From contig OX597819.1 of the NCBI GenBank assembly GCA_951406725.2, positions 98,704,001 to 98,768,000 of the forward strand: a stretch of DNA of 64,000 bases, written 5' to 3'. This DNA comes from Octopus vulgaris (taxonomy: Eukaryota). Both the position numbers and the translations under genes were made by a program. This document shows, piece by piece, positions 1 to 64,000 of the stretch. The notes below the pieces were generated by a model. That model searched no databases and was not told the origin of the DNA. It worked only from the letters and a program-made list of their open reading frames with translations. Position 1 is the stretch's first letter; every line of letters starts with the position of its first letter.

Positions 1-1150
1 AAGCAAGCAAGCAAGCAAGCAAGTGCATCTGTTGCTGGTGCTGGTGCTGCTGAAGATAGTGTAGATAAACAGCTGTGATATTGCTGCTGTTGCTGCTGCT
101 GTTGTTTTGTGCAGCTAAAACGTTTGTGCCCATACTGCAACCGGTGTTAGCACTTGTGTAGTTGCTGCCTCTTTTACACAGTTGCAGCTTGTGCTGTTGC
201 TGCAGTAGCTAAATAACTGCATGATTTCTGCAACAAGTATTGTTGTTACTGGTGATGTCGCGAAAACAGCTGACTTATTGCAGTAACTGGTGATGCTGTT
301 ATTGCAGCCGTAGCTAAACAACTACATCACTGTTTACAGACGGTTGTTGCTGCTGTTGCTGTTGTATCTAAACAACTGCATAATTTGCTGCAACTGGTAT
401 GTGTTTGATGCTGATGTTGATGAAATTGTTATTTTTTTTGCATTTTTTTTCTGTTTTTCCCGTTTATTAATTAAATATTAATTCAAATTAATTATAATTG
501 TAATTACACATTTCGTTCAAATCGTTCTTGTGTTCGCCGTCGCCGTTACCACCACCACTGCATCCGCCGCCTCCACTGTCTTCGCAAGAGAGTTATTTGC
601 CCTTCCTTCATCCCACCTTGCCTCCCGTCTATCTCATCATCACCATCAATAATTCTTGCTATTCGACAGTCAGGAGCTCGTCGGAGCTGGTGACAAACAT
701 CTGGAGTGACCCACCACTGCCATTAAACTGCCCGAAACATAACTTGGTGCTCGCGTTGTCCAAAGGGAATCATTATAATCATTATATTAATAACAATAAC
801 AATAACAACAATAATAACAGTAAAAATATTAATAATGATTATAAGAAAAACAGTAATTATAAATAATAACAATAGTAGTAATATTAATAATTATTATAAT
901 TATAAGTATATTTACTAGTATTGTTGTAATTTTTCTAATGAAAAGAATACATCAAGCTCTTAGCTTGACATATTTCTTCATTAAAATTGTGTAATATACG
1001 TATGAATGCATGCATATTATGTATATGTAAACATACATATATATATATATACACATGCATTTGTATAAACAAACGTATATATATATATTTATATATATAT
1101 ATATATACATAAATGTTTACATAGTCATACATCCACACATTCGTAAATAC

Positions 1151-1239
<89 letters not shown>

Positions 1240-1595
1240 CTTCTAAATTCCAAGTGTCCTGGATTACATGCGGTTCTGCTCCGACTTCAAACAGTCATTT
1301 CTTGTCTGTGTTCTTGTTATTGGTTTATCACAAATATTTTCCTTCGAGGTATTTTGGAATCGCCAGCGTGCTTTGTGTATGTGAAGGTATGTGTGCATGG
1401 GTTTATGGGCGTATAGGTATATATATATATATACATATATGACAACGTGTTTGTGCATGTGAGTGGTGTTGTGGGTATGTGAGGGCTAATTATGTGTATG
1501 TATTTGTGTATGTGTGTGTGCCTATATATAAAGATGCATACATACATACATATATACATAAACGTGAATGTACACATACACGTATATGTATGTAT

Positions 1596-1633
<38 letters not shown>

Positions 1634-2194
1634 GTGTGTGTGTATGTGTGTATGTATATATAGATATAAATGTATGTTTAGTTACATATTCCTAATTTTC
1701 TCTACTTTATATGCATGTTAATATGCATATTCATATGTATGTCCCTATATATATATCTGTATGTAAGTATATTTCTGTGAAATATACAGTAGTATATTTG
1801 AATGTAAGTCTGTAATATTGTATATGAATGTGTGCATGTGTGTTTTGCATATATATATATATATACTTTTTACCTCACGCTGAGGCCCCTTCCACTCGTT
1901 TCAGATATGGATCTATCCACCATTTTGTTGTTTACTTTCCCGCTTACTAACTTGTTTTCTAGCTTCGTTCACTGTTTCGTCGTTCATATTTCTCTTCAGC
2001 ATTTCTTTGTTAGAATATAGAAGATGTAGGGCACTCGGTTTAATTTTGGCTTATTAAAAATCTTTTTCACCATTCTCTGTCTTTATTCCCATTTTTATTG
2101 TTGTTGTTATTGCTGTAGATCTTGTTTGGTTGTTTGTTTTCTTTTTTCCTTCTGCGATCTGATTTACATACTTTTCCTTTAAATTCTTCCATTC

Positions 2195-2275
<81 letters not shown>

Positions 2276-3064
2276 TATATTTATTTAAAATTTCTGTTAT
2301 TTATTTTGGCTTCGGTGATTTTTCTCATTTTTAAAAGAATTTATATGTAAAAGTTAGGACACCTGGGAAAACGTTTCAAAGTTTTCTGTTGGTAAACCCG
2401 AGTAAAACGTGTATAGAAGTAAAGGGAGCCATAACAGTGTTAGTGAGGCGGGTGTGGTGTGAGAGGCTAGGTTAAATTGTGAAGTGTGCACCAATAGAGA
2501 GAGCCATAGCAGTGTTAGTGACAGGGGTTTTTTGTCGCGTGTGGCCGCGTTACATTGTGAGCTGTCACAGAAGCATATTTGTCCCTTGGCCGGTCTTGAC
2601 TCACGCATGCACACATGGTAAATGTTCATCAAAATGTTTAGTTTTTCGGAACATGTCCGGGTGTATGTCACCTTCCCTGCAAGTAAAAGAGATACAATTT
2701 AATAGATATGGCGACGGCATAACAGAATTTTGTCATCAAACAAGAAGAAGAACAACAACAACAATAACAACAACGACGAAAACAGCAACAACAACAACAA
2801 CAACAACAGCAGCAACAGCAACAGCACATTCATCCATCCGTCGATGCTCTCGGTGTCGGGTGTGGGGGGGTGACCTGCTTTCTCTTCTGCGGGTCTTACG
2901 AATAGCAAAGGACCACGCTTCGGACTTCTCCCACTGCTCTGGGACGAAGACCACTTCGCTCAACAAACAAACAAACAAAGCAGCAACAATCAACAACAAC
3001 AACAGCAGTAGCAATAAGAACAACAACAACAACAACAACAACAACACTAGCACCAATAATTATG

Positions 3065-3500
3065 ACTACGAACTAGAAACCATGATAGAAAATAAAAAGT
3101 ATGGGATCTTATGGGACAACCCCATAAAAACTGACCTTACTATTGAGGCAAGAAGTCCAGGTATGACTATACAGCACATAATAAACAGTGTAAGATCATA
3201 GACTTTGCTACACCATATGCTATACCGTATTCCAATCAAATTGACAAAATTACGGAATATCAGGATGATGTCAGGGAGCTGCAGATATTGTGGAAGTCTA
3301 AGAATATAATTATTCAGTGAAACTTGGTACACTTATATTAACATCCAAACTGAAAGATATTGGAATTGAGACCTTCGCAAAAGAACGACCCTCAGGGTTT
3401 TTCAAATATCCTAAGAAAGATTCTTGAAATTTGAAGAAACTTGTTGTCATTAAACACCAGGGTAAAATACCTGATAAAAAAATTAGCATGTAATAACTTA
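3065..3500 (+). mobile_element. Old R4/Dong-like LINE 3' fragment (restriction-like endonuclease region), between (AAC)n and (AAT)n tracts
   Basis: The ORF 2479-3201 tail reads ETMIENKKYGILWDNPIKTDLTIEARSPG, matching EKVTENEKATILWDMPIHTDREIKANRPD in the younger copy at 44.2 kb. It ends in (AAT)n. Confidence 0.7.
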
Positions 3501-3522
3501 ATAATAATAATAATAATAATAA

Positions 3523-3563
<41 letters not shown>

Positions 3564-3610
3564 ATAATAATAATAATAATAATAATGATAACAATAATAA
3601 TAATAATAAT

Positions 3611-4169
3611 ACCATGCCCTGATGCAGTACCAGGCATTGGCTCTCATGGCTTCTGATCTTAACTGATTGGAAATGTTTTCATGTACATTGTTTTGTCTTG
3701 GTATAAAAGGTGGGCTACAGCAAATATTTTGCTCAATACCACAGATTTGCTTGTTAGTTGTTTGACCTTAACCAGTTGAGCATGTCCCTTAGTGGCTGAC
3801 GATATGTGCATCTCTGATCACGAGCAGAAGTAGTGGGGGAGCATCATAGCCGTGTGTTGAAAGGAATTCTTAGAGGTTTGGATAATTCACTTTTGGAAAC
3901 ATGGGTGGTTCGTTCAATATCCTTAAACAATCCTTATTCAGGGACCTTTTGAGCAGGATTTGCTACTCGACCAGAAGAAAATTCTAACTGGGTCCCACCT
4001 GCAAGGTCATGTGCTGTTTATCTTGATATGAGATCACCTTGTCGCACTCATATGGTTGTGATGCATGTGACTGGTGTACCCTTATCAGACGGGTAGTCAT
4101 GAAGGGTATACTGGGCTTCGTATATTTTACCCCAGTGTCACTTTGATGGCATGCACTGCTCTCTCATTC
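3611..4169 (+). mobile_element. (AAT)n-associated non-coding retroelement segment ('family X'), longest copy
   Basis: Homologous to 33512-33899 (-), 34057-34526 (-) and 57144-57602 (+). Ends ...gcactgctctctca(t/c)tc followed by an AAT-type tract. Confidence 0.75.
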
Positions 4170-4202
4170 AATGATGATGATAATAATAGTAATAATAATA
4201 AT

Positions 4203-4255
<53 letters not shown>

Positions 4256-4302
4256 AAACAACAACAACAACAATAATAATAATAATAATAATAATAATAA
4301 TC

Positions 4303-4661
4303 CTTTCTCCTAAAGGCACAAGGCCTGAATTTTTGTGGGAAGGACAGTCGATTACGTCGAACCCAGTACTTGACTGGTACTTAATTTATTGATCCTAAAA
4401 GGATGAAAGATAAAGTTCGACCTTGGCGGAATTTGGACTCAGAATGTAGCGACGGGCGAAATACGTATTTCTTTATTACCCACAAGGGGCTAAACATATA
4501 GTGGACAAACAAGGACAGACATAGGTATTAAGTCGATTACATCGACCCCAATGCGAAACTGGTTCTTAATTTATCGACCCCGAAAGGATGAAAGGCAAAG
4601 TCGACCTCGGCGGAATTTGAACTCACAACGTAACGGCAGACGAAATACCGTTAAGCATTTC
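4303..4661 (-). mobile_element. tRNA-derived SINE family A (Nin/Deu-domain-like), body duplicated in tandem
   Basis: Reverse complement contains gttcaaattccgccgaggtcgactttgcctttcatcctttcggggtcgataaattaag. Many copies in the window. Confidence 0.85.
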
Positions 4662-4829
4662 GCAGGAGTGGCTGTGTGGTAAGTAGCTTGCTTACAAACC
4701 ACATGGTTCCGGGTTCAGTCCCATTGCGTGGCACCTTGGGCAAGTGTCTTCTGCTATAGCCCCGGGCCGACCAATGCCATGTGAGTGGATTTGGTAGACG
4801 GAAACTGAAAGAAACCTGTCGTATATATG

Positions 4830-4860
<31 letters not shown>

Positions 4861-5069
4861 TTGTGTGTCTGTGTTTGTCCCCCTAGCATTGCTTGACAAC
4901 CGATGCTGGTGTGTTTACGTCCCCATCACTTTGCAGTTCGGCAAAAAAGAGACCGATAGAATAAGTACTGGGCTTACAAAGAATAAGTCCCGGGGTCGAT
5001 TTGCTCGACTAAAGGCGGTGCTCCAGCATGGCCGCAGTCAAATGACTGAAACAAGTAAAAGAGTAAAGA

Positions 5070-5070
<1 letters not shown>
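4662..5070 (+). mobile_element. tRNA-derived SINE family B, full length
   Basis: A-box-like gtggctgtgtggtaag, B-box-like ggttcagtccc, internal (TA)/(TG) tract, tail ...gactgaaacaagtaaaagagtaaagagt. Near-identical to 7481-7906 (-). Confidence 0.9.
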
Positions 5071-5116
<46 letters not shown>

Positions 5117-5142
5117 TATTATTATTATTATTACTTTTTTTT

Positions 5143-5337
5143 CTATAGGTACAAGACCTATAGAAGACCAGCAATTTCGGGGGAAACCTAAGTGTTCAAA
5201 TGGTACTTCTTACATCGATCCCCAAAAGAATGAAAGGTAAAGTCAACCTTGGCGGAATTTGAACTCAGAACATAAAGACAGAATAAATACTGCTAAGCAT
5301 TTAGCCTGGCGTCCTAACGACCTTTCCAGCTTGCCGC
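5143..5337 (-). mobile_element. SINE family A, diverged copy
   Basis: Family A body (aaagtcaaccttggcggaatttgaactcagaac) and head remnant. Confidence 0.75.
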
Positions 5338-5682
5338 ACATGGAGTACTTTATTTAAACTCAATCTTTGGTGAGCTCTTAATCTCAAATTGTCTCCATTC
5401 AGTTTGTTGGCTTGCATGAAGATTCGTTAGCCCTCATTTCATTTGGGGAGCAGATGGGTTTCTCTGTATAGAAAGCTTCTTTTCCTGAATGACGGGTTCC
5501 TACGAGATAGATTCATCCCCTCTACGGTGAATGCCTTTTTTGTCAACTTCCCTCGTACTTTTTTGTTGCCTATTGTTTTTTTATTTAATGAAAGGAAGAT
5601 ATCTTTATTTTTTTTGCCCCGAAGTCTGATAACCCATTTCAGTCTACGTGGGTCCTCTATACGCTTAAGTGTATTCACCAAT

Positions 5683-6065
5683 ACCTATTTCTATATTACC
5701 CACAAGGGGCTAAACACAGAGCGGACAAACAAGGACAGACATAGGTATTAAGTCGATTACATCGACCTCAGTGCGTAACTGGTACTTAATTTATCGACCC
5801 CGAAAGGATGAAAGGCAAAGTCGACCTCGGCGGAATTTGAACTCACAACGTAACGCAGACGAAATACCTATTTCTTTATTACCCACAAGGGGCTAAACAC
5901 AGAGGGGGCAAACAAGGACACACATAGGTATTAAGTCGATTACATCGACCCCAGTGCGTAACTGGTACTTAATTTATCGACCCTGAAAGGATGAAAGGCA
6001 AAGTCGACCGAAATACTGCTAAGCATTTCGCCCGGTGTGCTAACGTTTCTGCCAGCTCGCCGCCT
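5683..6065 (-). mobile_element. SINE family A with tandem body+tail duplication
   Basis: Head ggcggcgagctggcagaaacgttagc on the minus strand at ~6065. Two copies of the tail ttagccccttgtgggtaat. Confidence 0.85.
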
Positions 6066-6379
6066 TTCTCCAATACCGCAGTGAAGTTGGACTTGCCGGA
6101 GGTAGTGCTGTCTTAAGGCGTGGACACACTAGGCAGTTGCCTAAGGACCTCAAGATTCTCGGAGCCTCAAGAGTCTAGTGGCCCAGTTCTCATCTATATA
6201 TGCTGTAGCTTGCTGTACTGGGCCCAGTACATTGATTTGTCCGGGAGCCTATGATGCTTCTAAAACAGTCTTGCCCCGTAAATCTATCTTATTGACAATA
6301 TGCTTTATGTGTTTATCCTTCATGGTTCATGTTGAAAAGAATACTTGTAAACGAGGGAGTTTGGTGAGTATTCGTCGCA

Positions 6380-6727
6380 CTTTCATTTGATCCAGCACAA
6401 GTAGATATGCTGTTGCTATGGTTGTTGTTGGCTGTAAAGAGTAAAGACCCTTTTCGGACCATGAGATTGCACCTAGAAAGTTATCGAGGCACAAGTCCGG
6501 ATAAAGTTGTTTATGGAAGACCAGTATCTCCCATGCATACCAGCCTCCCCTCTTCACGCCACCGATGTTATCCAAAGAAACAGGCAGAGGCTGATATAGC
6601 TTAGTACCAGTGACATCACAATATGAAATAAAGTATTCTGCTCAAGAACACAACACAGAGCCCGGTCCAGGAAGCGAACTCACTACCTCACGATTGTGAG
6701 CCCGACGCACTAACCACTGAGCCATGC
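6380..6727 (-). mobile_element. tRNA-derived SINE (head gcatggctcagtggttag)
   Basis: A box tggctcagtggttag and B-box-like gagttcgcttcc on the minus strand. The 3' boundary is approximate. Confidence 0.7.
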
Positions 6728-7480
6728 TTAAGGCAATATCATTATTTTTTTCTCATTTTCTGCAATTTATATAATTGTATATTCATTAACATTTATTTTT
6801 GATTAATTCGCTTTCATTCTGTTCGACATTATTCCTTCCACGATGTTTGTGTTTCGATACTGTGTAAAAGCAAGAATACTTTATTGTGTGACAGACAAAA
6901 ATGAAATGAAATTATTTAAAAACCAACCTTCATTGTTATACCCCTCCACAGAAACAGACTCCCAAATTGTGCAACAGAAAGTTCTATATTAGAGAACATA
7001 TATCATCAAATTATTTTTTTATGCGTCTGTAAAGCGCGTGTGTATAATTGCGCACGCGCACACTATGTTATTGCTGCACATAATTACGACAGAAGGAAGG
7101 TAACCTACGTAGTTGATCTAAGGGAGATAACTTTATCAATTTTGTAACTGCTATCATTAGAATCAAACCAGTGGAAGTTAAACTTCCGTCTGTCGTCTGC
7201 TCTTGAAACCATGCGCATCTGTAGCGAGTCTGAATAGCCATCCGAGAGAGTCAAAAACACTGTTGACAACGAAGAAGCACAGAGAGAGACGGCAATCATT
7301 TGTGAAAATTGAAAGATCACCATGTATGTATTATAAAGGGAGAGGGACAGCCATGAACTCACACAGGAGAATTTGAGAAAAAAGGGAAATTCCTGTAGAA
7401 TTTCATTCTTGTAAAATGAGGATTGGAGTGGTGATTTGTTTGTTGAAACAAAAATAGGAATGGTATACTCTCTCTCTCTC

Positions 7481-7906
7481 TTTTACTCTCTCTTTTACTT
7501 GTTTCAGTCATCTTGACTGCGGCCATGCTGGAGCACCGCCTTTTAGTCGAGCAAATCGACCCCGGGACTTATTCTTTGTAAGCCCAGTGCTTATTCTATC
7601 GGTCTCTTTTGCCGAACCGCTAAGTGACGGGGACGTAAACACACCAGCATCGGTTCTCAAGCAATGCTAGGGGGACAAACACAGACACACAAACACACAC
7701 ACACACATACACATATATATATATATATATATACATATATATACGACAGGCTTCTTTCAGTTTCCGTCTACCAAATCCACTCACAAGGCATTGGTCGGCC
7801 CGGGGCTATAGCAGAAGATACTTGCCCAAGATGCCACATAGTGGGACTGAACCCGGAACCATGTGGTTGGTTAGCAAGCTACTTACCACACAGCCACTCC
7901 TGCGCC
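7481..7906 (-). mobile_element. SINE family B, full length
   Basis: Reverse-complement match to 4662-5070. Confidence 0.9.
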
Positions 7907-8187
7907 TATGTGAAGGAGTATGTGAAGGAAAGATGACTGTGTTGGGTACTGCACTTCACGGTCAAGCTTTTGGCTTTCAGAAGTATTGTTTCATCTCACT
8001 GTTTTTTTTTTTATCATTACTTTCTCGTGTATCCACCGCTCAGGCTCCCCTCAACCATTCATTTTGCCCCCTCTTCTCACTTTTATTGGGTTCACGTATC
8101 GGTTCTGCACTAGCCATAGTATCCATTCCTTCTCCCTATATTATATACATTGCAGAAAATGAGAAAAAAATAATGATATTTCCTTAA

Positions 8188-8312
8188 GCATGGCTCAGTG
8201 GTTAGAGCGTCGAGCTCACAATCATGAGGTAGTGAGTTCGATTCCTGGACTGGGTTCTGTGTTGTGTTCTTGAGTAGAATACTTTATTTCATGTTGTGAT
8301 GTCTCTGGTACT
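8188..8312 (+). mobile_element. SINE head, part of an inverted duplication of 6603-6775
   Basis: gcatggctcagtggttagagcgtcgagctcacaatcatgaggtagtgagttcgattcc. The upstream flank is also shared with the 6.7 kb copy. Confidence 0.75.
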
Positions 8313-8574
8313 CCAACTGGAATTTCCCCTTCACTCATGTTTTCCTGCAGGTGTTGGCCAGCAATAATTTAAATAGAAGATTTAAATTCTCAAGCTCACC
8401 AGTTTCAAAGCGCTTATAAGTGTCATGGACACTGGCTCTTTCTTTAAACGTAGCAAGTTAAAAAATATCAAAACCAAAATACATTTGGTATCTATGAGCT
8501 TGTTATTGTTCTTTTGTCACCTCACCTCGTTTTATAGTATGTTTAGGACCACATTGTGCAAAATGTCCATCAGG

Positions 8575-9476
8575 ATCTTAAGAGGTAGAATTTGACCTAA
8601 GGGAAATTTGGCTGCTTTTTTAAGAGGTTCTCTTATTGTATTGGTTTTGGCTGCAATATTTTGCAGCGTCGAAAGGTTTGTAGTTGGATGGTCTTTTTTA
8701 AAATGCGTTCTAAAATATTTGTGTGTGGGTTGCGCAATCAGACTTGTGGTTTATAGAGGTCAGTAACTGGTCTCCTGCTTCAATAGGAAACCCAGTCTTT
8801 CAGGTTTTGTCATGGCTGTGTTACTGATCTATGAAATAAAATTTAGTAAACATAATTTTATATATATATATGCTTGAAATTATTCATTATTGTAAGCGCA
8901 GACATAGCCGTGCTGTTAAGAAATTGATTAGCAATTATATAGTTCTGAGTTCGATTTCATTCCGCGGCCCTTCATTCAAATGTCATTTACCACGACCTGA
9001 AGTCAATCCGAGACGTATACAATTGGATAACGGAAGACTGTTCCGAATAGACTGTATCAGATAGGTTCATGATTCCTTCTATGTTCTTTATATCAGTTCT
9101 GAAAGATCAGACAAGTTCACCGACGCAGACCTTTCTCCCCATGGCTTATCATTGAATAGAATGTTTTGTTTTTATGGTTTCATATAGTTCAGCGAATAGA
9201 ATAAGGATATAAAACGAGAAGAGAATTTTAAATGTGGCGTGAAAATCACACTTTAGTTATAATCATGTTTTTTGTCAACAAATGACGTCATTTGGGAAGT
9301 AATTTAATGACAAGGATTGCAAGATCTAATTCTAATTTCGTACGTTACACATGAAAGATAAATATGGGAATATTCTATAACGATTTAATTTAAAGGTGAA
9401 TAAAACCAATACAATAAGAGAGCCTCTTAAAAAAAGCAGCCAAATTTCTCTTAGGTTAAATTCTACCTCTTAAGAT
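8575..9476. repeat. Inverted repeat pair, ~74-bp arms (8575-8648 / 9402-9476)
   Basis: atcttaagaggtagaatttgacctaagggaaatttggctgc...gtattggtttt matches the reverse complement of 9402-9476 with few mismatches. Confidence 0.8.
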
Positions 9477-11399
9477 ATGTAATTTCCACCGCATTGAAGG
9501 AATCTTTTCGTGTGTTATTGTCTAATATTATTTCACATTACCAGTCAATATTCAAATACAGTTACCTCCCCATATAACAGCCGATGCTCCGTAAGCAAGT
9601 CTTCGGAAGTTCGTGATAACAGACTGTGATAACTTGGCTTGTTTTTGATAATTTATTATTAGTAACAATTATTGTAACTGGTAGACTTATGCTTATTTGG
9701 ATCCCTGGTACATGACATTTAGTCTCCCATTCCTAATGTGTCCGCACTTGTCACTGGGAAAATTTTGTTTTAGAATTAAAAATATAAAAGCGCGTCTTAT
9801 ACGTCGACATATACGGTATTTACAAACATTTCGGGAATTTAATAAACAAAGTTTCATTAATAATGAACTAACGTGTGCCAAATATAAATACCTTCTCAAC
9901 TCAAGGTCTGTAGGTTCGGCGTTTATCAGCAATTTCTTTATGATTTAAAGAATATCGATCGAATCCCATCATCCCTCACTAATATTCTAATTTCATATCG
10001 GTAACAATTCCTCGATTCAAACCACACGAATTCTCAAATGAGTTGTTGAAATCTCACGTACGAAGTATAAAGTGCACTATCGGAAACATGAAATCCCATT
10101 AGTACGTGCTACAAGGGACACCACTCTTGCAAAACACGTTCTACAAATACACTTTCGACTCAACTGTATTATACAACTGTCAAAATACCATATTAAGGAA
10201 CCACTTTTAGTGCATATTTTGAAGTGATTTGACACAGCTAAAACATCTATGGTCGAACACTACTACGACGAATGTAAGCTGCATGTAGCAGCTTACACGC
10301 AGAGGTCTTGTATGTACTGAGGACGGAATGGTTCTCTGAAAATACTTCCTGATTCACCATTGCCCGACCTGAGGCAAATGAAATATATTAGAAGAGGATA
10401 TTAAAAATTGTTAGTACCATTTACTGCATAAGTAAGGACATAGTATTGAAGAAATTACAGATAAGGTCAATTTCTAAATTCTTTGATCTATATGGCTGAT
10501 ATATGCTTCCGAGAAACAATTCCGCGTAAGTGTCTACAATGTGATGTATGAATACGTGATGATTTACAAAGAGTTTGTGCGGGGAATAGCGACGAGTGAG
10601 AATAGAAAATGGAAATATTTCCAACATAAACAGCTACATTTTTATGTCTTGGTATATTTTAAAACTTTTAGTCACGAAGGAGCGCAGTGTTGACAACTCT
10701 TTAGAGGACCACCAAGGCTAGTGGGGTAGGTGGGATTGAGGAAGTAAATCTGAAACCTGCCACCTCGTTCGAATGCTTACAAGAGAGTGGAGTCCACTAA
10801 AGGCACCCCAGGAGCCAAGTGATGGTATTAAACCGGGTGACAACTTAGTACTACCACCCGAAATTCAAAGGTCAAATATATCGCAATCTATTAAAGCCGT
10901 AGATAACTGAGCTTTAATAATGAGGAAACTTGTTGGTATCTGTTAGGGCTTGTACTCAGAATTTAGAGTCCTCATCGAATTCCTACACATTAAAGATGAT
11001 TCTCCTTAAAATATAAAAAAATTACTCTCTGAAGGGACACGTTATGAATAGTAAAGAGACACCCACTAACAATAATTCCTTATGGGATCTTCACAGTTGA
11101 TGTCAACCCTACAATTTAATATTTACTTTAAAGAGCATTATTTTCAGAATAAAGAGCACTTTGAGCATTACCTGGTGCCGGTTCTCTCACCCATTTTACA
11201 CACATGCCTTTACACGATATCGTCTTCAACTGTGGATGGGTTTCATTAAATGGATCGGAGCACCAGTCATCTTTGTTCAAACAGTGATAGCAAGTGATCG
11301 GATCTCTAGAATCTGAAACGAAGGCAGAAAAAAAACAACATTAATTTTAACGAAATATTTAGTTGGAAGTACAGATCAGAGACTTGTCTTGAACCGTAT

Positions 11400-11512
<113 letters not shown>

Positions 11513-11596
11513 CACGCACACGCACACGCACACGCACACACACGCACACACACACACATACACACGCACACGCACACACACGCACACACACATACA

Positions 11597-11811
11597 CGAG
11601 GGGTGCTGAAAAGTTCCTGGCTTTGGATAAAAGAAAATACAGGATTTTTTAAATTTTATGCTTTTATTCAGTATATTGCTCTCTCAAATCCACACACTTA
11701 TTGCAGCGGCCATAGGGGTTTTCTAAGCCCTGTAAAAGAAATCGGAAGGGTGGGCTTCGAGTTAGGCCTTTCGGGATACCCTTGAAGCCAGGAACTTTTC
11801 AGCACACCTCG
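11597..11811. mobile_element. mariner-type MITE
   Basis: 27-bp TIRs CGAGGGGTGCTGAAAAGTTCCTGGCTT / AAGCCAGGAACTTTTCAGCACACCTCG (1 mismatch). TA follows the right end; the left flank is CA. Confidence 0.85.
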
Positions 11812-11815
11812 TATG

Positions 11816-11900
<85 letters not shown>

Positions 11901-12224
11901 TCAGGTACTCAAATGACAGGCACTAGGTTCGTTCGAATGAACTTGTAAACAGCACCTTTAGTCGAATCAATATCATAGGTACCGAAGTACATCTAGTAAA
12001 ATATTCAGTTATATATGCAGAGAATTTAACCCTTATGAGTATTCTAATAGCCTATGGGCTAATCCAAAAGTGTACAATGTATTAGTCGTACAGCATTTGG
12101 TACACTCCTGAATATCCGACAGGTTGGGATCCCAGTGAGTTATATTATGAACAAATAAATAACAAACGATGGATGAGGGACTTCATAAGTGACACTTATC
12201 CATTGTTTATACACACACACACAC

Positions 12225-12296
<72 letters not shown>

Positions 12297-12303
12297 CTAT
12301 ATC

Positions 12304-12334
<31 letters not shown>

Positions 12335-12339
12335 TCCAA

Positions 12340-12408
12340 ACATAAAAACACATAGAGAAAACACAACAACGCGAGGACGTGGAACAAATATAGTGTTTTT
12401 GGACGCTC
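12340..12408 (-). mobile_element. Short PLE 3'-tail fragment
   Basis: acaacaacgcgaggacgtggaacaaatatagtgtttttggacgctc resembles caacaacgcaaggacgtggtacatgcaaagtattaataagacgctc, which lies downstream of the HHR at 46.46 kb. Confidence 0.55.
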
Positions 12409-12482
12409 GTGTGTGTGTGTGTGTGTGCTTGCATGTGTATATGTGTATATATATAGTTGTTTATTTATATATATATTATATA

Positions 12483-13096
12483 TCTATACATATAAATTTG
12501 ATATGGGCGATTCTTCCTTGTCTTGGGATTCACGGTCAAACGGCTGGGTGGAATTACACGAAAAATTACGCAGATGTGATGCTGGGCTTTGTATTTTTTT
12601 CATAGCTCCCATGGTTACCGAGATAATCTACTATAATAATACCCTTGTGTTTATGAATGAGAAATGAAGGCGTGATAGATGAATAAGGAAAGAAGGGGTG
12701 ATGTCATACTTGGTAGTGGATGATAAAAATTGTATCCTGAAAAAGTAAATCAAACAGTGTTTCAACTCTGTGTGAATATGTGTGTGTGTATGTAAAAGGT
12801 AGGTATATGAATGTGTGTGAATGTGTGTATGTGTTTGTGTGTGTGCGTGTGCGCGCAATAGAAGTGGGATGGTTCATCTTTGTTCGCTTAGTATTTGGGT
12901 TAATTTTTGATTTGGTTGAATCTTGGTTGTTTTTTTTTTGTTGGTCAGTTATTTTTAGCGTTTTGACAGAAGAAAAGTTATTCTAAAATTGTTTTTTTTA
13001 ACGTAAGCGTGCCCAGACAAGTCGCATGCTTACACAGAACAGGTTTTACAGCCACATCATCCAAACCGACCGGGTGAAACCGGGCTTAGCTGCTAG
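12483..13096 (+). mobile_element. Non-autonomous Helitron, complete
   Basis: 5' A|TCTATACATATAAA. 3' hairpin CCGG-GTGAAA-CCGG (13070-13083), then CTAG|T at 13093-13097. Confidence 0.8.
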
Positions 13097-13109
13097 TATA
13101 TATATATAC

Positions 13110-13244
<135 letters not shown>

Positions 13245-13773
13245 TTTGATTTTGATTTTTCCAGTTTCAGCTTATGAGCTGTGTATATATATATATACAC
13301 AAGTGGAAAACAGCATCTATTTTTATTCCTAGAATTTCAAGATTTCCCCTCTTTTGTTTCCAATACCCCTCACAGCGTTACCGTTATTTCGTTTAGGTCA
13401 AAATAACATCAATGCAATCTCTGCATTAGTGATGTGAGTTCGCCATCAAATGACGTCAACGCAGCCCTTGATGACGTCAAAAACTGTGCAAAGCCACTTA
13501 TGACTAAGTGACAGAAATGAGACTGGCTACTCTTGCGAAACATCGACAAAAGTGATGGTATTTAATGATGGTGGCGGTGTCATTGGTGGTGTTGGTATTG
13601 ATGGTGGTTGTCGTATTGGGATTGGCGATGCTGGTCGTCGTATAGTAGCTGTGGTGGCTTTGGTATCGGGTGAGGGGAGTGTTGATTGTTCAGGTGGTAG
13701 CAGCGGTAGATTTAGTGATGGTCGTGGTTAGGTATTAGTATTAGTGTTGGTGGTAGTAGTATTTGGAGTTGAT

Positions 13774-14101
13774 ACATACATACATGCATACATACATACG
13801 TATGTACATACATACATACGTACGTACGTGTACACATACATAATACATATATAAGTACCCACGTACTTGCATATCTACATATATACATATATGCATACAT
13901 ACATGCATATATACGTACATACATGCATACATACACATGTACGTACATACATGTATGCATACCCAATACATACATACATACATACATACATACAAACATA
14001 CATACATACATACCTAATACATACATACATACATACATACATACATACATACATACATACATACATACATACATACATACATGTATACATACATGCATAC
14101 A

Positions 14102-14135
<34 letters not shown>

Positions 14136-14295
14136 CATACATACATACATACATAGATACATACATACAAACATACATACATACATACATACAAACATAC
14201 AAACATACATACATACATACCTAATACATACATACATACATAGATACATAGATACATACATACATAGATACATACATACCTAATACATACATACA

Positions 14296-14329
<34 letters not shown>

Positions 14330-14378
14330 CATACATACATATATACGCACGTACGTACATATATACATACGTACGTAC
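13774..14378. repeat. Long degenerate (TACA)n microsatellite, representative of dozens of TA, CA, TATC, TACA and AAT tracts
   Basis: Direct reading. Source of the spurious MYVC/HTYI ORFs. Confidence 0.95.
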
Positions 14379-14686
14379 AGACATCAGGGGTTGTAGTGGT
14401 CATATCAGTACTGGTAGCAAAATTAGTGGGATCGGTAAGATTAGTTAAATGACGATAACAACATAAACAGCATGGTTATGAGTGTGTATGTGTATTTGTA
14501 TGTGTGTGCGCGCGCACGTAGGTATGGATGTGTATTGATACTGTTATCGGAATATCGATTGTTATCGATAGCGAATATAAGTAGCATCCCTTTATTGCAG
14601 TGCTGACAACTGCATCAGTCATAATACAAGCATACATACACACATACATATGCAGACATACATATAATGTAAAACAATTTCCTGGG

Positions 14687-14740
<54 letters not shown>

Positions 14741-14745
<5 letters not shown>

Positions 14746-14908
14746 TATAACTTTGGGTATATAGGAAATACCGCCATGCTGAAAATAGCAGCCAGTGTCT
14801 GACTCTAAAACCACCTTAACTTTGAACACTGAAGGTGGTTTTGGAGTCAGACACTGGCTGCTATTTTCAGCATGGCGGTATCTCCTAGATCCCATAAGTT
14901 ATAATTTT
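14741..14908. repeat. Fold-back palindrome (~77-bp arms) abutting (TA)n
   Basis: ataccgccatgctgaaaatagcagccagtgtctgactctaaaaccacctt / aaggtggttttggagtcagacactggctgctattttcagcatggcggtat. Confidence 0.85.
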
Positions 14909-14988
14909 AATAATAATTATCATCTTTGAAGGTTTTTATTTCCATGCTGGCCACTTTATAAGATCGTTATTTAATTTAAATTAACGAT

Positions 14989-15022
<34 letters not shown>

Positions 15023-15490
15023 CCATCTCAATATGGCTAACTACTAAGGGTGGGTGTTACTGTAGCTTATAGCCCCAGGAGAACATCTCCCCCAGTTGGC
15101 TTTAGGCACACTTTCTGTGCCCTTAGGGGCATACATACATACATACATACATACATACATACATACATACATACATACATACATACATGCATACGTACAT
15201 ATACCTCATGATGTGCAGGGATAGGAGACTGTTTAAAAACGGTCTTTTGTATGTTTTCTTCCACAATTATTCCGACTCCCTTTGCTTAAATCACTAACTG
15301 ATTTATTACTTTTGTTATAAATAAGAGAAACGACTTTTACTCAATGTAATGTTATTCAAACCTGATGACAAATTTATATCTTCCACCACGTGGAGTCCTG
15401 TATTTACCATCAATATTGATAGCTTACCATTAATATTGATAGCTGCATTACCAACATTGATAGCAACACAAACAGTACTATGACATCTGT

Positions 15491-15783
15491 TCCTCCTTCT
15501 CGAGCCATGCCTGGCTCATAAGGGCCGGTTTCCCGGTTTCCTTGGCGTATAGGTTCCCCACCTGGACGGGACGCCAGGCCGTCGCAGGTGAGCTGCAAGA
15601 TGCAGGAGGAAAGAGTGAGAGAAAGTTGTGGCGAAAGAGTCAGCAGAAGTTTGCCATTACCTTCTGCCGGAGACGCGTAGAGCTTAGGTGTTTCGCTCAT
15701 AAACACACACATCGCCCTGTCTGAGATTCGAACCTGCGATCCTTCGACCGCAAGCCCGTTGCTCTAACCACTAGGTCATGTGC
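15491..15783 (-). mobile_element. tRNA-derived SINE with V-domain-like segment and 13-bp TSD
   Basis: Minus-strand head gcacatgacctagtggttagagc...ggttcgaatc and segment ctgcgacggcctggcgtcccgtccagg. TSD ctatgacatctgt at 15478-15490 and 15784-15796. Confidence 0.85.
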
Positions 15784-15949
15784 CTATGACATCTGTGAGT
15801 TGTGACGATGTAAATACTCCTCTCATTTCACAAGGTATTCACATTGAAGTATAGATCACTACTTTGGTGCTATGAATAAACCTGAGATGTAATGAGTTTT
15901 CTATCGGCTTTAAAAAAAGTACTGTAAAGAAGCTCATCCAAATTTAAAT

Positions 15950-16730
15950 TAATTTATTGCAAAACATCTTGAGCAACAGGCGTCTTTCTTCGGGAAAAAG
16001 TTTCTACCGCAAACATCGATAGTTATTTCAACTCCCGTGATGTTAAAAGATCATCTTAAACTATCGAGAACCAACCAAAATCTGCTACAAGAGAGATCGA
16101 AAATAATGTAGCAAGACCCTGCCGCTATCGTTATGATGTTCATATTTAGCGGATTCGACAAAGACGACTGTGGAATATATTCAACTGAAGAACAACCGAA
16201 CATAAAAGTTAAAAAAAACAATCTTTTCTAGTTTCTTCTAAGTTACCATTGAGTGATTGGCCATTCTTAAGATTAAAGGAAAAGTAAAACCAGACTGCTC
16301 TTATGTTAAAAGTTATCGCTGATGTTGCTGGTGAGCACATGGAATTACGCGAGGTTAATTACTGCAAAATTAACACCTTACTATACAGAGTTGCTACTAC
16401 TCTTAATAAAGAAGAATCCCACCGAGAGGAAACCCCCAGTATATGTGCTAAAGATGTTACTAAACAGAAGCAACCCAAGCGAAAAACAAACAAGAAAAAA
16501 TACATCAACGAACTGCCCCTCTATATTGGATTGTTAACCACGATAATAAAATGTAATGATGATAAAAAATGTACATTTCACCGATTATGTATTATGCAAA
16601 AAATAACAAAACTCTCCGAGGACTCTTGTGGCCGAGCTCTTGAAGGAAGAAAGCTAATCACTCTACAGCACGAACTCAGGAAACTTTGCGAAATACTTCG
16701 TTATCGGAGGACAATTTTTAAGTCAATAGG
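15950..16730 (+). pseudogene. Degenerate fragment of the pre-RT region of an R4/Dong-like LINE ORF
   Basis: ORF 16303-16860 has INTLLYRVATTL...INELPLYIGLL...LQHELRKLCEILRYRR, reminiscent of the region upstream of RT in R4/Dong ORFs. Recognised by pattern only. Confidence 0.45.
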
Positions 16731-16902
16731 AATTATACCGTTAAGTGAGGGAAGGAAAATATTAGGTGTAACAAAGCCATTTCTCAAGAATACCTTTAAT
16801 CACTCTCGTCTAAGATCTGGAGCGGAAAGAGAAATGTCAACCAGAACGCATCGTGATTAAATAGGTTCGGGTATATAGACAGATAGATAGATACATGCAC
16901 AC

Positions 16903-17057
<155 letters not shown>

Positions 17058-17086
17058 CTTTATTAAAAAGCAGCAAAAGTATCACA

Positions 17087-17129
17087 AAAACAGTTACTCG
17101 GAGTGTCACGTTCCCGTTCGTCGGACAGT
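17087..17129 (-). ncRNA. Inverted copy of the hammerhead (GAAA mutated to GACA)
   Basis: Reverse complement actgt-CCGACGA-acgggaacgt-GACA-ctccgagta-actgt. Confidence 0.65.
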
Positions 17130-17152
17130 CTTGTTTAGAATGGATTCTTAAC

Positions 17153-17198
17153 AAAACTGTCCGACGAACGGGAACATGAAACTCTGAGTAACAGTTTT
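17153..17198 (+). ncRNA. Type I hammerhead ribozyme, U4C core variant
   Basis: Stem I AAAACTGT/ACAGTTTT; core CCGACGA; stem II ACG-GGAA-CAT (CGT in the other arm); GAAA; stem III ACT-CTG-AGT; cleavage triplet GUA ending at 17190. Confidence 0.8.
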
Positions 17199-17300
17199 TT
17201 GTTGATATTTTTGCTACTTTTTAATAAAGCATGTTACTCTACCTCTGGTATTCGAGTACTATTTTCCCACTTTGTTTCGCATTTATGTACTTACTCTTGT

Positions 17301-17399
<99 letters not shown>

Positions 17400-17554
17400 T
17401 ATATACACACATGTATGTATGTATAATATGCTAAAAGTATTTATGTGTATACTTTTTCGCGAGTAACACTTGATCATTTGAAGTAGAAAAAAAGGACACA
17501 AAAAGGTGAGAAGAAAGAAATATCACATTAACACGAATATAAACACATTTACAC

Positions 17555-17588
<34 letters not shown>

Positions 17589-17855
17589 CATTTGTGTGTA
17601 TATATATATATATATATATATTTGTGTGTGTATATATATATATATATATAAAATAAATAAATATATATATATATATATACACGCACACATACACACACAC
17701 ACGCACACATACACACACACACACGCACACACACATATATATATATATATATATGCACATACATATAGATATATATATGTGTGTGTAACTATATTTTCCT
17801 TGCTTAGAGAATGTACAACTCTGTTGTCTCAAAGGGAATCCTGTCAGCTTCTTCC

Positions 17856-17880
17856 CTGATGAAGGACTGTCCGAAACGGC
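17856..17880 (+). ncRNA. Degenerate hammerhead core
   Basis: CTGATGA-A-GGA-CTG-TCC-GAAAC. Stems I and III cannot be recovered. Confidence 0.4.
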
Positions 17881-18340
17881 AAACTCACTGTACTATTCTT
17901 TTCTATTTAACTAAATGTTGCCGGCGCAATCGGTCTCTTTGGAGTTTGTTTTGTCGTACGCAAAACAAGGACTATTTAGCAAAAGAGTGTGGTTAATTTT
18001 TTCACTGAGGCAGGCTTCAATCTAGTCACTATACACTCACTTAATGATGAGTGGATCAATGTTGGAAATCCTTTGATCATGAATTTGCTTGCTCAGGTCT
18101 GAGTCGAGTTGCACCACAACAAAGACAGTAGGCAGCTCAACTTCCTCGTCTAGTTACTCATATTCTGTTTCATCCCTCCGGGCACTTACCAATCCTTCCT
18201 TCATAGAATTGGTATCTGGAATTCCCCACGTCGTCGTTCTCATGCTCTCTGAACGTAAACCGTAGAAACTTCATCAAACTGGGAGGTCTTGCAAAACATC
18301 TCTTGCTCTGATTTACACACACACGCACGCACACACACAC

Positions 18341-18404
<64 letters not shown>

Positions 18405-18585
18405 TCCCGCAATTACAAACAAGATTGCGTACACACGCAGATATATCACAATAGATGTGATATATAGATGCAGAGGTATATAACCTTAAAGAATGTAATA
18501 CACAAAAGCATACTCACACACACACACACACACACACACATGCACACGCACACACACACACAATTACATGCATTCTGCCCCCCCA

Positions 18586-18619
<34 letters not shown>

Positions 18620-18658
18620 AAAAAAGGTTTGAAAATGCAATTTAAACGATGTTTATTT

Positions 18659-18697
18659 ACTTAACCGGTTTCACTCTTTGGTAAGATTGTCAAAAGT
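18659..18697 (-). ncRNA. Hammerhead ribozyme, U3-A8 variant (inverted copy)
   Basis: Reverse complement ACTT-TTGACAA-tcttaccaaagagt-GAAA-CCGG-TT-AAGT. Confidence 0.65.
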
Positions 18698-18714
18698 TAC
18701 ATTTAAGGAAACAT

Positions 18715-18937
18715 TGAATAATATGGGTTCAAAAAAAGTTTTTTACATAATTGTCACATTGAATATTATGCATTCAAAGTTTTTTACATAATTGTCACAT
18801 TGGATATTATGGGTTCAAAAAAGTTTTTTACATAATTGTCACATTGAATATTATGCATTCAAAAAAGTTTTTTACATAATTGTCACATTGGATATTATGA
18901 ATTCAAAAATGTTTTTTTATACATAATTGTCACATTA
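18715..18937. repeat. ~40-bp minisatellite (5 units) inside the pseudo-LTR, mirrored at ~21505-21730
   Basis: Unit ttcaaaaaagttttttacataattgtcacattg(a/g)atattatg, repeated. Confidence 0.9.
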
Positions 18938-19431
18938 CATGTATAAATATAGTGTTTGGTAACAGAGAAGTTCAATAGTGTGATGAGACTATTTGGGAAA
19001 ATTTGGCAGAAAAGGATAAAACAAATATATTATTGGGAATTGGTTGCGTTAATTATTGGTTGTCGCAAATTGTCACATTACATGTATATATATACAATCT
19101 TTGGTATATATATACAGCGTTTTGACAGCAAAAATTAAAATGGATTTTTTGTACATCTCAGAATATTTTAAGTATGTTTTTACTGACCTGTCAGTATTAG
19201 CAGAAAGGCTGAACTGAGAGAACAGAAGAAGTAGCCAATGTGGTGTATACTTCCCCTTTATGCATGAATGATTTTGGGGTTATCAGAAGGTTAGTATGCG
19301 GGTGTGAATAGATGTGTCCGTGCCTGCTGGTCAGACAGCGTCTGTTTGTCACACACATATATATACACACAAACACACACACACACAACAACACACACAC
19401 ACACACACACATAGTATACAAACACACACCA

Positions 19432-19596
19432 CAGATACCACTAAGTAGACACTTAGACCTTTGTGCACACAATAAGTCCCCCAAATTCTTAGTCTTCCCA
19501 CTATACCAATGCTCGGACAACACCACAGACCAAACACGAATAAATAAGGAAAGTAATCTTATTCAAAAATACAGACCACAACTAAACATACTCTAA
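19432..19596 (+). pseudogene. C-terminus of a PLE GIY-YIG endonuclease
   Basis: QIPLSRHLDLCAHNKSPKFLVFPLYQCSDNTTDQTRINKESNLIQKYRPQLNIL*, with the S-x-H...C...R-x3-E-x3-I-x4-P-x-LN pattern typical of PLE endonuclease ends. Confidence 0.75.
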
Positions 19597-19986
19597 CATA
19601 CCCCCTGGAAGCACATCCAGAGCAAGCACACAGGGACGCGCGCACGCTCACAGCATATCGTGCGGGCGGGCACATGCGCGCATCGGCACGCATAGGACAC
19701 ACTAGCGGGCATTGACCGCACACATACGTGGCATGCACACGCATGCATTATATATATGTAGGTGATGTATGTGTGTGAGTGTTGTTTGTGTGTGTGTGTG
19801 TGTGTGTGTGTGCACTGTGTGCGTGTGTGTGTATATGTGTGTGTGCGCGCGTTGTATGTGTGTGTGTGTGTGCACGTGTGTATATATGTGTGTGTGTGTG
19901 TGCACTGTGTGCGGGTGTGTGTGTATGTGTGTGTGTGTGAGCATTGTGTACGTGTGTATGTATTTACATATGTATCTGTTTATATT

Positions 19987-20025
<39 letters not shown>

Positions 20026-20821
20026 TGTGTGTGTATATGCATGGTATGTGTGTATATGTTAGTACTTTGTTTGTGTGTGTGTGCGGCATGTAGAGATATA
20101 TTTGAGTGTGTACGCTATAGGTTTGTAATTTGTGTGTGTGGGGGGTGGTGAATTTTTTATATATATATATGTGTGTGTATGTGTGTGAAAAAATATATGT
20201 ATGTGCATGTATGTATGTATGTATGTGTGTATATATATATATATATATGTGTATATATATGTGTGTGTGTGTATGTGTGTGTGTGTATATTTATTTGCAT
20301 GTTTATGTGTGTATAAACATGTACATTATTTGCATGCGCATTGTGTATATGTATATTGTATGTATGTGTATTGTATATGTACGTGTACAATTAAGTGTAT
20401 ATATTTGTGTGTATGTGTGCACTGTATATATGTATATTGTAGGTGTGCTATATGTGCATGAATACATGTATATGCATTGCGTGTATATATATGTATGCAT
20501 TGTGTGTGTATGTATGTTATGTGTGTGTGTGTGTATATATATATTATATGTATGCGTACGTGTATGTGTATGCATTGTATGTATGTGTGTTGTGTGTATA
20601 TGTGGTACATCTATGTATGTGTATGTAAACACTATTTATATGTATATGTGTATATATGTATATGCATTGTCTATATATATATATATATTATATGTATGTA
20701 TTGCGTATGTATATTGCATGCATATATTGTGTATGTATATTGCTTACATGCTGTATGTGTGTATTGTATGTGTGTATATATATGCTAGGTGTATTTGTGT
20801 GATATTTATATTATGTATGTA

Positions 20822-20875
<54 letters not shown>

Positions 20876-21749
20876 GTGTGTGTATGTGTGTTATATATCT
20901 GTGTATGTTATATATAGATACATGTTATATTTGTGTGCTGTGTGTATATGTGATATATGTGGGTGCGTTGTGTGTGGGTGTGTGTGTTCTGTGTGTGTGT
21001 GTGTTGTTTGTATGTGGTGTGTGTTTGTATACTATGTGTGTGTGTGTGTGTGTTGTTGTGTGTGTGTGTGTTTGTGTGTATATATATGTGTGTGACAAAC
21101 AGACGCTGTCTGACCAGCAGGCACGGACACATCTATTCACACCCGCATACTAACCTCCTGATAACCCCAAAATCATTCATGCATAAAGGGGAAGTATACA
21201 CCACATTGGCTACTTCTTCTGTTCTCTCAGTTCAGCCTTTCTGCTAATACTGACAGGTCAGTAAAAACATACTTAAAATATTCTGAGATGTACAAAAAAT
21301 CCATTTTAATTTTTGCTGTCAAAACGCTGTATATATATACCAAAGATTGTATATATATCCATGTAATGTGACAATTTGCGACAACCAATAATTAACGCAA
21401 CCAATTCCCAATAATATATTTGTTTTATCCTTTTCTGCCAAATTTTCCCAAATAGTCTCATCACACTATTGAACTTCTCTGTTACCAAACACTATATTTA
21501 TACATGTAATGTGACAATTATGTATAAAAAAACATTTTTGAATTCATAATATCCAATGTGACAATTATGTAAAAAACTTTTTTGAATGCATAATATTCAA
21601 TGTGACAATTATGTAAAAAACTTTTTTTGAACCCATAATATCCAATGTGACAATTATGTAAAAAACTTTTTTGAAGGCATAATATTCAATGTGACAATTA
21701 TGTAAAAAACTTTTTTGAACCCATATTATTCAATGTTTCCTTAAATGTA

Positions 21750-21790
21750 ACTTTTGACAATCTTTTACCAAAGAGTGAAACCGGTTAAGT
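21750..21790 (+). ncRNA. Hammerhead ribozyme, U3-A8 variant with GUU site
   Basis: Stem I ACTT/AAGT; core TTGACAA; stem II TCTTT-TACC-AAAGA (+GT); GAAA; palindromic stem III ACCGGT; triplet GUU. Confidence 0.7.
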
Positions 21791-21867
21791 AAATAAACAT
21801 CGTTTAAATTGCATTTTCAAACCGTTTTTCTTACATAATTCCACTCGTGCGATACCCCACAACTCAA

Positions 21868-21904
<37 letters not shown>

Positions 21905-22945
21905 ACCCATGCATATAGAGATCTATGTATGTGTTGTATAATTCCAGAAAATGCAATACCAACTCGCACGTACACACACATATGCATGTATACCTACACA
22001 CAGAAGTAAATGCAAACACTCTCACATGCAAAAATCTCTTTTAAACATATACACACATATCGTCACCATCCGTTCCACATCTACCCACGTACAGATAACC
22101 ATACACATGCATAAATACCTGTTTACACACACACAAACACACACACATAGACTCACATACACATATACACATTCACACATAGATAAACAGGCTCTCCGCT
22201 CTGCTAAACTCTGGCACTATTTGTAATCTCCTCAATACAGGTTCAATTCCCCTTCGGTCAATTTGATAAATCATCACTGTAATGTCATTATATCCTCTTT
22301 ATATCGACCCTATTTCATTTTTCTATTTTATATATTCTCTTATTCTGTTGTTCTATATATTTCTCATTCATTTATCTATTCTAGCATTCTGCTATTCATT
22401 CATTCAGTCATTCGTTTTCACTGCACATCAATATCCATACAGTAATACTGCAACAGTTCTTTTTTTCTTTAATACGAATATACATTCGCACGCACTCACA
22501 CACACGCACACACAGCTTACGTATCAACACACACACACACACGAAAACACGTAAGGGAATATACAAACGCAAGCAGGGATACACACAAGCACAAACACAC
22601 AAACGTAATAGACATACATGGACACAGAATGCGCGCGCTCACACACACACACACACATGCACACACACACACACATACAAACATACACATACAGGCATGT
22701 ATACATTAAGAAGCCAGTTGCAGATATCGATTTTAATTGTAATCCTTAGTCTATCACTTCAATTCGCCAAATATTTCTGACGTCACCAGCTGAAGTTGGT
22801 TGTAGCTGTAATTTACCTGTTACTTCCGTATCCGGTTATCAGCCTAGCTTGGTGCAAAACATTTACCGCGTTCTTTTGCTAAATAGTCCTTCTTCCCCAC
22901 TACCATTCATCTACATTTCATATATATGTGTGTGTGTGTATGTGT

Positions 22946-22994
<49 letters not shown>

Positions 22995-23059
22995 CGTGCG
23001 TGTGTGTGCGTATATATATATATATATACAAATATATATTATATAAACATTCTTTTGCT

Positions 23060-23434
23060 TTTTTATTTCTTTCAGTCATCTGATAGCGGCCATGCTGTAG
23101 CGCCGCCTTAAAGGTCTTTTAATCGAAAACATCGACCCCAAGACTTATTCTTTGTAAGCCTAGTACTTATTCTATCGGTGACTTTTGCCGAATCGGTAAT
23201 TACGGAGACGTAAACATACCAACATCGGTTGTCAAGTGATTTTGGGCGTTGGGGGGGAGCAAACACATTCACAAAGATCTAGACATGCACACACATGCAC
23301 ACATATACACACGCATGCACACACACACATATACGACGGGTTTTCTATCAGTTTTTGCCTGCCAAACCCAAGGCTTTGGTTGGCCAGAACCATATGGTTG
23401 GGAAGCAAGTTTCTTACCACACGGCCACGCCTGC
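23060..23434 (-). mobile_element. SINE family B, diverged and internally deleted
   Basis: Homology to 7481-7906. Confidence 0.75.
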
Positions 23435-23548
23435 TCAATATATACATATATACATGCACACACCTGTATAAGTATGTACAGATATATAGGTGCTTGTGTG
23501 TATGTGTATGTATGAACGTAAGCATACACGAGTTTATGCATGTATCCA

Positions 23549-23592
<44 letters not shown>

Positions 23593-23600
<8 letters not shown>

Positions 23601-24042
23601 TAAATTAGAGATAAAACCACTATTAGGCAAATCAAACAGTGAAAATCATAAGCCAATACATAGAAATAAAATTAATTTAAAAATATAAAAGTTAAAATTT
23701 AAAAATTATTTAAATAATTTAAACTTATCATCATCATCATCATCATCGTTTAGCGTCCGTTTTCCATGCTAGCATGGGTTGGACGGTTCTACTGGGGTCT
23801 GTGAAGCCAGAAGGCTTCATCAGGCCCAGTCAAATCTGGCAGTGTTTCTACGGCTGGATGCCCTTCCTAACGCCAACCACTCCGTGAGTGTAGTGGGTGC
23901 TTTTTACGTGCCACCCGCACTGGTGCCAGACAGAGCTGGCAAACGGCCACGAACGGATGGTGCTTTTTATGTGCCACCGGCACGAGGGCCAGGCGAGACT
24001 GGCAACGGACACGAAACGGGGCGGTGCTGGCAAGCATTTTAA

Positions 24043-24090
<48 letters not shown>

Positions 24091-24181
24091 ATTTTTATAT
24101 TATTTTATTTCTATGTATTGGCTTATGATTTTCACTGTTTGATTTGCCTAATAGTGGTTTTATCTCTAATTTAATATAATA
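23593..24181. mobile_element. Fold-back element in (TA)n with ~80-bp essentially perfect inverted termini (23593-23672 / 24102-24181)
   Basis: tattaaattagagataaaaccactattaggcaaatcaaacagtgaaaatcataagccaatacatagaaataaaat and its reverse complement. Confidence 0.8.
23726..24033 (-). mobile_element. SINE 3' portion with (GAT)n tail, nested in the fold-back element
   Basis: Minus strand ...ggcgttaggaagggcatccagccgtagaaac...ccatgctagcatggaaaaacggacgctaaacgatgatgat, plus an internal tandem duplication (gtgctttttacgtgccacc-type unit, twice). Confidence 0.7.
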
Positions 24182-24494
24182 TATATATATATAATAATAA
24201 ATCTCTGAGCGAGATATAAACAGTAACTGCTCTATAACATAAGGGGGATCAGCCATCTGAATGTGGCTAGGGAAACACACACACACACATATACAAATAA
24301 GCATACTCACACGCACATACACAAACATACACAGATTGAAGTACATACTGACATGAGTACATGAGTACACATCACATGACGAGAAAAAGTGCCGCATACA
24401 ACTGGACTTACGATATGACTTTAATTTGATGACGCCAGCAAGTTAGTATTGACTTTTGTCAAACTTCGGTTACTGGAAATTAAACGATTGCAGT

Positions 24495-25086
24495 GTTGTG
24501 TCTGTATGGTAAGGAGTTGGATCTTTTCGGTTTGAACGGCAGTTTTTCTAGCGGTGTCTTATGAAATTGTCCCCCATAATTATGACCCTAATATCGATCT
24601 ATTGCATTTCAATCTGTTTTAGGGTTAGTTAGGGTTAGGGTTAGGGGTGGGGGGAAGGGTATCTTTTTTCTTCAGAAATGTAAATAAACCCAATCTGTTT
24701 CTTAAACAAGGGACATATTCATACGGCACAGAATGTTGTTTAGCTCAATGGACGTCATTGATTGGTTGAAATTGCAGAAATTGAAGAAAGAAAAACAAGA
24801 AATATCTTATAAACTATAGAATTTTCTCAATAAAGCCTAGAGAAAAAGATGTTTTATAAACATATTCTACCAGTATACGAGGTTTAAATTTTTTTAGTTA
24901 CCTAGAAATTATGTTAAAAACTGCCGTTCAAACCGAAAAGATCCAAGGAGTTTCCTTCTTTACTGCACGGTTCTGGGTTCAGTTCCAGTGGGTGACACCC
25001 TAGGCAAGTGTCTTCTAGTATAAGCCCGGGCCGACCAAAACCTTATGAGAGGGTTTGTTGACGAAAAGTGAGAGGAGGACATTATC

Positions 25087-25127
<41 letters not shown>

Positions 25128-25312
25128 CACATATACTCACACACGTGTGTGTGAGTGTGTTTATGTGTATGAATGTGTCTTTGTATTTGTTCCCCACCAC
25201 CGCTTGGCAAGCGGTGTTGGCTTGTTTACGTTCCCGCAACTTAGCAGTTCGGCAAAAGGGAATGATAGAATAAATATCAGGTTTGAAACTTAAAAATAAG
25301 TAAGTACTGGGA
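24495..25312 (+). mobile_element. SINE family B interrupted in its head by a MITE
   Basis: tgtgtctgtatggtaaggagtt | tccttctttactgcacggttctgggttcagttcc... rejoins across the MITE. Confidence 0.75.
24519..24944. mobile_element. MITE with 28-bp TIRs and 8-bp TSD (Merlin- or hAT-like), with internal TTAGGG repeats
   Basis: TIR GGATCTTTTCGGTTTGAACGGCAGTTTT at both ends. TSD aaggagtt at 24511-24518 and 24945-24952. Confidence 0.9.
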
Positions 25313-25359
25313 CTTTTTGAATGAGACGTCTAACGAAAAATTACTTTCACTTTTTCTTA

Positions 25360-25429
25360 GTAGTGCGGCCTGCCTGATGACGAGCCTTGTCTCATGTGGC
25401 CCGCTTCTCGGTAAAGGTTACCCACGCCT
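25360..25429. mobile_element. hAT-like MITE right-end remnant
   Basis: gcggcc / tggcccgc subterminal motifs and the end aaaggttacccacgcctg. Confidence 0.45.
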
Positions 25430-25698
25430 GGCATTGTTCCCAGATCTTACTGCAACCAAATTTAGGTGGATGAAGAATTAGAGTCCAGAATGCAATTCAT
25501 CACAGAGACATCAAGAAACACCATGTAAAATGTAGATTCTTGCAAAACATAAAATGTATCACTATCAACGCCTCGAGCACTGCTACCACCACCAGCACCA
25601 CCACCACACCACCAGCACCACCACCAGCACCACCAGCACCACCAGCACCACCAGAACCAGCACCATCACCACCAGCACCCCCCCCCCCCACCACCTGT

Positions 25699-25895
25699 AA
25701 CAGCCGTTCAAGAATTTGGACCTGGAGATCTCCATTTCCAGCGACTTCGAGGGCCACCTCTCAGTGGTGTCGGGCGTCAACGTAGAGCCCTCGACTACAA
25801 CAAGACGACCATAGTTCTTTTTCTTCCAAGGTCTGGGGTCTCCCACCTCTAACCCCTAGACCATCACCTAATCACCCATACCCGTCTTGTTGCTT

Positions 25896-25930
<35 letters not shown>

Positions 25931-25931
25931 C
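25699..25931 (+). repeat. Interspersed repeat with (AAC)n tail; second copy at 63765-63952 (-)
   Basis: acagccgttcaagaatttggacctggagatctcc...ttgttgcttaacaac is shared between the two loci. Confidence 0.75.
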
Positions 25932-26045
25932 CACCTATAACAACAGGACAAGAAGAGGGTGACGAGGACAGTGAAGTAGTAGAAGGCAAAGATAATGGAA
26001 CGGCAACCACAGATTCTGCAGCACCAGCAATAACAGCAGTAATAA

Positions 26046-26472
26046 TGTTTTCAAGTTTTGGCACACGGCCAGGAATTTCGGGGAAGGGTCAAGTCGATTA
26101 CATCGATCCAAGTACTCAACTGGTACATATTTTATCGACCTCGAAAGTATGCAAGGCAAAACCGACCTTGGCAGAATTTGAAATCAGAACGTAAAGATGG
26201 ATGAAATGCTACTAAGCATTTCGCCTGGCGTGCTAACCACTGTGCCAATTCACCACCTCAACAATGGTAATAAGCCTTTCTTTTCTGCTATAGGTACAAG
26301 GCCTGAATTTTGGGGAAGATGGTAAGTCGGTTACCTCAACCTCAATATTTAACTGGTACTTATTTTATCAACTCTGAAAGGATGAAAGGCAAAGTCTACC
26401 TCGACGAAATTTGAACTCAGAATGTAAAGCTGAAGGAAATGCCCTTAAGCATTTCTCCTAGCTCAACGCCTT
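26046..26472 (-). mobile_element. Two tandem diverged SINE family A copies
   Basis: Two occurrences of the body ggcaaa...gacct(t/c)g...aatttgaa(a/c)tcagaa. Confidence 0.75.
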
Positions 26473-26502
26473 AACAACAATGCTAATAATGAAACTACAA
26501 AA

Positions 26503-26716
26503 AGGCCGCGAACTGGCAGAAACGTTAGCACGCCGGGCGAAATACTTCGCGGTATTTCGTCTCTCTTTACGTTCTGAGTTCAAACTCCGCCGAGGTTGAC
26601 TTTACCTGTCATCCTTTCGGGGTTGATAAATTAAGTACCAGTTGCGTACTGGAGTCGATCTAATCGACTGGCCCCTCCCTCCAAATTTTGGGCCTCATTC
26701 CTAGAGTAGAAAAGAA
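26503..26716 (+). mobile_element. SINE family A (tail type 2)
   Basis: ggccgcgaactggcagaaacgttagcacgccgggcgaaat...cctagagtagaaaagaat. Confidence 0.85.
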
Positions 26717-27273
26717 TAAAGAAACAACAAAGGGAATCCTTATATTGTTGTCCAAACTGCTAGAAAAAGCAGCTAAGCCTCACCTGTTAATTTGCATTGC
26801 AAAGCACTGCACATGTATGAGATAGGATACTTTTAAAACTATAGTAACGCACAAAAGTAAAAGAAAATCACTGTATCTACCCGATGCATTAAATATAAGA
26901 TTACCAAATAATAAAGGTTTCCAATTGTGGTGCAACGTCAACGATTTTCAAGGAAGGAAGTTAGTAGATACCATCAACTTCACTTCATAACAAATATTGT
27001 ACTTTATCCTGAAGCACCATATACCAGAAAGAAATACTGTAGGGTTTATACGTTAAATACAGCGAGAAATGAAGCTAGAGCTGCTATAGAAGTTGTAATA
27101 AACATAGTTATAAATCAAGAAAAAAGCTTTTATCTTAATTGTTTCTCTGCACAATAAACAGAGTTTACTGAAATAAATTGAAAGTGAGTAAGCCATTAAA
27201 GAATTAAAGTTTTTGAAAAATTTATAGGCAGCTACATTCTACAAATTATTAAGTGTTAGAGGATTTACAAATG

Positions 27274-27314
<41 letters not shown>

Positions 27315-27315
<1 letters not shown>

Positions 27316-27790
27316 TAGCAGAGATACCCGGCGTTGCCCGGTTACATTCAATTGAAGAATTAGACTTTTCTATTAGATTTTCTGAATGAACTGGAATATC
27401 TATGCTTCAAATTTCATCAAAATTGCAGATGAGGGTTATTTCCTTCTTTACACACCCTAAAAAAATTGTAATCGTGCCACATGGAAACCAAAAGACGAAT
27501 GATCACAATAAGCAGTCAGTTACCCTACCCTAGTCGTTACCACTCCCAATGTAGGATTCCTCACCATCCAGGTGACAGGCACAGCCGTAAGATGCATTAC
27601 GAATCTATAGCAAATGGAAGGGCGTGACCCAACTGAAATCAACATTAACAACTGTGTGACGTGAGGTCTTAGGAGAAATTAAAGTGTCACCTCTGGAGTT
27701 TGCAAATGACCACTATACTGATACGTAACTGGACAGAATGAATTTAAAATCTATAAATGTCTTTGAATAACCAGTCACTCAGTATATATA
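27315..27790 (-). mobile_element. Non-autonomous Helitron (3' end clear, 5' end uncertain)
   Basis: Minus strand ends CCGG-GCAACG-CCGG-gtatctctg-CTAG|T within (TA)n. Confidence 0.6.
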
Positions 27791-27798
27791 CATGTATT

Positions 27799-27894
<96 letters not shown>

Positions 27895-27900
27895 TATATA

Positions 27901-28382
27901 CTAGCAGTATTGCCCGGCTTTGCAAAATGGTCACATTTGATTCAAAGCCTTAAAAATGTTATGAGAACAATTGGTACGTGTTCACGAAGTTCATACGATT
28001 AATACGAAAAACCCCTCCAGGCTACATCCCGAAAATTCATTTCTTTGCCGAATTTCAACAATGTTTACGGCGATTTGTTCTTATATCTTGATTTTTTATT
28101 TTTCATGCAATTTACGCATGCTTGCCCGCGTGGTGAACACAGTTCACGTCAAACAGCTGACTGAGTAAAGTTCACTATTCAATGCATAGGATAAGGCCTA
28201 AACAAACACATTATCGATTTTTGCACTTGCGAGATGAATTTCGGAACAGAAATAGCGCAGTTCAATTTTCATTCGCCTAAACTTTAAGTGACCCATCTTT
28301 GGTGGGTCTACGATTTGTTGGCTAGGAGGAGATGTGCCGGAAAGTTAAACACACAGACACACACACAGATACACAAGTTGAG

Positions 28383-28395
<13 letters not shown>
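27901..28395 (-). mobile_element. Non-autonomous Helitron
   Basis: ctagcagtattgcccggctttgc is a 3' CTAG end with a partial hairpin. The 5' end runs into (TA)n at ~28390. Confidence 0.6.
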
Positions 28396-28419
<24 letters not shown>

Positions 28420-28729
28420 AATATATATACATATATATATATGCATACATATACATATATGCATACACACACATACATACATACACATACATACATACAT
28501 ATGTGTATGCGCAAGTACACTGACGCAGACGCATGCGCACAAAGAGAAAGAGAAAGAGAAAGAGAAAGAGAACGACTATTGAAAAGCTTGCAAGACGCAA
28601 CGAAAATTTTAGTAAAAATTAATAAATAAATGAGTGGAAATCAGACCGGTGAATGCGTTAATTTAATAAGGCATTAAAAGAGAATGACCCTCCCCAGACA
28701 CAATAAAATAAGGAGAAATGATTTTTATC

Positions 28730-29102
28730 TTTTATCATTTACTTGTTATTGTCATTGGACTGCAGCCATACTGCGTCACTGCCATAAAGCGTTTTAGCCC
28801 AACAAATCGAGCCCAGTATTTAGTTTTTAATTTCTGGTTCATATTGTATCGAGGTCTTTAATCTGAACTGCTAAGTTACGGGGACATAAATTAACTAAGA
28901 ACGGTTGTCAAGCGGAGTGGGGAGTAACAAACACAAACATATACGACATATTTCCATACAGTTTGCATTATCCAAATTCAACCACGGAGCTCTGGTCAAC
29001 TCGAGACTATAGTAAAAGACATTTGCCCAAAGGCATTCTTAGTGGAACTGAACTTGTAACCACAAGGCTGCAAGGTATTTAACCAAACAATTTGTGTGCG
29101 CC
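28730..29102 (-). mobile_element. Old SINE family B copy
   Basis: Diverged homology to 7481-7906 along its length. Confidence 0.65.
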
Positions 29103-30229
29103 TATAAAATCTCAATATAAAAGAAAATAACAACTAAAGAATAATCCTTTTTAATATTAAAAATAATGGATCTGTACTGTAGAACAGTGTACCAACCTAG
29201 GTTCGAAACCAGACAAGAGATAGATACTTCAGTGGAGTTTTGTTATAGTGCATGGGAAGAAAAGTTACAACAACATTTGAGTAGATCGAGAGATTAATTG
29301 AGAAGTTTGGAAAGTTAAAGGTCAAGAGTTCTTTAAGATTTGTGTGAAAGTCGTTCAATTATGCTTTCAGATAAACAAAATGTATCATTTGCTGATGGTT
29401 TTATGATAATTATTGGAAGAAGTTCAGCTGCATCGTGAAACCAATATTTCTAGCAACGTAAGTTTCTGTTCTTAGATTCTTTGCTCTATCCTGCTTAAAT
29501 GTTTATTAATGGTTCCAATTGCACTGCCCTAATTTGGAAATCTTGAACGACAAAAAGGACCGCACTCAAACATGTCATACAAATTTTAACAGAAATGTTA
29601 TCAAGATACAATGAAGAAACTATTTTATCGAAGAAGACAAGAAATTACCCAGACATGCAACACTCTTCTCGCCACGGCACTTATGTGCTGATACAGCTTG
29701 TGACCAACTTGAACAAATACCGCAAACATCTCACCCGAGCCCGCAAAAACATCGCCTTGGATTGGCACTATTTTGTCGACCTCGAAAGGATGGAAAGCAA
29801 AGTTGATCTCGGTGAGATTTGAAATTAAGGCACAAAGAATCGAAACAAATGCGGCGAGGCATTCTATCTAACGCTCTGATGAATCAGCTAAGCTGTCTGC
29901 TTATCTGGGAACACAGCAGGTATATCATTACTCATTGGAAGTGGCTAATCTCATAATTGTTCAATCAAGTTATGGCGTAGCAGCAGTAGAAGCAACACGC
30001 TGAGGAAAATATCTATTGGCATCACAGCTCACTTTAGTTTTGACACAACAATATTTTATGGCGTCAAAGGGAAATATTTAATGACGTCACTGTACACTTT
30101 ATGACACACAATCATACTATCTCAGCAACTAGCCATATTGTAGTTGTAGTGAATAACTATGTTATCGAATCATGCAATGTTGCCGTATGATGTGCAAAGA
30201 TCGTCTATAGAAGAGGTAAAATGAGAAAA

Positions 30230-31300
30230 GCTAAAAGAGTGCTGGTATCCTCTAAAAGAATATAAAACTTGATCCAGGACGAAACCAATGTGATCCAGGA
30301 CGAAACAAAACTTGTGAGGATTTTAACAGGGGCCAATGTGTAAAGATAGATAAAGCAAAATGAAGGATGTCTATTGGAAGTGAAACCCGAATTAAGACTC
30401 AGAGAAAACGGAAGTATACTGCAATAATCAATAGGAAGTCGTAGACTGCAGTTACTAAGTATGTATTGAACGTGGTTCATATTAGCAGAGCAGATATCCA
30501 CATATATTATATGGAATAATTTAAAGAATCTCAAGAGGGAATCTACTGCTTGGCAGGCAAACAAATTATGAAAGGTTATTCATGAAAAAGGTAAAATAGA
30601 TGCAGACATGTAAGAGTATTAAAGGCTTATGTATGGAAACAAAAGTCTGAGTAGAATGGTATTTGGTGAATGAGGAATAGAATACGATACATTATGTGAA
30701 TGGATAAGTACTGTGTGTGTGAGAGAGAGAGAAGAGGTAGAGGGAGAGTGTGAGAGAAAGAGAGGGAGAGAGGAGGAGAAAGAGGGATGGAGAGAGAGGG
30801 AGAGAGAGAGTGGGAAAGGGGAAGAGAGAAGGGGGAAGAGAGAATGTTGCTCTGTTAAAATAGATGCAGAAGATAACATACTCTGCGTAGTGGTAGTGAT
30901 GAAATACAATGATGCAGAAATCAGAATGAAGTGTGAGAGAACAATGAATGGCGCATAGAAGCAACAACGGCGGAATTTGAGAATAAATAACCAAAAAGAA
31001 AAAAAAATGTTGAGAATTAAAGATTAAGTTGTATAGAGATAAAACAAAATGATGTATGTAATATGTTAGATAAAAACCTGGAGGAGGGGGGTTTAAGCTG
31101 CGATTTAGATGACAGAAAAAAAAAACTTGTTTCACCATTAACAGGCAGTAGCAAATGGATGGAACGTAACAGAAGAAATAAGTAAATAAACAAAGATAGA
31201 AATATCTGATATTTAAAAACTGTGTAGGCAAAATTGAAAAAGATAGTATATGATCTGTTGACTGGATATCATTGTTACCAAGAATGATTGTTAAAAAACA
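30230..31300 (+). pseudogene. Possible heavily decayed LINE reverse transcriptase region, split by a (GA)n tract
   Basis: Purine-rich coding-like composition with only faint RT-like word remnants. No intact motif. Confidence 0.25.
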
Positions 31301-31567
31301 TGACAAGAAAAAAAGCACATTAGCACAATTGTTCTCCAATCGACTTACACTAGTATCTCCACCTTAACCAAAAAGTGAAACTTTCTGTCACACCCGCTCC
31401 GTTTTGTATAAGAACACAAAATAGAGATTACATGTGTATAATTATTTTTTCTCCATAATGGCGTTGAACAAGTTTAAAAAATCAAAGATGCCCTAATATT
31501 ATTAAAACAGCAATCCTCACGTTAAAGGCGTTGTCCGTAACTTATATTAAACAGGAACTTATATTAA

Positions 31568-31983
31568 GGCGGCGAGCTGGCAGAAGCGTTAGCATGTCGG
31601 GCGAAATGCTTAGCGGTATTTCGTCTGCCGCTACGTTCTGAGTTCAAATTCCGCCGAGGTCGACTTTGCCTTTCATCCTTTCGGGGTCGATTAAATAAGT
31701 ACCAGTTACGCACTGGGGCTGATATAATCGACTTAATCCGTTTGTTTGTCCTTGTTTGTCCTCTCTGTGTTTAGCCCCTTGTGGGTAGTAAAGAAATATG
31801 TATTTCGTCTGCCGCTACGTTCTGAGTTCAAATTCCACCGAGGTCGACTTTGCCCTTCATCCTTTAGGAGTCAATAAATTAAGTATCAATTACGCACTGG
31901 GGTCGATGGAATCGACTTAATCTGTTTGTCTGTCCTTGTTTGTCTCCTCTATGTTTAGCCCCTTGTGGGCAATAAAGAAATAA
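31568..31983 (+). mobile_element. SINE family A with tandem body+tail duplication
   Basis: Head ggcggcgagctggcagaagcgttagc, then two units tatttcgtctgccgctacg...aaagaaata. Confidence 0.9.
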
Positions 31984-33221
31984 GTAACTTATATTAAACA
32001 GGAAATACTGATGTGAAGAAATCGAAGAGTTGGGACGAAGCATTTTAAAGTACGAGCTTAAAATTCTGCAGGTCAATATTTAGGAAGAAAATCTTGTTCC
32101 GGTTAATTACATTCCAGACATAAAGAATTAACTAGGGTGTTTAGAACTCAATGTAGGATACGGAGATAAACAGCAAGAATGATTTAGGAAATGAGAGGAA
32201 TAGGTACCAGGTGGATAAGATGGTGGTGGCACACGAAAGGTACGACTCCAGAGGCTGAGGAATAGTTGTAGAAGCAGTAGAAGTGACAGAGAGAAACTTG
32301 TAGCAGATGCAGATTGTAATGTTTTAACAATTGAAGGTTTGATTATCACTCGGAATATTTACCTTTCAATGCTGTTTAGAATACTATATTGCTGCTGTAT
32401 TGTTACAGACATGCATTCCACATGTGACGTGTCAATTATCATTAACTGATAATTGCTAGAGCGGTGTCTGGCTCTAGACAGTAAACTCGGCCTATTGGGT
32501 ATGGCTTCGACGGTAATATAGATATGCAGACACGTTAAAAGATCATCTAAGATTATGAAGGCCAGTATTTGGAAAGAAAGTAAAACTTTCAGCTGTTGTA
32601 CTTTTAATGCAGTTGCTGTGTATGATTTATAATGCAAAGTGATAGTGTTTATGTACAACTGAATGATGTGAAGATATCATATCTCAATAGTCGAGTGTTT
32701 TTACACTTACGGAGCAATACAATATCTACAACTAAAGTTCAGTGTATATTAGAAATTCCATCAAATATATATTGCAAATTCAAAACAAGCCATTCAACTG
32801 ATGCATCATGGTAAATAATATGAACTGTATATTGCTACATATAAGTATATACAACCTACTTTAGGCAAAAAAATATATGAAAATGTTGCTTACAAATACA
32901 TTTTATATTTTTGTTGATATACTTATCTCTCTCTGTCCAGATTTAAAAGTGGTAGCGCAACGTATAAAATGTTTGTAGTGGATTAGGCTGCTTTTTTTTT
33001 TTAACTATAAAGCTACATATGAGGCTCTGTCTATTTTGCCAGTAGCAGCGCACGAAACACTTGAACCTGAAGTCACTGATATAACTTCACATAGAAACAT
33101 AGTTCATATCTGACGAAAGGATATCTCAATTCTGTATAATTATTTCATTACCTGCGCATTAAAATATTTTTTCAACCAACCAACCAATCAACAAGCCAAC
33201 CAACCAACGAATCGAATCACA

Positions 33222-33320
<99 letters not shown>

Positions 33321-33392
33321 GCCATCCATCCATCCATCCATCCATCTATTTGTTTGCCTGTTGTCAGTTTCTCTCTCTCTCTCCCTCTCTGT

Positions 33393-33466
<74 letters not shown>

Positions 33467-33511
33467 GTATATATTTATACTTACACACACACACACACAT
33501 GCACATATACG

Positions 33512-33899
33512 CCTGGAACATACACCACAACCATAGTTGGCGACATAATGACATCATATCGAGATAAATAGCAGATGGGGACCAGTTAGAATTGCCTTCA
33601 GGTCATGTAGCCAATCATGCTCAAAGGATCTCTGAATAAGGGTTGTATAAGGCCGATAAATGAAACACCCATGTTTCCAGAGATGAATTATTCAAACCCC
33701 AAAGAATTCCTCGCAACACATAGGTATGATGCTCCTCCACTACTCCTGCGCGTGACTGGAGATGCATATATCGTCAGCCACTAAGGGACATACTCTACTG
33801 GTTAAGGTTAAGCAAGTTACAAGCAAATCTGTTGTATTGAGCAGAATATTTCCTGTAGCCCAAGATAAGAAACCATGAGAGCCACTGCCTGGTACTGGG
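33512..33899 (-). mobile_element. Family X, older copy
   Basis: Reverse-complement homology to 3625-4075. Confidence 0.7.
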
Positions 33900-33969
33900 T
33901 GATCGTCGTCGTCATAGTCAACATCAACATCATCATCATCATCATCATCACCACCACCCCACCACCACC

Positions 33970-34001
<32 letters not shown>

Positions 34002-34016
34002 TGTCGTCGTCGTCAA

Positions 34017-34049
<33 letters not shown>

Positions 34050-34056
34050 TATTATT

Positions 34057-34526
34057 GAGTGAGAGAGTAGTGCATGCCATCAAAGTGACACTGGGGTAAA
34101 ATATACGAAGCCCAGTATACCCATCATGACTACCTGTCTGATAAGAGTACACCAGGCACATACATCACAACCATATGTGCGCGACATGGTGATTTCATAT
34201 CAAGATAAACAGCACATGACCTTGCAGGCGTGGCCCAGTTAGAATTTTCTTCTGGTCGAGTAACCCATCCCGCTCAAAAGGTCCCTGAATAAGGGTTGTT
34301 TAAGGATGTTGAACGAAACACCCATGTTTCCAGGGGTGAATTATTCAAACCCCAAAGAATCCCTCTCAACACAAGGCTATGATACTCCCCTACTACTTCT
34401 GCTCGTGATCAGAGATGCACATATCGTCAGCCACCAAGGGACATGCTCAGTTGGTTAAGGTCAAACAACTGACAAGCAAATCTGTGGCATTGAGCAGAAT
34501 ATTTGCTGTAGCCCATCTTTTATACC
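34057..34526 (-). mobile_element. Family X copy
   Basis: Reverse-complement homology to 3700-4169, with an (ATT/ATC)n tract at its 3' end. Confidence 0.8.
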
Positions 34527-35164
34527 AATCAAACAACTGACAAGCAAATCATCATCATCGTTGTTGTTGTTGTTGTTGTTGTTGTTGTTATTATTATTAC
34601 TGTAGTGATTGTTGATGTTGTTTTCCTCATCCAGTCTCTTTTATATTGTGTCTTTGTATTTTAAACTTCCTTTTCTTTCCACCAAAATCTTTTGATTACG
34701 TCTCTTGTTAGCAAAACTTAAATTTATCTTCATCCATTTCTCTCAAGTAGCATTAATACACACAAGACATGCACATTCATGTTGTCTGCCAAGATAAATT
34801 TAGACACCACTAACTTGATATATTTTGCGTGTTACGGAGGATATATCAACTGAGAGAAGTGAAGAACGGCAAAGATATGGAAATAATAATAGAAATAAAG
34901 GAAGAGGATATGCCATAAGCTGATGGATGTATTGGTTAGAAATTTAAGAACCGTAGAAAACTAAATCAATGGAAAACTGTCGGAATAATGAATAGTTCCC
35001 GATACGGGTGCTGCAGTGGAATAATCTTTATTCAAAGGTGTGTTTCCATATGCTGTTAGAGTTTATGCTTTCGTCAACAGCCTCTTGGAACCTTCAGAGG
35101 AGCGACATTAGACTATACACGCACGCACGTACGCACGCACGCACACACACAAACGTCTATTTCT

Positions 35165-35360
35165 TTCATCTTTTACTTGTTTCAGTCATTAGACTCCAGC
35201 CATGTTATAGCACTGCTTTGAACAATTTGTTTTAGTCGAATGAATCGATCCCCCAGCTCCAGTACTTATCTTTTCTTTAAACCTGGTACTTATTCCATCG
35301 GTAAACACACCAACACCAGTTGTCAAGCGGTGGTGAGAGACAAACATAAAGACAAACACA
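35165..35360 (-). mobile_element. SINE family B 3' half
   Basis: ttttacttgtttcagtcattagact... tail homology. Confidence 0.7.
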
Positions 35361-35471
35361 CACACATGCATATATATATGTATATATATATATATGCATG
35401 TGTGTGTGTGTGTATGTACATATGCATACATACACACACATACACATATATATATATATATGTATATATAC

Positions 35472-35509
<38 letters not shown>

Positions 35510-36739
35510 GTGTATATATATATATATGTATATATATATATACATGTTCATGTATATTCACAGGCATACGCACACACATACATACATATACACATACATA
35601 AATACATACATATATATATATATATATATTATACATACATGCATACAAATATATATATGGGAGAGAGAGGATAGAATTGAAACTTAGAATTGTCAAACGC
35701 TATAAAGAGGGTGCTATTATAAGAGAGAAATGAAAAATACGTTTCTAGACAGACAGATATGAATGCTGAAGGGAATAAAAATAGGAAGAAAGCAAAACGA
35801 TACATGAAAGAATGCCTGTTTTACACTATAGAACATTTTACAAACCGGATGTTAAAATAATGAGTTTCCGGTTAACAAGTAATGATTGCTGGACATATTG
35901 CAAATATGGAAAGTCGAAAGAGATTCAATATAATTTCTTTTGATGTAGCGAAAGATAAAAGTGACCGATATGGGTGGGTAGGTGTTGTGTCATACGCTGT
36001 TGAGGTGAACTAACAATTACTGTATTAGCTTAACACCATTTTAAATTGTCTACCACCACAACGGAAAACGTAGAGGAAATTTAGTAACGTGGTTGTTTGT
36101 CTAGATCATTTTTACACAGCACAGAGTCATGTTGAAAAGAATTATAAAAAAAAATAAGATACAAGAACAAAATTCTTTAACACAACATTCAAAGAATCCA
36201 CGCAAACCCAACAAAAGTAATCAAATGGGTTATACTCCTCTTCATTTTCTCTAATTGTAACACAAATACCATGAAATATATCACAATAAAATTATTTGTA
36301 GACGATTCCAAGCTTTAGGATGTTATCAACACAACAGAGTAGGTACTCGTAACTGAATAAAACTCTAATATGTCCGCCATGCTGTATATAAAAAGCGAAA
36401 CAGAACAATGACTGCACAATAAGCAATTTGTGTGTAATTATATGTTGTGTACACTTCCGCTTTAGGGAAAAAAGGGATTTACGTAAACCATTATATTCCC
36501 TTCACAAATAAAAAACTCTCATGGCGTCAGTTGTCAAAAGCTTACATGTAAATAAATATTAACGATAAATTTAATTGGAGAGATCGCACTAACAATGATA
36601 TAATTCAAGAAATCCAGGAATCACCATACTTCTATTCTCTAACTTTTCATGGTGTCAAAATAACAGAAATAATGTACTTCAAAAGAAAAATTACAAAATA
36701 TATAAATAAAAGATAAAATAATGTTTGTTGTCACTTCAG

Positions 36740-36968
36740 CGTGGCTGTTCCATACGGAACTATGTTACTAAATTATAACCCCAGGAAAACATCTTTTCCA
36801 GCTGGTTAACGGCACACAACCTGTTTCTGATATATTGTGAGTAAGGGAGCGAACCACTCTCCTCCCATAGCAATATATCAGACACAGCTTGCGTGTCGTT
36901 AACCAGTTGGAAGATATGTTTTCCTGGGGTAAAAATCTAGTAACGGTTCCGTGTGGAATAGCTACATT
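36740..36968. mobile_element. Palindromic MITE-like element; related half-copy at ~15030-15130
   Basis: Arms gttact...ccccaggaaaacat...ccagctggttaacggcacacaacctgtttctgatatattg / caatatatcagacacagcttgcgtgtcgttaaccagttgg...cctgggg...agtaac. Confidence 0.75.
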
Positions 36969-37477
36969 ATGTTTTCGTATCCTTACTACTTGTATCTCTT
37001 TTAGACATTTTAGAACTAGCTACTTTGCTTGAATAAAGTAACAAATACAGAAATAAAATGATGACAAATGTTTAAGGACATGAAATTTCTTTATTATTTA
37101 GATGGGTAACAAAATGCTCAGATTCGATTCTCTCCAACATCGCAGTCAACATATATACGATTTGTAAAAAGTGGAAAAATTATAAGATTGATGTTGCCTA
37201 AATGAATGTTAGCTTCTTGTTAAAAAAAGAACTCAAGGCTAGGACATAGTCACATTACCAAAAATAATCTTACAGCACATAATCACATCGCGAAGCAAAT
37301 TTTTACAGAAACAAATCAGAGAGAGCAAATAGCCTTCAAAAACCCGACTGTTTTCATCAAGAATAACTCCCTACTCTAATGAGCTATGATACTCCAAAAT
37401 ATCATTTATCAATTTACTAGATTTCTATTTCCAGCAGAGGATGCTGTTGATCTGAGGCAATACTGGGTGATGCCTAG

Positions 37478-37564
<87 letters not shown>

Positions 37565-37779
37565 TACACATACACACACACACACACATACACACACACA
37601 CATACACACACACGCGCACATACACATACACATACGTATATACTTTTCGGGAATATCGCATGTAAATATTGGGTTGGAAAGATCCTTTTGGATAGAAAAA
37701 GTCGAAGGCTTCGATGTATTCCGAAAAGGAATTAATGCATATTCTTTTGAAAGTTTATAAAATTCTCATGACGTCAGCA

Positions 37780-37814
<35 letters not shown>

Positions 37815-37896
37815 TGTATGTATATACCATTTATTTACATCGTAGAAGAACCGTTTAAAACGCACAGAAAGATGTTAAATTCATTTTAAATCTAAA

Positions 37897-38285
37897 CTAG
37901 TAGTATAGTATCGTTGCCCGGGTTTGTTTCGACCCTATAGAATTGGAATTTTTGAAAAGCAAACATTTTGCATTATGTAGCTTGTTATTCTCTTTAAGTG
38001 AACATTTTTCTGGTTGAAATACACCAAAAAATGGCGACACAGCAGTGAAAACATCGTAAAAAAATAGGGATCTTCATAGAAAAAAAGCATCTTTTTGATG
38101 TAAATAATTTTTGGTGTTAACATGGTTCGATTTAAATTTTTTTCTTCTACGGAAGGAAGAGCAAGTCTTCTATTAAACTCTCAATTTTGTTCAACTTGCG
38201 CCGCAGGGTCTCGGAGAAGATAGTGTTAGTTGAAGGCTACCAAACCTGCCATACACAGAGAACTTCAGCTTTATATATAGAGAGA
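37897..38285 (-). mobile_element. Non-autonomous Helitron, complete
   Basis: Minus strand 5' A|TCTCTCTATATATAAAG. 3' CTAG|T at 37897, with a decayed hairpin (cgttgcccgg). Confidence 0.75.
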
Positions 38286-39039
38286 TTCATTTGATGAGGT
38301 GTCAAAATTTTCGTCGTATTTTTGCGACCTTATTGCCAACGACTCAAATCTATTGAAACTGTCTGAAACCCGATAATAGGAAGCTCTTACACCTTCATGA
38401 TTTTCTCTTGTTCTTATTTTAAAAAATCTATACATTTAATTTATTGTATTTCAGTCTTTCCTGTTGACATTAGAGACAAGTAATTGTTGTATTCACAGAA
38501 CTATTTATTTAAAGATGAACTCGAAACAACAGCACAACAACAATCACACACGTACCCATATAGTCTATAGTTCTACTTGTATAGCAATGACGCTGCAGCG
38601 GAGGGTGTCATTGATTAGGTCGTAGATATGTAACAAAGGTTTCGACAATTGTGAAATAAATTTAAATTTGAAGTAAATTTTACAGCCTTATTCAATAGCT
38701 TTTCTCTGATGCAGTTGCTCTCGTTTCAACACACAGACCCAGATTATGTCATTTGTAAGAAAAACAGACCTCCAGTGTAATTTATTTATTTCAACAACTC
38801 CAACGTACGCGTAAAGTTGTTAAGACATGATAGTTTGAGAAACTATTGTAATTAATATTCTTTATTATTTTATGCTTGTTTCAGTCGTTGGCTTCTTGCC
38901 ATACTGGGGCCAGGCATTGACGGAATGAATCAAATACTTATTTTAAGTTGGTCTACATATTTGCAGAAATGATAATTTACGTGGAATTAAACAAATTAAC
39001 AACGGTTTTATATATATATATATAGTCCACACCCACACA

Positions 39040-39395
39040 TACATACACACACACGTCCAGACCACCAGCCCTCTTTCACACGCACATACATACTCTCTTA
39101 TACACACACGCACCTTTGTGTTGGGGGCACCTTCGTATTGGAAGTCACTTGACCCTGTTATCTCCCCTACTGTCCCTCTCGCGTCTGACCATTGTCCGAA
39201 GTCAGAACGCCATGATAGATCGTTAGCTACTACACGCATTTTATTTCTCTCCTTGTTTTTTTCTGTGTATCTTTCTGTCAAAGAGCGTAGGCTCGAAACG
39301 TAAAAGACATTTTCTATTCCTGAGCGTTATACTAACACATTTGTTTGTTTGTACTCCACCTGCCTTCATCCTTTGTTTATTTTCGTAAACTTTCC

Positions 39396-39398
<3 letters not shown>
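39040..39398 (+). mobile_element. PLE pseudo-LTR fragment between (TA)n tracts
   Basis: Contains an HHR-shaped motif and a downstream cctgagcgt segment shared with the 46.4 kb element. Confidence 0.65.
39270..39307 (+). ncRNA. Minimal hammerhead with altered core
   Basis: TCTTT-CTGTCAA-A-GAGC-GTAG-GCTC-GAAA-CG-TA-AAAGA. Stems I and II are perfect; the core deviates from CUGANGA at two positions. Confidence 0.55.
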
Positions 39399-39444
<46 letters not shown>

Positions 39445-39557
39445 CCTGCTTGCTTAGCCAGCGGGGTGGCGTCATTTGAAGGCTAAAACAATGCGAAGCG
39501 CATTGTGACCAGCGATGTGTAACAACATCTGATAGCCTGGTCGGTCGAGTGGTCACG

Positions 39558-39633
<76 letters not shown>

Positions 39634-40021
39634 TGAAAGCACGATTGCCACAGTTCCGCATTGTATCTTTTGAAGGAAATATCTGCGTTATTTTAACGAG
39701 CTGTATCAATTTATCATCCAATGAGACACATCTGCACTACCGGACGCTCCTGAACAAGTTAAGTGTCCAACCCGTGAGTGATCGTTACTAGATGTGTCGA
39801 CACAATTGTGATTGATAAAAATTCTCGTACATTCCATCTTCTGTCTCTCATTTACCATACATACATACATACATACATACATACATAGATTTATATACAC
39901 ACAGATATTTTGATAAACGCACAATAGAATAATTTCTGAAGTATGCGCCGATAAAGTCACACAAACGTATATGGGAGCATATGTTAAGCTACAGTCTGGA
40001 CTTCAGAGTAACTGGTATACA

Positions 40022-40077
<56 letters not shown>

Positions 40078-40123
40078 CTCTATCGATCTCTCTATCTTTC
40101 TATCTGTCTGTCTGTCTGTCTGT

Positions 40124-40215
<92 letters not shown>

Positions 40216-40758
40216 ATTTCTTTGGGCATGTATGTACGTTTGTATATATGTAAGTATGTATGTATGTATGCATATATGCGTCTGTCTGCCTGTGTGTCTC
40301 ACTTTGTTTCTCTCTCTCTCACCCACTCACTCACTCACTCACTATCTATCTCTCTGTCTTTCTGTCTCTCTGTGTCATTATGTGTCTGCCTGTATTTCAC
40401 ATTGTAGGTATGTATGTGTGTGGGCATGTATGCATGTATGTATGTATGTATGTATGTATGTATGTATGTATGTATGTATGTATGTATGTATGTATGTATG
40501 TATGCATGTATGTATGTATGTATGTATGTATGTATGTGTATGTATGTATGTATGTATGTATGTATATATGTATGTATCTATGTATGTATGTGAGTATGTA
40601 TGTATGTGAGTATGTATGCATGTATGTGTATCTGTCTGTATGTCTCTCTCTCTATATTTATATACGACCTCAGAATCATTTTAAGGGCATGTTTGCATAT
40701 AGTTAGGAAGCTGCAATTTTCTTATGATATTACACACACACATACACACACACATATA

Positions 40759-40798
<40 letters not shown>

Positions 40799-41443
40799 CA
40801 CACATATATAGAAACATAAATGTATACACACGAACATGCGTACACATATATATACTCACTAATACACATAATATAAAATAACCTATAACAAGTATACATT
40901 TTTTGTAAATTTTTATTCTACAAATATTTGTTCTAGAAAAACTCACCATTAATATATAAAAATGCCAACGTTTTTATCTCCTCCTAATTAAAATATATTT
41001 TCTCCTAATATAAAATACCTACAATTAACTTCCAATTTCAATGAACGTCCTTAATATATTTGTTGTCCCTAAATCTCCAACTCTCCTAAATGTTGAATGT
41101 GACCATTAGCAGTAAGCAATAGTTCTGCAGTATAGGCAACCAGCACGTTGTCTATCCGTCTACATAACAAACCTTTCAACTTTGACGTGATGACGTCATG
41201 GTGCCTACCAAACCAAATATCGCAGTACAATTCACTTCAACCATTATAGCAGCTCTGTATATCAATATTGCTTCCTTATCGCCTATTCATTCCTACTCCT
41301 ACTCACTTTCTACCTCCTACTACCATTCTTCATATAATATTTACACTGCCGTGTTCTCAGCTCAGTGATAGCCAATTTTCAATATATTTATTTATTCGGT
41401 TTGGGTCCCCGCCACAAAATGAAGTCTGTGTGTTTATGTGTAT

Positions 41444-41474
<31 letters not shown>

Positions 41475-41547
41475 CGCGCACATATATTGAGTATTGTTTT
41501 GAACTTCTCGCCTATACGTGTATGTATTTATTTATTCATACATGTAT

Positions 41548-41596
<49 letters not shown>

Positions 41597-41621
41597 TATA
41601 CATATATATATATAGACATAC

Positions 41622-41671
<50 letters not shown>

Positions 41672-42955
41672 GTATGTATACATACATCTCTACATTTATA
41701 TATATACATACATATATATATATGTATATATTTATACGCACATATATATATACGCATATATATATATATTGGCACATATATATATACATATGTATATATA
41801 GACATACATATATATATATATGTATACATACATATCTACATTTATATATATATACATATATATACACATATATATACACACGCATATATATATATATATA
41901 TATATATTGACACATATATATATATGTGTGTGTTTGTGTATATGTGCGTGAGTTTGTGCGTGTGTGATTGTGTGTGCGTTTATCAACACAAACCTATATA
42001 CTTAGATACTAACACATATGTCGATGGACCTGCGGAGGGTTATGGTCAACAAAGAATAGGCATGACCACCCAAAGGTTCTAATTTCTTAAGAGCAATTAA
42101 TAATACACTAAAAGCAAAAGAACTTCTGTTGGGGAATGTTTCCAAATTTGCCTCAAAGGTCTGACTAAGAGATGCAAGTAGTTCTGAAGGATAGACTTGT
42201 CTTTTCAGGCGAGGTGGTATTACATTATAGTTTGTACACACTGGTATTTTTTTTTTATCTAATGCTGTTTCAAGTAGAATGGGGGAGATTCGCGCACTAT
42301 TCAAATTGTGAGAGAAATGAGTCATGAAGAAGAGTTGTTGTCAATATGTAAAATCAAACAATTCCAAGTGCAATTGAAATAAAAAATGTAGAATACCTAA
42401 TGCGCTGGATTAACACATCAGTACGCACGAACTATTCGTGTCTCCAAGAGAAAAAAAGTATCTGGGAGAATAAAGAAAAACGGCAGTGAAGAGGATGTGT
42501 GTGTAAAATAAGTGTGGCTACTTTTAGACTTTCTCAGAAGGTTTTCCATTAAAATTAGGAGCATATGGATAACTATAAGTGCGTAACTCTGTTTTGGCGG
42601 TATTTGTAATTGAATTTTTCTCTTTAAAAATAATGCTCATTAACATAAATGAAGAACGATAAAATAGGGCGGGAAGACTGTGCTCCTGGAAACTAAAGAC
42701 TGATTGGTTTCCAAAACATCGTCTACTAAAAGTGAAATAGTGTGCGAATATACAATCATGCATAAATACATGAAACGTATGTACACATTACACACCAAAA
42801 CGCACACACATATAGAACGCTTATATTTATGTGCATATGTATGTACAAATACATATTCACAAGCATACACAAAATCCTATGTGTTCGTGCTCAAAGCTGT
42901 AACAAGAAATAAATTGACTTTTAAGCTTCTGTATGTCTGAATGTATTTATGTACG

Positions 42956-42986
<31 letters not shown>

Positions 42987-43016
42987 GCACACACATACAC
43001 ACACATATACATATAT

Positions 43017-43047
<31 letters not shown>

Positions 43048-43190
43048 CATATATATACATGTGAATATATATATGTATGTATGTATATATACATACATAC
43101 ATATATATACATGTGTATATATATATATATATGTGTGTGTGTATATATATATGTATATATATATATGTATATATATGTATGTATGTATAT

Positions 43191-43235
<45 letters not shown>

Positions 43236-43477
43236 TATATTCATTATATATTAGTTATTCTATTGAATCGGGTACGCGATTTGCATAAATAACGCATTCG
43301 TGGCCTTTAGTGCGACTTATAAACTACGGAGAGGTTATTGGTGTTCATTTTTCATAGTTTGATATATTACGTAATAAACGTATAGATTTTTGTTGTGACT
43401 GCTGGCGTAAGTTATTTATAACAAGTTAAATATATTAGACGGTCTTCTTTGCTTTTTTCCTAATGATAATCTTTTTT

Positions 43478-43925
43478 AATCTAGGAATAAGACCTGGAAT
43501 TTTGAGGGCAAGGGGCTAGTCGATTACATCGACCCCAATGCTCAACTGGTATTTATTTCATCGACCCCGAAAGGATGAAAAGCAAAATCAAATTCGGCAG
43601 AACTTGAACTCAAATTCGGACGAAATGTTGCTCAGCATTTTTCCCGGTGTGCTAACGATTCTGCCACCTCGCTACGGTAGATGATGATAATGACAACGAT
43701 GGTTATAATGATGATAATTTCAAATCTTGGCACAAGATGCAGCTATTTTAATGAAGAGGGCCAAATCGATTACATTGGCCCATGTACTTAACCGGTACTT
43801 GATTTATATCAATCCCGAAGCGATGAAAGGCAATGTTAGCCAACGCAGAACTTGAACTCACAACGTAAAGAGCTAGAAGAAATGTCCCAAAGCATTTTGC
43901 CCTGTATGCTAATGATTCTGTCGGT
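43478..43925 (-). mobile_element. Two diverged SINE family A copies
   Basis: gtcgattacatcgacccc...gaaaggatgaaa...gaactca, present twice. Confidence 0.7.
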
Positions 43926-43970
43926 AATACCTGAGGTCTTAGGCATACCAGACATATTATTAAGTATACA

Positions 43971-44709
43971 AATTGCAGCACAAGACCAAAGCCTCCCCAC
44001 CAGAAATTACCAAAAACATGTAATGAAAAGAAATATTACAAGTAACTGCAGAATATGTGGAGATGGACAAGAAACAATAAATCATATTATCTCTAGCTGC
44101 CCAGTCCTGGCTAAGAAGGAATATATTCACAGACATGACAGAGTTGGAACCTACATACATTGGAAGCTATGCCAACATTATGGAATAACAACAGAAAAAA
44201 GATGGTATAGGCACACACCAGAAAAGGTCACAGAAAACGAGAAAGCAACCATACTCTGGGATATGCCGATACACACAGATAGAGAAATTAAGGCCAACAG
44301 ACCAGATATAGTTGTCAGAGATCATGAAGAAAAAAATGCTTTCTAATTGATGTATCAATACCGGCAGATGACAACGTGTCTCTAAAAGAAATGGAGAAAC
44401 TCTCAAAATACAAAGACCTGGAAATAGAGGTAACTAGAATGTGGAATCTGAAAACAGAAACAATTCCTATCATAGTAGGTGCATTAGGCATGATAAAAAA
44501 ATATTCAGACAAATACATAACAAAAACACCAGGACTTACAAACACATATAACATACAGAAAATTGCACTACTAGGCACTGCACACATCCTACGCAAAACA
44601 CTTTCCATACAATAACCATCAGAGCATCACAACAAATCACAGCACATACCCAAGGCACACAGAGCTGCGCTCGGTAGTGAAGTGAAAGCACGCTATAAAA
44701 ATAAAACTA

Positions 44710-44781
<72 letters not shown>
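43971..44781 (+). mobile_element. Young 5'-truncated R4/Dong-like non-LTR retrotransposon (CCHC knuckle + restriction-like endonuclease), (AAT)n tail
   Basis: CRICGDGQETINHIISSC (CCHC), RHD, ANRPDIVV, then after one frameshift in an A-run (~44336) CFLIDVSIP...EKLSKYKDL...LRKTLSIQ* (stop 44615). About 100 nt of 3' UTR, then (AAT)n. Confidence 0.92.
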
Positions 44782-44783
<2 letters not shown>

Positions 44784-45324
44784 GGGTTTCTTTATTAGCC
44801 ACAAGGGTTTACAGTAAGATGCTTTTAGGGTATGTGCCTCTCAACAAAACCAATAGCTCACAGACAGAATTAAACTGTTGCAAGCTCTTTCTTAGAGCAA
44901 ATATAGACCGCCCGACTTTGCTTAACATTTCTCTAGTTCCCCACCAATATCTTCTGTGTCTTGCAATAATTTAAACTTAACCGAACATTCCATATTTGTT
45001 CTCATATATTAAACAGCTACTAATTCTCTCTACAGTGAAGGAAATATTTCCACAAACAAACACGAACTGCCAATTATGTTCCTCGGTTGTTCTTATTCCA
45101 TTCCATTTAGTCGTTAATATATTCAAGAGACACTCGGACGCCACAATTTCTAATTTCCTTTTCCAATTTCTCTTAGTTTATGAATTTAATGCTGAATATC
45201 ATCAATGGAGATGATGACAATCTACAGCATGATATATACTTGTCACACAACGTGGTCTTCCGTGTTTTACTAATGACTCAATATCTTACTTACAATAAAA
45301 TACCAAACAACAGAATCTTATCTG

Positions 45325-45509
45325 CTTCTTTTACCTGTTTCAGCCATTAGGCTAATGGCGTGCTGCGACACCGCTTGTCGGGTTTAGTCGAACAAATTGA
45401 CTCCAGCATTTATTTTTTAAACTTAGGACTTATTCTATCAGTGTTATTTGCCGAGTCACGACGTTACGGGTTGTCAACCACAGGTAGGAAGACAAATCGC
45501 ACACACAAA

Positions 45510-45573
<64 letters not shown>

Positions 45574-45786
45574 TACACACACACATATATACATTTCCAC
45601 CCATCCATATATATATATATTTTTTCTTTTATTCTTTTATTTGTTTCAGTCATTTGACTGCGGCCATGTTGGATCACTACTTTTAGTCGAATAAATTGAC
45701 ACTGGGACTTATTCAACCTCTCTCTTTGCCGAACACTTTAAGATCGGTTGCCAAGCGATGGTGGAGTGACCAACACAGACACAGAC

Positions 45787-45852
<66 letters not shown>

Positions 45853-46010
45853 CGGCTTCTTTCAGTTTCCGTCTACCAAATACACTCACAAGGCTACGGT
45901 CGACTTGAAGCTGTAGTAGAAAACACTTGCCCAAGGTTCCACGCAGTGGGACTGAATCAGAAACCATGTGGTTGGGAAGCAAGGTTCTTACCACACAGCC
46001 ACTCCTGCGT
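45325..46010 (-). mobile_element. SINE family B copies (partial 45325-45520; near-full 45632-46010)
   Basis: Homology to 7481-7906. Confidence 0.8.
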
Positions 46011-46049
46011 ATATATATATATATATATATATATAAATATACCTTCTTC

Positions 46050-46245
46050 TGTAAGCACAAAGTCTAACATTTTGGGAAGGGCTAGTCACTTACATCAACC
46101 CCAGGGCTTGACTCGTACTCTTTTTATCGGCACAGAAAGGATGAAAGGCCAATTCGATCTCATGGAATTTGAACTTGGAATGTAAAGACGGACGAAATAA
46201 TCCTAAGTGTTCAGTTCGGCGTGCTACTGACTGTGTCAGTTCACA
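46050..46245 (-). mobile_element. Diverged SINE family A
   Basis: gaaaggatgaaaggcc...ggaatttgaact...gacgaaat. Confidence 0.65.
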
Positions 46246-46349
46246 CGCACACACACACACACACTCACATCAAATGGATGTGCTATAAAACTATTCTGCA
46301 CATAAAATAACAGCCATACCAAAAATGCAACATACCTCCAAACAAAAAA

Positions 46350-46570
46350 AAAAAAAAACGGAGAAAAAACGGGCAACAACAAAAAAAACCAACAACGCAA
46401 GGACGTGGTACATGCAAAGTATTAATAAGACGCTCAGGGAAGGAAAGAAAGGGTGTTTTACGTTTCGAGCAAAGCTCTTCTTCAGGAACTAGAGACAGAG
46501 AAAAGTTCAAGAGAAAAGGAAGACGGAGGAAAAACCGACCACAGTCTACATGTGGTTACATTTTGGAACG
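46350..46570 (-). mobile_element. PLE pseudo-LTR fragment
   Basis: Carries a canonical minimal HHR. The tail is related to the 39.3 kb and 12.4 kb fragments. Confidence 0.7.
46455..46489 (-). ncRNA. Minimal type I hammerhead ribozyme
   Basis: Reverse complement GTTC-CTGAAGA-A-GAGC-TTT-GCTC-GAAA-CG-TA-AAAC, with loopless palindromic stem III ACGT and triplet GUA. Confidence 0.8.
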
Positions 46571-46644
46571 TGTGTGTGTATATGTATGTACGTATGTATG
46601 TATGTATGTATGTATGTATGTATGTATGTATGTATGTATGTATG

Positions 46645-46801
46645 TCAATACAGTTTTCGTCTACGAAATTCACTGGCAAGCCATTGGTCGGTCCGGAGCT
46701 ATAGTAGAGGACACTTAACCAAAGTGCTATGCAGTTGGACTAAACTAGAAACAACGTGGAAACAAAGCGTGCTTCGTAAGCACACAGCCAAGCCGGTGCC
46801 C
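46645..46801 (-). mobile_element. SINE family B 5' half, old
   Basis: cagttttcgtctacgaaattcactggcaagccattggtcggtccggagctatagtagaggacactt homology. Confidence 0.6.
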
Positions 46802-47110
46802 AAAACGTAGACTTTCTTGACGGAAGATCTCACAGTCAGCACGAGGTTGTCTGCTCTGGAATATGTATCCTATAATTACAGGTCAGCTGTTATTTGATGC
46901 TCCACTGGGTATAATTTGAAGATTTTCAAGGATTATAAGAATGTTTATTCGTAGAAAGTTTTATCCTGGAACATTTACGTACCTTTGGGATTTACCCATC
47001 TCAATGCAATCTGTACTTTCTCTGTACCTGTCTGTTTATAAAAAAAATTCTATCTACGAGTATGTATGTATATATGTGCGCATGTATCTATCTATCAGTC
47101 TGCCTGTCTG

Positions 47111-47195
<85 letters not shown>

Positions 47196-47299
47196 ACGAA
47201 TGCTTGTGTGTATGACAATTATTATATGCAAATATATTTATGCATGTATGCCTGTATCTCTCTTGTCTCTCTTTCTCTCTCTCTCTAACTCTCTCTTTC

Positions 47300-47340
<41 letters not shown>

Positions 47341-47442
47341 TCGGGGTGAGTACTTGATAATTATAAGCACCTGTGTATACCGTTTGGTGGTGTAGGTGGT
47401 GGAGTAAATTGATCAAAATAAAAACATGAAGCGAAGGATTCA

Positions 47443-47520
47443 GCGGTACATATGTTTCGGGCCTTTATTAGACAGATTTATAACAATGCATAATGTATGT
47501 CTGTGGCCTTCTTCAGCCGC
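47443..47520 (-). ncRNA. Type I hammerhead ribozyme (mirror copy)
   Basis: Exact reverse complement of 47796-47873. Confidence 0.88.
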
Positions 47521-47795
47521 GCACAATAGCTTCCACAAGGACATGTGTTACATCAAAAATTCTTGGTTGGGGATGCAAATCCTCTCATTCGCGTACGACA
47601 TAATGCGGCAGCAGCATAGAATTGAAGCGTCCATCTCTTTCTTCTCTCAATGTAGAATCTACATTGAGAGAAGAAAGAGATGCATCCATTTCAATTCTAT
47701 GCTGCTGCCGCATTATGTCGTACGCGAATGAGAGGATTTGCATCCCCAACCAAGAATTTTTGATGTAACACATGTCCTTGTGGAAGCTGTTGTGC

Positions 47796-47873
47796 GCGGC
47801 TGAAGAAGGCCACAGACATACATTATGCATTGTTATAAATCTGTCTAATAAAGGCCCGAAACATATGTACCGC
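47796..47873 (+). ncRNA. Type I hammerhead ribozyme with extended stem II
   Basis: Stem I GCGG/CCGC; CTGAAGA; (A)GGCC...GGCC(C) enclosing ACAGA/TCTGT; GAAA; palindromic stem III ACATATGT; triplet GUA ending at 47869. Confidence 0.88.
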
Positions 47874-47904
47874 TGAATCCTTCGCTTCATGTTTTTATTT
47901 TGAT

Positions 47905-47983
<79 letters not shown>

Positions 47984-48518
47984 AAACACAGAGAGATAAT
48001 ACGTACATGCACACAAGAGAGAGACGAAGAGAGAGAGAGAGATGAAGAGAGAGAGAGAGAGATGAAAAGAGAGAGAGATAGAAAGAGAGAGAGAGAAGAG
48101 AGACACAGAGAGATAATACATATATGCACACATACATACATAAATATATATGCATATATATATAGTTACAGTCATATATATATATATATATATATATATA
48201 ATGCACTGAAATACCACCATCGTCATAATGTTGACCACCAACTGCAAACAGAATTCTGTAAGAGGCATTTTGTATATAATGTGAAAATGACTTCGAATAT
48301 TTGGTGTTTATTACATATCACTATAATTTGGTAACTTAGAAATTGACGTGACAGGTTTTCTAAGGTTTGCAACTTTTTATAGACTTTTATAGAAAACATT
48401 AAATGAGAATGAACCAGCTGCTGGAAGCGTTTTGTATACTGGAATAGCTTGTCAATAAATGTTATTTATATACAATGCATTATATATGTATGTATGTTCT
48501 ATTTATATTCATGTACAC

Positions 48519-48587
<69 letters not shown>

Positions 48588-48874
48588 CACACATATACAG
48601 ACACGCATATATATATGAATGTGTGTATGTGCAAGAGTGTGCGTGTACATATGTATGGTTGTATGGGAGAGAGAATGGATTAAGTGAGAGAGAGAGAGAG
48701 AAAGAGAGAGAGGGGGAAATAAAGGGTGAAAAAAGGAGATAAAGAAACTGATAGATGACAGACAGGTGCGTATGCATCATTTGTGTACATATTTATAAAT
48801 TTATATATTTATATATACATATATATTTATATATACATACATTTCAAAAATATATTGTGTATTTTGTCTATCTT

Positions 48875-48934
<60 letters not shown>

Positions 48935-50393
48935 AAATTATTATAATTATAAACATAATTATAATTAGGGTTTAGCAAAATTGTTTCACTACATACCGAA
49001 ATTTAGAAATAGCAGTTAAATACTATTCTACTACCATAAGATATCACCCAGACAGCAATACTCTCAACTCACACAGGCAAAGAGAGAGAAACCAAAAAAA
49101 AAACAAAAAAAAAAAACGAATCCACCCGACTTAGATTAACTATATACGCGTTTCTGTCCTATCTATCTAGACATATAATGTGGACAGAAATTCGCAATTA
49201 CAGGCATATGTGTGAGTATGTATGTGTATATTCCTGTACTTCCAGTTCAATATACTGTGTAATTCAATACAAGACGTTGCAATAACTCACTAGTTCTACT
49301 AGTTCTACTGATACAGTAAAAATTGTGAACAGTTATAATACCTTATATACAACCGTATATCGATACGACAGGCTGCTGCGGTCGCAATATTGGTTGTACT
49401 CTAACAGTCATTGCCAGTTAGTCTGATAGCACTGCTGCCAATAATTCACACTAATATATATTCTTTAGTAGGTAGGTATAATCTTTTAAATTGCTGCTTT
49501 CTCAAAAAAAAAAAAAAAGAAATTTTGTTGAAGGAATTAGCTTTTTATGTAATAAAAATATTAGGAAAAATAAAACCCGCCCCAGCTATCTGAATATCTA
49601 AATGAAATTTTCAAATGTGTTCTGAACACGGGTTTCATAAATTTACGAATTGAATCGAACAAAGTTCATGAAAATCAAACGTCACCTAGGGATATTAGTG
49701 GTTTAACTGAATCAAAATACGACCAAGTAGGAATCGAAACCATGACTTAGAGGTGGCTTGTTGGTATCTCTCATTCTAAAGCCTACCGGCCGTGACCTCG
49801 ATTTCATATTTTAGAAAGAAACTGGTTAAATAGCACATGTTCATAGATTATCCTTGGCAAAGTGAAGTGGTGTTGGTGGTGGAAAAGGCTATCTTCACTT
49901 GATACCTACAATGTCGATTCGCGCTTATGTAAGAAGCAACATTACTACAAGCGCCTAAAAGTCATGTAAGTTAATATGATAGTAAACTACTAGCAACAAC
50001 TAGTGTAGTAGTGAGATAGCGCAGGCAGCTATAGAGCTACAAACAGAAATACTACACACGACACGCATGGCTAAGCGGTACAGAAATCCATTTTGTAAAT
50101 GCATGGTTTCAGGTTCGTTTCTACAGCTCGGAGCCACGAGCAAGTGGTTTATACCATAAATTTCTCTCGTTCAAAGGCTGTGTTTAGTTGATAGAGGCGG
50201 TGCGGAATCCTGTTCGAGAGATCTTTCCTTTTCGTGGAAGTGGAATTAATAACTTGTCTGCTTTATTACAACGTTATGTACCTTGGGTGCATTTAGCAGA
50301 ATTCAATTTGCTGCAAGTATTCGAACTGGTGAGGGATCTGATGGTGTATTGGATATATACATACCTGCATACATACATACATACATACATACA

Positions 50394-50427
<34 letters not shown>

Positions 50428-50506
50428 CATACATATGCATACGTACATATATATATGTGTATATATGGCTATATATTTGCATGTATATATATACATATAT
50501 ACATAC

Positions 50507-50559
<53 letters not shown>

Positions 50560-50785
50560 TGTGTATATACTTTGAAATGACTAAACACGAACTACTATCG
50601 AAACTTACATATCATGTACAGGAAACTTTTTTTTACCACTTCTATACGCCACTTTACTCGAATAATGGAACTGCAACTACAGTATTTTATGTATTATTTC
50701 TACTTTCATTCTCTTATTTTCTCTATCTCCCACTTTTCCATAATTATTCCTTATTTCGAACTCAAACATTTACCTCTCTCACATC

Positions 50786-50833
50786 GTCTTTGATGAAAGG
50801 ATATCCATAATATCCCAGAAATAGCTGCAAGAC
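50786..50833 (+). ncRNA. Decayed hammerhead ribozyme (PLE remnant)
   Basis: GTCT-TTGATGA-aaGGATAT-ccata-ATATCC-ca-GAAA-TAGCTG-CA-AGAC. Three transitions restore CTGATGA...GAAACAGCTGTA. Confidence 0.6.
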
Positions 50834-50897
50834 TATATCTCTTTCTTTATAAACGTCCTCACAGTCTTGGCTTTGTTATCTGCTCTTGTCTAATATA

Positions 50898-51307
50898 CAG
50901 GGGTTGGACAAAATAATGGAAACACCGAGCATCATAGCATCATAATTGAAAAAGCACCAAATTCATACAGCTAAAGTTGTTGCTGAATGGCACAAGGAAC
51001 ATTCTAGTGAAGTTGAACATCTTATCTGGCCACCACAGTCCCCAGATCTCAATATTATTGAACATTTATGGGTGCATTTTAGAAAAACAAGTAACGAGTT
51101 GATATCCTCCACCATCAACACTACAAGAACCGGAGACTGTTTTAGCTGAAGAATGGACAAAGATTCCTTTGGAAACAATTCAAACTTTGTACGAGTCCAT
51201 ACCTCGTAGAATTCAAGCTGTAATTACTGCCAAAGGCGGTCCTACCCCATATAAAAATAAATTTGTTTGAAATTTTAAGGTGTTTCCATTATTTTGTCGA
51301 ACCCTTG
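50898..51307 (+). mobile_element. Internally deleted Tc1 DNA transposon
   Basis: 29-bp TIRs CAGGGGTTGGACAAAATAATGGAAACACC (2 mismatches), TA on the left. Residual transposase APIHTAK...WPPQSPDLNIIEHLW...SIPRRIQAVITAKGGPTPY. Confidence 0.92.
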
Positions 51308-52852
51308 CATATATATATGCAAGCATGCATGTGTGCACGTGTATCCTCAATGCTACATTTATGTGGATGCGTGTATATATATAACATTAATTGATAAGAC
51401 TATCATCTCCAGCTTCCACAAAATACTATGATTAAATACGGAAGCTTTATTGATAACAAACTTTAGACCAAAAGTTAACTCTGACTCAGCAACACGTGAA
51501 GAGAAAAAAGAGTTACTATTGAATAATTTAAAACTCGGCGTGAAGATTTTATTACTAGTGGTATCATGCAGGCCATCTGGGACTGATTATGGAACAATGA
51601 GTTACTACATTCAAGTATATGTCTGTTCTGGGTGATCACAATAGAGTAGACAACATTAATTGCGCCTAAATTAATTCCTAATTGGAAACAGTTATTACTT
51701 CTAGTTTTTGCCTGTCCGACGACACTCAAAAGATAGAGGTGAAAGAGAAAACAATTGTAAAATCTACATTTTCAAAGTGCGTACTGTGGTACGGAACCAA
51801 AGAATTGTGAAACGAACCTGTTAATGAGACAAACGTGCCTGTTGTTTTTCGTGCCTTATCTTATCGTGCATCCATTTCAAACTTTAAGCCATTCATTGGC
51901 AGATCTGTAGTATCAAAAACTTAATTCTGGTTCACAACTGCCACAAGTGTATTAACATGTAAAAACTCCATCCGACCCTCAACCACAAATGACCTCACTA
52001 TTCTGATCTCACAAGAGCCTTGTTCACTACTTAGTCAAAGGTTCTCCTGGATATGGTTACTGGTCCCCCATCACATACTGGAATATTTATTTTTGATAAA
52101 AAAATAAATGACTAAGATGTGTACGTTTATACTTAACGTGTTCTTGCACACGAGAACATGAAAGATATTCGCTGCGAGTGTTTGATTCGGATTAAAATTT
52201 CTCTCTACATGAGAAAGTTCAGCATCCACCAGCAAATACAGTGATTGCTCTTTTCTATATACAAAAGATCCGGTTTAGTTCCAAGTGGTCGAGGCTGTAA
52301 CTGTAATTGAAAAGACAAAATTAAGTTGAAACACCGTATTAGGTAGCATGCTGAAATAATTTGGACTTCGAATCGATGCCTTTTTACATAAAGTCTATAG
52401 AAAAAACTTTTTTCCAGAAAAAGTCCCGCAGCTAATGCTTTTCACATTCTACTATAGCAGAACGTGGTAACTATAAATGTACACAGCAATATATTGACCC
52501 TTGTTACTTCGTGTGTTTGTACCAAAGACGATTTTAAGTAGTACATCATATATGGTTTCAATAGAAGCGACTAGCCGAGTGGTTAGTATGTTTGGTTCAC
52601 GATCATAGTGTCGTGAGCTCAATCTCTGGAGTAGCCGGTTCTTTGTGTCCTTCAGCAAGGAACATTGAATCAGTCTATTCAGTAGAAAGTATGTACCAGC
52701 TAGTCTTGAAGAAAATGATGACCGTCTGAGTACTGGTGCAGCTCTTCCACCCTTTAGTTGTTTCATTCTGAATGTACCACTGAATGTGCCAAAGTTTGGG
52801 ATGGTTGAAAGGGTGTCTATGTCTACTTGCGACGACATAGGCACCTTAAAGT

Positions 52853-53320
52853 ATGGCAGAAACGTTAGCACGCCGGGCGAAATGCTTAGCGGTATTTCGT
52901 CTGTCTTTACGTTTTGAGTTCAAATTCCGCCGAGGTCGACTTTGCCTTTCATCCGTTCGGGTCGATAAATTAAGTACCAGCTGCGTACTGGGGTCAATCT
53001 AATCGACTGGCCCTCACCCAAAAATTTTGGGTCTTGTGCTCAGAGTAGAAAAAAAAAACAAAAAGAAAGTATTAGCGAAAGAATGGTGCGTATTATGAAG
53101 CCTTTCTCCTTTGCAAGTAACAACTGTTGCTATTTAATTATTAGATAATACTACTTTAGATTAAGGCAGCGATTACTCTTTAGCCATAAGAGTGTCGGGT
53201 GAAATGACTTACAATATCCTTTGTGGCTCTCTGCATTCTGAGTTCAAATCTCAACAAAGTGAACTTTGTCTTTCATCCCTTGGGGGTGGGGTAGGGGGTC
53301 AATAAAATAAATACTAGTTC
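52853..53320 (+). mobile_element. SINE family A (52853-53050) plus an older copy (53163-53320)
   Basis: tggcagaaacgttagcacgccgggcgaaatgcttagcggtatttcg...cagagtagaaaa. Confidence 0.8.
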
Positions 53321-53493
53321 TATACATACATACTTACATGCATACATAGATACATGCATACATATGTATATATGTATTCATACATACACGCACACACATA
53401 CATATATGAACAGGAGTATATGTGTGTGTGTGTGTGTGTGTGTGGCCTATGAAAGGCGAGAAGAACTATATTTTAAACACATGCACACACATA

Positions 53494-53556
<63 letters not shown>

Positions 53557-53802
53557 TTGTGTATGTACGTAGACGCTGAGTTAAACAGATGGAAACATAG
53601 TTCTGGCAAAGTTCTTGCAAATCAGAAGGGAGGAAGTTGGATGAAATAATAAAACCCCAACAATGATAAAAGGCACAAAACAGCAAGAACAACGAAAAAA
53701 AACCTGTTGTTTGGAAAATAGAATAACACATTAGATGATAAGTTGTGCGTAATAACTGAAAGTAGGACTAATTAGAGGAGGGAAACAATAATTGATGGAT
53801 GC

Positions 53803-53850
<48 letters not shown>

Positions 53851-53885
53851 CATATATGTACATAAGCATATCAAACATATATATG

Positions 53886-54016
<131 letters not shown>

Positions 54017-54073
54017 GTGTGTGTTTGTGTGTGTGTGTGAATATACTTTTATATTTATAACTACTTGTAAGTA

Positions 54074-54110
<37 letters not shown>

Positions 54111-54367
54111 CATATATATTTATAAGTACTACACTCACAACTATCTATATTTATATATTGAAATATTTGAAATATCACGCTCATATACGTATAGGAATTT
54201 TTCATAACTTACAAGTACAAATCTATTCTATCAAGAATTACTTCAGAAGTTGTTTTCTCAGTAATATATAATTACAATTATGCTTTACTTTCGTTATTAT
54301 GTTTAGGCAGGATTTTAAGTAGTAATATGTCTATATCTGTATATGTTTATAGCTTTATACCTAGCAC

Positions 54368-54434
<67 letters not shown>

Positions 54435-54732
54435 CTCTCCCCACTCTATCTATTTACACTGTTACATGCGTGTATCAACTTACGCATGGATTTGTAAACG
54501 TTTGTGCTTACAAACGAGGAAAATACTGAATATTTAAAGTGTCTATATTATATTTGAAGCTAAATCTAAACTGATTTCAAGTTCCTGGCTATTTAAATAA
54601 CTGAAGCAGAAAAATCGTCGTCACAGTACTTAAACAACGTTCGCAAACCCATTGAAATACCATTGTCAACAGTATATAGAAATTTGATTGGTTTAGAGAA
54701 AACTCTAAATATTATCTTACACATTTTTTTTG

Positions 54733-55107
54733 CTCAATGGCCCAGTGGTTAGGGCAGCGGACTCGCGGCCGTAGGATCGCGGTTTCGATTCCCAGACCGG
54801 GCGTTGTGAGTGTTTATTGAGCGAAAACACCTAAAACTCCACGAGGCTCCGGCAGGGATGGTGGTGATCCCTGCTGTACTCTTTCGCCACAACTTTCTCT
54901 CACACTTACTTCCTGTTTCTGTTATACCTGTATTTCAAAGGGCCGGCCTTGTCACTCGCTGTGTCACGCTGAATATCCCCGAGAACTACGTTAAGTGTAC
55001 ACGTGTCTGTGGAGTGCTCAGCCACTTTACACGTTAATTTCACAAGCAGGCTGTTCCGTTGATCGGATCAACCGGGAACCCTCGTCGTCGTAACCGACGG
55101 AGTGTTT
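54733..55107 (+). mobile_element. tRNA-derived SINE, chimeric (head and body as at 15.5 kb, tail as at 62.1 kb)
   Basis: A box tggcccagtggttag, B box tttcgattccc. Body ctctttcgccacaactttctctcac; tail tgtatttcaaaggg...accctcgtcgtcgtaacc. Confidence 0.85.
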
Positions 55108-55228
55108 CCCCCATTATGCGTAGAATTCGTGAAATTTAAATTTTTCTCATGTCAACAAACACATGGTACTTTCATATTTACAATAGTACATATATAAGCA
55201 TATCAAGGATGGTAGGTATTGTTCATTA

Positions 55229-55678
55229 AGGCGGCGAGCTGGCAGAATCGTTAGCGCGCCGGGCGAAATGTGTAGCCGTATTTCGTCTGCCGTTACGTTC
55301 TGAGTTCAAATTCCGCCGAGGTCGACATTGCCTTTCATCCTTTCGGGGTCGATAAATTAAGTGCCAGTTACGCACTGGGGTCGATGTAGTCGACTTAATC
55401 CGTTTGTCTGTCCTTGTTTGTCCCCAATATGTTTAGCCCCTTGTGGGTAGTAAAGAAATAGGTAGATATTGTCCATGAAGATTAATAAAGCAGCGATTTT
55501 GTAGAATCGTTAGCACGCAAAATTTCGTATGTGCCTTCTGAATTCAAATTCTGCCGAGTTCCATTTTGACTTTCATCCTTTCGGGGGTCAATAAAATAAG
55601 TATCAGTTGTGGACTAGGGTCGTTCTAATCGGCCTGCCCCGTCCCTCGTAACTATTGACCATGTGGCAAAATTTGAAG
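55229..55678 (+). mobile_element. SINE family A full copy (55229-55462) plus an older copy
   Basis: ggcggcgagctggcagaatcgttagcgcgccgggcgaaat...aaagaaatagg. Confidence 0.85.
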
Positions 55679-57037
55679 CAAATATAGATAAGTAATGATG
55701 CTTTCTTTATATATTTATGTGGACAGCTTTCCTTTTATGTTAAATACATAAACTTTGAAATAAATTATTTTATCCCGCTAGGAGGTAGAAATTATTCAAT
55801 AAAAAGCAGTGGAAGTGTCTGCGAGAATTTCGTAATTCTGATCCTTTGTTCATTGTTGCAAAAGGCTGAATAGAACGTTATTAGCCCCTTGAGGGCAGTA
55901 AAGAAATAAGAAATAAGAACGTTGAGAGACAAATAACTGTTAATGCAGGGGACACGTGTTCTTACTGGAACAAATATATTTTGATAGTAAATGTGTGAAG
56001 CTTCTTTCAGAATGCCTCTATATTTATATATGTTGCGAGAATCTTTTATTTAAGGACTTTTCAGGAGGCTCGATATAAGTTTTTGTGTGACTGTTACGCA
56101 TAAAGATCTTAGTTTGACAGACATATAATTCAATAAGACATATGTTGTTGAAAGAGCATATATTAGAACTTATGCAATTAATCGGTAAAGAAGAGTTTTG
56201 CAAGTTCGCACTGAGAAAAAAAAAAACTTCTGTGTAAACTGACTACGAAAGCAGCAAAGGTTTTGATGCAACGGTTGCTTATCTTAATGTTATTTCTATT
56301 ATATATCTGACAATATCTATGCATATTGATGTTTAGAATGTCCTAGCAACATTGGAATGACATTTCAAATATAGAAGAATGTGCTATTTAATATTACATT
56401 TTTGCATTTATGAAAATGTGTGTTCTTTTGTATATAATGTCTCTCCCTTTAAAATTAATGTATCGTTATAGCAATTGGCAGCAATTCTACCTTGTCAGAG
56501 GATAAGCTGGATGTGTACTTAATACTGTTTTGTCACTACGTTTTAAGGATTATTGGACAATGGTGGGAATATATATTAATATAGCATAATATCACGTTCG
56601 TCGGGTCCAATTATAAGAGTAGCATTTACTAATGTACAACTTTGAATTGATATATAAGCAATTAACTCCGATTTGATATGTAATTAACGCAATCTTTTGA
56701 CCTAAAACCTTACATACGCTGATGAATATTCTTCTAGCAGCTTTGATTTAATAGTCACTCGTATTTTGCAAAATCAAGATCCACAATAATAAAGTAATTG
56801 CATCAACCTCGATATTTGCTTTCTCAACGGTAGGTGTCTTTCTAAAGCATAACAACAAGTGTGTTTCTGGAGCATAGCAAGCGAATATGGTTTCGTTTAT
56901 GGAAAAGAGAAAAGCTCTACAACGATTGCTGGGAATGCATTTAAATAAGGATTCTTGTTACATATGTAAATAGTCAGTCGCTCAGAAAGACACATCACAT
57001 TACTATTCAAGAATTACTTTGTGTAATAATAATAATG

Positions 57038-57664
<627 letters not shown>

Positions 57665-57667
<3 letters not shown>

Positions 57668-58000
57668 TGTCTCTAAAAGAAATGGAGAAACTCTCAAAAT
57701 ACAAAGACCTGGAAATAGAGATAACTAGAATGTGGAACCTGAAAACAGAAACAATTCCTATCATAGTAGGTGCATTAGGCATGATAAAAAAATATTCAGA
57801 CAAATACATAACAAAAACACCAGGACTTACAAACACATATAACATACAGAAAATTGCACTACTAGGCACTGCACACATCCTACGCAGAACACTTTCCATA
57901 CAATAACCATCAGAGCATCACAACAAATCACAGCACATACCCAAGGCACACAGAGCTGCGCTCGGTAGTGAAGTGAAAGCACACTATAAAAATAAAACTA

Positions 58001-58036
<36 letters not shown>

Positions 58037-58043
58037 TAATAAT
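57665..58043 (+). mobile_element. Short 3' fragment of the young R4/Dong-like LINE, with (AAT)n on both sides
   Basis: Nearly identical to 44376-44781 (SLKEMEKLSKYKDLEIE...LRRTLSIQ*). Confidence 0.92.
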
Positions 58044-58064
58044 AACAACAACAACAACAACAAC

Positions 58065-58762
58065 AGACCATCTCGTCTCGGGATGACCTGTGCTGACACC
58101 AAACAAATACAAAATTCGCCACAATAGTGTAGGACAGTATTTACATTGGAAAATATGTAAACTCTACAAAATCAGCACTCGTTCTTACTGGTATAAACAT
58201 CATCCTGAGCTAGTCGTTGAAGGTAAAAATGTCACTATCCTCTGGGATTTTCCAGTCAATACTGACCGCATGATCTAGGCTAATCGACCAGACATAATTA
58301 TTAAAGACATGGACTAAAATACTTGTAGACTAACAGATGTAAGTGTTGCTGCTGATAAAAATATATCTGTAAAGGAATTTGACAAATTAAGTAAATATAA
58401 TGACCTGGAAATTGAAATACGAAAGATGTGGCATCTCAAAGCGAGAACTGTTCCTATTATTGTAGGTACTATAGGTATGGTAAAAAAAAAGGGATGTCAG
58501 AAACATCTAGATAAGATCCCAGGGGAAGCATGCCTCAGAGAAATCCAAAAGATTATGCTGACAAGTACTGCCCATATCCTTAGAAAAGCCCTATCCGTTT
58601 AAATGTTTGTGTCGTATTACATGAAGATATTAGGCTGCTGCCCCTGGCAATCTTTCAGTCCTACTGTAACATCTCTTATCCTTCACTCGCCCAGGACGAT
58701 GGGTGTGTCTCAGCAAGTGATTGTAACAAACGCGCTGCTTGAAAGTAAACAATAATAATAAT
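58065..58762 (+). mobile_element. Older R4/Dong-like LINE 3' fragment
   Basis: RHNSVGQYLHWKIC...ILWDFPVNTDRMI*ANRPDIII...KLSKYNDLEIEI...TAHILRKAL, with internal stops. Short AAT tail. Confidence 0.88.
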
Positions 58763-59745
58763 ACACACATATTTATATACACGTGTATATTGATGCATTC
58801 CTACTGATATTAATAACAATGTATAGCCAGACTTAGCCAGATTTTCAGAATAACTTTTCTTATCATAATTGAATCTGATTTTAAAAATAAGCAAACAAAC
58901 AAACAAGAGAAAAAAAAAGCCCAACAAAATCGTAAAGGAGTGGCAAAGTACATTTCCTTGATGTCTATCTATAAGTGACTAGTATCGATTCTGGATGTTT
59001 ATCAGTGCAATATTTCATCTGAAAATATGTATAATAGCAAGAAGACAGTACAGTTAGATACTGACGAGAATAACATAAGCGGGACCGATGGTAAATACTA
59101 TAGCTGACACCTCTGACTACACATTCAACTGTTACTAGGTCAATGGATCGCTTATGATATCTTATAATAGTACACAGAACACACCCACATCTAACAATAC
59201 CAGAAAGTGGAAACCTAGCTTTAAGGTTCTTCATTGTAGGATCGAACTCTGAGCAGTCTCTAACACACTCCACAATTAATATGCGTTATCCACATTAAAT
59301 TATCACTCTTTATATTCGAGACGTAGAAGCTCCAAAGTACACTGATATTTTTACTGCAACCCTTTACTAAACAGAGAAACAAGAAAACCCAAGAATATTC
59401 CAGAATATCTACATTGTCACTCGAACTACTAGAAAGAACAGCTGAAATATTTTCCTTACATCACACACATTTTAAATTATGGAAAGACACATTGACACAC
59501 TGCCTTTCTATATTCTATTCCATATATATGCATGTATATTTGTCTGGTAGTGAGATACTGCAGATCTTTAGGAGGGAGAGCATAACGAGAGAACATCCGA
59601 CTCATTGAGGAACCGGAGACGTTGCTCTTGCTTGTTTCTGAAGTGAGTTGCATTGAAGGTAGGAAGTCTTAGTGGTGTTGTGCAAACTTAATCATTTAAA
59701 TTTAGGAGCGGGTATTATTGACAGCCATTGTATCTGACATCTAGG

Positions 59746-59776
<31 letters not shown>

Positions 59777-59802
59777 TGTATGTATGTATGTATGTATGTA
59801 TG

Positions 59803-59838
<36 letters not shown>

Positions 59839-59974
59839 TGTATGTATGTATGTATGTATGCATGTATGTACGTATATATACGTGCAGGTTTGTATGTTTT
59901 GTTATATATATATATATATATATATTTTCATGCATATACTTGCATATCTAGACATGCTCATATATATTTAAATG

Positions 59975-60450
59975 ATAAACTTCTGGAAAGTCTTAGAGAT
60001 ATTTACAGTTCCAATGATGGAATGGATCTGTAGTCTTCGAATTAGCTTTCTCCTTTCTGGTTTTGAGAAGCCTAATTCTCAAGATTGGTATTTAGGCATT
60101 GTGTTACTTATTCTCTTGTCCCAAGAATTACAGGTATAAACCTGAACTTGTATTCTGGATAGAGTAACTGCAGATTTCTCTATAGTTCAGCGTAGATGTT
60201 CTCTTTTTCACTGATCTTTAGCTCTTATGTTAACATCTACTGGGCAGCTGATTGCCACAACTGTTCACAGTATCTCTTCTGTATACCGAATCATTATATC
60301 AGGTCTGTTGTGCTTACATTTTGTTGAGGTTTTCACTGGAACAATGCACCAGGGCTCCTTTTTTATCATCAGTGGCTATGGCTTCCACTATACAGTGCGT
60401 TCTTATTTCCTTGTCCTCGGGGGGTTATCCTTTCCAAGGGACCTCGTTAT
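59975..60450 (-). mobile_element. Restriction-like-endonuclease LINE 3' fragment of a third subfamily
   Basis: Minus translation KCKHNRPDIMI...VVAISCPVDVNIRAKISEKENIYAEL*RNLQLLYPEYKFRFIPVILG. Confidence 0.8.
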
Positions 60451-60557
60451 ACTGTGTTTATATGTATGTATGCATGTATGTATGTATGTATGTATGTATG
60501 TATGTATGTATGTATGCATGTATGTATGTATGTATGTGCGTGTGTGTGTGAACGCGC

Positions 60558-60597
<40 letters not shown>

Positions 60598-61124
60598 CTG
60601 TGTGTACGATCCTCTCTCGGATTAAAGGATAGAATTTTGACAAATAGATTCTCTGAAAAATTTGTTTTATGAATAGAATAAAAATTCATAACATTCACAT
60701 AAATACAAACATACCTTATATACATAAGCACACACATTCTTCGACATTCAAAGAAGCAAACAAACACATACATTCATTCAAACGCATGCATGCACATACT
60801 GGCTCTTTCGCTTCTCATATACACTTACATACACATACAAACACAGACACTCATATGAATGCACAAGTATATATGCGTGTCAATGAGTGTGTGTATCAGT
60901 GTGTAGGGTAAATGAAGGACTAAAGGTAATTGAAAGTTTTGAAAATTATGTAAAAAAAAAGTTGGGAGAGAAATTAGAGATGAAATACACACACACGCAC
61001 ACACGCATACACACACACATACACAACATATGTATGTATGTATATGTATATATAAATATATGTCTGTCTCTTTGTGCGTATATATATATACATATAAATA
61101 TATAAATATAATTATATATGTATA

Positions 61125-61185
<61 letters not shown>

Positions 61186-61537
61186 ATATATAATGCATAT
61201 ATATATATGTATTTATATATATATATAGACACTCAGACAATAAATATTTAGTGACCAAGTAGAGATCGATATAGATACATACAAATTATACATACACAAA
61301 CATATATAAAAATATGCATAAGTACATCATACTTATATGCATATATGAATGTATGCATGTGCGTATGTATGTACGTATTCATGAGTGTGTGTCCTAGCGT
61401 GCGTGCGTGTGTGAGTTGTATGTATGGGAAATTGATGGGTGGATAGATAGGTAGAGAGATTATTGACACCTAGATATACACACTGTTACACATTTAAATA
61501 GGCAGATAAAAAGATACATAGTTTATATATGCCGACT

Positions 61538-61631
<94 letters not shown>

Positions 61632-62108
61632 AAAGTGTCTAAGAGAAGTGAATTGATGTTTGACGAGAAAAGTCCAACAGAAACGGTGAAAAATGAAAAA
61701 ACAACAGATATTAAAGTTTTGGCTGTTTCCCAACTTTTAAAAGATATTTGGCATTATTTGGCATTGTCTTGTTATTTTGACATCGTGTTGTTTTAGCTTT
61801 TGTTGTTGCGATTATTGTTGTTGTTGGTGGTGGTGGTGGCGTTGGTGTTGTTTTTGTCGATAATCTTGTTTACGTTGTTGTTGTTGTTGTTGATATTAGT
61901 GTAACTGGTTTCGGTGTTGTTGTTGTTGCCGTTATTAATGTTACTTTTGTATTTGTTGATGGTGTTCTTGTTGTTTTTGCCAGTGTTACCCTTGTTTTCG
62001 GTGATGTAGATCTTTCTGTTGTCGTTGCTGGTGTTACTCTTGTTTTGGTGTTGATTTTATTGTTGTTGTTGTTGTTGTTGTTATTGATATCACTTTTATT
62101 GTTGTCGA

Positions 62109-62428
62109 GTGAGGGCGCGTGGCTTAGTGGTTAGGGCATTCGGCTCATGATCGTAAGGTTGTGAGTTCGATTCCCGGCGACGCGTTGTGTCCTTGAGCAA
62201 GACACTTTATTTCACGTTGCTCCAGTCCACTCAGCTGGCAAAAATGAGTTGTACTTGTATTTCAAAGGGTCAGCCTTGTCACTCTCTGTGTCACGCTGAT
62301 TATCCCCGAGAACTACGTTAAGGGTACACGTGTCTGTGGAATGCTCAGCCATTTGCACGTTAATTTCACGAGCAAGCTGTTCCGTTGATCGTATCAGCTG
62401 GGACCCTCGTCGTCGTAACCGGCGGAGT
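62109..62428 (+). mobile_element. tRNA-derived SINE with 16-bp TSD
   Basis: A box tggcttagtggttag, B box gagttcgattccc. TSD cttttattgttgtcga at 62093-62108 and 62429-62444. Confidence 0.9.
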
Positions 62429-62877
62429 CTTTTATTGTTGTCGATGATGATGTTAGTAGAGCTACCGTTGTTTATGGTGTTACAATTGTCCTGATGTTAC
62501 TGTTGTTGTTGGTGTTACTATTTAGCCCTAATAGGGATCAGTCTAATTGGGATTGTCATTAAAGGCATTCTGGCTGTAATCATCCCGTCTTTTTTTTCAG
62601 ACCTTGTTTATCTTGGAGCGCATTATTTAATGTGTCATTCATTTAAAGACAGTAAAGTGCGATTTGAAGGAATATTAGCTGCCATTTTTAGCTGATAGTC
62701 TTGTTGTTGCTATTGCTATTTATCCCCAAATCAACTCGTTGTGGCTACTAAATTTGCTGTCATAGGTAGTGCAATGACCAAGTGGTTAGAAAGTTCGATT
62801 TGAAATTATGGGCTACCGAGTTCGATCCCACTCTGTTGCATCTTGGATAAGTGTCTTTTAAAATATCCTCAACCTAT

Positions 62878-63335
62878 TTTAACTTGGGTCCTCTTGTGCT
62901 GTTCAATACATTGGGGTTGCAAGTTTCCTCCACCAGGTTTGGTCTGCTGCTACACTTGTATATCCATTATACGTGGGTTGACTGTTTTCAGGCCATCTTG
63001 ATATGTTCACTGCCAAGTGATCTTCGGCCCGTCCCTTTTAAGCTTGCTAACAAGTAATACCCAAGTCATACATGTTTTCGAATGCTGTTGATCTGCTAGA
63101 TGACGAATGTTGCCAGCAAGGCTGAATCGGTGCTCCTATTCAACTTCTTGCACTTTTCAGAACTTCCCTCTTTGTGACATGGTACCATCATTTGGCCCTC
63201 AGGATTTCTCTGAGCCGCCTTTGATAGAAAACATTGAGTTTTCTGTCCGTCCTTACAGAAAGGAAAATATTTGACTCTCAGATATGCGGTACCTGCAATG
63301 AAAACTCTCGCCTTCATAAAATGTACCGCACTAAT
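62878..63335 (-). pseudogene. RTE-clade LINE C-terminal remnant
   Basis: Minus frames give RKLNVFYQRRLREILRAK*WYHVTKREVLKSA and SLAGNIRHL...CMTWVLLVSKLKRDGPKITWQ, resembling the RTE post-RT region. Confidence 0.75.
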
Positions 63336-63359
63336 TTCGTCTGAAAATTACCTCAAAGC

Positions 63360-63605
63360 AGTGGTTCTCAGCCATTTTTTGCCTATGGACCTCTTTGATC
63401 TCTGTTTTACTTGAGTGAACTTTCATAGCCATTCGATGTTTAAAAAATCCTAATATAGTTTTATAATTAAATATATTAAATATATTTTTATAATTAAATA
63501 TTAAAAAATTATTGAATATTTCGTGGAATGTAGAAGTATAAACAATTTATTGCGCATAAATTTCTACAACAAAATATTATATGGACCCTCACCCCAAGGG
63601 CCATA
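63360..63605. mobile_element. hAT-like MITE left-end remnant
   Basis: Starts cagtggttctcagcc, has repeated atggacc motifs and an AT-rich core. Right TIR not found. Confidence 0.4.
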
Positions 63606-64000
63606 TATTTATACCTCGAAGGTATAAATATATCTGTTGAATTCAATGAGTAGGGAGCTGACAGCATTGGACAATTGAAATGGCTATAGTCGACACTGAC
63701 GGAGGTCCCATTATTTATGTAAGTTATTGTTATTTTTGTTATTAGGTGTGTTGGTGTTGTTAATGTTGTTGCTGTTGTTAAGCAACAAAACGTGTGATGG
63801 TCTAGGGCTTAGGGGCGGGAGACCCCAGACCTTGGAAAAAAACTTTGGTCGTCTTGTTGTAGTAGAGGGCTCTTCGTTGACGCCCGACACCACTGGGAGG
63901 TGGCCCTCGAAGTCATTGGAGATCTCCAGGTCCAAATTCTTGAACGGCTGTTGCTGGTGGTGATGGCAGCAGTGGTAATGCTTGGCTCTAGGTCCTCTCT

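Follow-up and report, generated by a model that had tools for sequence, protein, structure and literature searches.

Six hammerhead-like loci in a 64,000-nt window of the Octopus vulgaris genome, the whole stretch of DNA analyzed here, are probably truncated 3' ends of Penelope-like elements (PLEs), whose inverted pairs likely arose as by-products of integration. The altered cores of some families, chiefly that with A6U, likely make cleavage weaker, yet the elements have kept spreading. The original prediction had listed seven hammerhead loci, and every motif was found at the position given (Table 1). Six repeat families lie behind six of the loci (1,132 to 4,249 first-look candidates per locus), in agreement with the suggestion that several PLE families are involved. 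Judged from sequence, each of the six is probably the 5'-truncated 3' end (pLTR) of a PLE family with a minimal type I hammerhead fold, and the families mostly end in (TA)n. The seventh motif, at 17.86 kb, matches only itself (one of one candidate), and stem I is absent (CTTCTTCC versus CTATTCTT), which rules it out as a type I or a type III hammerhead. Because it lacks stem I and is single copy, we do not count it as a ribozyme, and it is likely a chance occurrence. A non-LTR retrozyme was also rejected. In the available text of the preprint describing these (bioRxiv 10.64898/2026.07.22.740005), type I hammerheads from PLE pLTRs, as here, lie in tandem arrays without ORFs, whereas the present loci are truncated ends scattered singly and belong to families with ORFs, with no tandem array of short hammerhead units at the six loci among the rows listed (150 of 163).

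A relaxed descriptor with a fully paired stem III gave six matches in the window, compared with a shuffle mean of 0.6 (maximum 3 in 40 shuffles), and missed the copies at 17.15, 46.46, and 50.79 kb, which are decayed or carry U4C; its strict-core version gave two matches versus 0.05 in shuffles. The claim of a high local hammerhead density did not hold up. About 22 loci in an evenly spaced 400-kb genome sample give an expectation of 3.5 per 64 kb, so that six or more would be met with a probability of 0.145, and the window lies at the genome norm. By extrapolation, the genome load is roughly 150,000 hammerhead loci, whereas the highest load in the accessible text of PMC4209133, obtained with a stricter descriptor, is about 9,000 in a genome.

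Table 1. Features of the window (positions from its first letter; cleavage sites are predicted)
Feature	Position	Strand	Core and remarks
Family A inverted arm	17058..17144	-	Core CCGACGA 17124-17118; GAAA decayed to GACA
Family A forward arm, Hydra-like PLE 3' end	17144..17299	+	Core CCGACGA (U4C) 17161-17167; arm starts 17 nt before core; stem I 17153-17160/17191-17198; cleavage after A17190
CUGAUGA...GAAA motif	17848..17900	+	Core start 17856; single copy, without stem I, excluded from ribozymes
Family C inverted arm, short 3' end	18612..19433	-	Core UUGACAA 18693-18687
Family C forward arm, 5'-truncated Neptune/Nematis-type PLE	19425..21872	+	Core UUGACAA (U3-A8) 21754-21760; stem III ACCGGT; cleavage after U21786; (TA)n at end
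Family C RT-endonuclease frame, last 56 codons	19426..19593	+	96% identical to 776-aa frame in L182
Family D 3' end (mapped part)	39220..39398	+	Core CUGUCAA 39275-39281; family state CUGUNGA (A6U); stem III ACGT; (TA)n at end
Family E 3' region (mapped part)	46400..46560	-	Canonical core CUGAAGA 46485-46479; extra A; stem III ACGT
Family F inverted arm, long 3' end	47336..47658	-	Tail 47336-47405; core CUGAAGA 47516-47510
Family F forward arm, Hydra-type PLE, short 3' end	47659..47907	+	Core CUGAAGA 47800-47806; long stem II; stem III ACATATGT; cleavage after A47869
Family G 3' end, Hydra-like (mapped part)	50720..50895	+	Decayed copy of canonical CUGAUGA hammerhead, 50786-50833; core start 50790; stem III ACAGCTGT (family state)

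Linkage to RT and GIY-YIG ORFs was found for families C, D, and F and is indicated for A and G by decayed fragments, whereas no upstream ORF was present in 27 arms of family E. The long upstream frames are of Neptune/Nematis type in C and D and of Hydra type in F, clade names that were given from motifs and not from an RT tree against reference PLEs. Family C has frames of 480 and 776 aa between two pLTRs at locus L182 (RVT_1, E = 6e-8); a PDB sequence search with its protein gave no useful match (E = 0.79). The frames of family D span 917 to 1,200 aa, with two pLTR hammerheads in seven of the eight long loci fetched, and its protein matches RVT_1 (E = 1.6e-7) and, below the cut-off, GIY-YIG (E = 0.0076). 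The GIY-YIG motif was read by eye in C, D, and F, the Pfam match being below the cut-off in D and absent in C and F; DKG, a CX2-5CxxC linker, and a CCHH endonuclease were likewise read by eye in C and D. Both resemble the Neptune/Nematis-type EN+ PLEs of Craig 2021 (PMC8557442) in DKG, YIDD/YLDD, a CX4CX2C linker, a C-terminal GIY-YIG with Cys and His fitting CCHH, pLTRs, and microsatellite targets (and C in an overlapping upstream ORF), but differ in their non-canonical cores and in a long 3' end on a self-encoded TATA tract. The family F frame (731 aa, locus L380) has DKT, YRDD, CxCX5C, and CxxC and CxH in the endonuclease, and the Atlas neighbours of the protein are HTH_animal proteins, some with GIY-YIG/RVT_1. 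The fetched F copies are all 5'-truncated and do not cover the N-terminal RWK region, and no tandem F pLTRs were seen in eight extended loci. F matches the Hydra clade (Craig 2021) in DKT, the linker, the endonuclease CxxC and CxH, the (TA)n target, and the canonical core, but it is longer than 4 kb, of which the 3' region takes up 2 kb, whereas Hydra elements are generally under 3 kb. Families A and G resemble F only by short decayed Hydra-like fragments similar to its protein (E = 1e-4 to 1e-14), and A departs from Hydra in U4C and in a truncation hotspot beside the ribozyme; one A locus (L016) has a Neptune-type fragment in place of the Hydra-like one. Contigs from four runs, presumed to be RNA, span most of the family C coding region and are uninformative on ends, strand, and cleavage.

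To our knowledge, hammerheads are nearly universal in canonical PLEs and cleave poorly. The non-canonical cores that had been noted in the window fall apart into family states and copy decay: U3-A8, U4C, and A6U are fixed in families, whereas A8 in CUGUCAA and the deviations at 50.79 kb belong to single copies. The majority cores are CCGACGA in A, UUGACAA in C, CUGUCGA in D, CUGAAGA in E and F, and CUGAUGA in G; the family D copy of the window carries G8A against its family state, and the family G copy (UUGAUGA) has an A-A start of stem II and a broken stem III. Exact-pattern searches returned 8,147 matches for D, 2,232 for A, and 505 for C, with 0 for each reversed control. Counted by eye, A6U is present in 98 of 100 listed family D matches, U4C in 84 of 100 listed for A, and the U3-A8 core in 99 of 100 listed for C, while U6 was found in 138 of 146 distinct family D arms and in all 40 arms near ORFs. 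The canonical CUGANGA...GAAA...UH core is the majority state of E, F, and G and not of A, C, and D; stems I and II and a self-complementary stem III are present in six families. Family E is the sister of D (3'-end similarity, 72 to 73%), and stem I differs between them on both sides (TCTTT/AAAGA in D versus TGTTT/AAACA in E). Across the D subfamilies, N7 changed several times while U6 persisted, a pattern compatible with selection as well as with neutrality. As foreseen, core-strict searches and Rfam overlook whole families: Rfam gave no match at the gathering threshold in L182, L184, and L367, and its scan of the window had no hammerhead among the matches listed (150 of 291), where microsatellite matches to miRNA models predominate.

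Of the features suggested as undescribed, the extra A, U3-A8, and the palindromic stem III are already published, whereas neither A6U across a family (intact elements included) nor U4C in several families was found in the literature examined, Lunse 2017 lying outside it. The min-HHRs of metazoan PLEs, as presented in the accessible text of Cervera and de la Pena 2014 (PMC4209133), agree with the present ones in pLTR position, short stem I, one nucleotide more between 9 and 10.1, a palindromic stem III, U3-A8, many heterogeneous families per genome, mostly solo truncated copies, and opposite-strand pairs (there 100 to 700 bp apart). Family-fixed A6U or U4C was not found in the main text and supplementary alignment rows of that paper, and the stem II base is here often A-U, bulged, or mismatched. 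Natural core variants (Perreault 2011, PMC3088659, in the part available) include U3-A8 covariation as well as U4C (viroid) and A6C (phage) with low activity, which are rare single cases there, whereas here hundreds to thousands of copies share each change as a fixed state and position 6 is U.

Sisters D (A6U, intact ORFs) and E (canonical), together with the young U3-A8 and canonical families, provide matched natural cases, in which D would represent either a new tolerated core or a family thriving without a working ribozyme. The canonical families E, F, and G may cleave slowly, as dimers via the palindromic stem III or with the element's protein. In family D, U6 would allow pairing of the core with the GAAACG strand, and for the monomer an inactive, rod-like fold is therefore predicted; the predicted G5:C15.2 mispairing is 0.98 in the youngest subfamily and 0.45 in an older one. 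Monomer folds are no better than those of shuffles (z, +0.6 to -1.7), and among the predicted dimers the active form ranks best for G only and nearly so for A. Because the active dimer of canonical E is likewise far from the best fold (-9.9 versus -19.3 kcal/mol), predictions of misfolding do not draw a clean line between variant and canonical cores.

It is unlikely, though by no means implausible, that the variant cores are working ribozymes, with A6U and U4C tolerated or rescued by dimer formation or the element protein and with the rod fold as a switch that delays cleavage. U6 occurs in intact, near-identical young D elements and in older subfamilies, the remainder of the core stays intact, and U4C recurs beyond family A in an E subfamily (7 of 27 arms), 4 of 18 G-type copies, one two-locus family, and three singletons; furthermore, the available sections of PMC3088659 and PMC11167929 report low residual activity of natural U4C and A6C variants and a PLE hammerhead that requires protein for cleavage, respectively. 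However, single core mutants have low activity and were not rescued, the C3-G8 swap excepted, in the accessible part of PMC9901934. Moreover, no 5'-truncation peak is seen at the cleavage site: among 30 family D copies chosen by downstream sequence, 28 retain the core and the other two are diverged or start downstream of it. Another reading, that the motifs are relics kept as RNA structure (a protein-binding or initiation signal near the RT start sites) and that none cleaves in vivo, appears improbable. It would fit the finding, in the available text of PMC11167929, that ribozyme mutants leave in vitro insertion unaffected and that in one PLE no RNA reads ended at the site, as well as the base of stem II, which is mismatched or bulged in G and in two young families, C and F. 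Nevertheless, most of the 12 multi-locus families and 25 singletons keep exact CUGANGA, UH, and a palindromic stem III despite unrelated stems, a combination for which the descriptor itself selects.

The (TA)n targeting that had been proposed was borne out for several families, but the 46.46-kb copy has no (TA)n abutting its 3' end. (TA)5 lies within 260 nt downstream of the descriptor hits in 77 of 91 cases for D/E, 48 of 48 for F, 39 of 39 for C, 25 of 28 for A, and 14 of 18 for G, counts that include overlapping loci and stand beside a background, for a different span, of 26% of the window within 150 nt of (TA)5. The 3' ends are sharp at (TA)n, and family F has two alternative ones (16 long and 31 short among the 12 commonest continuations); 5' truncation, an inverted 5' copy, and an optional 3' tail were all observed, as expected of PLE inserts. 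All three inverted pairs described earlier are present (625 nt at 98%; 222 nt at 99%; and, at 17.15 kb, a single hairpin with z of -16). The near-spacerless architecture attributed to them is confined to 17.15 and 47.4-47.9 kb, whereas the arms at 18.6-21.9 kb are unequal (0.8 and 2.5 kb). For family C, a count by eye over 100 listed matches gave 33 pairs that diverge and lie no more than 10 kb apart.

Inverted 5' copies and a (TA)n bias of PLEs have been published (Craig 2021, PMC8557442), and the palindromes probably arose as a side effect when elements integrated into (TA)n. By analogy with the PLE insertion described in the accessible text of PMC11167929, in which both strands are cut and extended, two RT start sites are used, and ribozyme mutants still insert, a GIY-YIG nick in (TA)n would prime reverse transcription at either of two sites inside the element, shortly downstream of the ribozyme. 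If both strands were primed, two truncated cDNAs could be joined back to back, and the resulting inverted pair would have a long end on one arm and a short end on the other. That the two-strand palindromes are instead a selected architecture aiding ribozyme pairing or cleavage, as hinted by the original prediction, is very improbable. Near-spacerless fold-backs are indeed common in family A, where an inverted partner lies beside a short arm in 18 of 40 loci taken without selection, but family D has none within 300 nt at 55 loci, fold-back copies carry no ORF, and the left family A arm of the window has lost GAAA. A read-through transcript of the 17.15-kb fold-back is predicted to form a hairpin of -109 kcal/mol that buries the hammerhead; because each strand has one sense hammerhead, paired with its antisense, a functional ribozyme architecture is unlikely.

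Family A has a 5'-truncation and fold-back hotspot 10 to 25 nt before the ribozyme: 39 of 55 arms extend 25 nt or less, versus 2 of 59 under 30 nt in family D (Fisher p = 3e-15, with slightly different settings and arms that are not independent). A separate all-family version of the extension metric is noisy for A, and its samples of E, G, F, and C are biased to long copies; from it, D alone was used for comparison. Such a hotspot was not found in the same examined literature, again with Lunse 2017 outside it, and it bears on the origin of PLE inverted ends; the overall architecture is already known, and the gain is one for ribozyme and retroelement specialists. In the integration scheme set out above, family A copies would stop at this place because the template RNA begins there, which is the weakest step of the scheme. 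An exact Initiator-type start was rejected, and since the ends spread from -3 to -25 and differ between subfamilies, no single start base can be named. We consider it rather unlikely that family D, still intact and among the most successful of its kind in this genome, was amplified in several waves on an A6U hammerhead (through protein- or dimer-aided cleavage or as a non-catalytic rod) and that, in addition, the family A hotspot marks the transcript start, with thousands of copies recording two-strand priming on the 5' pLTR. The hotspot might also have been produced not by an RNA 5' end but by a small hairpin just upstream of stem I, at which RT stalls or the cDNA primes itself, a possibility of some weight that we nonetheless incline against. 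In one subfamily, the upstream sequence is able to fold into a short hairpin, and 1- to 3-nt microhomology with loops of 5 to 7 nt is visible by eye at several junctions; however, no fewer than 3 of 40 loci end at this position and pass directly into a microsatellite without a fold-back, and subfamilies with different upstream sequences have the hotspot in common.

All of the motifs in the original prediction, which placed seven hammerhead loci in the window, exist in its sequence, and a relaxed descriptor for type I hammerheads, which required stem III to be paired, matched 6 times there versus a mean of 0.6 across 40 shuffles. Six of the loci are repeat families (A and C to G); a genome search with each locus as query returned 1,132 to 4,249 first-look candidates per family, of which 40 were scored and 30 fetched. 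The seventh motif, at 17.86 kb, matched itself alone in the genome search and cannot form stem I; it is likely a chance occurrence.

Window features, with ribozyme cores (for families, the majority among the 30 closest copies)
Feature	Position in window	Core
Family A	17.15 kb	CCGACGA
Family C	18.66/21.75 kb	UUGACAA
Family D	39.27 kb	CUGUCGA
Family E	46.46 kb	CUGAAGA
Family F	47.44/47.80 kb	CUGAAGA
Family G	50.79 kb	CUGAUGA
Tandem repeat in family C	18711-18936, 21508-21736	
Transposase end and terminal repeat	50896-51310	
Dispersed repeat	3698-4225, 33571-34528, 57248-57582	
Loose descriptor matches in dispersed repeat	3796, 57239	CUGACGA
Presumed SINE-like repeats	5680-6009, 31616-31986, 45850-46010	

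The host is an animal, probably an octopus judging by a SINE and the size of its genome (2.8 Gb), which is rich in microsatellites. When the descriptor was applied to 40 evenly spaced 10-kb stretches, 18 matches were found versus 3 in reversed and 1 to 5 in shuffled controls. About 22 loci per 400 kb were counted (15 family-match loci and 7 other plausible motif loci, with 3 weak matches left out), which extrapolates to a genome load of roughly 150,000 hammerhead loci. Six loci in 64 kb are ordinary for this genome (P = 0.145), and the unusual local density that had been proposed was not borne out. Some 30 other hammerhead types occur at L032, L198, L209, L220, L224, L232, L233, L235, and further loci (L numbers denote genome loci fetched elsewhere); several have a long palindromic stem III (8 to 11 nt), and three form inverted pairs, i.e., two hammerhead-bearing arms on opposite strands.

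Exact patterns for each family, with core positions left open, gave 8,147 genomic matches for family D, 2,232 for A, and 505 for C, and none in any reversed control. Counted by eye in the first 100 matches listed for each, family D has U6 (A6U relative to the canonical CUGANGA) in 98, family C has UUGACAA (U3-A8) in 99, and family A has C4 (U4C) in 84 and U4 in 10. Because the U4 rate in family A equals that of G8A (10 of the first 100 matches listed, by eye), U4 there is likely CpG decay. Among distinct D-type arms, U6 is present in 138 of 146, across subfamilies with A/G, C, and U at N7, and A6 is found in three scattered arms, one of them E-type. Of the CUGUCAA core reported at 39.27 kb, A6U is the family state, whereas G8A belongs to this copy alone; the 50.79-kb copy is a canonical motif that has decayed. 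Extended to 1.32 Mb of fetched loci, the descriptor scan yielded 271 matches (12 multi-locus families and 25 singleton loci), with canonical cores in the majority. U4C turns up repeatedly, in several families unrelated to one another; two families have U3-A8, and family D alone has A6U.

Fold prediction gives hammerhead monomers a stability no greater than that of shuffled sequences, a result to be expected of minimal hammerheads. For family G, the fold predicted to be best is the active dimer; for A, the dimer comes within 1 kcal/mol of the best fold, and for C, D, and canonical E alike, it is 8 to 13 kcal/mol worse. In family D, U6 is predicted to permit core pairing with GAAACG (0.98 in the youngest subfamily; the folded copies were D copies with U6).

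At L182, a 480-aa frame of family C overlaps a 776-aa reverse transcriptase (RT)-endonuclease frame, both between two pseudo-LTRs (pLTRs) of a Penelope-like element (PLE); the window copy aligns to L182 over 2.5 kb and retains the last 56 codons. The overlap of ORF1 and the RT frame (L182, 2093 to 2153) spans 61 nt in the -1 frame and contains six T followed by A, a sequence from which a programmed frameshift appears possible. A 44-nt tandem repeat lies directly upstream of the ribozyme in the family C pLTR. For family D, an RT piece gave 150 scored matches, many within frames of >900 aa; the protein has DKG, YIDD, CX4CX2C, and GIY-YIG motifs, and seven of eight long loci carry two pLTR hammerheads, all CUGUUGA. 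Family F has a 731-aa frame with DKT, YRDD, CxCX5C, CxxC, and CxH, matching Hydra clade features described in section 11 of PMC8557442. Families A and G have decayed fragments resembling the F endonuclease 1.2 to 1.4 kb upstream in colinear copies, with a Neptune-type fragment instead at one family A locus. No ORF was found in 27 arms of family E, the 3' end of which is 72 to 73% like that of family D, stem I being changed on both sides between the two.

A (TA)5 tract occurs ≤260 nt downstream of descriptor matches in 77 of 91 cases for families D and E, 48 of 48 for F, 39 of 39 for C, 25 of 28 for A, and 14 of 18 for G. The PLE families here have two 3' ends, long and short, and every inverted pair in the window combines one of each. 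In tandem copies of families C and D, the long end leads into a TATA tract that is part of the element's own sequence (L182, 776 to 790; 5' pLTRs of L367 to L374), so PLE RNA could pair with a nicked target through this tract. The short 3' end of family F has no TATA tract of this kind. Different PLE families are nested tail to tail within one TA tract at L175/L192, L194, and L039. Directly after family G in the window, a broken transposase end with a terminal repeat, presumably Tc1/mariner-like from its translated motif, is inserted in the TA tract.

By eye, the 100 matches listed per family include 33 divergent pairs within 10 kb for family C (2 of them <100 nt apart), 7 pairs within 350 nt for A, and 1 pair within 10 kb for D. 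Of 40 loci of family A sampled in their order along the genome, 26 include an arm that stops ≤32 nt before C3, and 18 of these 26 have an inverted partner; arms of <30 nt number 2 of 59 in family D. A read-through transcript of the 17.15-kb pair is predicted to fold as a single long hairpin. Because such a transcript would fold on itself, with one sense motif per strand, the palindromes are best read as integration products.

The original observation is confirmed in part, and the proposed interpretation is supported in part. The element class and most of its features are already published. PMC4209133 describes PLE hammerheads with an extra nucleotide, U3-A8, or palindromic stem III, opposite-strand pairs 100 to 700 bp apart, sequence heterogeneity, low dimer activity, and at most about 9,000 motifs per genome; no row for A6U or U4C was seen in the sections of its main text and supplement 2 that were consulted. 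Inverted copies, tails, (TA)n bias, and Hydra features are covered in PMC8557442. According to PMC11167929, a PLE primes both strands, with two internal RT starts, and the ribozyme is assisted by protein and dispensable for insertion. Natural variants in PMC3088659 include U3-A8, U4C, and A6C, and core mutants have low activity (PMC9901934). PMC13282606 lists 31 PLE families with recent activity in an octopus, the word "ribozyme" being absent from the available text. A literature search gave just one twister paper for A6U and PMC3088659 alone for U4C; Lunse 2017 could contain either variant. Judged by sequence, what remains apparently new is A6U as the fixed state of a family that is intact and high in copy number, the recurrent U4C, the ribozyme-adjacent junction hotspot, and the large load.

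Elsewhere in the window, copies of a dispersed repeat are 83 to 90% alike, and the repeat passes a loose hammerhead descriptor at two sites with weak stems. Further repeats, which we take to be SINE-like, occur in part as 183-nt tandem pairs.

Follow-up and report, generated by a model that had tools for sequence, protein, structure and literature searches.

That retroelements can seed microsatellites is a well-known subject. For Penelope-like elements (PLEs), targeting of (TA)n or other microsatellites, an inverted truncated copy and a one-sided tail of 30 to 40 bp are described as typical in the sections of PMC8557442 drawn on here. In vitro, the protein of a Poseidon element is reported to nick and extend both strands and to start reverse transcription at two internal sites of the RNA, the tail corresponding to the span between them (PMC11167929). 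Hammerhead motifs with a U3-A8 core have been published for Schistosoma PLEs (PMC4209133), and the Neptune and Nematis clades are shown in Fig. S2 of PMC8557442 with a different linker spacing, the Nematis rows having fewer than 10 residues. Octopus vulgaris is credited with 30 recently active Penelope families, comprising 329 insertions and 1.80 Mb (PMC13282606).

We analyzed a 64-kb window of O. vulgaris DNA (the whole stretch studied) and found an insert made of two 5′-truncated copies of one PLE, placed head to head between (TA)15 and (TA)17 (Table 1). Since the reading frame and the hammerhead motif fix the orientation, the sense strand is the forward strand, and the insert therefore consists of a forward copy of 2440 nt (2.44 kb, positions 19432-21871) and an inverted copy of 818 nt (0.82 kb), with both 3′ ends facing outward and the truncated 5′ ends meeting at a 2-nt CA overlap. 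The two arms, separated by a unique core of 1.58 kb, are reverse complements with 98.4% identity over 824 columns of a gapped alignment. The initial annotation had listed, in order, (TA)n, an arm, a coding fragment, a TG/TA tract, a mirror arm, a tail and (TA)n, and the alignment and repeat coordinates agree with that order. Its description of the arms as inverted 820-bp pseudo-LTRs was right about the inversion but not about two equal LTRs, as one arm is the inverted, 5′-truncated second copy.

Table 1. Features of the insert and its borders (window coordinates).
Feature	Position	Strand	Basis or remark
Left (TA)15 target microsatellite	18588-18617	.	overlaps arm end by 2 nt; would hide any target-site duplication
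Short inverted 5′-truncated copy, 818 nt	18616-19433	−	3′ end outward, without tail; arm alignment
Hammerhead motif copy, short arm	18663-18693	−	stem II 2 nt shorter; Rfam HH9 15.4 bits, E 6.8, far below gathering threshold
44-nt minisatellite, 5.1 copies, short arm	18711-18936	−	repeat scan
Head-to-head junction	19432-19433	.	2-nt CA common to inverted arm and first Gln codon of coding fragment
Coding fragment, 54 residues and stop	19432-19596	+	homology to P0001 C-terminus; residue roles from PMC8557442 (in part)
Start of 3′ UTR: CpG-rich CA/CG block, then TG block	19597-19915	+	long sense-strand RNA hairpin predicted, many G-U pairs
Degenerate TG/TA tract, 1.35 kb	19745-21094	+	last 82 nt (21013-21094) duplicated in inverted arm
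Right arm, 3′ 821 nt of long copy	21013-21833	+	arm alignment
44-nt minisatellite, 5.1 copies	21508-21736	+	directly upstream of hammerhead; repeat scan
Minimal hammerhead motif of type I, variant with U3-A8 core	21750-21790	+	stems I and II of 4 and 5 bp, stem III a palindrome; cleavage predicted after 21786
Tail, 38-39 nt	21834-21871	+	one end only
Right (TA)17 target microsatellite	21872-21905	.	repeat scan

Both outer ends adjoin (TA)n, so that a target-site duplication, if any, is concealed within these runs and none is readable. Runs of (TA)8 or longer number 60 in the window, and the probability that one insert end abuts such a run by chance is about 0.007. The tail, annotated earlier as a unique stretch of 39 nt, measured 38 to 39 nt (to 21871 or 21872), occurs once in the window and is probably element DNA rather than host DNA. 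No second copy of any unique part of the insert was detected in the 64 kb by blastn, tblastn or profile search. The arms differ by four substitutions, three of them transversions, and by five small indels, of which four lie in A/T runs and one in an AC run. This supports the view, proposed before from the similarity of the arms, that the insert is young; with the octopus rate given in PMC13282606 (0.0036 substitutions per site per million years), four changes among 815 sites correspond to about 0.7 million years (0.2-1.7), a figure to be taken only as "young" because some of the differences may be sequencing errors. The reverse transcriptase (RT) part was lost by truncation of the copy, and the insert is non-autonomous and cannot move by itself.

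The Penelope-like identity and GIY-YIG tail claimed for the insert were borne out by homology. When longer proteins were searched with the window peptide, one of three candidates matched, a protein of 772 residues (P0001) with which the peptide shares 43 of 54 residues (80%, E 3e-18) and its end point. The stop codon of the window frame thus aligns with the end of P0001, which places the nuclease at the C-terminus. P0001 carries an RVT_1 domain (below the curated cut-off) and a GIY-YIG domain (above it). Pfam searches with window peptides of 55 and 94 residues returned no family; a profile built from 17 relatives had the coding frame as its sole match in the window (E 4e-19). When the window peptide was aligned with 11 close relatives, its histidine, glutamate and asparagine proved invariant. 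By homology to P0001, the peptide is the C-terminus of an ORF that would encode a GIY-YIG nuclease together with a PLE-type RT.

To place the element we relied on P0001 and its relatives, 2360 of which were found at E 1e-20 or better among 6317 candidates; the motif counts rest on the 120 listed of these. DKG was present in 118 of the 120, DKT in one and DKA in none, and 113 of the 120 had YIG near the C-terminus, with the CX2-5CxxC linker and two internal cysteines in 109 of these 113. Both the linker and the CCHH motif were read in P0001, the window fragment containing only the last histidine. In P0001, 24 residues lie between CxxC and the next cysteine, and in a comparison by eye with part of PMC8557442 (Fig. 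S2) this spacing fits the Neptune rows, unlike the Nematis rows. Because of the C-terminal nuclease, the DKG motif, and the linker and its spacing in P0001 and its relatives, the element would be, judged by these motifs, a C-terminal-nuclease PLE of Neptune type. The Nematis clade does not fit, as P0001 lacks the reduced linker between the zinc motif and GIY.

Each arm carries a candidate hammerhead motif in the pseudo-LTR (pLTR); this predicted motif was missing from the list of the initial annotation. A scan of both strands of the window for the hammerhead core pattern gave two matches, one per arm and 3.06 kb apart. The right-arm motif is composed of stem I (ACTT/AAGT), the core TTGACAA, a U-U opposition, a stem II of five pairs, GAAA and the palindrome ACCGGT. 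The short-arm motif failed the strict descriptor because its stem II is 2 nt shorter. Among 3000 shuffles of 21095-21872, stems I and II of at least four pairs each arose in three, and the palindrome in addition in none; since the descriptor was composed after the motif had been seen, this result serves for orientation rather than as a formal test. The folding stability of the hammerhead and tail region was no better than that of shuffles (z about 0), and an Rfam search of 17500-22500 gave 101 matches, all below gathering threshold and nearly all to repeat-derived miRNA models, with HH9 appearing once. The U3-A8 core also occurs in a related locus (L005, see below) and the U-U base of stem II in another (L001); in published PLE motifs, too, the base of stem II commonly has a T on each side. 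At 17856-17886 on the forward strand, 730 nt upstream of the insert, we noted a hammerhead-like C3-G8 core with a 3-pair stem II and no stem I, possibly a remnant of another PLE end.

Between the stop codon and the hammerhead of the insert lie 2158 nt, filled by the TG/TA tract and the minisatellite. The tract, for which about 1.3 kb had been claimed, measured 1350 nt and shows 88% purine/pyrimidine alternation with a G+T content of 0.76; the minisatellite of about 40 bp proved to have a period of 44, with 5.1 copies per arm and a higher-order period of 89 nt. The earlier placement of the tract inside the element also stood. Because 82 nt of the tract are present in both arms, the tract came in with the insertion; the short copy stops inside it, which supports the inclusion of the tract in the unit retrotransposed here. 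The initial annotation went further and inferred that the family itself disperses simple repeats. This may be so, and we lean slightly toward the view that most copies share the tract. A phmmer search for other copies, made with a chance frame across the boundary between tract and unique sequence against 1.84 billion proteins, returned two weak multi-stretch matches, neither of them usable. A literature search covering titles and the starts of abstracts, with Repbase, Dfam and subscription papers outside its scope, found no Neptune family with a kilobase TG/TA tract, which is a weak negative.

As a yardstick for the 3′ UTR we used 45 PLE-bearing loci (L001-L045) from a scan of contigs in a bacterial genome collection, which are probably animal DNA inside bacterial bins; many of them sit on long contigs of one Stappiaceae bin. 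The nuclease end was matched in 15 of the 45, and in eight of the 15, representing seven distinct elements (L013 and L019 overlap and were counted as one), a relaxed descriptor found a downstream hammerhead 146 to 422 nt from the stop; the hammerheads of L002 and L030 are weak. Four of the remaining loci have less than 230 nt of downstream sequence, L008 and L009 have no hammerhead despite sufficient room, and in L029 a hammerhead was identified by eye 763 nt from the stop. None of the seven relatives with a measured distance has such a TG/TA tract. Because they are only 26 to 46% identical to P0001, these loci indicate the usual 3′ UTR and not that of the insert's own family.

Simple repeats do occur at some of these loci. 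In L001 a 30-nt minisatellite of three copies directly follows the stop, so the minisatellite of the insert is unremarkable. L029 (6279-7100) is a decayed PLE in microsatellite-rich DNA. Its hammerhead is set apart from the stop by a stretch that includes (TA)n, (CA)n and (TA)n(TG)n, microsatellites that may postdate the insertion, and also a duplicated 260-nt unit; the locus lies on a 539-kb contig of animal-like DNA in a bacterial bin. In L011 (2768-4168), a long reading frame past the hammerhead runs into the start of the next RT ORF, which suggests a tandem unit with an upstream ORF.

The strongest alternative accepts the same element but takes the tract as a captured host microsatellite, specific to the donor copy or a small sublineage, in which case the family 3′ UTR would be short and the family would not generally disperse simple repeats. 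We regard this reading as possible, though on the doubtful side. It has a precedent in rotifer Pen1, where captured spacers of 0.9 to 1.5 kb between the ORF and the 3′ pLTR are reported to vary between copies (PMC3846280), and it agrees with the short 3′ UTRs of the seven related elements. Donor DNA is plentiful, since the window contains 72 runs of alternating repeat, counting that of the element, which add up to 14,346 nt or about 22%, and (TATG)n tracts of the host come to a similar base composition and strand bias. The tract is nevertheless unlike the 23 host tracts in the window: it is the longest (1350 nt versus at most 1036 nt), its share of TT phase breaks exceeds all of theirs (0.51 versus 0.09-0.39), and it contains little perfect repeat. 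Moreover, it merges gradually into the post-stop region with no sharp edge, and only 51 of its 877 break-containing 14-mers recur outside the element, all of them near-simple repeats.

If the tract is instead family-wide, as we slightly favor, each jump of a TA-targeting retroelement would also deliver some 1.4 kb of TG/TA repeat, which would help to explain very microsatellite-rich genomes, and differences in the tract from copy to copy would measure repeat mutation during passage through RNA. A far more speculative extension, which we consider quite improbable, is that an active Neptune family carries its 2.2-kb 3′ UTR as a fixed, structured microsatellite module; A-to-I editing of CA/UG and UA duplexes and slippage copying would then let the RT write new strand-biased TG/TA repeats, making the element a source of host compound microsatellites and not only a carrier. 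The leads toward RNA editing are all post hoc and come from one copy. The 296 nt after the stop fold as a long sense-strand hairpin (−159.5 kcal/mol, against −91.7 for the antisense strand), which 2 of 120 half-wise shuffled controls matched; 31 of its 116 pairs are G-U, and its Watson-Crick complementarity was not significant, 190 of 500 shuffles being as good. The CG share in the 5′ arm of the hairpin is 0.38 (15 of 39 CA plus CG), versus at most 0.33 in 443 overlapping CA-rich host windows. An A-to-G change in an RNA duplex would raise the CG share, as ordinary transitions can too, and we treat this as a lead only. TATGTA was counted 25 times and TACATA once, a bias that the host (TATG)n tracts share. 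Between the arms there was no A-to-G bias, none of the four substitutions being A/G on the sense strand.

We hypothesize that the insert goes back to one retrotransposition event, in which a Neptune-type PLE with a C-terminal endonuclease was copied from a donor RNA with a long 3′ UTR, a reading that we hold to be very probable. From the observed components, their order and their orientation, we infer the following nick-and-prime course. The GIY-YIG nuclease would nick a (TA)n run, whose sequence is identical on both strands, and the RT would prime at both nicks. On the element RNA it would start from two internal positions close to each other, 47 and about 85 nt past the predicted hammerhead cut, with the stretch between them becoming the tail. 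The longer cDNA (2.44 kb) would reach into the nuclease gene and the shorter one (0.82 kb) into the TG tract, and their truncated ends would be joined at the 2-nt microhomology. The donor RNA would already have had the long 3′ UTR with its TG/TA tract and minisatellite, and the event would therefore have carried some 1.4 kb of simple repeat to the new site. From the layout, two primings on a (TA)n target that is strand-symmetric appear plausible, and the insert may serve as a clean specimen of PLE integration, as its end points, 38 to 39 nt apart and both in (TA)n, fit the model of two start sites.

The main rival for this mechanism derives the inverted arm from fold-back self-priming or a template switch within one round of cDNA synthesis, and not from two primings. 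Palindromes at the inverted junctions of rotifer Penelopes have prompted such a proposal (PMC3846280), and a template switch would be favored here in that the short copy ends in the TG tract while the coding side is CA-rich. However, the junction has no palindrome center, the arms stand 1.58 kb apart, and both outer ends adjoin (TA)n with differing end points, and we consider this course unlikely. That the inversion is an assembly or chimeric-read artefact is highly improbable. Long inverted repeats in microsatellite-rich DNA do assemble poorly, and four of the five indels lie in homopolymers and three of the four substitutions are transversions, as for sequencing errors; yet a fold-back read yields a palindrome and not arms around a unique 1.58-kb core, the one-sided tail has the published length, (TA)n is found at each end, and the window contains no Ns. 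Least of all do we credit a DNA transposon of a non-autonomous, foldback or MITE-like kind, with terminal inverted repeats of 820 bp, a TA target and a captured PLE fragment, for although long inverted ends with a minisatellite and TA flanks would suit it, the 38-39-nt tail breaks the terminal symmetry, the hammerhead in the arms is of PLE type and has the place and direction that the ORF would predict, and the arm boundary cuts through the tract and through a codon.

As a whole, the window is animal DNA with many microsatellites and dispersed repeats; window-level repeats cover 26% of it. A Ly6/quiver-like gene on the reverse strand has two phase-compatible exons (11312-11172 and 2675 to about 2357) and a hydrophobic C-terminus; the exons match positions 1-41 and 45-86 of Pfam QVR, both matches falling short of the curated cut-off. 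The 820-bp inverted pair is located 7 kb upstream of these two coding exons, and the short arm, with its shortened stem II, is on the strand of the gene. Since a search of the window gave no convincing candidate for the first exon, the insert is either intronic or upstream of the gene; if it is intronic, the host transcript would contain a long RNA duplex made by the inverted pair. LINE 3′ fragments, possibly of Dong/R4-like type, occur at 43840-44615, 57603-57906 and 58318-58602, with a zf-RVT match at 43840-44343 and two of them near (AAT)n runs, and a DDE_3 transposase fragment lies on the forward strand at 50946-51146 (E 1.9e-9). Of the three top Atlas clusters near a LINE fragment, two have Mollusca as their most frequent phylum, from few records. 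A SINE-like unit of 183-184 nt forms tandem dimers at 4346-4663, 5680-6009, 31616-31986 and 55228-55464 and is also present as many dispersed partial copies, 80-95% alike. A second inverted pair (23572-23682 and 24092-24202; 111 nt, 93% complementary, 409 nt apart) adjoins (AT)n runs and encloses a 63-nt tandem repeat.

Among described systems, the closest are the Neptune elements (PMC8557442). They share RT followed by GIY-YIG, the CX2-5CxxC linker, CCHH and DKG (seen here in the relative P0001), as well as a microsatellite target, a hammerhead near the 3′ end, an inverted truncated copy and a one-sided tail; the insert differs in having a U3-A8 core and not C3-G8. The same source describes (TA)n targeting, tails and inverted copies for the Hydra and Naiad clades, both with Octopus families. 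Hydra, however, is described there as lacking CCHH and having DKT, and Naiad as having an N-terminal nuclease, DKA and no canonical hammerhead, neither of which fits P0001. What speaks against Hydra is the presence of CCHH and the DKG and DKT counts among the 120 listed relatives, and against Naiad the C-terminal nuclease, the DKA count and the presence of a hammerhead motif. The model of two nicks comes from a Poseidon element, of a different clade than the insert (PMC11167929).

With Pen1_Av and Pen2_Av of Adineta vaga, as reported in part of PMC3846280, the insert shares flanking by inverted pLTRs, an optional tail (31 bp there) and microhomology at the 5′ junctions, although host and family are different. 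Its spacer also resembles in position and size the one between ORF and 3′ pLTR in Pen1_Av, but those spacers are described as unique host DNA, mostly with direct pLTRs, whereas that of the insert is simple repeat and lies partly within the arm. The Cercyon PLE of Schistosoma mansoni (PMC4209133, in part) likewise carries a minimal motif of type I within its pLTR, shows U3-A8 covariation and has pairs of motifs on opposite strands; in the insert, stem III is a short palindrome and the motifs are set 3.06 kb apart. Young Penelope copies (>98% identity) of the SSR-rich genome of Litopenaeus vannamei are reported to move with internal SSRs (PMC7878876, in part), those copies being full-length. The carriage of simple repeats is therefore known in kind, whether the tract is family-wide or captured. 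Taken together, these comparisons leave one unusual trait in an otherwise published anatomy: a 3′ UTR filled with simple repeats and at least five times longer than in the seven related elements.
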